A stretch of DNA of 64,000 nucleotides from positions 1 to 64,000 of the forward strand of contig OZ025677.1 in NCBI GenBank assembly GCA_964019335.1, read 5' to 3'. The position numbers and the translations under genes are program-made. Positions 1-64,000 of this stretch are shown here, piece after piece; the first letter of the stretch is position 1; every line of letters starts with the position of its first letter. Origin of the DNA: Diplonema japonicum (taxonomy: Eukaryota > Protista > Euglenozoa: Diplonemea). The notes under the pieces are model-generated. The model was not told the DNA's origin and ran no database searches. It saw nothing but the letters and a program-made list of their open reading frames with translations.

Positions 1-45
1 GGAGTTTTTGAGGCTTTTAAAATGACCCCCCCCCCCCCCCCAAGG

Positions 46-213
46 CATAGAGTGCATCTTACACGGATATCGTGACAGATTTTCTGAAGATTTCTCAGAT
101 GGGGTCCAAAAAGGATTATTGGGGCATTATAAGGGCAGGATAAAATTCTGTTAATGCCTCTGATAACTTTGCCTGACATCTGATACCGATTCTCGAGTCA
201 GATGCACTCTATG
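46..213. mobile_element. MITE-like element with 14-bp terminal inverted repeats
   Basis: CATAGAGTGCATCT (46-59) and AGATGCACTCTATG (200-213) are perfect inverted repeats, imperfectly extendable into the C/G runs; no convincing coding content. Confidence 0.55.
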
Positions 214-305
214 CTTGGGGGGGAAGAAATCGGACAGTCTTTTTTTTCTTTTTTTTTTTTTAAACTTACAGGAGGGACGGTTTTCTTTCCTTCATCATTC
301 ACGAT

Positions 306-1163
306 TCACGGTGTCGAGAGCAGCAACGGAGGGGTGTCCGAGCCCTGTGAGGCAGCATCGTCCTCCTCGGTCGTGTCCTTCCATTCCTTTTCAATGGCAC
401 GCAGGAAGTCGTTCTCCTCCTCCTCACGCCCAGCAGGTAGACAGCTCAACACATTTTGATTCTGCCCAGCTTGGGGCTGTTGCACACCCGAACTGCTCAC
501 CTCTGCTGTGGTGGGCATACCATGATGACACAAATTGAGGAATTCTTCAGCAGATATAAGCGACGAGTCAGCAAGGGGGAGGACTGTGAGCTGCACAGTG
601 GAGCCGACAGGGTAGGCGGTGAAGGACACGTCGACCATGTCATGTTTGAGCATTGTGCGGGTGAGGGCAATGGACTTGACTGCTGTGTTGACCGTGGTAG
701 GGGAGTCATCAGTGAGAACAAGCCCCACGGGGGTGAGGGAGGCACGGATGATCTTCGATATGGAACCAGCGACCTTCGCTACGTGTGAGCATGACTTAAG
801 CTTCCTGACAACTCTGTGCCCGCATGCTGCTTGGCCCGTCACCCCTTCAGGGAGGTCCTCCAGCTTCATGATGAGCCGCAGGCCAGGGTGCTCCCGTGCC
901 CCGTCCCTTGCCACCGTCGACATGCTTTCTACAGTCGCCCGTACAATCTTCCCTTGGCCCCACATCCTCTTGTTCACCAGTCCCAGCGCACCGAGAACCG
1001 TTCCAATGCTCCCCGCACCCATCCCTTCCACCGCCACGAACCCCTTCGCCTTCAACCTCCCTTCCATCGCACTGCTCAGAAGCCCCGGCTTTGTCGTTCC
1101 ACTCGCCCTCAGCGGGTTGCACAGGTCTCCCGCAGTGGGGTCCTTCTTACTAAGTGAGCGCAT
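306..1163 (-). CDS. Protein with two tandem SpoVS (Alba-like fold) domains and an acidic tail
   Basis: 285-aa ORF, ATG after a poly(A) run. LRASGTTKPGLLSSAM..VEGMGAGSIGTVLGAL and KVAGSISKIIR..TVNTAVKSIALTRTML resemble the SpoVS pattern (VAGAL..IGAGALNQAVKAVAIAR). Confidence 0.7.
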   Translation of the reverse strand: MRSLSKKDPTAGDLCNPLRASGTTKPGLLSSAMEGRLKAKGFVAVEGMGAGSIGTVLGALGLVNKRMWGQGKIVRATVESMSTVARDGAREHPGLRLIMKLEDLPEGVTGQAACGHRVVRKLKSCSHVAKVAGSISKIIRASLTPVGLVLTDDSPTTVNTAVKSIALTRTMLKHDMVDVSFTAYPVGSTVQLTVLPLADSSLISAEEFLNLCHHGMPTTAEVSSSGVQQPQAGQNQNVLSCLPAGREEEENDFLRAIEKEWKDTTEEDDAASQGSDTPPLLLSTP

Positions 1164-1609
1164 TGTTTTTTTTTTTTTTTTTTTTAAATAAAAGGGGGGA
1201 GAAAGGGGAAGAAGTCCACCCCCTCCCTCCCTTTTTTTTTTTTTCTTCCTTCAAAGAAAATCTAAAAAAAAGAAAAAGAAATGGAGAGAGGGATGGGAGG
1301 TATTTTTTATTTTACTTATGAGGGACTTAGAAAAAAAAAAAAAGAAGAAGAAGAGAGTTGAAGTGTATTGACCTGTTGACCTGTAGTACTTTTGGAAGAC
1401 GTTCACGCAAAGAACTCACCACATGTGACTAAGTCCACGCCAAGCACGTACTTTGCATAGGCACCAACGAAAGAAGTCTCCTCAAGAAAAAGCTACTCTT
1501 CTCTTTGCCACAAGGAGGCTGGAATAACTCGGTAAAAGTCTTAATAAAAGAATAAACGAATAAAGGGATGGGAGGAGGGGGCGGGCGGGACATATATTAT
1601 GGATGGCAG

Positions 1610-1644
<35 letters not shown>

Positions 1645-3020
1645 AGAGAATTCCCCACAAAGTTTTAGTACTTCAGGAAGAAAAAAAAAAGGGGGTTCGA
1701 GAAAATGGCTGATAGAAGGGAAAAGGGAAAAAACTTGGCTTCTTTTTTTTATAAGGACACCTCATAGAAAGGGGTGGGGGGGGGGGTCACAATGACCCTT
1801 AGTCTCTTTACGGGCATTATTTTTTTTTTTTCCTCTTTTTTTGCTGACAGAACACATAACGGATTTTCTTTCTTCTCCTCTGTCTCCTGACGTACTGTAG
1901 AGACGAAAAGGAGGTCGTTGTTTCCCCTCCTCCCTTTTCCCCTCCCCTCCCCCCCCCCTTACCCCCACGCCAAGTTTTTTTTAGTAAAATTTGCCCAGAT
2001 TCAGTTTTTTTTTCTTTTCTTCTTTTTTTTTCCCCCTTCTTTCTATCACTCCTTTTCGCCCAGCGATTCCCTCCTTTTTTTTTTTTTTTTTATAGAATAG
2101 AACTGTGTGAAATACTAAACGACTTCCAGCCCTTACAATAATACCCCACCCCCCCCTTGACACCTACTCCTAGGTGACTTTTGAAATCTGTTTACAGTAT
2201 GGATTTACTATAGTCACTCTGGGAAAGAACCAAAGGTGATTGAAGAATCTAGTTCTACTCAATTGTAGTGACAGGCTCGGCAAGAGACAAGCACTTTCAA
2301 CAGGTGAAAGACTTCTTGAGTTTCTTCTTTTTTTTTTCTTTTTTTTTTTTGCTTGAAAGAGCGAGTCTTTGACTTGTCTAAATAAAAAGGGGAACGTTGG
2401 CAACGTGTTTCGGGTTTACAAACTTCTCCAGGTTTTTACCCGGCACGTACAAACAACGGCCAGTTCCTCTTTTTTTTCCTCTTTTCTTTTTCTTTCTTTC
2501 TTTTGTTTTTTTTCTTTATCGCATGACATTTTCCCAAGTAAAAAAAAAAAAAAATACAAAAATTGTCTTTTTTTTTTTTTGTCCCAAAAAACTGACGCAT
2601 CTTTCAAGGCAGCAAGAATGGCTGACATGGACTTCAAGATCTGGTTACAGGGCACACTACTCCCAAGTCGCCCCCCGTGGTTATACTGTCATTACAATCA
2701 GAGCCCAAAAGCTGTTTTTTATAATAAAAAAAAAAATGTGTTCACGCAATAGCGAAACTCAGCCAGTTTCTTTTTTTTTTTTTTTTTTTGTTCTCTTTTT
2801 GGCAGCGCGAGCGGTTTTTTTTTTCTTCAAAGAGTCGAACATGGGCTAGACAAATAGTAATTGTAAATTGTCAGATGCCGCTGTGGAAAAAGTTCGGACA
2901 TTTGCCAGTCCGGCACTTCCTCATTTTCCAGTATTTGTAAAGCTTCTGCTTAGCACTATTGCATAGTATTTCATTTCTTTTTTTGAGATTCTTCTTCTTC
3001 TTTTTTTTTTTTCTTTCCTC

Positions 3021-3120
3021 TTGTTTGTGCGCACGAGCGGGATTTTACCTAATAAAATAGCTCATTACGCTGCCATCAACTAGTTTTTTTTAGTCTCGAC
3101 AACAATATTCAATTTAAAAC
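3021..3120. repeat. ~100-bp dispersed repeat, copy 1
   Basis: TTGTTTGTGCGCACGAGCGG..CTCATTACGCTGCCATCAACTAG..GTCTCGACAA is near-identical to 20967-21062. Confidence 0.8.
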
Positions 3121-3127
3121 AAAAAAA

Positions 3128-3348
3128 TAAGAGTTGAAGGAGGCCGGTATTGGCGGCGCCCTGCACAAGTGCTGTCTACTTGATAACACGGTGCGCTCCT
3201 CGGCCGAGTTGTAGCTTCTTCTGCGTTCCGTGTCGTGTCCTTAATGCGTGCGGTGTGCAACTCAACCCCAGCCGGGGCCCCGTCCCGGGTAACCAAAATT
3301 CTGCGCTCGTGCTCTACCACTTCTTATATTTCCATGTTATCCCCACCT
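3128..3348 (-). mobile_element. Non-autonomous ribozyme-headed retroelement, copy 1 (ribozyme core deleted, A-type tail)
   Basis: Homologous to 3560-3881 but lacks ~100 nt including the P3/L3/P4 region. Confidence 0.85.
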
Positions 3349-3559
3349 TAAAAAAATAAAGAATAGAATGGGAGGGCGTTTTTTTTTTTTTTTTTTTTTT
3401 TGCCCTCTTTCTTTTGCAAAAAAAAAAAAAAAAAAAAGAGAACCAGAAAAGTGGAACAGATGAGGGGGGGGGGGGGGGAATTAAAAGAACGAAATTTACT
3501 ATCCAGTCAGAAATTTATATTAAAAAAAAACCCACACTAAAAAAAAAAAAAAAAAAAAA

Positions 3560-3881
3560 TATGAGTTAAAGGAGGCCGGTGTTGGCGGCGCCCTGCACAA
3601 GAACTGTCTACTTGATTACAGGGGGCGTACCGCGGCCGAGTTGTAGCTTCTTCTGCGTTCCGCGTCGTGTCCTTAATGCGTGCGGTGTGCAGCTCAACCC
3701 CAGCCGGGGCGTCCCGGGTAACCAAGATTCTGAGCTCGTGCAGTTTGCTGCCTGTTCGTCACCCTGAGCATCTGCTTTATGTTCTTCCACTCGGGCGCTA
3801 CCGGTGATGACCGACGAGGAGGTCAACAGCGAACAACACATCTGATGTTTTTCTTATATTTTCATGTTATCCCCACCACCT
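3560..3881 (-). mobile_element. Non-autonomous ribozyme-headed retroelement, copy 2 (A-type tail)
   Basis: Starts AGGTGGTG after a T-run; ends CCTTTAACTCATAT+T-run, the same terminus as the LINE at 33022. Confidence 0.9.
3747..3880 (-). ncRNA. HDV-like self-cleaving ribozyme (predicted)
   Basis: P1 GGUGGUG/CAUCACC; P2 GCUGUUG/CAGGCAGC; P3 ACC/GGU; L3 UCCUCGUC; P1.1 CC/GG; P4 CGCCC-GAG/CUC-A-GGGUG; J4/2 ACGAA containing the catalytic C. Confidence 0.85.
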
Positions 3882-3957
3882 GAAAAAAAAGGAAGAAAAA
3901 AAAAAAAAGATAACTGTTAATTTATGAAAAAAAAACTAGATTTTTCAAAGAAAAATG

Positions 3958-4125
3958 AAATTCACTATGATAGCAACGGCCCGCAATGAAAAGTTCTAAC
4001 CTAATTCTTATACCATTATTGTTCTTTGGTGCCTCCCTTCGGATTTAGCCTTGGTCTTGGTTGCGGTTTCCCCACAGCCCCCAGGATTGCACCCTTTAAC
4101 TTTCGAATTCTTTTTAGCACTGCCC
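3958..4125 (-). mobile_element. Probable 3' fragment of a further non-LTR family (D-type tail)
   Basis: Minus strand reads LKRIRKLKGAILGAVGKPQPRPRLNPKGGTKEQ*, a basic C-terminus like that of the LINE ORF2. It is followed by GCGGGCCGTTGCTATCATAGTGAA, shared with 45536-45578. Confidence 0.4.
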
Positions 4126-5693
4126 ATTACAGAGAAAATACATCAAGTACTTTATTTATATGCCGGGCCAAAGCTTTCAAGAAGAAATTGGAAGTAAATA
4201 AACTTTCTGGTTTTTGATAAAAAAAAAAAAAAGAAAAAAAAAAGAATCTGGGGGAAATGCTGCGTGGGAGAACAAAGGCCGTGTCTTCTCATGGAAGTAT
4301 AAACCTTTATTACTATTTTTTTTTTTTTTTTTAAATCTTTTTCAGCTTTCGTCGCATCAACCTGAACCCGCAAACCAAAACATCTGGTTGGGGAAGACAA
4401 GGTAAAATTGGATCTTAACCTTGATTTTAGGTAGGCCCGGGATATAAACCCCTGTATTCAGAATAATAAGAAATTATAAAAAGAAAAAAAAAGAAGAAAA
4501 AAAAAAAAAGAAAGAAAGCTAGCAAGGCATCACCGCTGGCACACACAACAACAACACCACTTAACAAAAAAAAAAAAAAGAAAAAATAAATATGAAGGCA
4601 AGCCTTAGCGATGGTTATGATTCCCTTCCCCTTTCTTTCCGTTCTAATGATTTTTTTTCTTTCCTTTCTTTTTTTTTCCTTATTCTTTTTTGTTTTTCTT
4701 TTTCTTGTTTCTAATGTACATTCACGGGGGGGGGGGGGGGGGTTCCTCTTTTGTTTTCCCTTCCTTTTTTTGATTGATGAGAGAAAAAATGAAAAAAAAA
4801 AACGTAAATTAGCAAAAGAAAAGAATAAAGGTTTTTTTTTTCTTTTTTTTTTTCTTCTTCTTACCACTCGGCTTGTTCTACTCTACTTTTAAAAACACAG
4901 ACATGCAGAGTAAAGCCTTTACAAGAGCAGAGATATGTGTGCTGGCCTTGTGTTTTTTTATTATTATTTACCCCCCTTTTTTTTCAACAAAAAGAAAACG
5001 GATGAACAGCTTCAGACTCACTCCGTCTTAGCGATTGCATTATTATTTCGCTCTTTTTTTTTTGTCTCTATGAAAGATTTACACTCCTTTTCATTTCACT
5101 CTTAGAAGTCTCATTTTTTTTTTTTTTTTGTTTAACGGCAGCCAGAAACCTGGAGAAAAAGTTTATTCAAGCTTACAACCTGGAGATAGGTTTATTTCTT
5201 TTGAAAAAAAAAAAATTATAAAAGAATCTACGCTGGAGCTTATTGCCTCTCACCTCTTTTCTCTTTTGCAGCCTGCCTTGTTGGGGGGAAGCAAAAGAAA
5301 ATAGTAACGAAACTCTCGAACCCATACCATATCTCGGAGACGCTAAAAATTCTTTTGCAAGGAGCTTGGAGGGGGGAATCCGGGGGGGGGGGATATTTTT
5401 TTGAGATACGGGGGACACTTCATCACATACGAGAAAAAAAGGGAAAAAAAAGAAGAAAAAAAGTGTTTTTTTTTTTTTTTTTTTTTTTTATATTTCATCT
5501 GCCAAGCTATAAAAAAGTTTTTTTAAGGATTGGGTTATATTCCGATATCAGAATAGCATTACTATACTTTAAATAATGAAAAAAAGAAGGGGGGGGGGGA
5601 AAATACTTCAACTTCAACTCTTCTTTTTTTTTTTTGATTTCTGAAATTCTCACAACAAAAAAAAAAAAAAAAAAAAAACAAAGAAAAAAAAAT

Positions 5694-5989
5694 GACTACT
5701 TATTTACCAAATAAAAATCAGATTACCTGATTTTTACGAGGAATGTTATTTTTTCACGAGTAGATTAATTTCACGAGCGAAACGAGTGAAATTAAAAAAA
5801 AACGTGGAAAAAAAAAAAAAAAAACATCCCGAGTAAAAAAAACCTAGCTGATTTTTATTTAGTATGATATTTTATTTAATTTTTGCAAAGTTAAATGGGA
5901 AAAAATTCGGGAACACCAAGAAAGCTGATGCAAGACACGGCTCAATTTTCTCATTTGACTACATTTATAGGCAGAGCAATGCTGAGTTT

Positions 5990-6026
<37 letters not shown>

Positions 6027-6269
6027 GTAACGTGCCGTAGCTCATTTTGGAAATCGGGTCAAAAACCCGGACCTTCGGGGCTTGAACCCACAACCCCTGA
6101 AACCCCGGCCGAGGGTCCTGACCATTGATATGCGACGGTGTAAGCCCCCAGATTCAAAAAATAAAGACGAAACACCGAAGAACCCCGGAAACTTCTGAGT
6201 AAAAATAAGATTTTAGCCTATTATACTTTCAGAATATTCTTCATGTAACTTTGCGGAATTAAATAAAAA
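5694..6269 (+). mobile_element. Palindromic non-autonomous DNA element (Crypton-like architecture) with tRNA-like core
   Basis: Palindromic module with TTTCACGAGCGAAACGAGTGAAA hairpin, then internal inverted repeats 5870-5908 / 6232-6268; same layout as 61087-61911. Confidence 0.55.
6063..6140 (-). other. tRNA-like (A/B-box) degenerate sequence
   Basis: TGGTCAGG A-box-like and GGGTTCAAGCCCC T-arm/B-box; no proper cloverleaf. Confidence 0.4.
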
Positions 6270-6569
6270 GAAGAAGGGGGGGGAAAAAAAAAGGAAGACA
6301 AAGACTCTTACCTTTACCCGTCCACGGCAGCTTTTTTTTTTTCTTTTTTTTTCTCTTTTTTCTTTTTTTGTATCCCTTCTTTTTTTCTTTTCCTTTTTTT
6401 CTTTCCCCTTTGTTCCTCCACTTTCGACCACCAGCATTGCCAGAAAAAGAAGAAAAAAAAAAAAAAAGTTCCAGAACCGGGATAGTAGTGGGGGGTGACA
6501 GTACAGTGCTGAAGAGATTTGCAAAGAAAGAGAGGAGAGAAATGAGTACAAAGTAATATTTAATAAAGG

Positions 6570-6607
<38 letters not shown>

Positions 6608-7165
6608 TCAGAAAAATATAAAAAAGAATTATCCAGGGCCCATGCCAGCTGGAAGCTCTTGTCTATTTGTTATTGTCCTCAATATATGAGCTCGTCCGGA
6701 TCAAAATGTCCACACATTTTTTTTTTGGCAGTTCGAACATCTTTTGTTTTGATTATTTGAGCAAAAAAAGGTGTACCTGTTGCCATTCAATTGCGATGCT
6801 TGTTCTGCCATGAGGGTGGCAGGCTTTGCAACTCAGGGAAGCGAAATGTTGCTTAAAATGCAACATCTAGGGTGCCAAAGAGTGGTTGATCAAGCGTATT
6901 TGTGACCTGGGTTTATAACAACCCTATTTTTTTTTTTTTTTTCTTCTTCAAGCTGTTGTATATTTGGCCTAAAAAACCAATTCTTAACACTTCCCTCACA
7001 TAGGAGGGTCCTTTGTTGACATTTTTTTCGGACGAGCTCATACATATATATATATTTTTTTTCTTTCTCCTTCCATGAGACCGCCCGCTCGCAGAAAAGT
7101 GTGTTAAAAAGAAAAGAAGAAATCACTACAGGAAGGAAGAGATTTAAGGCAGCACATCGACCAGC

Positions 7166-7202
<37 letters not shown>

Positions 7203-7294
7203 CACATTCCTTTTTTTCATAGTATCCAGGGTTAACCGATCACCCGCGGGTTTTTAATTACAATCGGGTTTTAAATTGACGTCAAATGAAAGGC

Positions 7295-7985
7295 GAGCAT
7301 GCAACCATGCTTAAAACCCTTATATTCGTATCCCGGGCCCCCCAGATACACAAAGCCGGCCCCAGGGAGCATCAAAACGACTTAGAAAAGGATTATTTTC
7401 TCGAAAAGCTGTTTTTTCGCTTTTTTTGACGGGTTTTTAATTAAAAGCGAAAAAACAAAAAAAATCGAAAATCAAAAATTAAAACAGGAGGAGAGCATGC
7501 AATCATGCTTAAAACCCTTCGTTTCATCCCCCGGGCCCCCCAGATACACAAAGCCGACCCCAGGGAGCATCAAAATGACATAGAAAAGGATTATTTTCCC
7601 GAAAAGCTGGTGCTTCCCTGTTTCAGGCAGGATCCTAATTGGGAGCGAAATCAAAAGTCAATAATTAAAACGGGAGGAGAGCATGCAACCATGCATATAA
7701 CAACCCTTTTATTCGTCCCCCGGGCCCCCCAGATACACAAAGCCGACCCCAGGGAGCATCAAAACGACTTAGAAAAGGATTATTTTCCCGAAAAGCTGTT
7801 TTTTCGCTTTTTTTGGCGGTTTTTCTTCTTTTTTCTGTTTAAATAGGAGCGAAATCAAAAATCAATAATTAGAACGGGAGGAGAGCATGCAACCATACTT
7901 ATAACCCTTCTATTCGTCTCCCGGACCTCCCAGGTACACAACGCCTGCATCGAAACAACTTAGAAAAGGATTATTTTCCCGAAAA
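7295..7985. repeat. Four tandem ~190-200 bp subterminal repeats inside the hAT element
   Basis: GAGCATGCAA(C/T)CAT...TAGAAAAGGATTATTTTC units begin near 7295, 7493, 7679 and 7883. Confidence 0.85.
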
Positions 7986-8239
7986 TCGGCATTCTCCCTG
8001 TTTTTGGCGGGTTTTTAACTGGGCACGAAAGTCAATAATGAAAAACATTGAAACTTGAACGGGAAGTAGCAACGCACAAAGTAAGGGGGCGCCTTGAAAA
8101 GCTCCATGGGACACACGGAAGCGTGCCCGTTGAGGCAGGATGTTCACCCACAGAGAACTGAATGCACGCACACAGCGATGAACGCCCAATTTCTTACCTC
8201 CCTGCTTGCAACCCGGCGTGCCTGAGAACGTGGTGCCTG

Positions 8240-8497
8240 TCAGACGAAGACAGAGCACCACTGATGTCCTGGTTCAGGTACAAGAACAACAGCTGCCTTC
8301 GTACGTCTGGTGTGAGGCGGACGCATCTCTCCGAACTTGGCGTCGATCGAGGAGAACACCGCGTCCACGGCTGTTACCACAGGCTGCGCGTACAGCAGCG
8401 ACAAGGCACTGGCATGCAAAACAGGGAGAGCAGCTTTCTGAGCCAGCCACCACGCTTCGATATCGAATGAGGTACTCGTCTCAAGGCTGTGGTCCAT
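8240..8497 (-). pseudogene. hAT transposase C-terminal dimerisation domain remnant
   Basis: FDIEAWWLAQKAALPVLHASALSLLYAQPVVTAVDAVFS matches the hAT pattern WW...P.L...A..LL......ER.FS. Confidence 0.75.
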
Positions 8498-9864
8498 TTG
8501 GGCTATGGCCGAGTAGGACAGCCATTCCTCCTCTTACACGTCTTGCGGAGGTAGGCTGTCGCGTACTGTTGCGAAGCCGGCCTGCACCCAGGAGAATTAC
8601 AGGTCTGAAAACCAGTTTTGTCAAAACTGCATTTAAGGCCTTAAATAAGGCTCTATTTTGGGTTTTAATGGCTGGAATGGGCTCAGATCGTCAAAATAGG
8701 GTTTTTGAAAAAAAAAAATTTGAGCATGGTCTTGGTATTTTTTGCCAGAAATATGGGTTTTGGATCGATCAAACCGATCCGAAATTAAAAAAAAACCGAT
8801 CAAACCGATCCGAAATGAGAAAAAAACCGATCATTAACCCGACTGTGATCGAAAATCTAAAATTGCTCGGGTCGGGTTTTCAAAACCCGAAGGTGATCGG
8901 TTAACCCTGGACACTATGTTTTTTTTTTAAAATATTTTTTAAAAAAAAAAAAGTTTTTTTTTTTTTTTTTTCCACTATTTTTTTTTTCTTTTTCTTTTTT
9001 CCAGCTCTTCTTTCTTGTTCATTCGATGGAATCAAATATTTTTGAAAGGGGGGACATCGATTGCCTGCTCAAGATTGAAAGATACCATTTGTGGGACCTG
9101 ATAAGCAGCATGCAGACTTTAATCCACAGCACTCCTCCCCATAGCGTTGGCACTGTTCGCCAACAACGAATTCTCAAGGTGGGGGGGGGGGGGGGGGGGG
9201 AAGAAGAAAAAAAATAGAGCGCACAACCGCGGCACATACCTACCGCTACCGATTGCGTCTCGCAATAAAAAAAAAGGGGGGGGGATCACGAGGCATTTTT
9301 TGACAACTTATTGCAAAAAAATGCCGCATTTCTTTGGAAACTTAGATTTTTTTTTTTTTTTGATCGAAAAATAATCGCTTGTCGGAATACCGGATTTGGG
9401 CTTATGTACGAGCTGGTTCGTGAAGTAGTGGATGCAGATGCAGATGCTGTGAAAAACGAAAAATATGACTAGAGAGATCCGACAGCCTGCACTACATGGT
9501 GTGTGATGCATGTTATTCCCCAATCCAAGAAGAAGAAAAAAAAAAAAAAAGAAGAAGAAAAAAAAAAGAAGAATCAGCTCCTATTGCACTTCATTTTGTT
9601 TGGGAGAAAAGGGGAAAAAAAAAAAAACGTTGGGGGGAAATTGAGGCCCCCCGCTCAAATAGCTTTTGGAAAAATGACTTTGCAAACAAGCAAACCCATG
9701 GACTATGTGACAGATGTCAATAGGTGCGTGGAAAAAAAAAAGTCGTTTTTAATGCTTTTTCTGTTCGTGGCACGCAGTGCCCCCCCCCCCCCCAGTAGAA
9801 AATCAAAATTGTAGTCGAGAGACGGCTATATGAAAAAAGAAAAAAAAAAGAAAAGAAACAAAAC

Positions 9865-9899
<35 letters not shown>

Positions 9900-10064
9900 A
9901 ATATAGAAACAATTTTTTTTTTTCCTTTTTTAAAAGCTCATCCCCCCAGCCCCTCCCCCACAATCTCTTTTTTTTAAAAAAAAAAAACCCCCCCCCAAAA
10001 GTACAACCTTACCGCTGCTGTAAAGCCAATACTACCCCCCCCCCCCCCCCCCCCCCCATTTTCT

Positions 10065-11427
10065 TTACAACCCCACAATCTTATGAACTAAATCCAAAGT
10101 CGCGTGCATGGACGCAGTACTTGTCGCACGCAGCCAGATAGGAGGTCGGTTCGAGAAGAAAACTCCAAGAACAGCACCTGTCCCCACTTCCTATAAATTT
10201 TTTTTTCTCTTCTTCTTCTTCCCCCCCCTCCCTCCCCCTTACCTTTTGAGATATAGGGCAAGCGTTGACAATATCAGACGAATAAACGACGGTGTTGCCT
10301 TGGCAAGTTATTTTAACACCGGCGTCTTCCTCAACCGTGCAGTCGTACCACTCAACCTCACCAGCAGGGGTTACAACGGCTTGCTGGAGCTTTGGTGCCA
10401 TTGATGTTGTGGGTGAACGAATGCCTTCCGGGTCCCATTCGGGTGAAGTAACGTGCAAGGATATGGAAGCGAGCAGTTCATCCCTCTCGGGGAGGTTCGT
10501 TTTCTTCCTGACCACCCGGAGCAGAGACGCGAACGCCTGCTGCAGGTACTCCTTCAACATAAGAGACGACAGGGAAATTCTCGTCCCAGGATGTTTATCA
10601 AGCATCATACGGCAAATGTCAATAAGAGCTGCTGAAAACTGATCGGACGATACCGGCGGGGGCGTCTGGTGCATGATGGCCGATCGAAGATCGTTCATAT
10701 TCGTTGAGTAAAAAGGTTTTTGCAGACATAACAATTCGTACAAAACAATGCCCAAGGACCAGACTTCCGCTTGTTTATTATACAGAACCATCTCCCAAAG
10801 CTCAGGTGCAAGGTAGCACGGTGTTCCGCAGAAAGTACCAGCCACGGGATTTGAAATTGTATCAGAGTAGATGTTTGCGTAGCCGAAGTCCCCTACCTTG
10901 ACGATGCCTTGGGCGGTGAGGAAAATATTTGCGGTTTTGAGGTCGCGGTGGAGCATTCTAGCGGAGTGTATGGCCGATACAGCTGAGCATATCTGAGCGA
11001 AGATAAAGGAGATCTCGTGCTCTTTGAATCTTTCCTTCATGTCCCTCCTGCCTTGGATTTGTTTTTCAAGGTCGCCGCCCTCAGCGTACTCCATCAGGAT
11101 GAGAAGAGTTTTGTCTGTGCGAACATCGTCCAGGTACCTGACCACATTTGGATGTTTTAGTAAAGACAGGCAGCGAATCTCGGAGCACGCGTATTTTACG
11201 TCCCTTACCGACATTGAGTGCATGCTGAAGACTTTTGCGACAGCGAAGCCGCCTTTTTTCACGTTTTTTACGAGCTGGGCGTCGCCGTGAGCACCGCCTC
11301 CGAGGGATTTTACCTTTATGTAAGCTGCGTTGCTGTACTCGTCTCCTATCCATTTGGTGAGCTCGTCGTCGGTTTTGCTGCTGTGGACCTCTCCTGTGCT
11401 GTCGGCTATCGCATCTAGACAAGACAT
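10065..11427 (-). CDS. NIMA-related (NEK/NRK-type) Ser/Thr kinase with C-terminal PH-like domain; one intron at 10191-10242
   Basis: GxGxHG, VAK, HRDLKTANIFL, GDFG and GTPCYLAPELW motifs. Removing the 52-nt GTAAG...TATAG intron gives a PH-like end EVGTGAVLGVFFSNRPPIWLRATSTASMHATLDLVHKIVGL*. Confidence 0.9.
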
Positions 11428-12509
11428 CTTATTTTTTTTTTTTTTTTTTTTTTTTTTTCGAGGAAAAAAAAAAAAAAAAAAAAAAAAAAAAACGGGCCCC
11501 ACCCGCTTACACGCCCCTTCCCTCCTGTTTTGTTGTTGTTGTTTTGTGTAAAACGGACAATAAAAAAAAAAAAAAAAAAAAAAAACTAACTAAAAGAAAC
11601 AGAAGCCGGAAAAAGAAAAAAAAAAAAAGAGAAAAAGAGAACAGCCTGGTGTTGAGTAAAGGAAAAAAAAAAAGAAAAAAAAAAAAAAAACTCCGGTCTC
11701 GTAGTGGAAACTTATCTCGGCCACCCTTACCTTCCCCTTGATGCGTTTCTGCAAACTGCATTTTTTTTTTTTTTTTTTTTTTTTCTTTTGTATACTGCTG
11801 TACACTCTAAAGTGTCATCATCAATATTGTTGCTGCCTGCGTAGGTGGCAGCTATACCGCCGAGATTCGGCATTAAAAAAAAAAAAAAAAAAAAAGAAAA
11901 AAGGGCAAATAGCAAGATCGTAAGGGGTTTTATCCCCCCCCCAAAAAAAAGAAAGCTGATGCTGTTTTTAGGTGTAGTTGTACTCGAAAGCGGGTGTTCC
12001 TGGGGACACCCTTTTTCTTTTTCCTAAATATTGCACTTCAACCCCCACAAGAAGGGCCCTCGACTCAAGTTGCACACATAAGTGTGTAACATAGAATACT
12101 TCAGCCTGCCACGCAGCTAGATAATAAAAAAGAAAAAAAAAAAAAAAAAAAAAAAACTATTTCGATCAATATCTAAAAAGAAAAATCAGGTGCTCACGGG
12201 GAGATAGGTTTAAAGGGGTGGTGTTAAATAACTCAAACAAAGTCAAACCATGGGCCCCGCAAGTAAAAATCTGGCACTGATTTTTCTTTTTTTCTTTTTT
12301 TTTTTTTCTTATTTCTTTATCGTTCCGAAGAAAAAAATGTCAACAAAATGACCCACCTGCGGCGGGGAAAACCCCGGCAGATTTTTTAAGTCGTTTCACT
12401 TTTCACGTAAAAAAACACATCCAGAGGCTTCGAGGACGAACGCAGAAGTTGCAAAGCGGCAGAAGCTGGAACAGGGAGGCAATTCCCAAAAAAAAAAAAA
12501 AAAAAAAAA

Positions 12510-12835
12510 GGGGCTTTGATTGCAACACTAGGTGGCGTTAAGCGTGCAATGAAGCACGAACTACCTACTTGATTACAGGGGGCGCTCCTCGGCCGAGCAG
12601 TAGCTTCTTCTGCGTTCCGCGTCGTGTCCTTAATGCGTGCGGTGTGCTCAACCCTAGCCGGGGCGTCCCGGGTAACCAAGATTCTGTGCTCGTGCAGTCT
12701 GCTGCCTGTTCGTCACCCTGAGCATCTGCGTTACGTTCTTCCACTCGGGCGCTACCGGTGATGACCGACGAGGAGGTCAACAGCGAACAACACATCTGAT
12801 GTACTTCTTAAATTTTCATGATATCCCCACCACCT
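12510..12835 (-). mobile_element. Non-autonomous ribozyme-headed retroelement, copy 3 (C-type tail)
   Basis: Body homologous to copy 2; the 3' ~55 nt are different (..CACCTAGTGTTGCAATCAAAGCCCC) and are followed by T22. Confidence 0.9.
12701..12834 (-). ncRNA. HDV-like ribozyme (predicted, intact)
   Basis: All helices are as in copy 2; substitutions are confined to J1/2 and the P4 loop. Confidence 0.85.
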
Positions 12836-13212
12836 AAAAAAAAAAAAAAAAAAAAAAAATGTCGACTTTTTTTAATCCGGACGGCTACTTGTTAAGGAAA
12901 ATCACCTAACTTTAGAACTGCTTGTCCAATTCTTAAGGTTATTTTTTTTTTTTTTTCCGGTAAAAAAAAAAAGAAAGAAAAAAAAAAAGAAGAAGAAAAG
13001 AATTGCGGAGGTTGAACAGAAGAAAGAAGAAAAAAAAAGAAAAATGATTTCTGAAACCTAATGTGAGGTGATATTTAATTCTTTTGCCCCCCCCCCCCCC
13101 CCCCTGCGACAAACTTTTTTCCGTTTTTGAATAAATAATAATACGACCGTGTCACTAATGTTGCCCCTGGAAAAAAAGGCGATATTTAAGGGGGGGAAAG
13201 TGGGGTGTTTAA

Positions 13213-15008
13213 CCATCTACCAACGGACCATTTTTGCCCACCAGGGGTAAATTTTCAAAACTTCAAAAAAAGCTATTCTAGCGCAACGCCGGGGCTATAT
13301 GCCCCCGAAAATGCCTCCAGATGTCCCAATTCTAGAGAGAGGGTGCCCACAGCAGGGCCCACCCCCACAACATTGTCAAAAATATCGTTCCTGAAGTGCT
13401 CGAGAGGGGGTACAAAAAACAAGTCAAAAAAAATCGACTGTAAATTCTATAAAAAGCTATTTAAGGCCTTCTTGTCGCGGTTCGTACGTGCCCCAGGGCT
13501 GGGGGACTTCTTTTTTGACCCCGAGAGGGGTTTCTGGGGGGTATCCCCGGCAAGGTGGCAGTCTTTGAAGCACGGAGTCACGCAAAGTTGTACCAAGCAG
13601 GCTGAACACTGAAATAGGGGTCTTTTCGACTTGAAATGCTTGCACCGCACGTTGCACTACTTTTTCGGGGAAATGGTCCCAGAAGGTACTGTCACGGCGC
13701 ATTGGGGTCTCAGAGCACTCGTTCTGTGTTTCGGGGCATGGTATTGGGGCAGCCTGCTCTGTAGTTGACTTTATCTGTTGTTTAGACTGCCTCCCTAGTA
13801 GCCCTTCGATGACTGCCTCTTTGAAAGGCGTCAATACACTGTCGTTCGTACTCAGGGTGTTGGGGGGCAAGGCTTCTTTCCAAACAAGCCAAGCATTCGC
13901 CAGAGATTTACCTAACAAGTACGAAAATACTTTTAGGGGCCACTTTTAAGTCATAAGGGTGCGTTTATGGCGTTTTGTCACAGCATCACCCAGCGTCGGT
14001 TCCGCCCATTGCGGTGTTGTAAATATGCACTTGGTGGGGAACAAGATGGCCTTTCCGGCTTTCATTCTCTTTTGGCGGACGGTCAAATTTGACTTCACTG
14101 GAACATCCAACGTCGATAGAAAGCACACAGGCTTGATGTCATGCCACGTTGTGGTGCAAAGGATGCTCGCGTGCTGGTGGAACTGTGTCCCCACGGGATG
14201 CGCGTCCTTGGGCTTGCGGCCTCGCTTCTTTGGGGCATCCATGATCTCCGGGAGGCCTTCGCGATAGGTAGAAGTCAGCACGCTTGTTTGTTTCGCTGTG
14301 GAAACACAGATTTCCCAGAATAGTCAAAAAGCGGTCTCTTGACATGACGGTAGCGTACCCAGGTGTAGTTGAGAAACGTGGAGCCAGTGCACCAGTAATC
14401 AGAATAATCTGGCTTGATATCCAAGTCCATCGACAAAAGGACACCTAGGAAGGTACGCAGAGAAGCAGCATCGAGATCCAGGGAGACACCTTTTTTAGCC
14501 GCATTTGCCACATTGTTCGAAGTTATGACCCGAATAAAGTTTGGACGAGCATTTGGGAGAATATATGGAATGGCGTTGAGCCTCTGATGTCAAAACAGGG
14601 TCCACAAGGATTCCGATCTTCACGAAACCGGATGCCTTCCAACTGCTCTGGCTTTGCCGTCCAATCACCCTGCTGTGACTCGGAATCGGTCGAATTCGTG
14701 TCAGAATCACTGTTTGTTTCAAAATTGCATAATAGGGATGAGCCATCAGTGCTGCCATCACTCATAACGTCCTCTTCCGGCCTCTTTCCGGGCGCCTTTT
14801 TTTGAAGTGATTTTTAAGGGTAAATTTGGGCTGGCGTTTTTTTTATTTTTTCATTTTCTTGTTAAGTTAGGGCAGCATTTAGTTTATATTTTTCATATTT
14901 TCCGCGCAGGACCCCGCCGGCAAGAAAGGGCCGGGCCGTATTGCATTGAAAGCCCTTTGCGTAAAAGATTTTTTTTCATTATATATATAGACGCTCGTTG
15001 ATAGATGG
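13213..15008 (-). mobile_element. piggyBac transposon with degenerate transposase
   Basis: TTAA duplications at 13209-13212 and 15009-15012; 13-bp TIR CCATCTA(C/T)CAACG. Confidence 0.92.
13447..14765 (-). pseudogene. piggyBac transposase, frameshifted and internally deleted
   Basis: Fragments LRTFLGVLLSM..DYW, MSRDRFLTILGNL, WHDIKPVCFLST, LANAWLVWK and the C-terminal Cys-rich FQCSACLVQLCVTPCFKDCH lie in different frames. Confidence 0.88.
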
Positions 15009-17351
15009 TTAAAAAAAAAAAAAAAAAAAAGATGCGCCGAAGAGGGAGCCACACACAAACACCTACGTCGGGTGTTCCCCATGAAAGAGATTTTACGATT
15101 AGGAGCTTACCCACCCTTCTATTCCACTAGTGACATGACGTAAAAATAAGGGAGGGACAAAAGAGAAACGAAAACCCGTTTTTATTACGTCCTCCCACGC
15201 TAACGTAAATTTTTGAGCTTCAGTAAAATACAAAATTTTAGAGCACTTCCTACTTATAGCTTGCATGGGTGCGCAAGCGGCTGCCTAGGATTACATACCA
15301 GGTGGTTTTTTTTCTTCTTCTTTTTTTTTTTTTTTTTTTTTTTCCAGGCAGCGAAATCGAGTAAGGCGTGCACACATATTTCTTTTTTCGATTTTCTTTC
15401 TTTTTTTTTTTTTTATTTTTTTTTTTTTTTATAAACGTTCCCTAGAAGGGGCAAGAATGGAAGAGACATGCTTCTTTTTTTTTCTTTTTTTTTTCTTTAA
15501 AGAACCGGTTGATGGTTGCTTGGCACAGCCGGGGGGTTAACCTGTAGGAAGGGATAAGCCCAACAATGCTACCACACTCTTTTTAGCACATAACAATTCA
15601 GTAGTCAAAATATTGTTTTTATTTTTTTTTCTTGTTCAACCAGACGGACAGGCGGTGGGGGTTTTTTTAAAGAAAAAAAAAAAGAAGCACTTCTCATTAT
15701 CCTTTTGTGGGGAAAATGTTTTCTTTTCTCTTTCAATAGAATAAAAAAAGGGGGGCTTTTTTTGTTTTAGCATGCTGGCGGGGGATAAATACTGCATGCT
15801 ACCACTACTCCTTCCTTGCTCTTACAAGAAACTGTGCAGTTCTTGTTAAAATTCAATAAGATTACTTATTTTATGTTGCCAATATAGAAATGTTTTACGC
15901 TCTGGGTCCGTAAGTGACCCACCAGAAATCGCAAAATGACGGGCTAGAAGGATTTGCGTCCGGACCCAAATGTGTGGTCCCTGGGCCCCCCTGAAAGAAA
16001 CCACTATGTAAATAGGCCGGGTTACTGAACGGGCCCGAAGCGCAAAAAAGAAAAAGAAAGAAAACAAAAAAATATAAATACTTAATATCTGAGTTAAAAA
16101 AAAAAAGAGGTCATTGTGATATGCCCTCCCCCCCCCCCCCCCCCCCCGCTCAGTTTTAAAAATAATTTAGAAAGAAACCCAGGGCTGACAGCACCCAAAA
16201 AAAAAAAAAATATTTTCCCCCCTTTTCTAATTCACTCTCAATTATAATTTTTTTTCTTTTCCAAGCCAGACTATTAAAGGAGGGTCTCGAATTCGAGTTC
16301 CCTCTCATTTTTTTTTTTATATTTTTTTTTAGAAAAAAAAGAAGGGAAGATATCTAGGAGGGCAGACTGTGACGAAACAAAAAAATAGGGGAGAGGGTGA
16401 GCTTTTTAGGGGGAATTGAAACATTTTCTTCAATTTTCTTCAAATTGTTTCGTTTTTTTCTTTTTTTTTCCCGTTTTTTTTCCCCCTTCTTTCTTATGTC
16501 GTTGGCAAGCAGTTTGCATAACCTTTTTTTTAAGGCTAACGCGTAAAAAGAAAAGGGGGGGGGGGGAAATCTAAAAAAAAAAAAAAAACCGCCCCATCGT
16601 TACGGGTTCATAAGTTGCGAGCTGAAAAAAAGTGCTGCTTGTTTCAAGTTGTGACGTATAAAAAAGACAACCTAGCCACAAATGCGTACATGCAGCCTAG
16701 CCATTCGGGAATAAAGAAGAAAAAAAAAAAAAAGTACAAATTCATGAAACAAAGTTTACTTTCTCTGAACGGCCGCTGCAGCCAATCCGCACAGTGGCCT
16801 CAGGTTTCAGATTGCCAAAAACGTCACAAGCAGTGCATCGATGTAAAAAATTTCATTTTTTTGAAAGCAGCTTTTTTGTCAGTAAATAAAAAGATGTATT
16901 TATGAAAAACATCAAAAGCGCGCATACGTACCTAAAATATGATGGATACTGGCCGAGATAAGTGCATGTATGGGGTATGCACTGTGCATTGGATTGGAGG
17001 GAAAGAAAGAAAAAAGAACAAAAGTTAAAAAAAAAAAAAAAAAAAGAAGAAGATGCTTGAAGTAAAACAAAAAGTTCATTGCGTCTCCTAAAAATGTGCT
17101 GGGAAAAAACACACACACACACACAAAAAAGAATCAGTAAATGGATGTCATTAACTATCAACAGCAAATCGGGCGCAATGACTTGAGGGGTGGCCAGGAA
17201 AGAAAAAAAACATTTTACTTCTTTTTTTTTTTTATTTCTTCTTTTCTCCCTTTTCCCTCCATTACCCTCCTTTTTTTGGGGGGGCTCGAGCAAAAAAAAG
17301 CAGCATATCATCATTTATTATCGAAAAGAAGGGGAAAAGAGAGAAAAAAAA

Positions 17352-18086
17352 GATGTCTTTGAAGGGAACCTGCAGTATGTGACAGGATCGCCTAACGACA
17401 ATCAACTCATCTAGTGTTTGATCCCTTCTGTCGTGGTAGTGCCTTAGGCCCGTCGTAGTATCTCATCAACAGCTTGGGCGTGAAACCGACTAGCGAGTTG
17501 TTGAGGATGCAATGCGTTCGCAGTTGCTCCTCTAGGATCGGGTGGGTTGCCTTCGGGGACGCGAAGACCGGACGAGTGGAGTATCCAATGATGGAATGGC
17601 TGTGGAGCCCCAGGGTACGCAGTGAGTGTACTGACTTCTTAGTTTCTGCTGGAATCAGGTGATTCCCAGTTCCTGTTCTGTGTGCCCTGTCCAGGACGTT
17701 GAGGATTCTTCCGATTTTCCTAGCCCAGCATGCCAGGTCTTCACCACCCATGTGGATTCTCTCCGTTGCTATGAAGTCGACAGCAAGCTCCGCCTTGGAC
17801 ACTTGCCCTCCATCCTTGCCCCATTTCAGGGCACTCAGCCATTTGAGGACAAACGGGATCAGCCCCGGGAAGTACTTCTTCCCCAGCCCGTGCTTGTGAT
17901 ACCAAATGAGGGGTTTCGGTTCTAATAGGTTTCCCGGTTGGAATGGTCTTTTCCAGAAGTGTAGATTGTCGTATCTGACCTGCTTCTCGGTGTGCAGGCT
18001 CTCGAGTTTCCCCGCAATTTCCGCAAACATCAGGTGTAGTTCCTTGACACTTGTCAGGCTTATGTCCATATCAGAGGTAATAATGC
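17352..18086 (-). mobile_element. 5'-truncated non-LTR retrotransposon, family B
   Basis: The ORF portion (KWLSALKW..VSKAELAVDF..VHSLRTLG..PVFASPK) is homologous to the ORF2 C-terminus of the LINE. The distinct 3' UTR ends GGCGATCCTG..CAGGTTCCCTTCAAAGACATC+T-run. Confidence 0.85.
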
Positions 18087-18089
18087 CGT

Positions 18090-18106
<17 letters not shown>

Positions 18107-18121
<15 letters not shown>

Positions 18122-18879
18122 GAGTTAAAGGAAGTCTTTGTGAGACGCCCCCTTGTTCTCATCTTCTACCTGCGCCTATCCCCTTTCAGCAGCGGTTTCT
18201 CCTCCTTTGGTGGTCTTGCCGGCCTTCTCCCCAGCCTGGCCGCTCTTTCTCTTCGTTCTCTTGCCCATTGTCCTTTCAACGCCTCTAGGTCATGCTTGGT
18301 CTTCGGTGATGCAAATATCGCCCTCCTGTTCCATCCGATCACCGCCTTTGTCCTCCCGATGGATCGTAGTGTGTGCACCCTTGTGCACGGCTCAGCTGGG
18401 AAGGCCCTCCTTCCTTTCACCTTCTTCAGCACCCTCCCTAGCTCCCATGTGTGCCAGATCTTCTTCATCAGTCCATGCAATCTCCTCGCTTTCTGCTGTA
18501 CTTCTGCGAGATCCCCCAGCTTCCCTCCAAGGGTCTTCCCGGTCACGTTCTCGAAATCCAGTGCCAGCTCCACCGTCGACACTGACGTGTTCCTGCTGCC
18601 TGCATACCAGCGCAGTTGCCGCATCCACCTCAGCACCTCCTTCGTGTACTCCCGTAGGACATCCCCTGCCGGTAGCTTGCCGAAGTCCTTGTCCGACGGT
18701 ACTGGGTGTTCTTGACCTTGTGTGATCTCCAGCCACTGGTGTGTGTGGTACACCTCCTGCCTCTTCGCCTGTAGGGCTGCGTCCCGCTCCCCCACCACCG
18801 CCAGCAGGTACCTCTGCGTTCCTTCGAGCCTTTCCCTGACATCCTTCCCTGCTCCCCTTGGCAGGATGCCATGCAGCTT
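18107..18879 (-). mobile_element. 5'-truncated non-LTR retrotransposon, family A
   Basis: Clearly homologous to 33022-33785. Flanked on both sides by CGT(A)n (18087-18106 and 18880-18899), a target-site duplication. Confidence 0.92.
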
Positions 18880-18881
18880 CG

Positions 18882-18912
<31 letters not shown>

Positions 18913-19384
18913 TACTCGATCTATTTTATTTTTTTTCCCGCGATAGTTGGTGCCCACCGTGTGGGTCGGGGACCTTTCTTCCGAAGTGTTGGAGCACTTC
19001 TTACCAGTCTCGACCGCCGTCTCGACCTCACAAAAAGAAGTGAAATTAGGAAAGGAGAGAAGGGGGAAACAAAGAGTGTGATGCTGGAATAGAGGCAAAC
19101 GTTACGTGAGCTTAAAGTACTATGCAGGTAGTGGTAGTCCGGTGCTAGCCCCCCCCCCCCCCTTTTGCAGCAAAATTAAGTTTAGGTAGAAGATGAGGGG
19201 GGGGGGGAGGGGGGGCTGCTTACCCGATTACTTTCCTTAACTCGTTTTATCTTCATATAAAATAGCAACACATCAGGAGGGGGGAAGGGGGAGGTTTTTT
19301 TTTTTAATCCGGTGGTTTTTTTTTTTTTGTTTTGTCATGAGCGCACTGGGTGGATTTATAGGGGGGGGGGGGTGCTCTGTCAAC

Positions 19385-19450
19385 GAATAGCTGAGTACAA
19401 ACGAAGTCATTGTGAGCCGCCCCCTTGTTCTCATCTTCTACCTGCACCTA
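19385..19450 (-). mobile_element. Solo LINE-A 3' tail, diverged
   Basis: GTGAGCCGCCCCCTTGTTCTCATCTTCTACCTGCACCTA matches the LINE-A stop/3'UTR. Confidence 0.75.
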
Positions 19451-19765
19451 AAGACAATATACTACCGTAGCCAAGATCAAATCGAAAAACACTTTATTGG
19501 TTTTTTTTTTTCCTTTTTTTTTTCTCTTCGATTCACTATTTTCGGGTGGAAAAAAAAGAAAAAAGGAAAAAAAAAAAAATTGTGACTTTTCCTAGGGGGG
19601 GGTTTGATGTTGGGGGTGCCTTAGGTGCCGCATCCACAACGGATACTTAATGTGGTGTTGCAACACCTGAATTCTCATCACCAGAAAAGCACAACAGGCC
19701 AGAGAAATGGATCCCCTCCCCAGACCTAGAAACAGGCCACTAAAAAAAAAAAAAGGGATTTCTTT

Positions 19766-20411
19766 TTATCCATCGGAGTTGCCACCAGAAGTGCTTACTT
19801 CTTGTTGATGCTCCTCCGAATCAGGTTCGGCGAGAGTAGCCGTGACGATAGGAGGGGTGAATATCAAGTCGTATTTCTGGAAGAAATAAAAAAAAGATTT
19901 TTTTTTTTTTAAAACAAAAAAAAAGAAATACCTTCAGGAGCACAATTATCCTCCAACACGATATGATATTTGAAAGGTTGAGCCCTGTAGTGCAAATCAC
20001 GAGCAACAGGATCAGAAACCGGTCTTCACCATCTGTGAACATACTGTAGATGGGAACTGGTACCATAGCACAATAGAGAGAAGACATGAAGAGGGACAGC
20101 AAGTAGGTGTTGTGGCGCGAGCAGCAGCCATCAAACAGAATCCCTTTTGTGAACGTGGCGTCAGTGATAGACCATCTGACAGCAAGGAGACCTGCTATCA
20201 AGCCACAAAGCGCCACCCGTGTGACGAATATACTGCTCAGCAAGGAGAACACCAGGAGACTGGCCCCCAGCCGGAGGCACCAGACTCTTTTTCGCCTGAC
20301 TTCTGCTTCTCGTCCCTCGCTTTCTCCAGAATCCACAATAACCCCTGTTACAGGTGCGGTGTTATCGCTTATTGATATAACACTTTCTTCCACTCGGGAA
20401 GGAGCATCCAT
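19766..20411 (-). CDS. Small multi-pass membrane protein; probable intron at 19877-19931
   Basis: About four hydrophobic segments. Removing the 55-nt GTATTT...TTCCAG intron replaces poly-F/K junk with KYDLIFTPPIVTATLAEPDSEEHQQEVSTSGGNSDG*. Confidence 0.7.
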
Positions 20412-20449
20412 CAACTCCCTGTGGAGTGTTTTGATTATTTGAAAAAGAG

Positions 20450-20483
<34 letters not shown>

Positions 20484-20672
20484 GAAATAAGTTATTAGAG
20501 GGAGAGGGAGGGAAATATAGAAGAGAAAAAAAAATAAAACAGGATGGGTTGTGTAGTTGAATAAAACAGGGAGGGGCGGGGCTGAGTACTAAACGTTTTG
20601 CTAACCGTCCCCCCGCCCCCCTTTTTTTTTGTTCAGACAAAAGGTCGTTTCTCGCAAAAAAAAAAAAAAAAA

Positions 20673-20722
20673 TATATATATATGAGTTAAAGGAAGTCTT
20701 TGTGAGACGCCCCCTTGTTCTC
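20673..20722 (-). mobile_element. Solo LINE-A 3' tail
   Basis: TATATGAGTTAAAGGAAGTCTTTGTGAGACGCCCCCTTGTTCTC is identical to 33023-33066 and lies between A-runs. Confidence 0.85.
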
Positions 20723-20966
20723 AAAAAAATTCTTTTTTTTTTTTAAACCCATAAAGAACGGGGCTTTCCCCCCTCCTTTTTTTTTTTTTTTGAAAGAAAG
20801 AATAGTACTGCAACAGTCTGGGATCGTGTGTAAAAATAATGTGTTCAAGAACTAGAACTGAAATAATAATTAAAATATCATGATTCTTTCTTTCTTTTTT
20901 TTTTTTTTTTTTTGGCTGAAACAGCCGTCTATGTGTGGGTGTAAAAAAACTAGTTTGGCGCTCCAT

Positions 20967-21062
20967 TTGTTTGTGCGCACGAGCGGAATTTTACCTAATA
21001 AAATAGCTCATTACGCTGCCATCAACTAGTTTTTAGTCTCGACAATAATATTGTTAAAACAG
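20967..21062. repeat. ~100-bp dispersed repeat, copy 2
   Basis: Near-identical to 3021-3120. Confidence 0.8.
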
Positions 21063-21224
21063 AAAAAAATAAAAGGGGGAGACAAAAAAAAAGTAAAGGG
21101 AGGGGCGGCAAGAAAAGATGAAATTTTAATACAGTCACAAACATCAAATTGTGTATTTTATCCACAAAAGAAAGAAAAGAAAAGAAAAGAGAAAAGAAAA
21201 GAAAAACTGGCGATTTGTTGTGCA

Positions 21225-21316
21225 CACTAGCACTAGCACTAGCACTAGCACTAGCACTAGCACTAGCACTAGCACTAGCACTAGCACTAGCACTAGCACT
21301 AGCACTAGCACTAGCA
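21225..21316. repeat. (CACTAG)n hexanucleotide microsatellite, ~15 units
   Basis: Perfect tandem repeat. Confidence 0.95.
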
Positions 21317-21772
21317 CATTTTTTCTCTCTTTAATAGTCCTTCTATAAAAAAAAAGAGATATGCAAACTGACGCTTTTTTTTTTCTCCTTTCTCGTTTTT
21401 AGTTTTCTTTTTTTTTTTTTTTTTTTTTTGTTTGTTGTTTTTCCAATCAAAAAAAAAAAAATCACGTTTGACAAAAGTCAAAAATCTTATGTTATCACAC
21501 AACAAAACAAAACGGAAAAAAAAAAAGGAGGTCGTTGCAAGACGCCCCTCATTAAAATAAAAAAAATAAAAATAAAAACTATTCTTTTAAGGTATGCGTT
21601 TTGCGCTCACCGACCGAGCTGAACTTAGTCCCCGTTGTCCCCGTTCTGGGGGCTCTGGCGGGCCTACTACGGTGTGTGGTCGGTCCTCCGATACAGCGCA
21701 GGGAGTTGACACGCTCCACTCGCGCCGCTGGGAACGCCGCCCCTCTGCCATCAGCATAGTTCCTGGATACGC

Positions 21773-21812
<40 letters not shown>

Positions 21813-21918
21813 AGGAGTGAAATGTTTTAAAGGGGCAACTGTCCCGGGGGGAGGCATAGAGAAATAAAAAAAAAAAAAAAAAGACTGAAGTAAAAGAGAA
21901 AAAGAAAAAGGGCAAGAC

Positions 21919-22947
21919 CTAAAATTTTTCTATTGCTAGAGGGGGTTTTTTTCTTCTCCCCCTCCACCTCACACACCGGAGGCGGAGCAGATCCTTTGCG
22001 TCCCGCCCTCCAGGCAAACGCTGCAACGCGACACACGACGGCGTGAGCGCAGGAATGCAGCTAGAATGCAACATGCTCGATGCATAGTATAGTGAAGTCA
22101 ACCCTTTCGAATCCTGAGCCAAACGGGACGCCCCAAGCTTGAGAAGACTTTTCACAACTGCAGCATTACAAGACTGAGCGGCAACATGCAGCGGCGTCAA
22201 AAGACCTGCCTTTGTGGTCGATAAAATCAATGACGAATCATAACTATGAAGCAGTTTGATGATGTTGGGAGTGCCCTCAGAGGCAGCGAAGTGCATGCAG
22301 TTGTACCCCCTGCATCTCGATGGGAGGCTGGGATCACCGCCTGAACTGATCAAAATAGATATTTCATTCGTTCGAGCACCGCTTTTACACGCCAAATGGA
22401 GAGGGGAATAACCTTTCTTCGCAAGCTCGTTTGGCCTCCCACCCGCCTGCAAGAGAACTTTTAAACACTCCAACCGCTTCAATATTATCGCTGATTCAAG
22501 CAAGCTAACTGAAACGGGGCTTCCTATGCTTAAAAGGTATTCAAGAGCTTCCGGTTGATCGGAAGAAATAGATTTTTTCGCGTACTTTTCTGAACCTGTT
22601 CCCGAAGTGAGGAAGGTCTTGTCGATGCCCGCCTTGATGAGTATTGTAGCGAGCTCCGTGTCGCCTGTGCTGATGGATTTTTTCAAAACAGATGGGGAGG
22701 GGGTGACTTTCTTCTCTTTCAGAATGGCCAGGGCTAGTTGTTTTTCAGAGACGCGGACCTCTATGTCGTCACCTTGAGCTAGGCCCAAGCTGCCCACGTT
22801 GCCTTCGATACCCCACACTGTGTAACATCCCTCCTCCAGGTCCATCACCTCTCCTATTCTTCTTTCCGCTGCTTGTATTGTGTCGTCCACGTAGATCTCC
22901 ACTTCGTATCTCAGTGTTTCGAGCCTTGCGGTGACAGTCACAGACAT
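21919..22947 (-). CDS. Ankyrin-repeat protein with N-terminal ubiquitin-like region; 3' end possibly spliced (intron 21773-21976, stop 21751)
   Basis: GYSPLHLACKSG, GYNCMHFAASEG, LTPLHVAAQS and GLTSLYYA ankyrin motifs; a candidate GTGTGT..AAAG intron gives ..LLRLRRIQELC*. Confidence 0.85.
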   Translation of the reverse strand: MSVTVTARLETLRYEVEIYVDDTIQAAERRIGEVMDLEEGCYTVWGIEGNVGSLGLAQGDDIEVRVSEKQLALAILKEKKVTPSPSVLKKSISTGDTELATILIKAGIDKTFLTSGTGSEKYAKKSISSDQPEALEYLLSIGSPVSVSLLESAIILKRLECLKVLLQAGGRPNELAKKGYSPLHLACKSGARTNEISILISSGGDPSLPSRCRGYNCMHFAASEGTPNIIKLLHSYDSSLILSTTKAGLLTPLHVAAQSCNAAVVKSLLKLGASRLAQDSKGLTSLYYASSMLHSSCIPALTPSCVALQRLPGGRDAKDLLRLRCVRWRGRRKKPPLAIEKF

Positions 22948-23479
22948 CGTGTTGCAGTCCTTTTGTTGCTTATGTCCTTGAGCATGTATGTGTGCCTGTG
23001 TGTGTGTGTGTGTGTTTTTTTTTCTTTTTTTTTTTCTTTTTTTTTTGTAATACATCGTGAATAATATTTAAAAAAAAAAAAAAGAAGGAGAGAAGAAACA
23101 CTTTACAAACGCGCGTTTAACGGTGTGTCCACGAGATTAAAAAAAAGGGGGGTAAAAAAAAATAGATCAATCACATTTCAATGGCACAGGGTGAGTGGGA
23201 ACAGCAGGGAGCGGGGGGGGGGGGGGGGGGGTAGAAGGAAAAAACTTAGCAGCTAGACGCTTGGGGGAAAAAAAAAAAAGAAAAAAAAAAACAACGAGAA
23301 AGGCAAAGAAAAAGAAGAAGAAGAAAATGAAAAGAAAAAAGAAATAGAACAGTGTTAAGCGAGAAGGTAGAGAAAGGGAACCTGCTGTCGGAATAAAAAA
23401 AAGAAAAACTAATTGGAAAGACCTCCTGTTTTGCTTAAGAGGTGAATCAAGAAAAAAAAAGAAAAGAAAAAAAAAAAAA

Positions 23480-23807
23480 GAGACTATTTAAGGGTGCCTG
23501 CAGTATGTGGCAGGGCGCCCTGCACAAGTATCGTCTACTTGATTACAGGGGGCGCGCCTCGGCCTAGTTGTAGCTTCTTCTGCGTTCCGCGTCGTGTCCT
23601 TAATGCGTGCGGTGTACAGCTCAACCCCAGCCGGGGCGTCCCGGGTAACCAAGATTCTGCGCTCGTGTAGTTTGCTGCCTGTTCGTCACCCTGAGCATCT
23701 GCATTATGTTCTTCCACTCGGGCGCTACCGGTGATGACCGACGAGGGGTCAACAGCGAACAACACATCTGATGTTTTTCTTATATTTTCATGTTATCCCC
23801 ACCACCT
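23480..23807 (-). mobile_element. Non-autonomous ribozyme-headed retroelement, copy 4 (B-type tail, 13-bp TSD)
   Basis: AAAAAAAGAAAAG is duplicated at 23454-23466 and 23808-23820, with an extra A13 (sense-strand T tail) at 23467-23479. The tail resembles the family B 3' end; L3 has a 1-nt deletion. Confidence 0.9.
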
Positions 23808-24193
23808 AAAAAAAGAAAAGGCATCCCCTTCAAGGGTACCCAGCGCCCCAGTAGGTTGGGGTTGGGGTGCTGTTTCCATCCACTGTTCGACGGAGGTCAG
23901 GAAGAGCAGCTCCTTTCACGAAACAAAAAAAACAAAACAAAAAAAAAAAAAAGAGAAGAGTTTTTTAAGGTGGACGTATATCGGTTATAGGCCGTCAACG
24001 CGCAAAAAAGAAGAAGAAGAAAGAAAAGAGAGATAAAAAAAAACGTTATTCAGCTTTCTTTTTTTTTTTTTTTTTTTGATGCGATAATCACAGCATTTTT
24101 TTTCTTATTTGCGAAAAAAAAAGGGGGGGATGGGCGGAGAAAGAAAATTCACCTCTCCAGAAAAAAGAATTAAGAGGGACAAAAAAAAAAAAA

Positions 24194-24510
24194 CTCGATG
24201 ATTTAAAGGAAGCCGGTGGGGGCACCCTGCACAAGCACCATTTACTTGATTACAGGGGGCGCACCTCGGCCTAGCTGTAGCTTCTTCTGCGTTCCGCGTC
24301 GTGTCCTTAATGCGTGCGGTGTGCAGCTCAACCCCAGCCGGGGCGCCCCGGGTAACCAAGATTCTGAGCCCGTGTAGTTTGCTGCCTGTTCGCCACCCAG
24401 AGCATCTGCTTCTTCCACTTGGGCGCTACCGGTGATGACCGACGAGGAGGTCAACAGCGAACAACACATCTGATGTACTTCTTTATATTTCCATGTTATC
24501 CCCACCACCT
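24194..24510 (-). mobile_element. Non-autonomous ribozyme-headed retroelement, copy 5 (A-type tail)
   Basis: Homologous to copy 2. Confidence 0.9.
24381..24509 (-). ncRNA. HDV-like ribozyme (predicted, intact)
   Basis: Same core as copy 2; P4 is CGCCCA/UGGGUG (two changes that keep pairing) and J4/2 is the canonical GCGAA. Confidence 0.85.
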
Positions 24511-24535
24511 GAGAAAAAAAAAAAAAAAAAGAAAA

Positions 24536-26938
24536 TCACCACCTCCTGATGCTTCTCTTCGTGTTGGTTCCAAGTTCATTCCGCATCTCCACCGCACACT
24601 TTTGCACCGCCTCTTCGACTGTGTATGCTGGCTCATAATTCAATATCCTGTGAGCCTTCTTAATGCAGCACCCGTAGTTAAGCATGGCATTCGTCTGCCC
24701 AGCACGCGATGCCGCTTCAATCCCGATGGACGATCCGTCTACCCACCCATTGGTCAAGAACGAGAGAACGGTCAGTGTGAGCCCAAGGCACCAAAGGAAA
24801 TTGTCGGGTGATGGGAAAGGGTGGTAACCTGGCTGGGCGTAGTTCTTGTAAAACCCGATTGCGAGGTCGGGGTAGGACAGCCTCTGGTTGTTTCCAATGT
24901 TGAAAGCCTCACCAGCTACCTTTGAAGTGTTATCGTTCAAACGCGCCTCCGCCTTCAAATGCCCCAGAACCACATTGTCAACAAAAACCCAATCCAACGT
25001 GGTATTGGGAAACGTCATGGGCAGCAAACGTGTGTTTTGAAACCTCTCCAGATTGGTCCGGTCGTTCTTCCCGAATACTCCGGAACACGGTCGGCAGGAA
25101 ACAGATTTCATCCCGTTTCGGCCGTTTGCCTTCAAAACAATTTGTTCCGCCTCCGCCTTTGTCCACCCGTAGTGAGACGTGCTGTTTTTCTCCGTTACGT
25201 AAGGGAAGTCTTCCTCCACCAAATGCCCAGGGTTCAAAAAGGGCGATGCGTGTACATGCGATGTCGAGGTCGTGATGAGGTTCTTCACATTATTTTCAAC
25301 ACAAGCCTCCACCACATTAATGGTCCCCTTTACGTTAATGTTGTAGCTTAGATCCTTCTGGCAGCTCAGCTCCTCATAAAACCGGATAATCGCAAAGGTA
25401 CTGTACACAGTGTGGACACCTTTCGCTGCAGACATAACATCATCCTTGTTGCAAACGTTTCCTCTTATATATGTTACGTGTGGGTTTCCTTTGAAAGGGT
25501 TGCGCGGTGAAATATCAAACGCTCGGATATCCGTCTCACCCCTCTCGAGAAGAGTTTCCACCAAACGGTGCCCGACAAATCCAACCCCGATGACAAGGTA
25601 CGTGTTCTTTGTTGTTGGGCAGTCTTTCAAGGACTCGACCCATTTTGTTTCGGCGGCCTTGTAAAGGTTTGGGTTGTCTGACCAGTTGTACCCCTTGTCC
25701 TTCGGCATCCATTTGGGGTAGAACAGGATTATTGTCAAAATAAACCCAATAAACCCGCCTCGATAAGCCATGGGGAGGATGACGAGCAGCAGCACGATGG
25801 ACAGGAATTTTGCGGAGAATGCATCGGAGGCGGTTTTACCAGACGAGACCCGCTTTTTGTTAGACGAGGATCCCTCCCAAACTTGTTCGAACAACACACC
25901 GCTGCAAAACCACGCTGTGTATGAGAAAAGGACCAAATTGTGCACTTCCGACCACGAGCTTTCCATGGCGGATGCTGTGAGCTCGGGACCGACGAACGCT
26001 TCCGCGAAGAGAACAACGTGTGCGACACGGAGCGTGAAGGCATATGACACCCACTGCGCGAAGACCAACACGAACCCAATCGTCAAAACAAATAAAACGA
26101 TGAAGTTATTCAAATCGATACGCTGCCGTTCCTCCCTGTCGTTGCAGGGCATTTTTTGAAGCAACCGATTAAGCGCCGAACATGTCCCAACTCCTATAAT
26201 CAACACCCCAGTGTGCGTCATCGAAGCCAACCTTGACAGAACCGAGATATCCGTAGACATCAACGCGGCATCTGGGACCTCAGGCAACACCCCTATAGTG
26301 GAGTGCCTTACAAGAGAGTTCCACAACGGAACGCACCCAAACCGGAAGAACATAAACGACAGGATGTAGAAGAAAACAACACGAGGGAGGTATCTAGCTA
26401 CGACGGCTGATGCGATGCCTTCTTCGTTGGGGTCGAGCGCTGAGAGCGACATTGAGATTCCAATCCAGGTCGACATTGACACAGCGCCAAGAAGACTAAG
26501 AAGGTGCTTGCTGTTGGGAACGTCAATCGGCCAGTACATGGCTTCAGCCATGGATTTTACACCGAAATCGTCGTCATCATAGGTGGCCATGATGGAGAAG
26601 TAGAAGAGGCAGCAGGATAATGCCCAGAATGTCCATCCTAAACACCAGCCGATGATGAATCGGAGGCGTTTTAGAGAGTTTCCCACTACCAAGCCGCATA
26701 GTACGAGTGCGGTGTGCCAGCCTGCTATGGCCATGATGGTCGGCCATCTGTTGATGCTGCTTGCGGCCATGTTTGGTAGGATTTTGTTCTCCTCCAGCCA
26801 GGGGTAGATGAGTTCGTACTTATACTCAACTACGTCAAGCCACACGGCCAGAACGCCTTCTGACAGCCATTGTACCGCGGCGTAGTAGGCAACCGCCAGT
26901 TGCAGTATTACTTGCCATTGGTTCGATAAATTATTCAT
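24536..26938 (-). CDS. Polytopic membrane domain fused to a 3-beta-hydroxysteroid dehydrogenase/NSDHL-like extended SDR
   Basis: IGVGFVG Rossmann motif, INVKGTINVVEAC, TST and YGWTK catalytic motif, DWVFVDNVVLGH; ~400-aa hydrophobic N-terminal half. Confidence 0.85.
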   Translation of the reverse strand: MNNLSNQWQVILQLAVAYYAAVQWLSEGVLAVWLDVVEYKYELIYPWLEENKILPNMAASSINRWPTIMAIAGWHTALVLCGLVVGNSLKRLRFIIGWCLGWTFWALSCCLFYFSIMATYDDDDFGVKSMAEAMYWPIDVPNSKHLLSLLGAVSMSTWIGISMSLSALDPNEEGIASAVVARYLPRVVFFYILSFMFFRFGCVPLWNSLVRHSTIGVLPEVPDAALMSTDISVLSRLASMTHTGVLIIGVGTCSALNRLLQKMPCNDREERQRIDLNNFIVLFVLTIGFVLVFAQWVSYAFTLRVAHVVLFAEAFVGPELTASAMESSWSEVHNLVLFSYTAWFCSGVLFEQVWEGSSSNKKRVSSGKTASDAFSAKFLSIVLLLVILPMAYRGGFIGFILTIILFYPKWMPKDKGYNWSDNPNLYKAAETKWVESLKDCPTTKNTYLVIGVGFVGHRLVETLLERGETDIRAFDISPRNPFKGNPHVTYIRGNVCNKDDVMSAAKGVHTVYSTFAIIRFYEELSCQKDLSYNINVKGTINVVEACVENNVKNLITTSTSHVHASPFLNPGHLVEEDFPYVTEKNSTSHYGWTKAEAEQIVLKANGRNGMKSVSCRPCSGVFGKNDRTNLERFQNTRLLPMTFPNTTLDWVFVDNVVLGHLKAEARLNDNTSKVAGEAFNIGNNQRLSYPDLAIGFYKNYAQPGYHPFPSPDNFLWCLGLTLTVLSFLTNGWVDGSSIGIEAASRAGQTNAMLNYGCCIKKAHRILNYEPAYTVEEAVQKCAVEMRNELGTNTKRSIRRW

Positions 26939-27731
26939 TTTTTTTGCCCCCCTTTTTTTTTGTTGGGCCGGAAGAAAAAAAAAAGAAGAAGAAAAAAATG
27001 GGACAGGGGGGGAAAAAAAAAAAAAAAAGAGGGGGAGTGGGAAAAAAAAAAAATTGGCCATTGTTACTGAGAAAAAGAGAGGGAAAATATAAAAAAAAAA
27101 AACATTGCCAACGGGTTTTCTCCCCCCAGCCCCCCCTCCCCATTTTTGTTTAGGCTAAGTCACAAGACTCGTTCTTTTTTGTAAAATAAAGAAAAAGAGA
27201 AAAGAAGAGAGAGGAAAGCAACTGAGGGGAAGAAAGATATGACAGAAGAAGCAGGTGTGCCCTTTTTTTTTCCTTCTTCCCCTCCCAACTCGTGCAGGGT
27301 AAAAAAGAATAATAATGAAAAAAAGAAAAAAAAGGGGGGTCAAATAAAAAAAATAAAAAAAAGAGGAAAATAAAAAAAAAGGTCCCTAGTCGAGCCTTTT
27401 TTTTTTTGTGGTGTTAAAACTTAGAATAACAAAAGAATATAGAGACAGGGATAGGAAGTTTTTTTTTCGTCTTCTTTTTTTTTTTTTAGTTTGCTTTTTT
27501 TTCTTCTTTTTTTTCCATTAGGGGCAAGGGTAAAATAATATAAAAATAAAAAAATGTGTATGAAAACAGGTGAGACGGAAGGCCTCGTTTTTTCTTATCT
27601 TAAAAAAAAGAAAAAAAAAAGGGGAAAAAAAAAACACACAGACACGATCGCTTTTTTTTTTTTTTTTTTTCCATTTCAGAAAAAAAAAAAAAAAGGGGTG
27701 CTAGGGGGAAGTATGTACAAATGTTCGTTCT

Positions 27732-27762
<31 letters not shown>

Positions 27763-27780
27763 CCCTTCCTTTCAATTATC

Positions 27781-28728
27781 CTAGCAATAATCCCAGTCAC
27801 TGTCAGAACTGTCATAGTCAGAAGAGTCAGTACAGAGCTTGCTACAAGTTGTCTTCGAATCCTCACCTGAGCTTTTTAGTTCGGCTGCAAGGTCAGAAAC
27901 CGTACGTCCTGTCTTGGAGTGGATATACGACACGACAGAGCACCTCCTCACAGGGCTGTAAGAAACAACCTCCTTCCAATCCCCTCTGATAAGAGCTAAG
28001 AGGACCGCATGCTGCCCTTCCAAGGATACTTGAGGAGGCCCCATTTTCGAAGAAGGATGCTTCTCCGTGATCTCACCTCTGATCAACGCGAAAAGAGCTT
28101 TATCTTGATTCATCCGGATAGGCTTTCCCGCTGGAGTATAGTAGGTTTGCTGCTTCTGTGGCTTTGGTGGCTTCTCTGTAATTTCACCTCTAATCAATGA
28201 CAGCAAGGCTTTATCCTGCGGTACTTTCACGGGCTTTCCACTTGTAGATGAATAATAAGTCCTACATTCAAACGTAGTAGCACGTGGTGGTGGCGGGGGT
28301 GGGGCTGAAGGGCGTACTTGTGTAGGAGGAAGGGGAGGAGGAGGAGGAGGACCCCCACGCATCTGAGGCCGCGGCGAACATTTTCTGTCCCATGTCATTA
28401 TCTTCTGGAACCCTGCCATGCGAGGAAGGGGAGGAGGACCCCCACGCATCTGAGGCCACGGCGAACATTTTCTGTCCCATGTCATTATCTTCTGGAACCC
28501 TGCCATGCCCCCCAACCATGTCTCCTCTGTCCTTACCCCCTGCATCACTCCGTCTTTCATCACCACCTTTGTCAGTATCTTCCTTTTCTCCGTCCGTACC
28601 ACCGTGGCCCCCTTGGGTATCTTAGTTGTTCTCTCACCCGTTCTTGAGTTTACATAGTACACCTTCTCCTCCCACTCATCAGATTCCTGCGCTACCTTTT
28701 TGGCGGCCTTTTTGTCTGCGATTGTCAT
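27781..28728 (-). CDS. Proline-rich hypothetical protein with WW-like N-terminal motif and internal repeats
   Basis: WEEKVYYVNSRTGERTTKIP; exact duplication MAGFQKIMTWDRKCSPxPQMRGGPPP x2; ALIRG motif x3. Confidence 0.65.
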   Translation of the reverse strand: MTIADKKAAKKVAQESDEWEEKVYYVNSRTGERTTKIPKGATVVRTEKRKILTKVVMKDGVMQGVRTEETWLGGMAGFQKIMTWDRKCSPWPQMRGGPPPLPRMAGFQKIMTWDRKCSPRPQMRGGPPPPPPLPPTQVRPSAPPPPPPRATTFECRTYYSSTSGKPVKVPQDKALLSLIRGEITEKPPKPQKQQTYYTPAGKPIRMNQDKALFALIRGEITEKHPSSKMGPPQVSLEGQHAVLLALIRGDWKEVVSYSPVRRCSVVSYIHSKTGRTVSDLAAELKSSGEDSKTTCSKLCTDSSDYDSSDSDWDYC

Positions 28729-28812
28729 CTCCCCCCCCCTTTTTTTTTTTCTCTCTTTTTTTTTGTATAACTGAGCGGAGTACTTTTCTTTTGTTGTAAA
28801 TAAAAGTACAAA

Positions 28813-28848
<36 letters not shown>

Positions 28849-29160
28849 CCCCCTTTTTCCCACCGGTGAGATACAGTCCACAGTAAGATGGCTCTAATAG
28901 GACGCCTCGGTATCTCAGCTTCGGACATATCTCCGCCAAGTGCTGTCCTCTTCAGGCGAGAGGCACCGCAACGGCTCCTCGGGAAAAAACAAATGAAAAC
29001 AAAAAAAAAAAAAAAAAAAAAAAAAACAAAAAAAAAAAAAAAGAAGAAACCAGCGCGTTTTTTTTTTTTTTTTTAACGTGAATCACCCTGACAAAAAAAG
29101 GTTAGGGAGAAAGGTCTTTGGATTCACAACAACGAAAGACAACGCCCACACAACACAATT

Positions 29161-31047
29161 TCACATTCCTGTAGACAAAAAACCCTTCGCACACGTCAAG
29201 AGCTTAAGCTTCGATTTTAATTTATCTGGGCTGAACGAGACCTTAGCATGTGGCAGGGTCAGCGTCAATGTACTAAGCAGGATCTTTGAGAAAGAAGCCG
29301 TGTGCACACCAGGACGAACGGTGTAGGAAAAAGCAAGCTGCGACAACAAAAACACAGAAGGGAGGAACATAAGATGCGTTTTGTAAAGAGACCGCCTCTG
29401 GTTGGTTCGGAGAGACACCCCCAACGCACAGCGCTCCAACGAAAGACGAGAATGCTCTAACGCCTCATAACAAAGCGCATCCACCATACGCAGGATTTGC
29501 CTCTGACAAGGCGGTAACACAGCTGTCCTCATATCAGCAGACGGGCCAACTTTCTCCACCTTTATCACCATCTCGAGCATCTTACTGTGAATATCCACAT
29601 ATTCGTCCCATATATTATGCAACTCCCCGCCTTCCTCCCCAACAACATCCACGTCAACACCTATACCTGACAGTGTCTTAGCCAACGAGAAAACATCATG
29701 AGGTAGTGTTCTTCCCATATCATCATGTGTTTTCGCCTTTCCAATGTGCACCCTGTCGTGGCACAGGATAACTTTGTTCGATGATAAAAACACTTGAAGT
29801 TCTTCCATACGTCGCTGTGCAGGGGTGGAGAGGCTCTCAGGGCTGTACAACCCGTGGGGAGGGTATCTTTCAACCCAAGAATGAAGCTTCGGGAAACATT
29901 TCTCCATGAATCCCGGTTCAACAATGAGTTCAACTATCGCTGCTGAGGTGAGTAACGCTGCGTGGCGAATCTCTTTCGGGGTTGGAGGTGTTTTGCTGGT
30001 AGGGTACGATGGGTTCCAGTTGTACTTCCCATGCATGATGTGGCCACGGAGGCCGGGGCCGTCTTCCGAGAGGAATAAATCTTTTAAAATAGCAGAGCAT
30101 GGAGCACCTATAGCGGTGGTGACGGGTTCTTCATGTAGCATGACAGCGTGTTCGTGTCGTTGACCATGGCCATCTAGCGTCGCGAAGTATTCGCCAGGTC
30201 GTGTCACTAAGCTTTTAAAATCGTTCATAGCAAGGCAGTACCAGCACCTCACGGTCATCTCCAGGAGGGGTACGATTCTGACTAGCGTTGCTTCGCCGTG
30301 GGAATTCGCGGATAACACCGCGTTCTTCATGTCGTTGAACCTGTTCTTCGGAAGGAATCGACAATCGGACTCCATCATCGCTTCGCACCCTGATAGAAAC
30401 TCCTCAATAGGAAAGTTCGTTGTACCCCCTTCAAAATACTCGCTTATATTTTTTAGTGGGTCGAGCAACAGTGACGGGCTAACTAGCTTAACAGTCATGG
30501 GGGTGATCGATTGGTGAAGACGAAGGCACAGAACAACGAGAAGTTTTGTGTAAGGCAGTGGGACAGGGTGGAGGTATCCGTGAGTGATGACATTTCTTAG
30601 GTTTAACCCCAACGGCAGCATGGTGCAGCGGAGTATAGTTAGGAAGCCTTTTGGGAGTTTTTCTTCGGTTAAAGGGTCGATGAGGTACTCGGAGAACATA
30701 AGGCCTTCTTTTCGGGCGAGCACGCCGAGAGTTCTTTCGATGTTTCCGCTTACTAGGTTGCACAGAACGTTCGCCTCGTTCGGGAGTCGTCTTACCCCTT
30801 CTGCAATGGCATCCTTGAACAGCAGGCCATCGCATTTTTCAACAACTGTCGCCATACTCCATGTTTCCCATTCTTTCTCCGCTGTGACCGCCAGCTCCTT
30901 GGCGCTCATGTTCCAGCCGGCAGAGTCTTCGATGTGCCCTATATTGATGTGCAGGCCATGTTCATGCACAGGAGCTACACCGTCTAAGGATAATACCTCC
31001 TGAGCCTCGTGGGAAAGGCCCGTGGACTCGGAAAAAAAATCTTTCAT
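29161..31047 (-). CDS. ERMARD/C6orf70-like (DUF4209) protein
   Basis: IERTLG, GLNLRNVITHGY and GPGLRGHIMHG motifs match the ERMARD family pattern. Confidence 0.75.
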   Translation of the reverse strand: MKDFFSESTGLSHEAQEVLSLDGVAPVHEHGLHINIGHIEDSAGWNMSAKELAVTAEKEWETWSMATVVEKCDGLLFKDAIAEGVRRLPNEANVLCNLVSGNIERTLGVLARKEGLMFSEYLIDPLTEEKLPKGFLTILRCTMLPLGLNLRNVITHGYLHPVPLPYTKLLVVLCLRLHQSITPMTVKLVSPSLLLDPLKNISEYFEGGTTNFPIEEFLSGCEAMMESDCRFLPKNRFNDMKNAVLSANSHGEATLVRIVPLLEMTVRCWYCLAMNDFKSLVTRPGEYFATLDGHGQRHEHAVMLHEEPVTTAIGAPCSAILKDLFLSEDGPGLRGHIMHGKYNWNPSYPTSKTPPTPKEIRHAALLTSAAIVELIVEPGFMEKCFPKLHSWVERYPPHGLYSPESLSTPAQRRMEELQVFLSSNKVILCHDRVHIGKAKTHDDMGRTLPHDVFSLAKTLSGIGVDVDVVGEEGGELHNIWDEYVDIHSKMLEMVIKVEKVGPSADMRTAVLPPCQRQILRMVDALCYEALEHSRLSLERCALGVSLRTNQRRSLYKTHLMFLPSVFLLSQLAFSYTVRPGVHTASFSKILLSTLTLTLPHAKVSFSPDKLKSKLKLLTCAKGFLSTGM

Positions 31048-31630
31048 TTTTTTTTTTTTTTTTTCCTGGAGGAAATACAATTTTGTACAGAATGTTAAAA
31101 AAAAAAAAGATTTTTTAAAAATGAAAAGAATGAAATATGAGAAAGAAAAAAAGGGGGGGGGTCGGTTTTCCAGCATTTGTTTTTTTTTTTTTGTTTTATT
31201 CAAACGGTATAAAATCCCGGGAGCAAAATACAAAAAAGAAAAAAAGAAAAAGAAAAGGGAAAAAAAAAAAAGAAAAGGGTGAAATGGAATAAAATGAAAG
31301 AACCAGATATAAGAAGTGACGGGGAGGGGAGGAAGAGAAAAAACAACAATCAAAAAAGAAACTATTTCCTTCTTTAACCCCATAAAAAAAAAGGGGGTCA
31401 TGCAAACTAGTAGTCCTTTTTTTCTTTTTTTTCTTTTTTTTTAAGAACAGAAAAAGAAGTTTTGCAGAGAAAGAGGATCTAGCTGTTGCTTTCAAGCAAA
31501 GAAGTAGAAACCTAAGACTTTAAAATTTCTTTCTTTTTTTTTTTTTTTTTCAGTTGATCAGAAGGGAAAAGGCAGGATGGGTGCATAGGGATTTAAAAAT
31601 TTTTTTTTTCTTTCATAAATTTTCGTTCGT

Positions 31631-31665
<35 letters not shown>

Positions 31666-32133
31666 GTAAAAAAAGAAACCAAACACCAGCAACACAAAAG
31701 AGCGAGCTATCCTCTCAGAAAAACGAACACACAAATAGTCAATTCAAAATAAAATAAACCGTTTTTTCTTTCAGGCTGCTGTGGGCCGTTCTCTCCTCGG
31801 ACTATCTAGACGATAGCCAGGTATCTGTGGTTAAGCGAAAAATTGACTATTTTAAGAGGGAGGGAGAGGGGATACAGGACAGTAAAAGCAAAAACACCGT
31901 AGCAGGGGTTTTAAATGAGAGGCATGAACAAGGTGCTTGATACAAAAGAATGAAATGGGCCTTTCAAACTTATATGGAACACTCTTGTAGAAATGGATGA
32001 ATCTTTTAGTAGACCTTCTTTTTTTTTCTTTTTTTTTTTTCTTCTTTATTCTGTTTTGTTTGCGCACTTGCGGAGCTCTATAGCTGCGGCCCGGAGGAGG
32101 TTCGGGTTAATCTCTCAAAAGGAAAAAAAAAAA

Positions 32134-32176
32134 GATGTCTTTGAAGGGAACCTGCAGTATGTGACAGGATCGCCTA
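32134..32176 (-). mobile_element. Solo LINE-B 3' tail
   Basis: Identical to 17352-17394; lies between A-runs. Confidence 0.85.
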
Positions 32177-33071
32177 GAAAAAAAAAAAAGAAAAGAAATT
32201 GTAGAAAATAAACAGTTAAAAAATAATAATTCTGAACTTGAACTTGATCGCCCTCTTATTTCTTTTTTTATTTCCCCCTCCCCCCCGCTCAAAGGACTAC
32301 AAGTTCTAGATTGACATTTAATTTATTTATTTTTTTGAATTTCTTTTTCCTTTTTTTTGCTCAAATAAAGATAGAGAAATGCTGCTTGTTTACGTTCGTG
32401 CGAAAGAGGGGGGGGGGGGGGGGGAGAAGAACAAGAAGGGGGGGGGAAGAAAAGAGAGCAAAGCCATGGTCTAAGCCACGTATTTTAGGCTTCACTGTTA
32501 CTTCAGCACAAGCATCCAAGAAAAAGCGATACAAGTAGTGCTTTTTTTCAGAAGCACTTATGGGGGGGGGACCAGTGGGGTTCGTCAGGCGATGATATTG
32601 AGATATTAGTAAAAAATAGGAGAAAGAAAAGAAAAAAAAAAATGAAATGAAACCATCTAGTAGGGCCTAGGTGTCCTTTGTGGGCAATCTCCAGCAGAGC
32701 AGTGGAGAGTAATCATTTCTGGCCGGTTGGGGCATTCAAAAGAAGAAAAGAACGAAAGCACAACGAGTACAATATGCAATCATACTCTGTGTTTAAGAAT
32801 ACCGTGTTTTTGTTCTTCTTTTTTTTTTTGTCCCCCTCTTCTTCCATGTATGCCCATGAGGCATTGTGAAGGCCTTAGTTTCTTGCTTCTAAGGTATACG
32901 TTTCTTTCTTCAAAACAGCGCAGGGAATTGACTCGTTCCACTCGTGTTGCCGGGAACACCAGTGGTACGAATAAATTCTGTTAACTTCGGTGTGCGGTGC
33001 TCACCGTTATAGAAAAAAAAAATATATGAGTTAAAGGAAGTCTTTGTGAGACGCCCCCTTGTTCTCATGCT

Positions 33072-36000
33072 CTACCTGCACCTATCCCCCTTCAGCAGCG
33101 GTTTCTCCTTCTTCGGTGGTCGTGCCGGCCTCCTCCCCAGCTTGGCTACTTTTTCCCTTCTTTCCTTTGCCCATTGCTTCCCCAGCTCCTCCAGGTCGTA
33201 CTTGGTCTTCGTTGATGCAAAGATTGCTCTTCTACTCCACCCGATCGCCGCCTTCGTCCCTCCGATTGATCGCAGCGTATGTACTCTCTTGCATGGTTCA
33301 GCAGGGAAGGCCCTCCTTCCTTTCACCTTCTTCTGCAGTCTCCCTAGTTCCCATGTGTTCCACACCTTCTTCATCACCGTGTGCAGTCTCCTGGCCTTCT
33401 GTCGCACCTCTGCCAACTCCCCTAGCTTCCCTCCAAGGGATTTCTGGGTCACGTTTTCGAAATCCAGCGCCAGCTCCACCGTCGACACTGCCGTGCTTCT
33501 GTTCCCTCCATACCAGCGCAGCTGCTTGAGCCATTTCAGCACCGGTTTCGTGTACTCCTTCAGGGTGTTGCCGGTCTGCAGCCTCGCGAACTCCTCCTCT
33601 GTTGGTGCTGGGTGTGCCTCCCCCTCCGTGATCTCCAGCCATTGGTGTGTCCGGTAGATCTGCTGCCTCTTTGCCTGCAAGGCTGCGTCGCGTTCCCCCA
33701 CCACAGCCAGCAGGTAACGCTGGGTCTTCTCGAGCCTGTCCTTGTCCTCCTTGGCCGCTTCCCTCGGGAGGATGCCATGGAGCCTCATGCACGGTTCTAG
33801 GCCTGTTCGTGTCGTGCCTGCATGTGCCTCCCGTTGCCCTACTTCGACAGCCAGTTCGCACTCCCACAGTGCATGCTCCAGGATGTTGGATATCTGTTGC
33901 ATCTGACCGCATACGTCGCAGCGTGCCGTTGCGGGTTCGTCCTGCTGCCTCTGCTCCGCCAGCAGCATGCGCTCCAGCTCCGCGACTTCCCCTTCTCCTC
34001 CCGCCTCTCTTTCTTCTTCGTCTTCTGAGTCGTCTCGGGAATCTTCTTCGTCCACCTCATCCTCCGTCGGTGGGATGTGTGCCACTGCGTCCGTCCGCCA
34101 TCCCCGTGGGTGGATGTAGAAAACCGCGCCTGTGATCACCCTGCGTAGGTTCCTTGCTGCGATGGGGTCCGACGACGCCAGCTTCCCCCATAGCTCGTTT
34201 GTCTCGACAGCGGCTGCCGTCGCCATTCCTTTCATGGAGCTCCGTTTTCCCATGATGGCCTCCGCTTCACCACGCCTGAGCTTGTCTCTGATGTAGTGTC
34301 GGAACCGCTCCTTCTCCATGGCCATGGTGTCCTTCAGCTGGTCCCAGGTTGCTTGCACCATGGGTAGCCACCTCTGCTTCAGGTTTCCCACCAGGCCCAG
34401 CGCCTTCTTCCCTTCCCGGTACAGCTTTGCGATGTCGTTGCAGCGTGCCCACAGTTGGTCGTCCTTCCTGCATGCCCTGTACATGAGCATCAGTGCTTTG
34501 TAGGCTGCTGTCATCTTCGGGTGGTGTGTGTGCCCTGGTAGTGTCACGGAGAGTACTGCGCCGGGGCTCCGCGTGCGATACCTCTGGCCCCACAGCGTGT
34601 ATGTCGTCTCCATCACCAGGAGTTCCATCATCCCCGTCCTTGGCGGTGAGAAGGGGGCGTCGTACAGGCAGCTTGGCAGCAGTGTGGAGCTGATGATCCG
34701 CGCCTTCTGCTGGAAGGACAGCGGGGTCGCCCCCAGCCTGCTCAACGTCTTCATCGCTTCCTTGGCCCTGTCGTTGTTGTATTGCTGCTGGCCGTCCGTC
34801 CGCAGCTTGGCTCCCAGCACCTCCACTGTCCGCACTGCCTGCAGCACTTCACCGTCCACCTTCACTTCCGGTGCCTTGGCGCCTGTCGTAAAGGTTTTGG
34901 TTTTCTTTACGTTTAGCTTCATGCCAACCATTTTGCAGAAGTCCTCCACCGCCTCCACCCCCTTCTGCAGTGCTGCCGCGAGTTGTGACAGAAGGTACGC
35001 GTCGTCAGCGTATGACAGCGAGCGGACCCCCGTGCCGTCCTCCACCTGTTTCATCAGCACTGCCAGTAACGCGTTGATGAGTACCACAGATATGGGGCAC
35101 CCTTGTAGGATTCCATTTGTCGTGTGGAACTCCTCTCCAACGCCCGTGGCGTACCTGAAACGTCTCCGCATGCCCGCGTACATCCCCTTCAGCGCCCTTA
35201 GAATGCCCGTCTCCATGCCCATGTCCTCCACCAGCTCCATCACTAGTTGCTGCGGTACGCTGTCGAAACACTTCGCAAAGTCAAGTGCCACCCCGACCAG
35301 CGGTTTCCCTTCGAGTAGAGATTCCTCGATGTCCAGGGCGAGGTCCATTAGCGCGTCCTCTGTCCCGAAGCCTGTGCGGAATCCGTACTGCTTGTCGTGT
35401 ACCCACTTCTCCTGCCAGAGAAGGATGTCTGCCAGTCGCGTGCATGCCCAAAGTCTGTACACCGCTGATGTCACCGTGATGGGTCTGTGCTCCAGCGGTC
35501 CCGCGTCGTCGCATTTTGGTACGAGTGTGACCAGCGCCGTCTTCACGGCCTCTGGCCATCTCCCGGTTGCTTCGATCGCTTGGAAGAGCTGAGCCCAGGC
35601 GTCCAACACCGACTCTGGTAGTTTGCGTAGCTCCAGCATCCTCCACCCGTCGATGCCTGCTGCGCTTCTCTTGCTCTTCCTTGCGAGTACCTCTCTCAGC
35701 CTCGCTCCCGTGAGCTGCGTCTTCGTCATCTCATGCCGTTGTATAAACTTGCCATACTTTGCCTTGAAGGGGGCGAAGGGGGGTTCCGGCTTGTTTTCGT
35801 ACTTCGAGAAGACGCTCTTCCAGGCTTTGCGCATGACTGCGTCGATCTTCGCAGGGTCTGCCACTAGTAACTTACCATCCTTGACTGCCCTGGTCCCATC
35901 GCTCTGGCGTTTTCCTCTTGCTACTGTCACCAGCTTGGCCGTTTCTCTTCCCGATGCCACCTCAGCCAGGTATTCCCGTCTTCGCGTCGTGTTCGACTCG

Positions 36001-37423
36001 GTCCTCTTCCTCCGTTCTTGCGCTGCCACGGCGTCCTCCATGTCTAGGGTTGCTGCCAGCATGTCTTCGATGAACGAGGTGTCCTGCGGTATTGGCTCCG
36101 TCGGGACTGCTGCTGCTGCTGCTTCTCTGTTCACATTCCTTATTGTGTTCAGAGTGGTCGTGCTCAGGCTCCCCTCGTCCATTGCCCGTTCCAGTTGCTC
36201 TCGTAATGAACGGGTCTTGAGCCTCAGCTTCTCCAGTCGGGCCTGCATGATTGTAGCCGCCCCGATCGAGCCTGTTGTTGTCGGTGCACACACATTCTTG
36301 TTCTTCGTGCTTATGTGTTTGCCCCTTCCAACGTATGCTGCCCTCCCTGGAGTCCCTACCGGTAGTCCTATCAGGAGATCTTCTGTGCATCGGGAGAGTG
36401 TTTCGAAGGCTTCTGTGATTCGGCCCTCTCGCAAGTGCAGCTGGAAATGACACGCTTCAACAGCCTCTGCGCCCTGACCTTCTGCCGGCTCCTCTGCTGC
36501 TTCCAGCCCCTTCGGCAGCATGTACCTCTGTACCTGCAGACTGAACCTATCGAGTTGTAGTCGGACTGTGAGGGTTCTGTGGTCGGTTCCTTTGACTAGC
36601 TTGTATGCGCTGCAGTCCGTGATGGCCGGCACCGCCTCTGGGTTTGCCAGAATCCTGTCTATCCGTGTGGCGCAGTTTTCCCGTACAAACGTTGGTTCTG
36701 GTTGCTCGCCCCTTCTCATCTTTGCGCATAGCTCCGCTGCATCAGTCCAGCCCGTCTGCAGCGCCTTGCACAGTTCTGGAGACCTGTCCTCGTCAGTGTT
36801 CAGGTCGCCGACAACGAGTATGGGTACGTTGCCGAGCTCCCTCGTCTTCTTCTGCAGGACGTAGTGGAGGAGGGTCTCCCTCTTTGCCGTTTCTTCTCGC
36901 CCTGCTCCCGACGGGCAGTAAACCGAGATGATGTGCAGCCATTTGCGCTTGCCGTCGATCGCGACCTGCGTGTGCAGCCACCTCCGGCTTTGCTCCTCAG
37001 GTTGGTCTGAGGTATCCAGTGTTCCTGGTAGTGCGGTCCTGGGTTCTCGGATGAGTGTTGCGAGTCCCCCCCTCTGTGCTACCCAGTTCGATGCGATGCC
37101 CTCGACCTTCCTCCCCGGCTGCGGTGGCCCCCACATCGGCTTCCACTTCTTCTTCTGCTTCACCTTGCCAAGCTCTCGTTCTATTTCTTGTTGGCCTGCC
37201 AGGGTGAGCGCTGTCTCCTGTGTACATATGACGTCCATGTCCAGCTTTGTGACCTCCTCAAGTTGGTTGCGAAGGGAGGCTACGTTCACCGTCGATATGT
37301 TCATGTACGTGGGTGCTGGTCCAGGGTTTGGTTGTATTCCCTGAACCGTGAGTCTCGCGAAGTCCTCCGCCTCCTCTGACCCCGGTCTGCGCTTCCCCTG
37401 CCTCAGTTCAGCACCTTTCCGAT
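33072..37423 (-). CDS. ORF2: 2A-like peptide, AP endonuclease, reverse transcriptase, Cys/His zinc motif and C-terminal domain (start uncertain)
   Basis: TVNVASL, DVICTQET, VYCP, VGDLN, TRIDRI and TDH (APE); LDFAKCFDSV, GILQGCPIS and YADD (RT); CDVC..EHALWEC; no RNase H seen. Confidence 0.95.
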
Positions 37424-39181
37424 GCATGCGCAGCACTGTTCCCTCCTGCATGTTTCCAGGGTGCACACCGCTGCCTTCCCTCCCTTCAGCAGCGTCTTGC
37501 ATGAGGCGCACTGCCCCTGGGTGGCCTTGTACGCCTTCGACCACGCATGGGTGTGCATCTTTTGCTTCTTCTGTGCCTGCGATTGGGGGGAATCCATGCC
37601 CTTCCCTTCCGAGGACTTCGTCGGCTGCCTGTAGGATGGCGTGCCGTCCGTCTCCATCGGTGTCGGGGACCGGGATTCTGGAGGTGTCACGCTCCTTGGC
37701 CGTTTCGTGGGGGACGCGGCTGTGTTCTTCTTCGGCGATCCCTGTGCCTTCCTCCTCCTCGGTGATGGTGAAGCCTCCGGAGGTGTCCCGCTTCTCTGCC
37801 TCTTCGTCGGGGATGCTGGAGATGCTGGGTTCGTTGCGATTACCTTCTCCCTCAGCTCCCTGTGCCTCAGCGCTTGCTTCTTCAGTGTCTCCCTCAGCTT
37901 CTTGTTGTCCTCTTGCAGCCCTTTGATGATCTGCTCCAGCTTCTGCATCTGTTGTTGTATTCCTGTCGGCATCTGCTCTTCCTTTTGCTCTTCCTTTCCC
38001 TTCTCCTTCTGCGGTTTGTGCTTCTGTTCCTTCTGCCCCTTCTGCTGTGCCTTCGGGTCCTTCTTCTGTTGTGCCTTTGGGTCCTGCTTTTGTTGTGCCT
38101 TCGGGTCCTGCTTCTGCTGTGCCTTCGGGTCCGCCGCTGCCCAGTACTCCTCGCCTTTGTCCTTGCCATAGAAGCAGAGGAACTCCGGCTTGGAGTACTT
38201 GGTGTCGTTGTTCTCGTTTGGGTCCTTCCGCGTCTCCCCTTTTGCCACCACCATCCGCAGCGGTTGGAGTTTCCATGCCTCTGTCAAGGGCATTTGGTTC
38301 TCTCCTACTTGGACTTCCCCGAACGGGGGTCGGACAACCGCCTGGATAATGGCGAGCTGTTTCCCTTTCTTGGGGATCATCCGGAGCACCTCCGCACCTT
38401 CCCACCCCTTCGTGCGGATCACCTCCTGCACCTGCCCTGCTGTTACTCCGCGCGGTACGCAGTGGAGGTCGTACTTCGTCTTCTTTGCTCCCCCTGCTTC
38501 CACCAGTAGCCCTGCCTCCCGTGCCCTGTCTGCCGCGTGCGTCCTTGCTTCCCCTTCCTCCATCACCAGCCCGACCCCCCTCCCGTTGCTGATGATGGCT
38601 GCCTCGGGCCCCGCCGCCTTCCGTGCCTCCGACACGCTCCACGTCTTTAGCCACAACGGTGGCGCGTCCTCCTTCCTCCTCCTTCGTTCTTCGATGTACA
38701 TACCGGTACCTTCTGCACCCCCGGCCTGTTTCGCTTTCTTCGCGTCGCTCGCCGACAGATAGACCAGGAGGTCCATCTTGGTGAGCTTGCCGTCCCACCC
38801 CTCGCCCCTCGGGTCTGACAGCCCTCGGGTCCCGATCCCCATGGATCCGAGCACCTTCTTCGTGTGCTCTCTCGCGTCGGCCTCGACCTGCTCCCAGCCT
38901 TCCCCCGCCGCCGGTCGCCTCCATACCACTCTCAGCACCTCGGTGGCGTTCTCGTCTTCGTCCTCGTCCTCGTCCTCGTCCATCCAGCGTTCCTGCTGCT
39001 GCTTGCCATGTGTCTTCGGCCATCCCGCCTCTGCCGTTACCCTCACCGCGCGTACCACCTTCCCCTTCCCTGGTCTCGCCCGCGCTACCTGCACCCACGA
39101 AGGTGCTGCCCCCTGCTGGGGTTTTTGCTCTCCTCCTGAGGGAGAAGACCCAGGGCCACCACTTGGAGGTTCCCCAGCCAT
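37403..39181 (-). CDS. ORF1 (gag-like; DPKAQQKQ repeats, coiled coil, Ser/Pro-rich linker, C-terminal Cys/His zinc-binding domain)
   Basis: 592-aa ORF starting 45 nt from the element end; HxH..CASC..C..C..CCAC terminus. Confidence 0.85.
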   Translation of the reverse strand: MAGEPPSGGPGSSPSGGEQKPQQGAAPSWVQVARARPGKGKVVRAVRVTAEAGWPKTHGKQQQERWMDEDEDEDEDENATEVLRVVWRRPAAGEGWEQVEADAREHTKKVLGSMGIGTRGLSDPRGEGWDGKLTKMDLLVYLSASDAKKAKQAGGAEGTGMYIEERRRRKEDAPPLWLKTWSVSEARKAAGPEAAIISNGRGVGLVMEEGEARTHAADRAREAGLLVEAGGAKKTKYDLHCVPRGVTAGQVQEVIRTKGWEGAEVLRMIPKKGKQLAIIQAVVRPPFGEVQVGENQMPLTEAWKLQPLRMVVAKGETRKDPNENNDTKYSKPEFLCFYGKDKGEEYWAAADPKAQQKQDPKAQQKQDPKAQQKKDPKAQQKGQKEQKHKPQKEKGKEEQKEEQMPTGIQQQMQKLEQIIKGLQEDNKKLRETLKKQALRHRELREKVIATNPASPASPTKRQRSGTPPEASPSPRRRKAQGSPKKNTAASPTKRPRSVTPPESRSPTPMETDGTPSYRQPTKSSEGKGMDSPQSQAQKKQKMHTHAWSKAYKATQGQCASCKTLLKGGKAAVCTLETCRREQCCACIGKVLN

Positions 39182-39224
39182 GATTGATAGAGATTTTGTT
39201 AATTCCAACCCAATATCCAGCCCC
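39115..39224 (-). ncRNA. HDV-like ribozyme at the LINE 5' end, overlapping the ORF1 start
   Basis: P1 GGGGCU/GGCCCU; P2 GCUGGGG/CCCCAGC; P3 ACC/GGU; L3 UCCAAGU; P1.1 CC/GG; P4 UCUUCUCC/GGAGGAGA; J4/2 GCAAA. Confidence 0.8.
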
Positions 39225-39362
39225 TTGAAAAAAAAAGAAGAAAAAATAAATAAATAAAAATAAAGAATCTTTTGAGTACCGAATAACAAAAAAAAAAAAA
39301 AAAAGAACAAATAATTTCTTTAAAAAAAAAGAACGGGCTAAAAGAAAAAAAAAAAAAAAAAA

Positions 39363-39402
39363 GAGACATTTAAGGGTACCTGCGGTATGTGGCAGGACGC
39401 CT
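39363..39402 (-). mobile_element. Solo B-type 3' tail, variant
   Basis: AGGCGTCCTGCCACATACCGCAGGTACCCTTAAATGTCTC followed by a T-run. Confidence 0.75.
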
Positions 39403-39484
39403 GAGAAAAAATCAAAATCAAAATTCTCTCTCTTTTTTTTTCTTCTTAATTCGTTCAGAAGCTTCTTAGCCTTAACTTAGCGTG

Positions 39485-39521
<37 letters not shown>

Positions 39522-39589
39522 CCACGAAGAAAGGGAGAAGCATGATTTTTATAATAATAAAAAAAAAGAAGAAAAACGGAGGTTTAAAA

Positions 39590-42500
39590 TTATTTTTCGG
39601 GGTTCTTTGTCCCCTCGTATGAAGATGCCTTGCGCACCAAACTAAAACCGCCGTTCCCGCGCATCGACAGGTCCAGCTCTGCATCCTCTTCGCCCTCAGA
39701 AAGAAGACCCGTTCCTTCCTTGTTCCTCTTATACTCTCTAATGCTCTTCAATCCGACAAGGAAGGCCAGCGAAATGCAAATAAGCATGTAGACAATACAC
39801 TGCACAACACCTACAGACAGCTGTATGTTGCCTGTCACACGAATGGAATCATAATCACACGTAAGATTCTGCTCCGGGATTTCAAAACAAGCGTCCTCAT
39901 GCTTCCCACTGTAATAAGCCTTTGATCCAAAGTGCTGGGTCAGTAATAGGTACGGCTGTGCTGTTCCACAGAGCACTATAATGCCCAATGGGTTCTGTGC
40001 AACCCTTTTTGTGAGTGCAAGGAAGGCCACTAGGATGCCTATACATAAGGCAAGAAGGGTGTAGATCCAGAATTGAGTTGAGTTGCTTTGAAACTCGCTG
40101 TAGGCACTGCAGTAGGACAAACCTTCTGCTAAGTCATCCAGTTTCTTAAAGTGCGGCTCAAAGGCAGTCCAGTACGCAACAAAGCTCGCGAAGCTTAACA
40201 TCGTTGTTCCTATGAGGGCTACGCTGCACACCGCGACTATCTTCGTTGTCCGCCTGCCGATGGTCGTGACCTCCCTATCGTCGTCTTCCTCTTCGCTGTC
40301 CAGCCCTTCCCCATGCTCTTCGTATTCTTCCTCCATTTCCACTTCATCTTGTGTGTCCTGCTGTGTCTCGCTCTCCACCATATCCCCGCAGCAGAAGTAC
40401 AACCCCCCCACAACCACATTGGCCGCCATGCACACCAGGTTCCACCACGCAGCCCGGAGCAGGTAGTCTCTTGCATCTTCGTACTCGTCGTGTGTCATGT
40501 TCGCAGGGATCCCGTCTACGCTTGTCTCCTCTGCAAACCTCCGTCGGTTCTCATTCAGCACCACCACCGCTGGGTCCATCGCATTGACCCCACCGCCGGG
40601 TGCTGCTGTCAGAGGAGCTGCCGTGGGGACTGTGGTGGGTCCCGCAGTTGGCGGGGATGAGGTTGGCTCTATGGTGGGCTGTGCAGTTGGCGGGGATGAA
40701 GTGGGCTCTGCCGTTGGTGGAGCTGGTTCCGCAGTTTGGGGAGCTGAAGTGGGTTCCGCTGTTGGCAGGGATGAAGTGGGTTCTGCTGTTGGCGGGGATG
40801 GAGTGGGTTCTGCTGTTGGTGGGGATGAGGTAGGTTCCGCAGTTTGAGGAGCTGAAGTGGGCTCTGCTGTTGGTGGGGATGAAGTTGGTTCCGCAGTTTG
40901 GGGAGCTGAAGTGGGTTCCGCTGTTGGTGGAGACGAAGTTGGTTCTGCTGTTTGCGGGGATGAAGTTGGTTCTGCTGTTGGTGGGGATGAAGTGGGCTCT
41001 GCTGTTGGTGGAGACGAAGTTGGTTCTGCTGTTTGCGGGGATGAAGTTGGCTCCGCTGTTGGTGGGGATGAAGTTGGTTCTGCAGTTTGAGGAGCTGAAG
41101 TGGGCTCTGCCGTAGGACTTGCGGTGTCAGGAGCAGGTGTGTCGGGAGCAGTTGTGTCGGGAGCAGGTGTGTCGGGAGCAGGTGTGTCAGGAGCAGGTGT
41201 GTCAGGAGCAGGTGTGTCAGGAGCAGGTGTGTCAGGAGCAGTTGTGTCGGGAGCAGGTGTGTCAGGAGCAGGTGTGTCGGGAGCAGTTGTGTCGGGAGCA
41301 GGTGTGTCGGGAGCTGTAGTTTGTTTTATTATTTTCTTCTTCAATAGCGCTAATGCAAGTGTAAAATTCATTTACAGAAGGGAATGAATCACACCTTGTG
41401 AGCTGTAAGGAATGGGTGTGTCTGGGGCCGTAGTATCAGGAATGGGTGTGTCTGGAGCCGTAGTATCAGGAAACGGTGTGTCTGGAGCCGTAGTATCAGG
41501 AAAAGGTGTGTCTGGGGCCGTAGTATCAGGAATGGGTGTGTCTGGAGCCGCAGTATCAGGAATGGGTGCTGGGGCCGTAGTATCAGGAAAAGGTGTGTCT
41601 GGGGCCGTAGTATCAGGAATGGGTGTGTCTGGAGCCGTAGTATCAGGAAAAGGTGTGTCTGGGGCCGTAGTATCAGGAAACGGTGTGTCTGGGGCTGTTG
41701 TATCAGGAAACGGCGTGCTGGGAGACTGCGTATCGGGGAACGGAGTCATTGGCACTGGTGTGTCGGGAGCTTGAGTGTCAGGAGCTGGCGAAGGAGGGGC
41801 TGGTGTATCCGGTGCAGGGGTTAAGGGTGCTGTTTTATTTTATTTTAATTTATTATGGTCCGCAACATTTTAGTTGGTCTCGACAAGGGCAGCACAAGCG
41901 TTGGAAGGAAAAGATTACATAAGCAACTTGCGGCCACTTGTACTTAAACTTGAATTTAGAACAAAAAATAATTGGAGTCGAATATCGATTGAACGGGGAA
42001 ATTGTGAAACCTTTTGAAAAATACTTCGAAATCAACCGGAAGAATAGGGATTCTATTTTCTTGCTTTTCTAGTCCAACGGAACAGGGGGCGTAGTTAGTA
42101 CGTAGCACGACAGAGAGTAATCTCGTACGCTGGGCGAGAATGTGAGCAATTGTGCTTCTCCGAACTTTCTCGTCGAGAATAAGTCCAAATACGAGTGGAC
42201 GGGTGGGGCATTGGTCAGCCTACTTTTCGTACTGCTTGATGCCTCTAAGGAAGCCGTAACATGGATATTGGCGCAAGTCCCTCAACCTTATACAAGCACG
42301 TAAAATAAATAGTATCACACCTTGAGTGTCAGGAGCGGGAGTATCGGGGGCTGGAGTGTCAGGAGCAGGGGTGTCAGGAGCTGAAGTCTCGGGGGCTGGA
42401 GTGTCAGGAGCCGAGGTGCCAGGAGCAGGGGTGTCGGGAGCTGAAGTGTCGGGAGCGGGAGTATCGGGGGCTGGAGTGTCAGGAGCCGAGGTGTCAGGAG

Positions 42501-45219
42501 CAGGGGTGTCAGGAGCGGGAGTATCGGGGGCTGGAGTGTCAGGTGCTGGGGTGTCGGGAGCAGGGGTGTCAGGAGCAGTTGTGTCGGGGGCTGGAGTGTC
42601 AGGAGCCGAGGTGTCAGGAGCAGGGGTGTCGGGAGCTGAAGTGTCGGGAGCTGGAGTATCGGGGGCTGGAGTGTCAGGTGCTGGGGTGTCGGGAGCAGGG
42701 GTGTCAGGAGCTGAAGTGTCGGGGGCTGGAGTGTCAGGAGCCGAGGTGTCAGGAGCAGGGGTGTCGGGGGCTGGACTGTCAGGAGCTGAAGTGTCGGGAG
42801 CGGGAGTATCGGGGGCTGGCGTGTTTGGAGCAGGAGTGTCGGGAGCCGAGGTGTCGGGTGCTGGAGTGTCAGGAGCTGGAGTATCGGGTGCCGGAGTGTC
42901 AGGGGCAGGTGTTTCAGGAGCTGAGGTGTCGGGTGCTGGAGTGTCGGGAGCGGGAGTATCCGGTGCTGGTGTGTCGGGGGCTGGGGTGTCTGGAGCGGGA
43001 GTGTCCGGTGCTGGAGTGTTGGGGGCTGGAGTGTCAGGAGCGGGAGTGTCAGGAGCCGAGGTGTCGGGTGCTGGAGTGTCAGGAGCGGGAGTATCGGGGG
43101 CTGGAGTGTCAGGGGTAGGTGTGTCAGGAGCGGGAGTGTCTGGTGCTGGGGTGTCAGGAGCTGGAGTATCGGGTGCTGGAGTGTCGGGAGCGGGAGTATC
43201 CGGTGCTGGTGTGTCGGGGGCTGGGGTGTCAGGAGCGGGAGTATCTGGTGCTGGGGTGTCAGGAGCTGGAGTATCGGGTGCTGGAGTGTCGGGAGCTGGA
43301 GTATCGGGGGCTGGAGTGTCAGGAGCGGGAGTATCTGGTGCTGGGGTGTCAGGAGCTGGAGTATCGGGTGCTGGAGTGTCAGGAGCGGGAGTATCCGGTG
43401 CTGGGGTGTCAGGTGCTGGAGTATCCGGTGCCGGAGTGTCGGGAGCGGGAGTGTCTGGTGCTGGGGTGTCGGGAGCAGGGGTGTCGGGGGCTGGGGTATC
43501 GGGAGCAGGAGTATCCGGTGCTGGAGTGTCAGGAGCTGGAGTATCGGGTGCTGGTGTGTCGGGAGCGGGAGTATCCGGTGCTGGGGTGTCGGGTGCTGGA
43601 GTGTCAGGGGCCAGGGTGTCGGGAGCTAGAGTATCGGGGGCTGGAGTGTCGGGAGCAGGAGTGTCGGGAGCGGGGGTATCTGGTGCTGGAGTATCGGGTG
43701 CTGGAGTGTCTGGAGCGGGAGTATCAGGAGCTGGGGTGTCAGGAGCTGGAGTATCGGGTGCTGGGGTGTCGGGTGCTGGAGTGTCTGGAGCGGGAGTATC
43801 AGGTGCTGGAGTGTCAGGAGCTGGAGTATCGGGTGCTGGAGTGTCTGGAGCGGGAGTATCCGGTGCTGGAGTGTCAGGAGCTGGAGTATCGGGTGCTGAG
43901 GTGTCTGGTGCTGGTGTGTCAGGAGCAGGAGTATCGGGGGCCGGAGTGTCAGGAGCTGGGGTGTCAGGAGCGGCTGTGTCAGGAGCTGGGGTATCCGGTG
44001 CTGGAGTGTCGGGAGCTGAAGTGTCGGGGGCTGAGGTAGGAGGTGCTCCTGGGGGTGAGAAAATTAGCCCGTCAACATTATTTGCACTCGAATCAACCCA
44101 CGTATAAAACAGCTTGTCACCGATGGCCGCAACAGCAGGCAGGGAAGCAGGTGAAGTGTTACTCGCCTCGAAGGCTACACCGTTCTTGGCACCCTCGTAC
44201 GTGAACAGCTGGCTTCGAATAGTATTGGTAGCGTCTTCCTGTGTCCAGGCCAGGACGAAGCCTAGCTCAGGTTGAGTGCCGATGTAGCTGGTGCAGACGG
44301 TATCGATCTGATTGGCGGTGGATGCTTCGACACGGGTTTCGATATCCAAAGGAAAACCGCTGGAATCAAAGGATCTTACGTAAACAGAATAAATCCCGCT
44401 GTTGTGCCTACTAAGGGAAGAGAAAGCAATAGCGAAGCCAGAGAAGAAAGTACAGATGCAGGGATTAGCCTGTGCCTTGTCGGTGAAACTGTTGACTAGG
44501 AAATCGGGGGTGCCAACGACAGCGTTGGAGCTGTCGAAGATGGTGGCGTAGATGCCGGCGTCTTCACCGTCTGCTCCGCTTTGGTCTTCGAACACAACAA
44601 CGTACCCCGACCCGAAGGGGATGCCCTTGCCGTTGGTTTGGTCAAGGTTATTCACTACGCTGTTGACAACACCATGAAAGGTCTGCACACGGGCCGCAGA
44701 GGAGTCGTATCGTGCTGCATAAATGTCCTTATTGTCAGAAGTGGATGTTGTCATGTGGTACAGAACAACGAACCCGTTGTCCTCAAGGGTAAAGCAGTCG
44801 GATACATCAAAATCCGAATTGGAAGGATTGTCAGCTATTATAATCTCCGGCCCGACCTTCCCACCAGCAGCGTTATACTCTTGGTACACAACGCTGTCAG
44901 TGTATGCCCACGCAGCAACCCACCCATCAGTGCTCTTCATGCCACAGAGAGCCATGTGGCTTTTTGTTCCAGTAGTAAGGTCGCTGGTACGAAGTGGACC
45001 TGCTGCAATTCCCATTAAGTTGTTGAATCCAGTTACGGTGCCTCCTTTTCCTCCTGTTAATTCTGAAGTCCATCCTGCAAACCACAAGTCTCCTGTTGTT
45101 GTGGTAAGCCTGTTTGACGTGGCATCTACTACCTCATCAAAACTGATCGTTCCTCCAGACGATGGCACAGGAACCACTGGTTGCGAGATTACCGCAATGG
45201 CCACCACGACAAGCGCCAT
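39590..45219 (-). CDS. Large mucin-like membrane protein: signal peptide, beta-repeat head, >100 TPAPD repeats, PTAEPTSS repeats, ~5 TM C-terminus; exons 45219-42321, 41829-41395, 41313-39590
   Basis: Three ORF-track pieces join in frame via phase-1 GTGTGA...CAG introns at 41830-42320 and 41314-41394. Confidence 0.85.
42322..44035. repeat. 15-bp coding minisatellite (TPAPD)
   Basis: Tandem 15-mers with heavy third-position variation; related arrays at 40650-41770. Confidence 0.95.
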
Positions 45220-45535
45220 TGGGTTGGGGGAACCCCTGGGAGATTTGTAAAGGGGGGGAAGGAAAAAGAAGAAGAAAAAAAAACATATAAGGTTGCACAA
45301 TGTAATAATAACTACAAATAAAGAGAAAGAAGAAAAAGTCGGTTTACGTAGCATTTTGTTTTGTGTCGCACGGTACAAAAATCCTGGGGAGAATTAAGGT
45401 ACTGCATGCTGCCGCTACCTTTATTTTTGTTAAGAAGTTTCTCTCTCCCTCCCCCCCTCCACCTTTTTGTTTTTTTTTTCCGGCGTCCGGACAATTTTGC
45501 CGGTCTACCTTCAGACACCCTTTTGAAGGAAAAAA

Positions 45536-45578
45536 GATTCACTATGATAGGAACGAAGTGGTTAGCAACGGCCCGCCT
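45536..45578 (-). mobile_element. Solo D-type tail candidate
   Basis: T-run, AGGCGGGCCGTTGCTAACCACTTCGTTCCTATCATAGTGAATC, T-run; related to 3958-3985. Confidence 0.5.
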
Positions 45579-45774
45579 AAAAAAAAAACCCCCCAGACTG
45601 AGTTTAAAATAAAAAAGAAAAAATTCACACTTCTACATACTTCTACGAAAGAAGAAGGAAAAAAAAGGGGGGGGGGAAAACGAATCTTTTGATATTACAA
45701 CATAAAGGACGCTTCGCAAGAAATAAAACCCCGAGATTTCACATCTCGGAGAAGGAAAAAAAAAAAAAAAAAAA

Positions 45775-47328
45775 CTACGTTATGCGGTAGGAGCACTCCT
45801 CTTCTCTGATAACAACCCCGGAAGTGTGATTGTAGTTCCATGTTCTGTTACCGGGGAGGATGGTGCGAGGCCAGTATGGCACGGTCGGGTGGAATGTGGT
45901 GCATTTTTTGTTGGGGTGGTTGAAGGTAAACCCACTGCAATTTTTAAATACCGAACAAGACTCGCAACAAGCCTCCGGCGAGCTCACCTTTGCCAACGAC
46001 TCAACAACCTTGGTGTCATTACTTGTTGGAATATAGTAGAAATTCGACTCTATAAAGCACTTTTTGTGAAACCTGACGTTCGTTGACACAGGTAGGCCTA
46101 ACGAGATAAACCTGCTCCGAACGGCCCTGACGAAGCGAAGGACGGAAAAGGAAAGAAACCCGCTTAAATCAATGATATCGATGCTGGCCGGTCGCATTCC
46201 CCTGGAGTCCTCGTTTTTTCGCCGGATCTTCCTGTTGAAAAATTGTTTTGATTTCGTCCCGTAATGGTTCAACCCAATCCCGGCAGAGCAGCAGCTTGAC
46301 TTAAAACTCACCTCGGACTGATTTTTCATGTTCATGTCGTTCAGCCAGTTTTGACAGTCCTGCACGTCTGTACCCCATTGCTTCTCGAGACACGAAGGTG
46401 ATCTCCAATCTGATTCGTTTCCGTCCGTTGCTGGGTACAGTTTGTTCTTTCGCTTCCATTTGGTGGTGTTTGCTGGAACATGAACGTTTCCAAAATGATA
46501 TTCCGCGGCACAGTGTTTCGTGTTGTAAATGGTTTTTGTGTGCCTGCACTCCAAACAATACTCGAACGGTTTTGTAGAACACTGTTTGTGAAACGCGCGG
46601 TACCGCCCGTGGGTGACCTGCGAACAGTCGCCGCCTGACGATAGGAACGATTCTGTGAGAAGACCAAGAGGATGATAATCGAAACCATTTGTCCCGAATC
46701 GTTCCCAGCGAAGCGTTACCTGTGTTTGATAAGGGTCCGCACATGTTTTAATGAAATTGGACAGGGAGCACCCACTACGAGGGTATACAAATTCGTCTGT
46801 GTCGATGAAGAGCAGCCAGTTTACATGGGGTGCCGCGTGCCTCCCGCAGATTTTTGGAGCTTTGCAATTATCAACGATATTTTTGTTCGCAAGCTTGCCG
46901 AAGTCCTGTCCGTTCACAATCCGGCATCCAGGTTCATCGTTCTGTTGTTCTATTATTGTTACGAATCCGATTTTTTTGTAGTACTGAAGGATAGCTCGGG
47001 TTCCATCTTCTGTTCCTTCAATAGTGTCATCGATGACCCATATGTGGTCTACTCCTCCTAGAATTTGGAATTCGATCCATTCTCGTAGCCATGCGCCGCT
47101 GCCTCTTGTTTGGGTGCAAACGCCTAGTTCCCACTGATTTTTTTGTTTGATTCTTATTTGGGGTTCCTGTGGGGGTTGGGTTTCCGGTCCCGTCGTGGTT
47201 TTTTCGGCAGAAACGGTCTCCGACTGTTGTTTTTTCTCCTGTGTCAGTTCCTTCGCGCTGCTCCCCCACCTCAAACCCTCCAAGATCCCGACCACTATCA
47301 AAACCAACAGGATTTCCTGTTTGTTCAT
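45775..47328 (-). CDS. Type II membrane glycosyltransferase (GT92/GT2-like) with C-terminal PAN/apple domain
   Basis: N-terminal TM; WLREWIEF..GVDHIWVIDD, WLLFIDTDEFVYP and LNHYGTKS; CCESC..CSGFTF..KC PAN motif. Confidence 0.85.
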   Translation of the reverse strand: MNKQEILLVLIVVGILEGLRWGSSAKELTQEKKQQSETVSAEKTTTGPETQPPQEPQIRIKQKNQWELGVCTQTRGSGAWLREWIEFQILGGVDHIWVIDDTIEGTEDGTRAILQYYKKIGFVTIIEQQNDEPGCRIVNGQDFGKLANKNIVDNCKAPKICGRHAAPHVNWLLFIDTDEFVYPRSGCSLSNFIKTCADPYQTQVTLRWERFGTNGFDYHPLGLLTESFLSSGGDCSQVTHGRYRAFHKQCSTKPFEYCLECRHTKTIYNTKHCAAEYHFGNVHVPANTTKWKRKNKLYPATDGNESDWRSPSCLEKQWGTDVQDCQNWLNDMNMKNQSEVSFKSSCCSAGIGLNHYGTKSKQFFNRKIRRKNEDSRGMRPASIDIIDLSGFLSFSVLRFVRAVRSRFISLGLPVSTNVRFHKKCFIESNFYYIPTSNDTKVVESLAKVSSPEACCESCSVFKNCSGFTFNHPNKKCTTFHPTVPYWPRTILPGNRTWNYNHTSGVVIREEECSYRIT

Positions 47329-47713
47329 TTTCTTTCTTCTTTTCTTTTTTTTTTTTAGTTTCCGGGAGTAGTAAAAGTAACCATCAACCTTTTTTTTTTA
47401 AAATTGGGGGGGGTTTTTTTCTTCTCATAATAATAGTATAAAAAAAAAAACTTGTTTTAAAAATATTTAAACAAAGGGTGAGAGGGAAAAAAAAAAGGTT
47501 TTCGTAAAGGCACCACAGAAAAAAGAAACTGCGGTGCTTCCAAACAAAAACAAGAAAAGAGAGGGAGGGGGGAAAAAAAGTTATCCCCCCCCCCCCTCTC
47601 CCCCCTTTCCAACAGCAACAGAGTAAGAAAAAATATTGCAAGAGAAAAGAGTGAGGGGGGGGGGGGGGGAGTTTTATCTTTTCCGGTGGAGCACCCCCAC
47701 ACCGAAGTTTTTA

Positions 47714-48811
47714 TCAGTCAGTTACACCGAATTCTTTAAGGAAGCTTGTTGTCCCGCTCTCGATCAGATCCTTCGCAACCAATCCTTGCACGAGGTCGGG
47801 GTTGTTTTCAACAATAGCGTTGAACCCACATGAAGCTCCAAGCAACGCACCAAGACAGGACCCTCTGTTCACATTCTCCCCCCCCGCATTGGTACTAGCG
47901 AGCAAGGCGGTGCGGAACGCGTTCGGCGATTCACCATACTTGTAAGCAAAGTGAAGAACCGCGGGGTAGGACAGTTCGATAGGGCAAGGCACCATTGGGT
48001 CCTCAGGGGTTGCCTTGACATCAGATGCAAGCTTCCCCGAAGGATCGTGCTCGTCAGCAGCTTCCAAGACCGCCTCGCGCAGAGTCGCATCGCCTGATAA
48101 AACCCGTAAAAGAAGCTTGAAGAACAGAATCCCGTATCGTGGAAGCACGTCAGGTGAGTTTCGAATAGCCTGTATGGTGGATGCCACAGCTGTTTTGTCG
48201 GTCTCTTTTGAACCCTCACTCCCCGATGCAGCGTGCCTCGCTGCAGCAAGGATCACAACATTGACAAGTGCATCGATTGCATCCGAGCTTTTTGCCTCGT
48301 ATCCAGCACATTCCGAGTTTTTTCTGTCTTTTTTAACCCAGTTTCTGAAAAACATCCGATGGGCTGTTGCAGCGTAGGAGTCATTGTGCGCGGCAGGAGT
48401 TGTGAAAAGATCAACGTATTTAGAAAGAAAGTCTTCTACATGAACCGTGTATCCACCTCCGGATTCTGATTTCACGCATTCCATCAGAATCATGGCGATG
48501 GTTGCGTCCAGGGTGTTCTCGCCAGCTTGCATCCCAGTGTGGTAGTGGGCGCCTCTTCCCTTCTCGTAGCATGGTGTTTTCCCGTGTAGGATGACCTTCC
48601 CCACCAGGTCTTTGTCTGCCTCTGCGATGCTCATGTAGCTCCCGACGACCTTGTCCTTCGGTGCTTCGTACTTTTGGATTTTGTCGGGTCCGAAGTCCTT
48701 CGTGATGTTCTTCACATCGTAGTACCAGTGAACAGGCATAGACAGGGCGTCGCCAATGAACAGGCCGTAGAGGCAGCCCTTCAGCTTGTCGGATTTGGAA
48801 ATCGAAGACAT
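47714..48811 (-). CDS. ADP-ribosylglycohydrolase family protein
   Basis: LKGCLYGLFIGDALSMPVHWYYD, GENTLD and NAGGENVNRGSCLGALLGA. Confidence 0.88.
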   Translation of the reverse strand: MSSISKSDKLKGCLYGLFIGDALSMPVHWYYDVKNITKDFGPDKIQKYEAPKDKVVGSYMSIAEADKDLVGKVILHGKTPCYEKGRGAHYHTGMQAGENTLDATIAMILMECVKSESGGGYTVHVEDFLSKYVDLFTTPAAHNDSYAATAHRMFFRNWVKKDRKNSECAGYEAKSSDAIDALVNVVILAAARHAASGSEGSKETDKTAVASTIQAIRNSPDVLPRYGILFFKLLLRVLSGDATLREAVLEAADEHDPSGKLASDVKATPEDPMVPCPIELSYPAVLHFAYKYGESPNAFRTALLASTNAGGENVNRGSCLGALLGASCGFNAIVENNPDLVQGLVAKDLIESGTTSFLKEFGVTD

Positions 48812-48854
48812 CTTTGTGTGGAGGTTCTTTTTTTTTGTGTGGGCGTGAAAGAAG

Positions 48855-48891
<37 letters not shown>

Positions 48892-49147
48892 TAGTGACAC
48901 AAGTCAAACGGCGCTCAGTTGGGGTGAGCGTGCCGGGTGGGGGGTGGGGGGCATCTTTATCTTTTTTTGCCGAAAGCCAAATTGCGATCCATGTTACCCA
49001 GGTCTGTTTGTGCCTAAGGTGGGCCAATGTTTTGCCATATTCTTCTTGTTTCTGGCACAGACTTCCCTGAAATGACTCACTGACTCGCTTAAGGGGAGGT
49101 GTCGTTACGCACCTTAACCCGGCCAAAGGTCTTGCTGCCCCAGGAAA

Positions 49148-49217
49148 ATCTCCCCGAGAGTTGAACCCGTCATCCGCATGATTTCATGAGGATATACTGA
49201 CCTCTGTACTAAGGGAC
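49148..49217 (-). other. tRNA-like structure lacking a normal anticodon loop
   Basis: D-arm GTAC/GTAT, T-arm CGGG-TTCAACT-CTCG, long ATCC-CATGA/TCATG-GGAT hairpin in place of the anticodon arm. Confidence 0.45.
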
Positions 49218-49723
49218 TTTAAAAAAAAGAAATGACGAGACGGAGAGAGCCACAATATGAAAGGGGAAAAAAAGAGTTTCATAGCCCAGTAGCCTTTCGA
49301 AGGTTAACAAAAATACGAATCGTCTTTTTGTTTTGAAACGGGGGGGGGGGGGGGGGGGGGGGAAGACGATTACTGAATACAGAACGGACAGCTCCAGAGG
49401 ATTTTTTTTCGCTCCCTCCCCTTTTCTGGTTGGGTCAAATCTGCTGAGTCAGTCCGCTCGAGGGAAAAAAAGTAAAAGGTAAAGACGTTTATTTTTTCTT
49501 TCTTTCTTATTCTGTTCTTTTCTTTTTCTATCCCCCTTTTTTTTTTCTTCTTTTTTTTTTTTGTTTTGTTTTTTCCCCACGCACCGGCCCTTCTTAATTT
49601 CATTCCCCCTTTTTTTTTCTTCTTTTATATCAATCTTATCAAGAAAAAAAAAAAAAAAAAAAAAAGAGAAGAAAAAAGTTGTCATGATGAACACAGGGCA
49701 CCATGCACAAAACGCTCACTACA

Positions 49724-52501
49724 CTACGCCTCGACAAGAGACAGGAAGGCGACACCGTGAGGGGGGACATCCTGCGCTGTGTAGGAGCCGGAGAAGGCCC
49801 CCATATCCTGATGCTTCCACAAGTCCCTCACCTGCTGTTTGCTCCCAGCTGCGATCCCAATATCGGAAAAGATAAGCGGGATCGATGCGTTCCTGCCCCC
49901 GTCGAGGTTCAGCAGAAGAGCCGCACGTGTCTTCCCATCCGCAAGGGGTTTGAACCACAGCTCTGTCTCACACCCGTTCACCACACGGCTGTTGACACGG
50001 TACCCCTGTATCTTATTGTTCAAACCCAGGTCCTGGTTCACATTGATCACTTCCTTGTTGGCGAGAATGTCGAGTATTTCCTTAGGCATGTGGATGAGGT
50101 CCGTCCCAGCAAGCAGAGGCGACGCAGCTATGCACCACAAGCTGAAGTGGGTCACCTGTTCGGTGTAAGACAGCCCAACATCCCCCACCTCAAGCATGTC
50201 TGCATCATTGAAGTGCCCAGGGGTCGCGATGTTACGCATCAGGTTGCTAGCATTGATATTGTGCATCACAGATGAGAAGGTTGCCTGCACATCGCCTGAT
50301 GTCCTCCACAGATTGGCCACACCAGGGATCCACTGCCCACACCCAGTCGGGCTGTCACATGACTCCACAGACTGCACGATAAAGTGGCCTGTTGTGTTGT
50401 AGCACTCCTCGAAGGACTCGTGGAACTTGATCCAAGATGTATTGTCTTGCGGCCACCTTTCGCCTTTACAATTATCGATCTTCAAGTAGTCGATGCCCCA
50501 GTCACAGTAGGTCTTCCCGTCAATCATCTCATGTTTGTAAGCACCAGGCCTGTTTTGGCATGTGTACTGAGTCTGTGCTGTGTAGACACCGAACTTCATG
50601 CCCTTTGAGTGGGCATAGTCAGCAAGGGCCTTCATCCCCGAGGGGAACCTCACAGGGTCGGGGATGATCGTGCCGTTCGGCATGCGGGCCACCTGCCAAC
50701 AGTCGTCGATGTTCACGTACTCGTACCCAGCCGCCTGCATCCCGTTGCTCACCATCACGTCGATCACAGCCTTCACCGTCACCTCATCGATGTTGCAATG
50801 GTAGAAGTTCCAGCTGTTGAACCCCATTGGGGGTGACTGAATCATCCCTCCCTTAACATTCCTTCTGATGGTCGGTTCTTCTTCTTCTCGGGTGGTAAAA
50901 GAGTGTGAGAAGGGGCCCATCGGAAGCCCATCTCCGTTCTGAAGGATGCACTCCACGAAGTCGGTGCTCGCGTACCTCACAGCAGTGGGGGTCCCCGCAG
51001 CAGGGTTCGTCAGTGACACCTTGTCCCCAACCACCTTCGTCCCCGCAAAGGGAACCTGCACCCACTTCCCGCCGACCTCCAACTCGAACGGTGCACCCCC
51101 ACCCTGGCAACAGCGCGTGCAGCTGTTCGACGACCCGTTGATGTTCTTCCCAGTCACATCGCGCAGGGACATCCCGAACCCTGTCCCGTTCATGAGGCTC
51201 ACCAAGACCCCGGCCCCTTCCGTCACAGCCGCCGCCTCGAACACAGGCCCGCTGAAGTAGGTGTTCACAGGGAAGGGTGGGGCCCCAGCCTTGTCATTCG
51301 ACATCCTCCCTTGCACAGCGTAGGCCACGTGTACGGTCTGCAGAGCAAGTCGCCTCGACATCTCGTTCTTGTTGGGAGGGTGGTCGATGCCCCAAGCAGA
51401 GGCGCCCCCAAGGTCAATCCCAACAGCGATCCCAGAGATGTCGGTCTTCGACCCCACTCGAGGGACAAGGTCTGCCTCCGCAAGCCTGATAGCTGGGCGG
51501 CCCGTCCCATTCTGCTGGGGAAGGGGTGTGCCTGCAGGGACAGAGGGAGGGAGCTGCATCGCAAGGAAGGCGAAGTCACCAATCCTCTTCGCATCTCTCC
51601 AAGAAGAAACCATTGCTTGAAGGTAGCATGAGTAGTAGGCCTCCCTGTCGTAACCAGAAGGGAGCTTCTCGTCTGCATTCGCCTCCCCTTGATACCAGAT
51701 GGCTGAGCGGACGGCCATCTTGTTCACAGGAGCCACCATTGCGTTGTAGAGGACAGAGGCCTCCTGGTGACTGGTGGCGGGAACAGGTGGCATGGAGGAG
51801 CAGGTCTTGAAGGAGGATTCAGGCATCCACGCCTCGATCCTGGTGCCACCCCACGCGGAGAGCACAAGGCCCATGGGACGGCCGCCTGTGTGGAAGCGGG
51901 CAATGTCGCGAACTGTCATATAACAAACTGCAGAGAAGTCCATAATGTAGCCGGTGCTGTGAGCCTCGGCCGCCGTGACCCAGCTGGTGCAAGCATCGCC
52001 CACCTGACACGACCCATTGTTGAAGTTGAACTGCGGGGTGGGGCTGTAGCTGAGGGGTGCAGTGAAGAAGCGGAAGTTCGCAAAGTCGGCCTCCGTGAGG
52101 GACGAGGCCTCTGCGGTGGCATTGAAGGCATCCTTCAGGGGGAAGGCCATGTTCGACTGCCCAGAACAGAAGAACACATCCCCGTATGACACCTGGTCAG
52201 CTTTGTGAACAGGGCCGGATTCACCTTGAACAGTGAGGTAGCCCTTGTTGACAACCGATGACTGAGGGTCAAGCATGACCTCCCAGTCGCCTGAGGAGTC
52301 AGCGGTCACAGTGTAGACAGTGTTCGTGGCGGTGCCCTGAATGACCACCTTCTCGCCAGGGGAGGCTTTGCCGTTCAGGAAGCCACGGGCGCCGTATTCT
52401 TCATTGGTCTGGATCACCATGTTGTCACCGAACCAGTTTGGCATCTGAACCGCCCCCTCCGACAGGGCACAGAGGGACGCAAAGACCAGCCCTGCGCGCA
52501 T
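49724..52501 (-). CDS. Secreted sialate O-acetylesterase-like (SASA) plus GH27 alpha-galactosidase/NAGA fusion, paralog 1
   Basis: CSGQSNM, WYQGE and DHP (SGNH esterase); PPMGFNSW, NIDDCW, IDYLKID, WRTSGD and NDADMLEVG (GH27). Confidence 0.92.
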   Translation of the reverse strand: MRAGLVFASLCALSEGAVQMPNWFGDNMVIQTNEEYGARGFLNGKASPGEKVVIQGTATNTVYTVTADSSGDWEVMLDPQSSVVNKGYLTVQGESGPVHKADQVSYGDVFFCSGQSNMAFPLKDAFNATAEASSLTEADFANFRFFTAPLSYSPTPQFNFNNGSCQVGDACTSWVTAAEAHSTGYIMDFSAVCYMTVRDIARFHTGGRPMGLVLSAWGGTRIEAWMPESSFKTCSSMPPVPATSHQEASVLYNAMVAPVNKMAVRSAIWYQGEANADEKLPSGYDREAYYSCYLQAMVSSWRDAKRIGDFAFLAMQLPPSVPAGTPLPQQNGTGRPAIRLAEADLVPRVGSKTDISGIAVGIDLGGASAWGIDHPPNKNEMSRRLALQTVHVAYAVQGRMSNDKAGAPPFPVNTYFSGPVFEAAAVTEGAGVLVSLMNGTGFGMSLRDVTGKNINGSSNSCTRCCQGGGAPFELEVGGKWVQVPFAGTKVVGDKVSLTNPAAGTPTAVRYASTDFVECILQNGDGLPMGPFSHSFTTREEEEPTIRRNVKGGMIQSPPMGFNSWNFYHCNIDEVTVKAVIDVMVSNGMQAAGYEYVNIDDCWQVARMPNGTIIPDPVRFPSGMKALADYAHSKGMKFGVYTAQTQYTCQNRPGAYKHEMIDGKTYCDWGIDYLKIDNCKGERWPQDNTSWIKFHESFEECYNTTGHFIVQSVESCDSPTGCGQWIPGVANLWRTSGDVQATFSSVMHNINASNLMRNIATPGHFNDADMLEVGDVGLSYTEQVTHFSLWCIAASPLLAGTDLIHMPKEILDILANKEVINVNQDLGLNNKIQGYRVNSRVVNGCETELWFKPLADGKTRAALLLNLDGGRNASIPLIFSDIGIAAGSKQQVRDLWKHQDMGAFSGSYTAQDVPPHGVAFLSLVEA

Positions 52502-52581
52502 TTTATTTGTTATTACGTTTCCTTTGTCTCTTTTTCGGTTTCGGTTGGTTTTACATTGTCAAAAAATGCAACTGGCAATTC

Positions 52582-52818
52582 TCACGTTTCGACCCCCGCC
52601 ACTGCTGCCAACGCAGGTAGTGCTCGCATTTGTTCATAAATTGTAAAAAGCTCTTGCGGGCCACATGGTTTTAGCTCCATAACTGTCCCGTCATCACTCC
52701 GGCTTTTCAACATGTTTTTGCCGACCGCGGATGATATGACAGCTGCCTTGTCCTCAGGGGGAAGCTGGGTGAAGTTCTGCGCTATCCACCGCTGCATCTG
52801 AAGGGGCAACTTTGAATC
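52582..52818 (-). CDS. Short coding segment, possibly ET(BET)-like domain or orphan terminal exon
   Basis: GC-rich ORF QRWIAQNFTQLPPEDKAAVI..MELKPCGPQELFTIYEQM after a pyrimidine tract and AG. Confidence 0.35.
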   Translation of the reverse strand, partial: DSKLPLQMQRWIAQNFTQLPPEDKAAVISSAVGKNMLKSRSDDGTVMELKPCGPQELFTIYEQMRALPALAAVAGVET

Positions 52819-53384
52819 CTTTCGTAACGAAATAGCAAATAATAAGAGAAGAGAAAATTAAAAATAAAAAAAAGACGTTGGTTAAAAAAAAAAAAAAAAA
52901 AAAAAAAAGAAAGGGGTTTTCTGCGTCTGCTAAACAAGCAAGGTTGTTTTAGCGATTATTAAAAAAGAAAAGAGAGCGTAGCCAACAGAGAAACGACTTC
53001 GGACATCCTTTGCATGCCCCGTGACATGAAGGGAACGCAGTCCTTCAGTGACGGTAGTAAGGTAAGTCCACAGCACACCGAAGAAATATGTACTTTTTTT
53101 ATAAGAGGGGAAAAAAAACTAAACGAAATAAGAACCCCCTCCTTTTTTTTTTTGCAATCACACCGTGCCGGGTAGAAACCTGGAGAAGTTTACAAACCTA
53201 GAAGCCCGATGTGACAAGTCAAAATCAAAATTCTTTCGATTTATCTTTTTTTAGTAGTGAGATAGGGAAGGGAGCAGTAAGCATCATCGCACGCTGGTGG
53301 CCAGAGAAAGTGCCATACCACATTAGACACACCATGCCTCAGCAAGAATTTCACGATTTATTTTTTAACAGATGCCAGGAGAAG

Positions 53385-53599
53385 CTGTTTGCTCCCAGCT
53401 GCGATCCCAATGTCGGAAAAGATAAGCGGGATCGATGCGTTCCTGCCCCCGTCGAGGTTCAGCAGAAGAGCCGCACGTTCCCATCCGCAAGGGTTTGAAC
53501 CACAGCTCTGTCTCACGGTGGTCCTCTTCACGAGTTCATCATTGGTCTGCTTCTGAAGTGCCCCGACAGAGGGACGCATATTCCCAGCCCTGCGTGCAT
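53385..53599 (-). pseudogene. Collapsed third copy of the SASA-GH27 gene
   Basis: The first ~60 nt match the gene start, joined directly to ~155 nt from the gene 3' end. Confidence 0.85.
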
Positions 53600-54259
53600 T
53601 TCTTATTCTTTTTATTCGCCCTTTGCTATAGTTGTGTAAGGAATGTAAAAAAAGAATGAAGAGAAAGCCACTCCAAAACAGCGCAATTTGCAACAGCGTG
53701 TACCATCTTTTATTTGGGAAGAAAAGACAATGGAAAGTGATGTCTCTTGTGTGCAACAGGAAGAAAAGAAAAAAAAAAGAAAAACAAGGGAACGTTCGAC
53801 TTTCGGAGTGCAGTAAAAAAAAAAAAGAAAATAAGGGAAGGAAGGAAAGGCGAGGGAGGAAGAGATGTAAATGAAGAAGAAAAGAAAGAACTGTACGGAA
53901 CGGAGTAATGATCAAAGTTCACACGCTTATCACTGCCATGTGGATCTAAGCTTGCTTAAGCAAAGAGCGGCGACGAAACAAAATCTTTTTTTTTGTTTTT
54001 TTTTTTGTTTTTCCTTTTTTGTTTTCTAAAGAATAGTTGAGAAAATTAAGCAATACTATAGCTGAAGAGTTCTGCTAAACTACCCTTTTTTTTTTTTTTT
54101 TTTTTTTTTTTCTTTTTTTTATTTTGTTATATTCAGCTCACTTTTTGAATGGAGGGGAGGGAAAAGGATTTCACGATTTATTTTTTTTATCAGAAGCATA
54201 AATACACTACTCAACACAATGACCCACAACGACAAGCGAAACAATGTCATCTCACTACA

Positions 54260-57037
54260 CTACGCCTCGACAAGAGACAGGAAGGCGACACCGTGAGGGG
54301 GGACATCCTGCGCTGTGTAGGAGCCGGAGAATGTCCCCATATCCTGATGCTTCCACAAGTCCCTCACCTGCTGTTTGCCATTCCCAGCTGCGATCCCAAT
54401 ATCGGAAAAGTTAAGCGGGATCGATGCGTTCCTGCCCCCGTCAAGGTTCAGCAGAAGAGCCGCACGTGTCTTCCCATCCGCAAGGGGTTTGAACCACAGC
54501 TCTGTCTCACACCCGTTCACAGTGGTCCTCTTCACGAGGTACCCTTGCACCTTGTTGTTCAAACCCAGGTCCTGGTTCACATTGATCACTTCCTTGTTTG
54601 TTAAAATGCTGAGAATCTGTTTCGGGGCATGGATGAGGTCCGTCCCAGCAAGCAGAGGCGACGCCATGATGCACCACAAGCTGAAGTGGGTCACCTGTTC
54701 GGTGTAAGACAGCCCAACATCCCCCACCTCAAGCATGTCTGCATCATTGAAGTGCCCAGGGGTCGCGATGTCGTGCATCAGGTTGCTCGCATAGGCATTG
54801 TACATGACTGAGGAGAAGTGTGCCTGCACGTCCTTAGATGTACGCCACAGGTTGGCCACACCAGGGATCCACTTGCCGCAGTCCAATGGGTCGTCGCAGT
54901 GCTCCACAGAGGTTACGATGTAGTTGCCTGTTGTGTTGTAGCACTCCTCGAAGGCTTCGTGGAACCTGATCCAAGATGTATTCTTCATGAGGTGCTTCTT
55001 CCCATCACACTCATCGATCTTCAAGTAGTCGATGCCCCAGTCACAGTAGGTCTTCCCGTCAATCTTCTCGTAGTCATACGACCCCGGCCTGTGTTGGCAT
55101 GTGTACTGAGCCTGTGCTGTGTAGACACCGAACTTCATGCCCTTTGAGTGGGCATAGTCAGCAAGGGCCTTCATCCCCGAGGGGAACCTCACAGGGTCGG
55201 GGATGATCGTGCCGTTCGGCATGCGGGCCACCTGCCAACAGTCGTCGATGTTCACGTACTCGTACCCAGCCGCCTGCATCCCGTTGCTCACCATCACGTC
55301 GATCACAGCCTTCACCGTCACCTCATCGATGTTGCAATGGTAGAAGTTCCAGCTGTTGAACCCCATTGGGGGTGACTGAATCATCCCTCCCTTAACATTC
55401 CTTCTGATGGTCGGTTCTTCTTCTTCTCGGGTGGTAAAAGAGTGTGAGAAGGGGCCCATCGGAAGCCCATCTCCGTTCTGAAGGATGCACTCCACGAAGT
55501 CGGTGCTCGCGTACCTCACAGCAGTGGGGGTCCCCGCAGCAGGGTTCGTCAGTGACACCTTGTCCCCAACCACCTTCGTCCCCGCAAAGGGAACCTGCAC
55601 CCACTTCCCGCCGACCTCCAACTCGAACGGTGCACCCCCACCCTGGCAACAGCGCGTGCAGCTGTTCGACGACCCGTTGATGTTCTTCCCAGTCACATCG
55701 CGCAGGGACATCCCGAACCCTGTCCCGTTCATGAGGCTCACCAAGACCCCGGCCCCTTCCGTCACAGCCGCCGCCTCGAACACAGGCCCGCTGAAGTAGG
55801 TGTTCACAGGGAAGGGTGGGGCCCCAGCCTTGTCATTCGACATCCTCCCTTGCACAGCGTAGGCCACGTGTACGGTCTGCAGAGCAAGTCGCCTCGACAT
55901 CTCGTTCTTGTTGGGAGGGTGGTCGATGCCCCAAGCAGAGGCGCCCCCAAGGTCAATCCCAACAGCGATCCCAGAGATGTCGGTCTTTGACCCCACCCGA
56001 GGGACAAGGTCTGCCTCCGCAAGCCTGATAGCTGGGCGGCCCGTCCCATTCTGCTGGGGAAGGGGTGTGCCTGCAGGGACAGAGGGAGGGAGCTGCATCG
56101 CAAGGAAGGCGAAGTCACCAATCCTCTTCGCATCTCTCCAAGAAGAAACCATTGCTTGAAGGTAGCATGAGTAGTAGGCCTCCCTGTCGTAACCAGAAGG
56201 GAGCTTCTCGTCTGCATTCGCCTCCCCTTGATACCAGATGGCAGCTTTGACTGAAAACTTAGCCATGGGCGCCACCATTGCGTTGTAGAGGACAGAGGCC
56301 TCCTGGTGACTGGTGGCGGGAACAGGTGGCATGGAGGAGCAGGTCTTGAAGGAGGATTCAGGCATCCACGCCTCGATCCTGGTGCCACCCCACGCGGAGA
56401 GCACAAGGCCCATGGGACGGCCGCCTGTGTGGAAGCGGGCAATGTCGCGAACTGTCATATAACAAACTGCAGAGAAGTCCATAATGTAGCCGGTGCTGTG
56501 AGCCTCGGCCGCCGTGACCCAGCTGGTGCAAGCATCGCCCACCTGACACGACCCATTGTTGAAGTTGAACTGCGGGGTGGGGCTGTAGCTGAGGGGTGCA
56601 GTGAAGAAGCGGAAGTTCGCAAAGTCGGCCTCCGTGAGGGACGAGGCCTCTGCGGTGGCATTGAAGGCATCCTTCAGGGGGAAGGCCATGTTCGACTGCC
56701 CAGAACAGAAGAACACATCCCCGTATGACACCTGGTCAGCTTTGTGAACAGGGCCGGATTCACCTTGAACAGTGAGGTAGCCCTTCTCAGACGGGCCCAT
56801 GGGGTCAAGCATGACCTCCCAGTCGCCTGAGGAGTCAGCGGTCACAGTGTAGACAGTGTTCGTGGCGGTGCCCTGAATGACCACCTTCTCGCCAGGGGAG
56901 GCTTTGCCGTTCAGGAAGCCACGGGCGCCGTATTCTTCATTGGTCTGGATCACCATGTTGTCACCGAACCAGTTTGGCATCTGAACCGCCCCCTCCGACA
57001 GGGCACAGAGGGACGCAAAGACCAGCCCTGCGCGCAT
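54260..57037 (-). CDS. SASA plus GH27 fusion, paralog 2
   Basis: 925 aa, same motifs as paralog 1. Confidence 0.92.
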   Translation of the reverse strand: MRAGLVFASLCALSEGAVQMPNWFGDNMVIQTNEEYGARGFLNGKASPGEKVVIQGTATNTVYTVTADSSGDWEVMLDPMGPSEKGYLTVQGESGPVHKADQVSYGDVFFCSGQSNMAFPLKDAFNATAEASSLTEADFANFRFFTAPLSYSPTPQFNFNNGSCQVGDACTSWVTAAEAHSTGYIMDFSAVCYMTVRDIARFHTGGRPMGLVLSAWGGTRIEAWMPESSFKTCSSMPPVPATSHQEASVLYNAMVAPMAKFSVKAAIWYQGEANADEKLPSGYDREAYYSCYLQAMVSSWRDAKRIGDFAFLAMQLPPSVPAGTPLPQQNGTGRPAIRLAEADLVPRVGSKTDISGIAVGIDLGGASAWGIDHPPNKNEMSRRLALQTVHVAYAVQGRMSNDKAGAPPFPVNTYFSGPVFEAAAVTEGAGVLVSLMNGTGFGMSLRDVTGKNINGSSNSCTRCCQGGGAPFELEVGGKWVQVPFAGTKVVGDKVSLTNPAAGTPTAVRYASTDFVECILQNGDGLPMGPFSHSFTTREEEEPTIRRNVKGGMIQSPPMGFNSWNFYHCNIDEVTVKAVIDVMVSNGMQAAGYEYVNIDDCWQVARMPNGTIIPDPVRFPSGMKALADYAHSKGMKFGVYTAQAQYTCQHRPGSYDYEKIDGKTYCDWGIDYLKIDECDGKKHLMKNTSWIRFHEAFEECYNTTGNYIVTSVEHCDDPLDCGKWIPGVANLWRTSKDVQAHFSSVMYNAYASNLMHDIATPGHFNDADMLEVGDVGLSYTEQVTHFSLWCIMASPLLAGTDLIHAPKQILSILTNKEVINVNQDLGLNNKVQGYLVKRTTVNGCETELWFKPLADGKTRAALLLNLDGGRNASIPLNFSDIGIAAGNGKQQVRDLWKHQDMGTFSGSYTAQDVPPHGVAFLSLVEA

Positions 57038-57443
57038 TTTATTTGTTATTATGTTTCCTTTTTGTATACTTTAGTGATTTGTGTGTTGAATAAGGAACTG
57101 CAGGTGCTAGCATGGAGAAGAATTGGGCGTTGTGTGCCTAACGGCACTGAACAAGAGAAGTAAAGGAGGGTGAAGAGACCATAGAAAGGAAAAAAAGAAG
57201 AAAACCAGAAGTGCTGAGGAGCTTACCTGGGCATCCAGTAACATTCATCCCCTAACCTTCCGTTCTTCTTACATTGCTCCTGTGTCCTTTTTTTTGCTCT
57301 CTTTCGATTCCCCCCCCCCCTTTTTTTTACGTTTAGTTTGAATGAGGGAAAGAAAAAAAAGAGAAGAAATTACACCCCTTTTTTTATTTTTTTCTCCTCA
57401 CTCAAGAAAAGAGAAAATTAAAAAAGAAAAAGAAAACGGACAG

Positions 57444-57485
<42 letters not shown>

Positions 57486-57849
57486 CTCCACTTGATCAAT
57501 GCTCTGATAGCAAGGTTTTGTCATTATTATTTTTTTTTTTTATCTTTTTGTTGAAATAGCTATCGGAACATCTCGACGTAGATTTGAAACGGGGTGTTTA
57601 AAAAGATAGTAAAAGTGTTCCGGCAAAATATTATCATTTTTTCAAATCACTTTCCCAAAAGGAAGAAAAAAAAAAGAAAATCAGAAAGCCACTTCCACGA
57701 CCCCTGTATATGTTCTTCTTCTTTTTTTTTTCCTTCTAAGTCTGTTAGTGATGAGATAGTACTCAGATAGCATCTTTTTTAATATAGTAGAACTAGAAAG
57801 GTTTTTTTTTTTTTTTGAGCAAAAAAAAAAAAAAAAAAAAAAAATAATA

Positions 57850-58095
57850 ATAACTATTTATTTAGTGAATATAAGATCCTATGATTTCACGCGTGGTGGC
57901 AGTGGTTTTGACGAGTGAGGTAATTACTTCACTCGCTTCGCTCGTGAAGTAATGACGGTTATATCACGAGCGAAGCGAGTGTTATAACGTTTAACGAGTC
58001 AAAACTGCCACCACAAGTGAAATCATCAATCTTATATTCACAAATACGATATTTTATTTAACGACAGCAAAATTTGAGTGGGTGGGAGGTACAGG
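57850..58095 (+). mobile_element. Palindromic non-autonomous DNA element (Crypton-like), truncated copy
   Basis: Nested inverted repeats with two CACTCGCTTCGCTCGTG hairpin cores; homologous to the reverse complement of 61660-61911. Confidence 0.7.
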
Positions 58096-58248
58096 TGGTA
58101 CCAATTACAACAGGTGTCGGATATGTGCCTCGGTAGTGCACATGTTTCCTGCGAACATCAACGCTGCATAAGCGTGGCGGACGATGCCATAGAGGGAAAA
58201 AAAAAAAAAAACACTCGGAGATGGGAAGGAAGGAAAGGGTGAGGCAGA

Positions 58249-59509
58249 TTACCTTTCTTTTGGCTTGGGACCCCAACACAAATCGCGCTTGATGAGGTAC
58301 TGCAGCGCGGCTGTACGCGGGGCATGGTACTGCTTGATCTCCTCGAGAAGAACAGGGTCCTCTGCAGATGGGTCTTTGACATAACAGGAGTTTGTGTGGA
58401 TGGTGGCCTCAGTGAGCTTTCTAATAACCCCATCATCAACCTCCTTCTGCACACTTGAGGGAAGCTGCGAGACAATCCGCTTAAGCGTGTCCTGCACGCC
58501 GCCCTTAGACAGGTCCTCCCGCTGCTCCACGAAAACGAAAGATTCGATGGGAAAGTATTTCAACCAGTTCTTCAACGCTCTATGAGGGTCCATCTGTGTG
58601 GCGCTGGCGGCGTAGCCACCTGGCATCGGCATCCATTCCAATGGTAGGAAGCTTCCTGTGAAATTCTCGCCTTCAGCGTACATTTTCTCCGCTTTTCCTT
58701 TTGAAAGATCCCACGCTTCGCGGAATGTGAACGGTGCAGGGGTCACAACAGGCCCGCAAGCCATGTCCGCGAAGATTGGTTGGTACTGTTTGTGGAAGTT
58801 CCACCAGCTGACGTTTTGTGAAACGGGTTCCCGCAGGCAAACGATGATTTGGGACCCACGTGAGGGACATGTCAGTGGGGGTAGCGTCGTAAGCAAAGAA
58901 CGGCTTCCCAAGCAGCCTGCAGTACCACTTGTGAAAGATGGTCGGAAACACCATCCGATAAAAGAACGGGTGAACGCACCCTAAGTAAGTCCCGCAGAAA
59001 TACATGGACTCCTTGTTGTAAACAAATGTGGTACGTATATTGGTAAACGGCTTATGCGCACCAGGGAGGCGTTCGATATAATGCGACAATGATGTTGTTC
59101 CTGAACGGGGTTGTCCGATGATTAGAACATCCGGTACCACGCGGAGGGGAGCGGTGAGGAATCTGAACATAGCTTGCATCGGGCGGTTTGCAAACATGAG
59201 AAGTATAGTTGCAAAGCTCAGTGTCGGTTTCCTTCCCATCACTGTCTTCACAAAGTGGCAGTATGTTGCGTAAAACAGGACGCTTCCCACCAAGGCCGCC
59301 CATCCCAATACTGTTTCCAGTGTCTCGGAGACAGGTATGCTTGCGGCACCATGAAGAACCCATGCCCAAGGACCTTCGTCTGGGGCATTGTTGTCTTGAA
59401 TGTAGCCCACCGCTGCATCCTTTACAAGATGGAGGCCTTTCAGCAGCAGCCATGTTACCAACGTCTCGCCGAAATCGAAGCCTGGGATGTATTGTTCATC
59501 TTTCGGCAT
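58249..59509 (-). pseudogene. Membrane-anchored sulfotransferase (HS3ST-like domain) with a frameshifting deletion near 58850
   Basis: The 5'-PSB IIGQPRSGTTSL, KESMYF and YDATP are in one frame; the 3'-PB IIVCLREPVSQNVSWW is in another. Confidence 0.7.
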
Positions 59510-59810
59510 TTTTTTTTTTTTTTTTTTTTTTGTCGTGATCTGAAAGGTTTAAAAAAAAAAAAAAACGGAGAAAGGAAAAAAAAACTATCGGCTAAAGATA
59601 AAAAAAAAAAGGTTTTGTTCTCTCCCCCCCCCCCCCCCCCCAACAGTTTTTTTTCCCCCTCCACCTACGTTGCCATATTGTTTTTGCAAAATAAAAAGTA
59701 AACAAAAACAAACAAAAAAAAAAAAAAGAGGGAACACACACTCAGCATGTAAAAAAAAAAAGAAAAAAAAAGAGACCTTTCTTTTCTTACTTTCTTTACT
59801 CTCATTTTTT

Positions 59811-60926
59811 TTATGGTTCAAAGGGGAAGTACACTGTGAAGTTATCAGGACCGCCGTAGCCAAGGGTGTCAAGACGCATGCCGGCAGTATAATATTTATC
59901 GTAAATATCCTGCCCAAGGGAGTTGAACCGCTCCCTCCATTCGGGTACAGGGTCGCATACCGGCGCGGGTGAGTGAGTGACATCAAGCTGCCAGAATTCC
60001 CCTCGGTTCAAATCTCCGGCCGACACAACGTAGGCAACATTAAGAGTACCGGAGGGGATCGCCGACGAGTCCTTAACCTGCTTGGGAGACTCTGGGTATA
60101 AGTAAAGCTTCTCCTCCAACATCCGTCCGGTAGCGGTGTACGTGAAAGCCATCAAAACATGTGGAGAGAATTCACCCGTGATGGCGGCCTCCTCGGCTTG
60201 CTTTCTTTTCAGACGGTGGGATTCAGGAAGGTCTGCAGCTTCACCGTGAAGATAAATCTTGACGTGAGCCTCGCCAGCAACACCGAAATCCCATCCAAGC
60301 CCGTAGAAAGGAAATTTACCTTCATTTGTCATGTCGGAAAACGCCTCTGGGAGCTCGATACTGTGTTTCTTCAAAACCGTTTTTGCTTTTTGGATGAGTG
60401 CAGGAGTTGCCTCGTAGGCTACACCGTAAGATACACGGCCGGAGTTCTGTGCTGTGGATTTCACGCGGTGGGAGAAGGAGTATGGGGAGAGAAAGTACTC
60501 GCGTTCTTCTTGAAGCAGAAACGTGTTCAAAAAATCGCTGGAGATATTCGACAGAAACTCCTTGTAGTACTCGTTGTACTCAGATGTGAACCGTTCGTGA
60601 AAGGGGTAAAAGACCAGGCAGTGCCAATTCAGCAGGGCGATGTGGAACGCGGGCAAGACTTCGTTGGAAACCTCGATCAGGTTTGTCCTGTCTTTTGTCA
60701 TTCCCGTGGCACCGTCGTCCTCTTCCCATGCTGCAGCCTCGTCCTTTAAACGGTTCATCATTGCATCGATCCCGTCAGCTGTCATCCCGCACTTGCCCCA
60801 TGGCCCTTCAAGGGTTTTTGGTTCCCCTGTTACTAGCTTCTGCAAAACCCCGCAGAAATGCGTCAAATCCTCAACAAAGGAACCTACGCTGGTGTCGTTG
60901 TCGAAACTGCCTTCAGAGTCGGACAT
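59811..60926 (-). CDS. Hypothetical protein (371 aa)
   Basis: Long GC-rich ORF, ATG after a poly(A) run, globular composition. Confidence 0.85.
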   Translation of the reverse strand: MSDSEGSFDNDTSVGSFVEDLTHFCGVLQKLVTGEPKTLEGPWGKCGMTADGIDAMMNRLKDEAAAWEEDDGATGMTKDRTNLIEVSNEVLPAFHIALLNWHCLVFYPFHERFTSEYNEYYKEFLSNISSDFLNTFLLQEEREYFLSPYSFSHRVKSTAQNSGRVSYGVAYEATPALIQKAKTVLKKHSIELPEAFSDMTNEGKFPFYGLGWDFGVAGEAHVKIYLHGEAADLPESHRLKRKQAEEAAITGEFSPHVLMAFTYTATGRMLEEKLYLYPESPKQVKDSSAIPSGTLNVAYVVSAGDLNRGEFWQLDVTHSPAPVCDPVPEWRERFNSLGQDIYDKYYTAGMRLDTLGYGGPDNFTVYFPFEP

Positions 60927-60995
60927 TCTTTTTTTTTTTTTTTTTTTTTCGAACTTTTTTTTTTTCTTTTTATTTTTGGAAAAAGAGTTGAGGGA

Positions 60996-61027
<32 letters not shown>

Positions 61028-61065
61028 CAATTTTTTTTTTGTCTCTGTTTGTAAAAAAAGAGACT

Positions 61066-61086
<21 letters not shown>

Positions 61087-61096
<10 letters not shown>

Positions 61097-61911
61097 CTCC
61101 AGTCAGATTTTCAAGGGTGGGAGTGAATATAATATTTCACATTATTTCACGCTTCACTTTATTTTCATTGCAGATTTCAGGCTTGTTTTAGGAAGAAAAC
61201 AGGCAGAAATGAAAATTACTTTATGAGTGAATATAAAGTACTTTATATTCACGCTTGCCCTATTTTCACTGCACAGCCAGGGGTTGGGAGCGCAAATTTC
61301 CCTTGAATTGTTTTCTCTACTCCCCTTCGATCCTCCCGCCTGGTAGTGGAATATTTATTATTATTATTAGCGCAAACACGGAAAGGAAATCACCTAAGTG
61401 GTTACCACACAGGCCCCTTGTTTTGGAAACCCCGGTTCGAATCTGGGAATCTCACTTTTTACGCCTCTCTCAACAGAAGGGGAGAGAGGTGGGCTTGGCA
61501 AGCCAGCAGCGGTGACAGCTGCTAGTGGGGCAACCTCAGCAACCCAGGCAGCAGCCCCACAGGTCCAGACCGAGGTCCTGTCAGCACTCATGGACACACA
61601 GCCCGCACCACACATATGCCTTGACAATCAGCACCCCAGTAAAATTTTAACTTGTAACTTGTAACCTGTAATGCCCCACCCTTTTAAATCTGACTGACGT
61701 TAAATAAAACAACGGATTTAGTGAAAATAGATCCGATTTTCACTTGTGGTGGCATGTTTAACTCGTTGATGTTACTTCACTCGCTTCGCTCGTGAAGTAG
61801 ACATTCATGACTGCACTCGCTTCGCTCGTGAAGTCATATACCCACTCGTTAAACCACTGCCACCACGCGTGAAAATCATACGATCTTATTTTCACTAAAT
61901 AAATAGTTATT
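61087..61911 (-). mobile_element. Palindromic non-autonomous DNA element (Crypton-like), complete, with tRNA-like core
   Basis: Palindromic module at 61710-61911; internal inverted repeats 61087-61121 / 61675-61709; tRNA-like segment at 61385-61455 with CCCGG-TTCGAAT-CTGGG T-arm. Confidence 0.65.
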
Positions 61912-61917
61912 TTTAAA

Positions 61918-63755
61918 CCCTTAAACGCCCAACTGCTTCTGTAGAAGCAGTTAATAGGTGTAATTGTTCTGTGGTCATCTAGACCAAAGCCTCGGATCGG
62001 TTTTCATAAAAAAAAGATGGAATGGAAAGATATTGAAGATCTGCGTTAAATGCGCTATTTGTATCCATCTGAAACCTCATAACTTCATCCCAGAACGGGG
62101 TGCCGAGACACTGGGTAACACCAAAAATGGGCATTTTCCGGATTTCCATGATTTTTCCATGATTTTTTCCCTCTTTTTTTTTTTTTTTTTTTTTCCGAGT
62201 CACTATGCCTTATCAAAATCAACATGCCAGCACACAACGGGAGCAGTTCCCGTCGACCTGCAATGTTCATATGGGTTAAATCCACCTCTCTACCTCAATC
62301 CTCGTTTCTTTTTTATTTACCAGAACCGCGATGACGATGTAGTTATGGGTCCGGTTGGGTCCTACGAAACAGGTGGCCACCTTTCTGGAGAACGGATGGT
62401 TTTTTTGATGCACTCGTTCTTCCGTCGCGTCCCAGTGGCCTCCCGCAGTCCGGCGGTTCAGAGGCTGGCAACGGTCCTGCGAGCAGACGCTGCTGCAGCG
62501 TTCTACGAGCAGCAATCGCAAGCCTTGCTGCCTATGCCTCGCCGCCGTGCACTTCTTCTCCGCGTACATCACCAGTCCATCCACAGTCGCTGCTCACCGC
62601 GGAGCTGGGTCGGGTACCGCGTGTCCCTGGACACCGAGTTCTCGCGGTCCAGGCGTAGTTCGCGTCGCTCTTGCACGCCGCCGCGTCCGTCGTCACTGTG
62701 CACGTTGCGACCGGCTTGCACACGGGCGTCCACCGCCGTGTCCCTCTGGGCAGTCTGCATTCGGCGCCTTCAACCACTTCTCCCGCACGAAGATCGCTCC
62801 ACAGGGCTTCGGGTCGCATTTGGTCCCGTCCCACTTGCACAGGAGGCTCGGGTCGCTCGTACAGGCCCTCTGGTCGATCGTCCCCATCGTCGTCGGGTTC
62901 GGTCCCAGCCCGGGGTACTCGTGGTGTGCTCGTGGTCACACGGGAAACGGATGGCCTGGTGTGGAAACCAGCACTGGTGTGACGTTTGCAACCACCGATC
63001 CCAGACGGTGACCAGCATAACGGAGCATGCATGGGTAAAGAACGTATTGAAAAGCAAGCAGTACACAGAGTGAAGTGAGAAGGCCTCCCGTCTGCCACAG
63101 CCCACCACAGGATTTTCCCAAGCGAAAGTAGTTCAAAGCAAAGGAATGTGCCGGGATGGTGCAACAATACCTCCTAAAATTGTGACCGTCGTGACGCCAG
63201 AGCAGCTGGAAAAAGGAAGAGAGTGCTCACCTCCAACCCCTGGGATGACCCCCCGGGTAAGCGGAAGTCCAGAAATGCTCAGCACGATGCGGAAGGTCAG
63301 CCTTCCCGGCCAACGCCAAACCGAGAGTGCATACCTCTGGCACCTTGGACACAGCTACGGCACGAGGTCTCTTCTCCTCGAACCAAATTGCCTCCCTGCC
63401 TTGCACAACTCCATGTAAATGTTTCTCGCCCAGATGCCGTCCATCTCATTGCGACAAACAGTCACCGCAGGCACCAGAACAGTGAACACCCCCATGCACA
63501 CTGAGATTTTAGCGAGTTTCGCATGCATGATTTCCAGGAAAAGCAAATGAACTCATGGCATCCGGTCGATGCACCTCCATGGGTCGAAAACACTAAATAT
63601 TTAGTGGAATGAACGCAAATCTTTCAAATGCGTACCTCGAATCAAAAAATAACCTCAAGACTCAGCATGTTTGACCCAATGCCAACAAAGACCCAAAATC
63701 GAAAAATTTCGAAAATCAATTACCCCCCCCCCCCCCCCCCCTGGGCGTCTAAGGG
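61918..63755 (-). mobile_element. Non-autonomous piggyBac-like element with degenerate transposase and Cys-rich cargo
   Basis: 14-bp TIR CCCTTA(A/G)ACGCCCA; flanks TAAA / TTAA; weak remnants TLGLALAGKADLPHRAEHFWTS and GKILWWAVAD. Confidence 0.65.
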
Positions 63756-64000
63756 TTAAAGTTTTTTCTTTTTTGTTTAGGCAAAAGTTAAAAGACTCGT
63801 TCTTTGCAAAAAAAGAAAAGAATAAAAAAGAGAGAGAGGAAAAAAGAGACGAGAAAACTCTTCTAATCCCTTTCTTTGCCCCCCCCCCCCCCCCCCGCCC
63901 CTTTTTTTTGTCACATCAAGCTTCATCTTTGTCTCGTTTGTAAAAAAGAGACTTCAAAAAAAGAAGAAATATAAAAAAAGTTATACAAGTTCAGTGTTTT

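What the first reader, a model, noticed from the sequence alone, without database searches (positions are those of the whole stretch)
3128..39403. Ribozyme-headed, poly(T)-tailed LINE and short-element system with interchangeable tails
Seen: one autonomous LINE, two to three truncated LINE fragments, five ~220-330 bp non-autonomous elements and at least seven solo tails. All lie on the gene-coding strand and all are embedded in sense-strand T-runs. The LINE and the short elements each start exactly at G1 of an HDV-like fold, but the two ribozymes differ in sequence. Known: HDV-like ribozymes process the 5' ends of R2 and trypanosomatid L1Tc/ingi/SIDER elements. Inference: these promoterless elements excise their RNA from polycistronic host transcripts and share RT machinery through a common 3' hairpin. 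I know no description of this combination (ribozyme inside ORF1, 2A-like motif, T-tail, tail swapping).
Basis: partly seen in the sequence, partly recalled or inferred. Interest (0 to 1): 0.9.

Follow-up and report, generated by a model that had tools for sequence, protein, structure and literature searches.

The report
Ribozyme-headed T-tract retrotransposons in a diplonemid
This stretch of a marine protist (diplonemid) genome holds a young jumping-gene community: one intact LINE, broken LINEs and an abundant short parasite of them, which begin at a predicted HDV-like self-cleaving RNA, carry a run of T where other LINEs carry poly(A), land in T-tracts and always point the same way as the host genes; it is a new variant of the trypanosome L1Tc/NARTc theme.

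Summary
The observation largely holds. I mapped 14 retroelement insertions between 3021 and 39401, all on the minus (gene) strand. They are an intact 6.2-kb APE+RT LINE (33024-39224), 3' fragments of two other LINE families, five 217-345-bp short elements, two ~110-bp elements and four solo or relic tails.

The LINE and the four intact short elements each carry a complete HDV-like double-pseudoknot fold. The two versions differ in sequence but keep the helices through compensatory changes. In 49 of 53 genomic copies, however, the element boundary lies one conserved A upstream of G1. Rfam recognises neither fold, and cleavage is untested.

Elements lack poly(A). Their 3' end is a conserved hairpin module, then (AT)n and a variable T-tail, flanked by T-rich 8-13-bp target duplications. 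This fits target-primed reverse transcription from an A-run onto a U-run.

Co-orientation with host genes is 14/14 here and 17/17 at other loci, although sense T-runs and A-runs are equally common.

New here: the ORF2 frame stays open across all of ORF1, upstream of a conserved 2A-like motif.

The closest known systems are L1Tc/NARTc/SIDER and R2/SIDE. I class it as a new variant of a known kind. The scan had already found this system elsewhere in this genome (s1-866996, s1-867015).

The parts
33024..39224 (-). LINE-A, full length (6.2 kb), intact ORF1 and ORF2. The 10-bp target duplication T9C flanks it: upstream at 39227-39236, downstream after the T-run near 33013-33022.
   Evidence: Pfam APE+RT. 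The first 326 nt are 100% identical to 4 other genomic copies and the last 300 nt to 9. Flanks read.
39115..39224 (-). Predicted HDV-like ribozyme of LINE-A, with G1 at 39224. P1 GGGGCU/GGCCCU; 40-nt J1/2; P2 GCUGGGG/CCCCAGC; P3 ACC/GGU; L3 UCCAAGU; P1.1 GG; P4 CUUCUCC/GGAGGAG; J4/2 AGCAAAAA. The ORF1 AUG (39181) lies at the J1/2-P2 border.
   Evidence: Descriptor hit, segmentation, 29 genomic copies. No Rfam match.
37403..39181 (-). ORF1 (592 aa, no Pfam family, Cys-rich C-terminus). It is completely overlapped by the open ORF2 reading frame.
   Evidence: The ORF2 frame has 0 stops where about 7 are expected (P about 6e-4).
37317..37343 (-). 2A-like motif QGIQPNPGP in the ORF2 frame. It lies 60 nt after the ORF1 stop and just before the APE domain.
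   Evidence: The motif is conserved as GD(V/I)xxNPGP in diplonemid relatives.
33072..37316 (-). ORF2: APE (about 36579-37289), RT (about 34809-35495), CCHC finger (33858-33920) and a C-terminal domain of about 300 aa with no known family.
   Evidence: Pfam. The nearest solved structure is human L1 ORF2p, E 2.5e-24. Sequence relatives are diplonemid or unnamed environmental proteins.
33024..33066 (-). LINE-A 3' module: hairpin (AAGGGGG-C-GUCU[CACAA]AGAC-UUCCUUU), then AACUCAU(AU)n, followed by T10.
   Evidence: Fold z = -2.2. Across 20 genomic 3' ends, (AT) runs 2-6 and the T-run 0-22.
3563..3880 (-). Short element (SINE-like), reference copy, tail type 1. The predicted ribozyme spans 3747-3880, with G1 at 3880.
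   Evidence: (1566 first-look candidates, 97-98% identity).
24200..24509 (-). Short element, diverged copy (90%), tail type 1 variant. G1 is at 24509, 27 nt after the stop codon of the upstream gene. It has a compensatory change in P4.
23462..23806 (-). Short element with tail type 2 (LINE-C-like hairpin). A T13 tail is followed by a 13-bp target duplication, CTTTTCTTTTTTT.
12510..12834 (-). Short element with tail type 3 (ends ...UGCAAUCAAAGCCCC).
   Evidence: Four independent genomic copies carry this tail.
3131..3347 (-). Short element with an internal deletion of about 110 nt that removes the ribozyme core. The deletion junction is unique in the genome.
18122..18883 (-). 5'-truncated LINE-B (99% to a full-length LINE-B elsewhere; 80% to LINE-A).
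17336..18089 (-). 5'-truncated LINE-C. Full-length LINE-C copies elsewhere start with the spliced leader, not with a ribozyme. Tail type 2b.
39345..39401 (-). Solo tail, type 2, directly upstream of LINE-A.
   Evidence: z = -3.75.
32123..32176 (-). Solo tail, type 2b (LINE-C). It starts at the base of the hairpin (AGGCG), as do three other independent genomic solo tails.
20680..20723 (-). Solo tail, type 1 (LINE-A/B).
19399..19450 (-). Decayed LINE-A/B 3' relic.
20967..21075 (-). Short ~110-bp element (E110) with its own hairpin, CA-rich loop and T-run end. A second copy lies at 3021-3133 (-).

Best explanation
The region holds a young, probably still active community of APE-type non-LTR retrotransposons of a diplonemid. 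Earlier notes name the species Diplonema japonicum.

The members:
- LINE-A is autonomous.
- LINE-B and LINE-C are present as 5'-truncated copies.
- A ~320-bp non-autonomous element, with roughly 1500 candidate copies in the genome, parasitises them.

Proposed cycle:
1. Copies sit in sense orientation inside host transcription units and are co-transcribed. This step is inferred.
2. An HDV-like ribozyme at the very 5' end of LINE-A/B and of the short element cuts the RNA free just upstream of G1. The fold is shown. Cleavage is inferred.
3. The RNA ends in a conserved hairpin module followed by AU repeats and a U-run copied from the T-tract downstream of the source copy. The DNA shows this. The RNA 3' end itself is inferred.
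4. The endonuclease nicks the A-rich strand at the edge of a T-tract. The A-run 3'-OH anneals to the U-run and primes reverse transcription. This is a mirror image of L1, where a T-run anneals to poly(A). The result is a variable (AT)n plus T tail and T-rich 8-13-bp target duplications that often end in C. The junctions are shown. The enzymology is inferred.
5. At the 5' junction a few extra bases are added, nearly always an A next to G1.

Other features:
- Different LINE families have related hairpin modules. The short element has acquired at least three of them, probably by RT template switching at the shared GGCG box.
- ORF2 is read in a frame that stays open across all of ORF1. It carries a 2A-like NPGP motif just before the endonuclease, which would release the enzyme from an overprinted leader. 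This is inferred.
For: Element identities and map.

Youth and abundance:
- LINE-A copies are 100% identical at both ends.
- First-look candidate counts are 441 (LINE-A 3'), 554 (LINE-C 3') and 1566 (short element).

Ribozyme:
- The descriptor hits exactly at the heads of 5 of 5 intact elements, against 3.6 chance cores per 128 kb.
- Three sequence versions (LINE-A, LINE-B, short element) keep all helices. Both-sided changes occur in P1 (2 pairs), P2 (2 pairs) and P4. UCC in L3, GG of P1.1 and the C-purine J4/2 are invariant.
- A P1 U-to-C change keeps its pair in L025.
- Flanks diverge 1-7 nt upstream of G1 in 53 copies. The variable extra bases are not inherited. R2 behaves the same way when cleavage is at the element end (PMC3774820).
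- The only ribozyme-less short element is a single-copy deletion.

The 3' end and the target.

Tail modules.

Orientation:
- 14/14 in the window and 17/17 at other loci.
- Sense T-runs and A-runs are equally common: 98 against 83 in the window and 239 against 221 at the other loci.

Overprinted ORF2 frame. Transcript-derived proteins P0001 and P0002 show the same layout.

2A conservation.

Expression: RNA-like contigs (spliced, SL-bearing) cover the region, and the short-element parts are very deep.
Against: - No Rfam HDV-family hit, even at E<=10.
- No experimental or read-level evidence of cleavage. The only runs on hand are contigs, and some contigs run across G1 of the copy at 23806.
- The boundary is at A(-1), not G1, in 92% of copies. 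Truncated copies lack this A. The A may therefore be templated, which would put the RNA 5' end one base upstream of the predicted cut.
- The descriptor is loose enough to give a few chance hits per window.
- Covariation rests on three ribozyme versions only.
- J1/2 is long (40-45 nt) and its closing helix is not significant against shuffles.
- The 2A-like motif lacks the usual D and E residues.
- LINE-C uses the spliced leader as its head instead of a ribozyme, so a ribozyme is not needed for this life style.
- T-rich target duplications are hard to delimit in low-complexity DNA.
Confidence: 0.62

Rival explanations
1. The 5' ends are set by an internal promoter, not by a ribozyme. Transcription would start at the conserved A(-1) within an initiator-like T-C-A-G context, as with Pr77 of L1Tc or the internal promoters of insect LINEs. 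On this view the HDV-like fold is either a second, redundant device (as in L1Tc, where promoter and ribozyme coincide) or serves translation.
For: - A(-1) is present in 49 of 53 full-length copies and is absent from 5'-truncated junctions, as expected if it is templated.
- The context is often T-run, C, A, G.
- The L1Tc precedent for a dual promoter/ribozyme is PMC3383444.
Against: - In the copies with clear target duplications, the C at -2 belongs to the duplication, so it is not part of a carried initiator.
- An internal promoter would not explain the strict sense orientation of dead copies.
- It would not explain the conservation of a full double-pseudoknot fold across three diverged versions.
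- A run-off addition of one A on the priming strand explains the A equally well (run-off additions are described for R2 in PMC3774820).
Confidence: 0.15
2. The elements are self-contained transcription units whose RNA ends by T-tract-dependent termination (Pol III, or snRNA/SL-RNA-type Pol II). They would not be passengers cut out of host polycistronic transcripts. The hairpin plus T-run would then be a terminator that leaves the U-tail used for priming.
For: - Every element ends in a hairpin plus T-run.
- Elements contain no internal T-run longer than 5, and LINE-A is only 12.5% T.
Against: - T-run depletion inside LINE-A is no more than its base composition predicts: 1 observed against 1.4 expected.
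- The T-run length after the element ranges from 0 to 22, and part of it is target duplication.
- No promoter is evident, and no tRNA, 7SL or 5S head was found (Rfam).
- A ribozyme at the 5' end would be superfluous for a unit that starts its own transcript.
Confidence: 0.2
3. The HDV-like folds are chance or decayed look-alikes without catalytic activity. Element 5' ends would simply be the ends of the master copies.
For: No Rfam match. The descriptor gives about 3.6 chance cores per 128 kb. The boundary is offset by 1 nt.
Against: - Two unrelated-looking sequences, in two element classes, both place a full fold within 1 nt of the boundary. The chance of this is roughly (3e-5 per position)^2.
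- The helices are kept through compensatory changes, and the catalytic-core letters are invariant.
- The ORF1 N-terminus is constrained to encode the fold in both LINE-A and LINE-B.
Confidence: 0.07
4. The strict co-orientation with host genes reflects purifying selection against antisense insertions, not a strand-specific integration mechanism.
For: - Leishmania SIDERs are about 4-fold enriched in sense orientation within gene clusters, which is usually read as selection or function (PMC2689281).
- One inverted short-element pair and one antisense E110 piece exist.
Against: - The bias is 31/31 for copies that are 97-100% identical to each other, so they are very young.
- Target T-runs are equally available on both strands.
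Confidence: 0.3

Closest known systems
Trypanosomatid L1Tc/NARTc, ingi/RIME and SIDER (Pr77/L1TcRz; PMC3185411, PMC4035085, PMC3383444)
   Same: - Euglenozoan host with polycistronic transcription and trans-splicing.
- An HDV-like ribozyme forms the first nucleotides of both the autonomous LINE and its short non-autonomous derivatives.
- A 2A peptide sits immediately N-terminal to the APE domain (PMC3708506).
- Sense orientation predominates within gene clusters (SIDER, PMC2689281).
   Different: - No poly(A) tail; there is a T-tail and T-tract targeting instead.
- Two ORFs, with ORF1 starting inside the ribozyme and overlapped by the ORF2 frame. L1Tc has a single ORF.
- Pfam finds no RNase H domain.
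- The ribozyme has a 40-45-nt J1/2, and the LINE and its parasite carry different ribozyme sequences rather than one shared 77-nt hallmark.
- The 3' hairpin modules are swappable.
- Homology of the RT to the ingi clade could not be tested here.
R2 and its SIDE parasites (PMC3774820, PMC3414825)
   Same: - Co-transcription with a host transcript and release by a 5' HDV-like ribozyme.
- Variable, non-inherited extra nucleotides at 5' junctions when the cut is at the element end.
- Non-autonomous elements consist of a ribozyme head plus the LINE's 3' end.
- The RT recognises a structured 3' UTR and there is no poly(A).
   Different: R2 has a restriction-like endonuclease and a single site in 28S rDNA. 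The elements here have an APE endonuclease and thousands of T-tract sites in Pol II units.
Mammalian L1/Alu target-primed reverse transcription
   Same: - ORF1+ORF2 (APE-RT-CCHC) architecture. L1 ORF2p is the nearest solved structure.
- A homopolymer tail anneals to a complementary homopolymer at the nick.
- Frequent 5' truncation.
- A parasitic short element outnumbers the LINE.
   Different: - Mirror-image chemistry: a U/T tail with an A-run primer, against poly(A) with a T-run primer.
- The tail is probably copied from flanking DNA rather than added by poly(A) polymerase.
- A structured 3' module is present.
- There is a ribozyme head in place of a 5'-UTR promoter.
'Stringent' LINE/SINE pairs that share a 3' stem-loop (e.g. 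eel UnaL2/UnaSINE1; from my own knowledge, not checked here)
   Same: The short element carries the partner LINE's 3' hairpin, with short repeats after it that vary by RT slippage.
   Different: Here one body is combined with at least three different modules, and the modules also occur alone as discrete solo tails that start at the hairpin base.
RTE-associated drz-Agam-2 HDV-like ribozymes with a J1/2 peripheral domain (PMC4908430)
   Same: A large insertion in J1/2 that can close into a helix (P1.2). The ribozyme sits at a LINE 5' end.
   Different: The sequences are unrelated. The J1/2 here contains the ORF1 start codon.

Membership tests
HDV-like self-cleaving ribozyme | Nested double pseudoknot in the order P1-P2-P3-L3-P3'-P1'-P1.1-P4-J4/2-P2', with the cleavage site 5' of the first P1 nucleotide (a G). 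| tested here: met
   My own descriptor and the segmentation match LINE-A, LINE-B and four short-element copies. Chance rate is 3.6 cores per 128 kb.
HDV-like self-cleaving ribozyme | Core letters: CC in L3 pairing with GG after P1' (P1.1), and a catalytic C followed by purines in J4/2. | tested here: met
   L3 is UCC..., P1.1 is GG, and J4/2 is AGC-AAAAA, AGC-AAACU or (GA)C-GAACA.
HDV-like self-cleaving ribozyme | Helices supported by covariation. | tested here: inconclusive
   Both-sided changes occur in P1, P2 and P4 between the LINE and short-element versions, and in P4 between LINE-A and LINE-B. Only three versions are available, and MAFFT alignments were not good enough for the formal pair counter.
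HDV-like self-cleaving ribozyme | Match to curated covariance models (Rfam HDV clan). | tested here: not met
   No HDV-family hit at gathering score or at E<=10. The long J1/2 and the pseudoknots, which such models cannot represent, may explain this.
HDV-like self-cleaving ribozyme | Self-scission that gives a 5'-OH at +1. | not testable with these tools
   Only assembled contigs were available.
L1Tc/ingi clade with Pr77 hallmark | A shared 77-nt Pr77 signature at the 5' end of LINEs and of their derivatives. | not tested
Here the LINE and the short element have different heads of 110 and 134 nt.
L1Tc/ingi clade with Pr77 hallmark | Single ORF with 2A-APE-RT-RNase H-zinc finger, and a poly(A) tail. 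| tested here: not met
   2A-like motif, APE, RT and CCHC are present. There is a separate ORF1, no RNase H by Pfam and no poly(A).
L1Tc/ingi clade with Pr77 hallmark | RT groups with the ingi clade in a non-LTR phylogeny. | not testable with these tools
   All close relatives are diplonemid or unnamed environmental proteins. No reference clade sequences could be fetched.
APE-type non-LTR retrotransposon (LINE) | APE endonuclease plus RT in one ORF, 5'-truncated copies, target-site duplications. | tested here: met
Classical SINE | Pol III head derived from tRNA, 7SL or 5S. | tested here: not met
   No Rfam family matches in the short element. It is better described as a SIDE/NARTc-like non-autonomous element.
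2A ribosome-skipping peptide | C-terminal D(V/I)ExNPGP. | tested here: inconclusive
   LINE-A has GIQPNPGP and LINE-B has GIHPNPGP, both lacking the D and E. Relatives have canonical GDIETNPGP or GDVHPNPGP at the same place.

The most novel reading that the evidence does not exclude
These elements are a mirror-image L1. A U-tailed, ribozyme-released RNA integrates by strand-specific target-primed reverse transcription at T-tracts. The integration step itself reads the direction of host transcription or replication, which would explain the 31/31 co-orientation despite equal numbers of T- and A-runs. This guarantees that every new copy is again co-transcribed, so no promoter is needed. In addition, ORF2 would be translated as an overprinted polyprotein across ORF1 and released by a 2A-type skip.
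Probability: 0.3. Interest if true: 0.8.

Novelty: new variant of a known kind. Interest (0 to 1): 0.64.

Why it matters
- **Wider reach of the strategy.** Diplonemids are among the most abundant marine eukaryotes, and their mobile elements are essentially undescribed. The D. papillatum genome paper defers their analysis (PMC10161547). If confirmed, the ribozyme-plus-co-transcription strategy of L1Tc and R2 extends to a second euglenozoan lineage.
- **A new priming solution.** The elements would use a U-run on an A-run for priming, which I found in no paper.
- **A tractable case of orientation control.** There are about 1500 near-identical young copies, all in sense orientation.
- **Natural material for ribozyme work.** The LINE ribozyme also has to encode the start of a protein.
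- **A possible overprinted ORF1/ORF2 arrangement** coupled to a 2A-like motif.

Tried and rejected
- **Rfam.** The gathering-score scan of the whole window and E<=10 scans of both heads gave no ribozyme family.
- **Alignment-based covariation.** MAFFT misaligned the LINE and short-element ribozymes (A2, A4) and the tail types (A3), and RNAalifold found no pairs. I therefore did the segmentation by script and did not use the formal pair counter or build a covariance model.
- **RNA ends.** The look-up of sequencing runs returned only Logan contigs. Read laying shows RNA-like contigs but cannot show starts or ends.
- **RT clade.** The 150 best representatives carry no names, and the listing of cluster members gave none.
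- **LINE-C.** I walked to its 5' end hoping for a third ribozyme. It starts with the spliced leader instead.
- **Fragment at 17336-18089.** I first took it for a discrete 755-bp element. Other copies continue upstream, so it is a truncated LINE-C.
- **Descriptor hit at 16036.** It is not the start of a repeat.
- **Ribozyme-less short-element subfamily.** None exists; the deletion junction is unique.
- **T-run depletion inside LINE-A as a sign of Pol III.** It is no more than base composition predicts.
- **T-run strand asymmetry as the cause of the orientation bias.** Rejected.

Full report
**Setting**

Nearly all long ORFs of the window lie on the minus strand. They are separated by intergenic DNA that is full of homopolymer runs. 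Earlier notes of this scan identify the genome (G000, 62.5 Mb, 132 contigs) as a diplonemid, probably Diplonema japonicum. Three of my own results fit that:
- The closest relatives of the LINE protein are Diplonema papillatum and diplonemid transcriptome proteins.
- The diplonemid-type spliced leader heads some elements.
- RNA-like contigs of public runs cover the genes, with one 55-nt intron spliced out.

**Element map**

I ran a self-comparison and then a BLAST of an element library against both strands. Together they give 14 insertions between 3021 and 39401. All are on the minus strand, and there are none between 40 and 64 kb.

The insertions are:
- LINE-A, full length, at 33024-39224.
- A LINE-B 3' fragment at 18122-18883.
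- A LINE-C 3' fragment at 17336-18089.
- Five short elements at 3131-3347, 3563-3880, 12510-12834, 23462-23806 and 24200-24509.
- Two ~110-bp elements at 3021-3133 and 20967-21075.
- Three solo tails at 39345-39401, 32123-32176 and 20680-20723.
- One decayed tail at 19399-19450.

The LINE-A ORF2 carries the APE endonuclease (E 1.4e-9) and the reverse transcriptase (E 4e-26). It also has a CCHC finger and a C-terminal domain of about 300 aa with no known family. ORF1 (592 aa) matches no family. The nearest solved structure is human L1 ORF2p (E 2.5e-24), ahead of R2.

The families are young and numerous:
- LINE-A has at least 10 full-length heads at 95-100% identity, and about 441 first-look candidates for its 3' end, many of them 100% identical.
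- LINE-C gives 554 candidates.
- The short element gives 1566 candidates at 97-98% identity.

**The ribozyme claim**

Read on the minus strand, LINE-A from 39224 folds as follows:
- P1 GGGGCU/GGCCCU, with a G1-U wobble as in HDV.
- A 40-nt J1/2.
- P2 GCUGGGG/CCCCAGC.
- P3 ACC/GGU, with L3 UCCAAGU.
- P1.1 GG.
- P4 CUUCUCC/GGAGGAG.
- J4/2 AGCAAAAA.

The short element folds the same way with other letters:
- P1 GGUGGUG/CAUCACC.
- P2 GCUGUU/GGCAGC.
- A longer P4.
- J4/2 containing CGAA.

LINE-B differs from LINE-A mainly by compensated changes in P4.

I wrote a descriptor that requires all of these elements. It hits G1 of the LINE and of the four intact short elements. It also gives three other cores in the window that look like chance. 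Block-wise dinucleotide shuffles give 3.6 cores per 128 kb. The descriptor alone is therefore not proof. What is far beyond chance is that two different sequences each place a full fold within one base of an independently defined repeat boundary.

The ORF1 AUG (39181) is the first AUG after G1 and sits at the J1/2-P2 border. The first ~22 codons therefore also encode P2, P3, P1', P4 and P2'.

Evidence against:
- Rfam reports no HDV-family match, even at E<=10.
- Covariation rests on three versions.
- I could not get a usable MAFFT alignment for the formal pair counter.

**The boundary**

I read 29 LINE-A/B heads and 24 short-element heads with their flanks. The flanks become unrelated 1-7 nt upstream of G1.

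The junction reads: T-run, often a C, then one to seven A, then G1. The base at -1 is A in 49 of 53 copies. In the copies with recognisable target duplications, the C belongs to the duplication and the A does not. Junctions of 5'-truncated copies lack the A.

Two readings fit:
- **Run-off addition.** Extra bases are added when the polymerase reaches the RNA end and are removed again by the ribozyme in the next cycle. This is exactly what is described for Drosophila R2 (PMC3774820).
- **A templated A.** This would put the RNA start one base upstream of the predicted cut. It favours an initiator-type start.

I cannot decide between them without RNA-end data. 'Starts exactly at G1' is therefore off by one base as a statement about the DNA.

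Two LINE copies (L006, L022) have the spliced leader fused at G2/G3. This shows that the T-tract plus AG at the head can also serve as a trans-splice acceptor.

The one short element without a ribozyme core (3131-3347) is a unique deletion, not a propagating subfamily.

**The 3' end and the target**

Twenty LINE-A 3' ends all finish with ...CUUUAACUCAU followed by (AU)2-6. A T-run of 0-22 follows. Short elements behave the same way.

Where the T-tract is interrupted, target duplications can be seen:
- CTTTTCTTTTTTT (13 bp) around the copy at 23462-23806, with a pure T13 tail between the element and the duplication.
- T9C around LINE-A.
- T9C and T7C around two other short-element copies, with T-rich tails of 11 and 2 nt.

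So there is a real T-tail of variable length, and the target is a T-tract. The priming strand ends in an A-run. That A-run can only anneal to a U-run in the RNA.

I infer that this U-run comes from read-through into the T-tract downstream of the source copy. One tail contains C's, which argues against untemplated uridylation. The variable (AT)n looks like slippage at initiation. This is L1 chemistry with the letters exchanged, and I found no paper that describes it.

**Tail modules**

The ends of LINE-A/B, of LINE-C, of the solo tails and of two short-element subfamilies fold into one architecture. It consists of a lower stem AGGG/YCCU, a bulged C, an upper stem that differs in sequence but stays paired (GUCU/AGAC, GCCG/CGGC, CCUGC/GCAGG, CCUGU/GCAGG) and a CA-rich loop. 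A U/A-rich box and the U-run follow (z-scores from +0.5 to -3.8, four of the five below -2).

A third short-element tail and the ~110-bp element have different hairpins.

In the DNA I fetched, the short-element body occurs with tail 1 (27 copies), tail 2 (3) and tail 3 (4), each in independent places. The swap point lies at the shared GGCG box, which fits RT template switching.

Four independent LINE-C solo tails begin at the same base, the foot of the hairpin. They look like a discrete product rather than random truncations.

**Orientation**

All 14 insertions in the window point with the genes.

I then fetched 10 kb around each of 20 other short-element copies. At 17 of these loci all long non-element ORFs lie on one strand, and the element is on that strand in all 17.

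Sense-strand T-runs and A-runs of 10 or more are about equally common. The counts are 98 against 83 in the window and 239 against 221 at those loci. Target availability therefore does not explain the bias.

The cause is either a strand-specific integration step or fast selection. Leishmania SIDERs show a weaker, 4-fold sense bias (PMC2689281).

**Coding oddity**

The ORF2 reading frame has no stop from G1 through the whole of ORF1. The third frame has 20 stops. Codon-order and synonymous shuffles of ORF1 predict about 7 stops in the ORF2 frame. P(0) is 6e-4 and below 2e-4 respectively.

LINE-B shows the same layout. So do transcript-derived proteins of 1916-1929 aa.

The 2A-like motif QGIQPNPGP (37317-37343) lies 60 nt after the ORF1 stop, directly before the endonuclease. 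Relatives carry canonical GDIETNPGP or GDVHPNPGP at that place. L1Tc and ingi do too (PMC3708506).

I propose that ORF2 is translated from an upstream start as an overprinted polyprotein and is released at the NPGP. This is inference only.

**Comparison and novelty**

The system works like L1Tc/NARTc and like R2/SIDE. It has a ribozyme head, co-transcription, a structured 3' end and a parasite built from head plus tail.

It fails the membership tests for the L1Tc/ingi family where I could test them: it has two ORFs, no RNase H by Pfam, no poly(A) and no shared hallmark. Its RT clade could not be placed.

The papers on hand contain no description of diplonemid retroelements beyond gene-model counts (PMC10161547).

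Within this scan the same system was already reported from other parts of this genome (s1-866996, s1-867015). Parts of it were also noted on this window (s1-865609, s1-865620, s1-865739, s1-865740). I re-tested those claims here.

**Limits**

- The sequencing runs are contigs only.
- Nothing here shows cleavage.

Noticed in passing
window 33072-39224 (-); L065 (LINE-B): The ORF2 frame is open from G1 across all of ORF1 (0 stops against about 7 expected), in both LINE-A and LINE-B. This suggests an overprinted leader that ends at the 2A-like motif.
   Followed up: partly
L082:2044-2140 (+), L083 (rc) 2186-2280: Full-length LINE-C starts with the 38-nt spliced-leader sequence followed by GTATCG..., preceded by a T-run. 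It has its own ORF1 and an ORF2 that begins with a 26-aa leader ending in GDVHPNPGP. It has no ribozyme.
   Followed up: partly
L006 and L022 (G000:C27:396587-396937; C30:603969-604319): One LINE-A copy and one LINE-B copy have the spliced leader joined at G2/G3 of the ribozyme head. Trans-spliced element RNA has therefore also been reverse-transcribed. The junction has one G fewer than an AG|G acceptor predicts.
   Followed up: no
window 13950-14520 (-): Frameshifted remnant of a piggyBac-type transposase (DDE_Tnp_1_7, E 8.6e-5 and 1.9e-3), between the short element at 12510-12834 and the next gene.
   Followed up: partly
window 3021-3133 and 20967-21075 (-): A ~110-bp dispersed element with its own hairpin, CA-rich loop and T-run end. 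It has the deepest contig depth of the stretch laid. Its 5' end and partner LINE are unknown.
   Followed up: no
window 7291-8044: Four tandem copies of a repeat of about 195 bp, at about 78% identity.
   Followed up: no
whole window: Homopolymer runs are extraordinarily dense in intergenic DNA: 98 T-runs and 83 A-runs of 10 nt or more on the gene strand in 64 kb.
   Followed up: partly
window 40987-44100 (-): Long 15-nt-period tandem arrays encode Pro/Thr/Ala/Glu-rich repeats in two adjacent genes (39590-41371, 42220-45378). They look mucin-like.
   Followed up: no
window 49724-52501 and 54260-57037 (-): Two ORFs of the same length (925 aa) lie 1.8 kb apart. They may be tandem paralogues.
   Followed up: no
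window 16036 (-) and 16080-16118 (-): A descriptor-positive HDV-like core that is not the start of any repeat, directly downstream of a decayed tail-1-like relic. It is probably chance or an old dead element.
   Followed up: partly
window 1772-1829 (+): A tail-like hairpin (GGGUCA-CAA-UGACCC, then UUAGUCUC and a T-run) on the plus strand. If real, it is the only antisense piece seen. Not verified.
   Followed up: no
L123 (G000:C40:454162-454819): Two short elements lie head to head (one at 90% identity, inverted). This is one of the two exceptions to co-orientation among the fetched loci.
   Followed up: no
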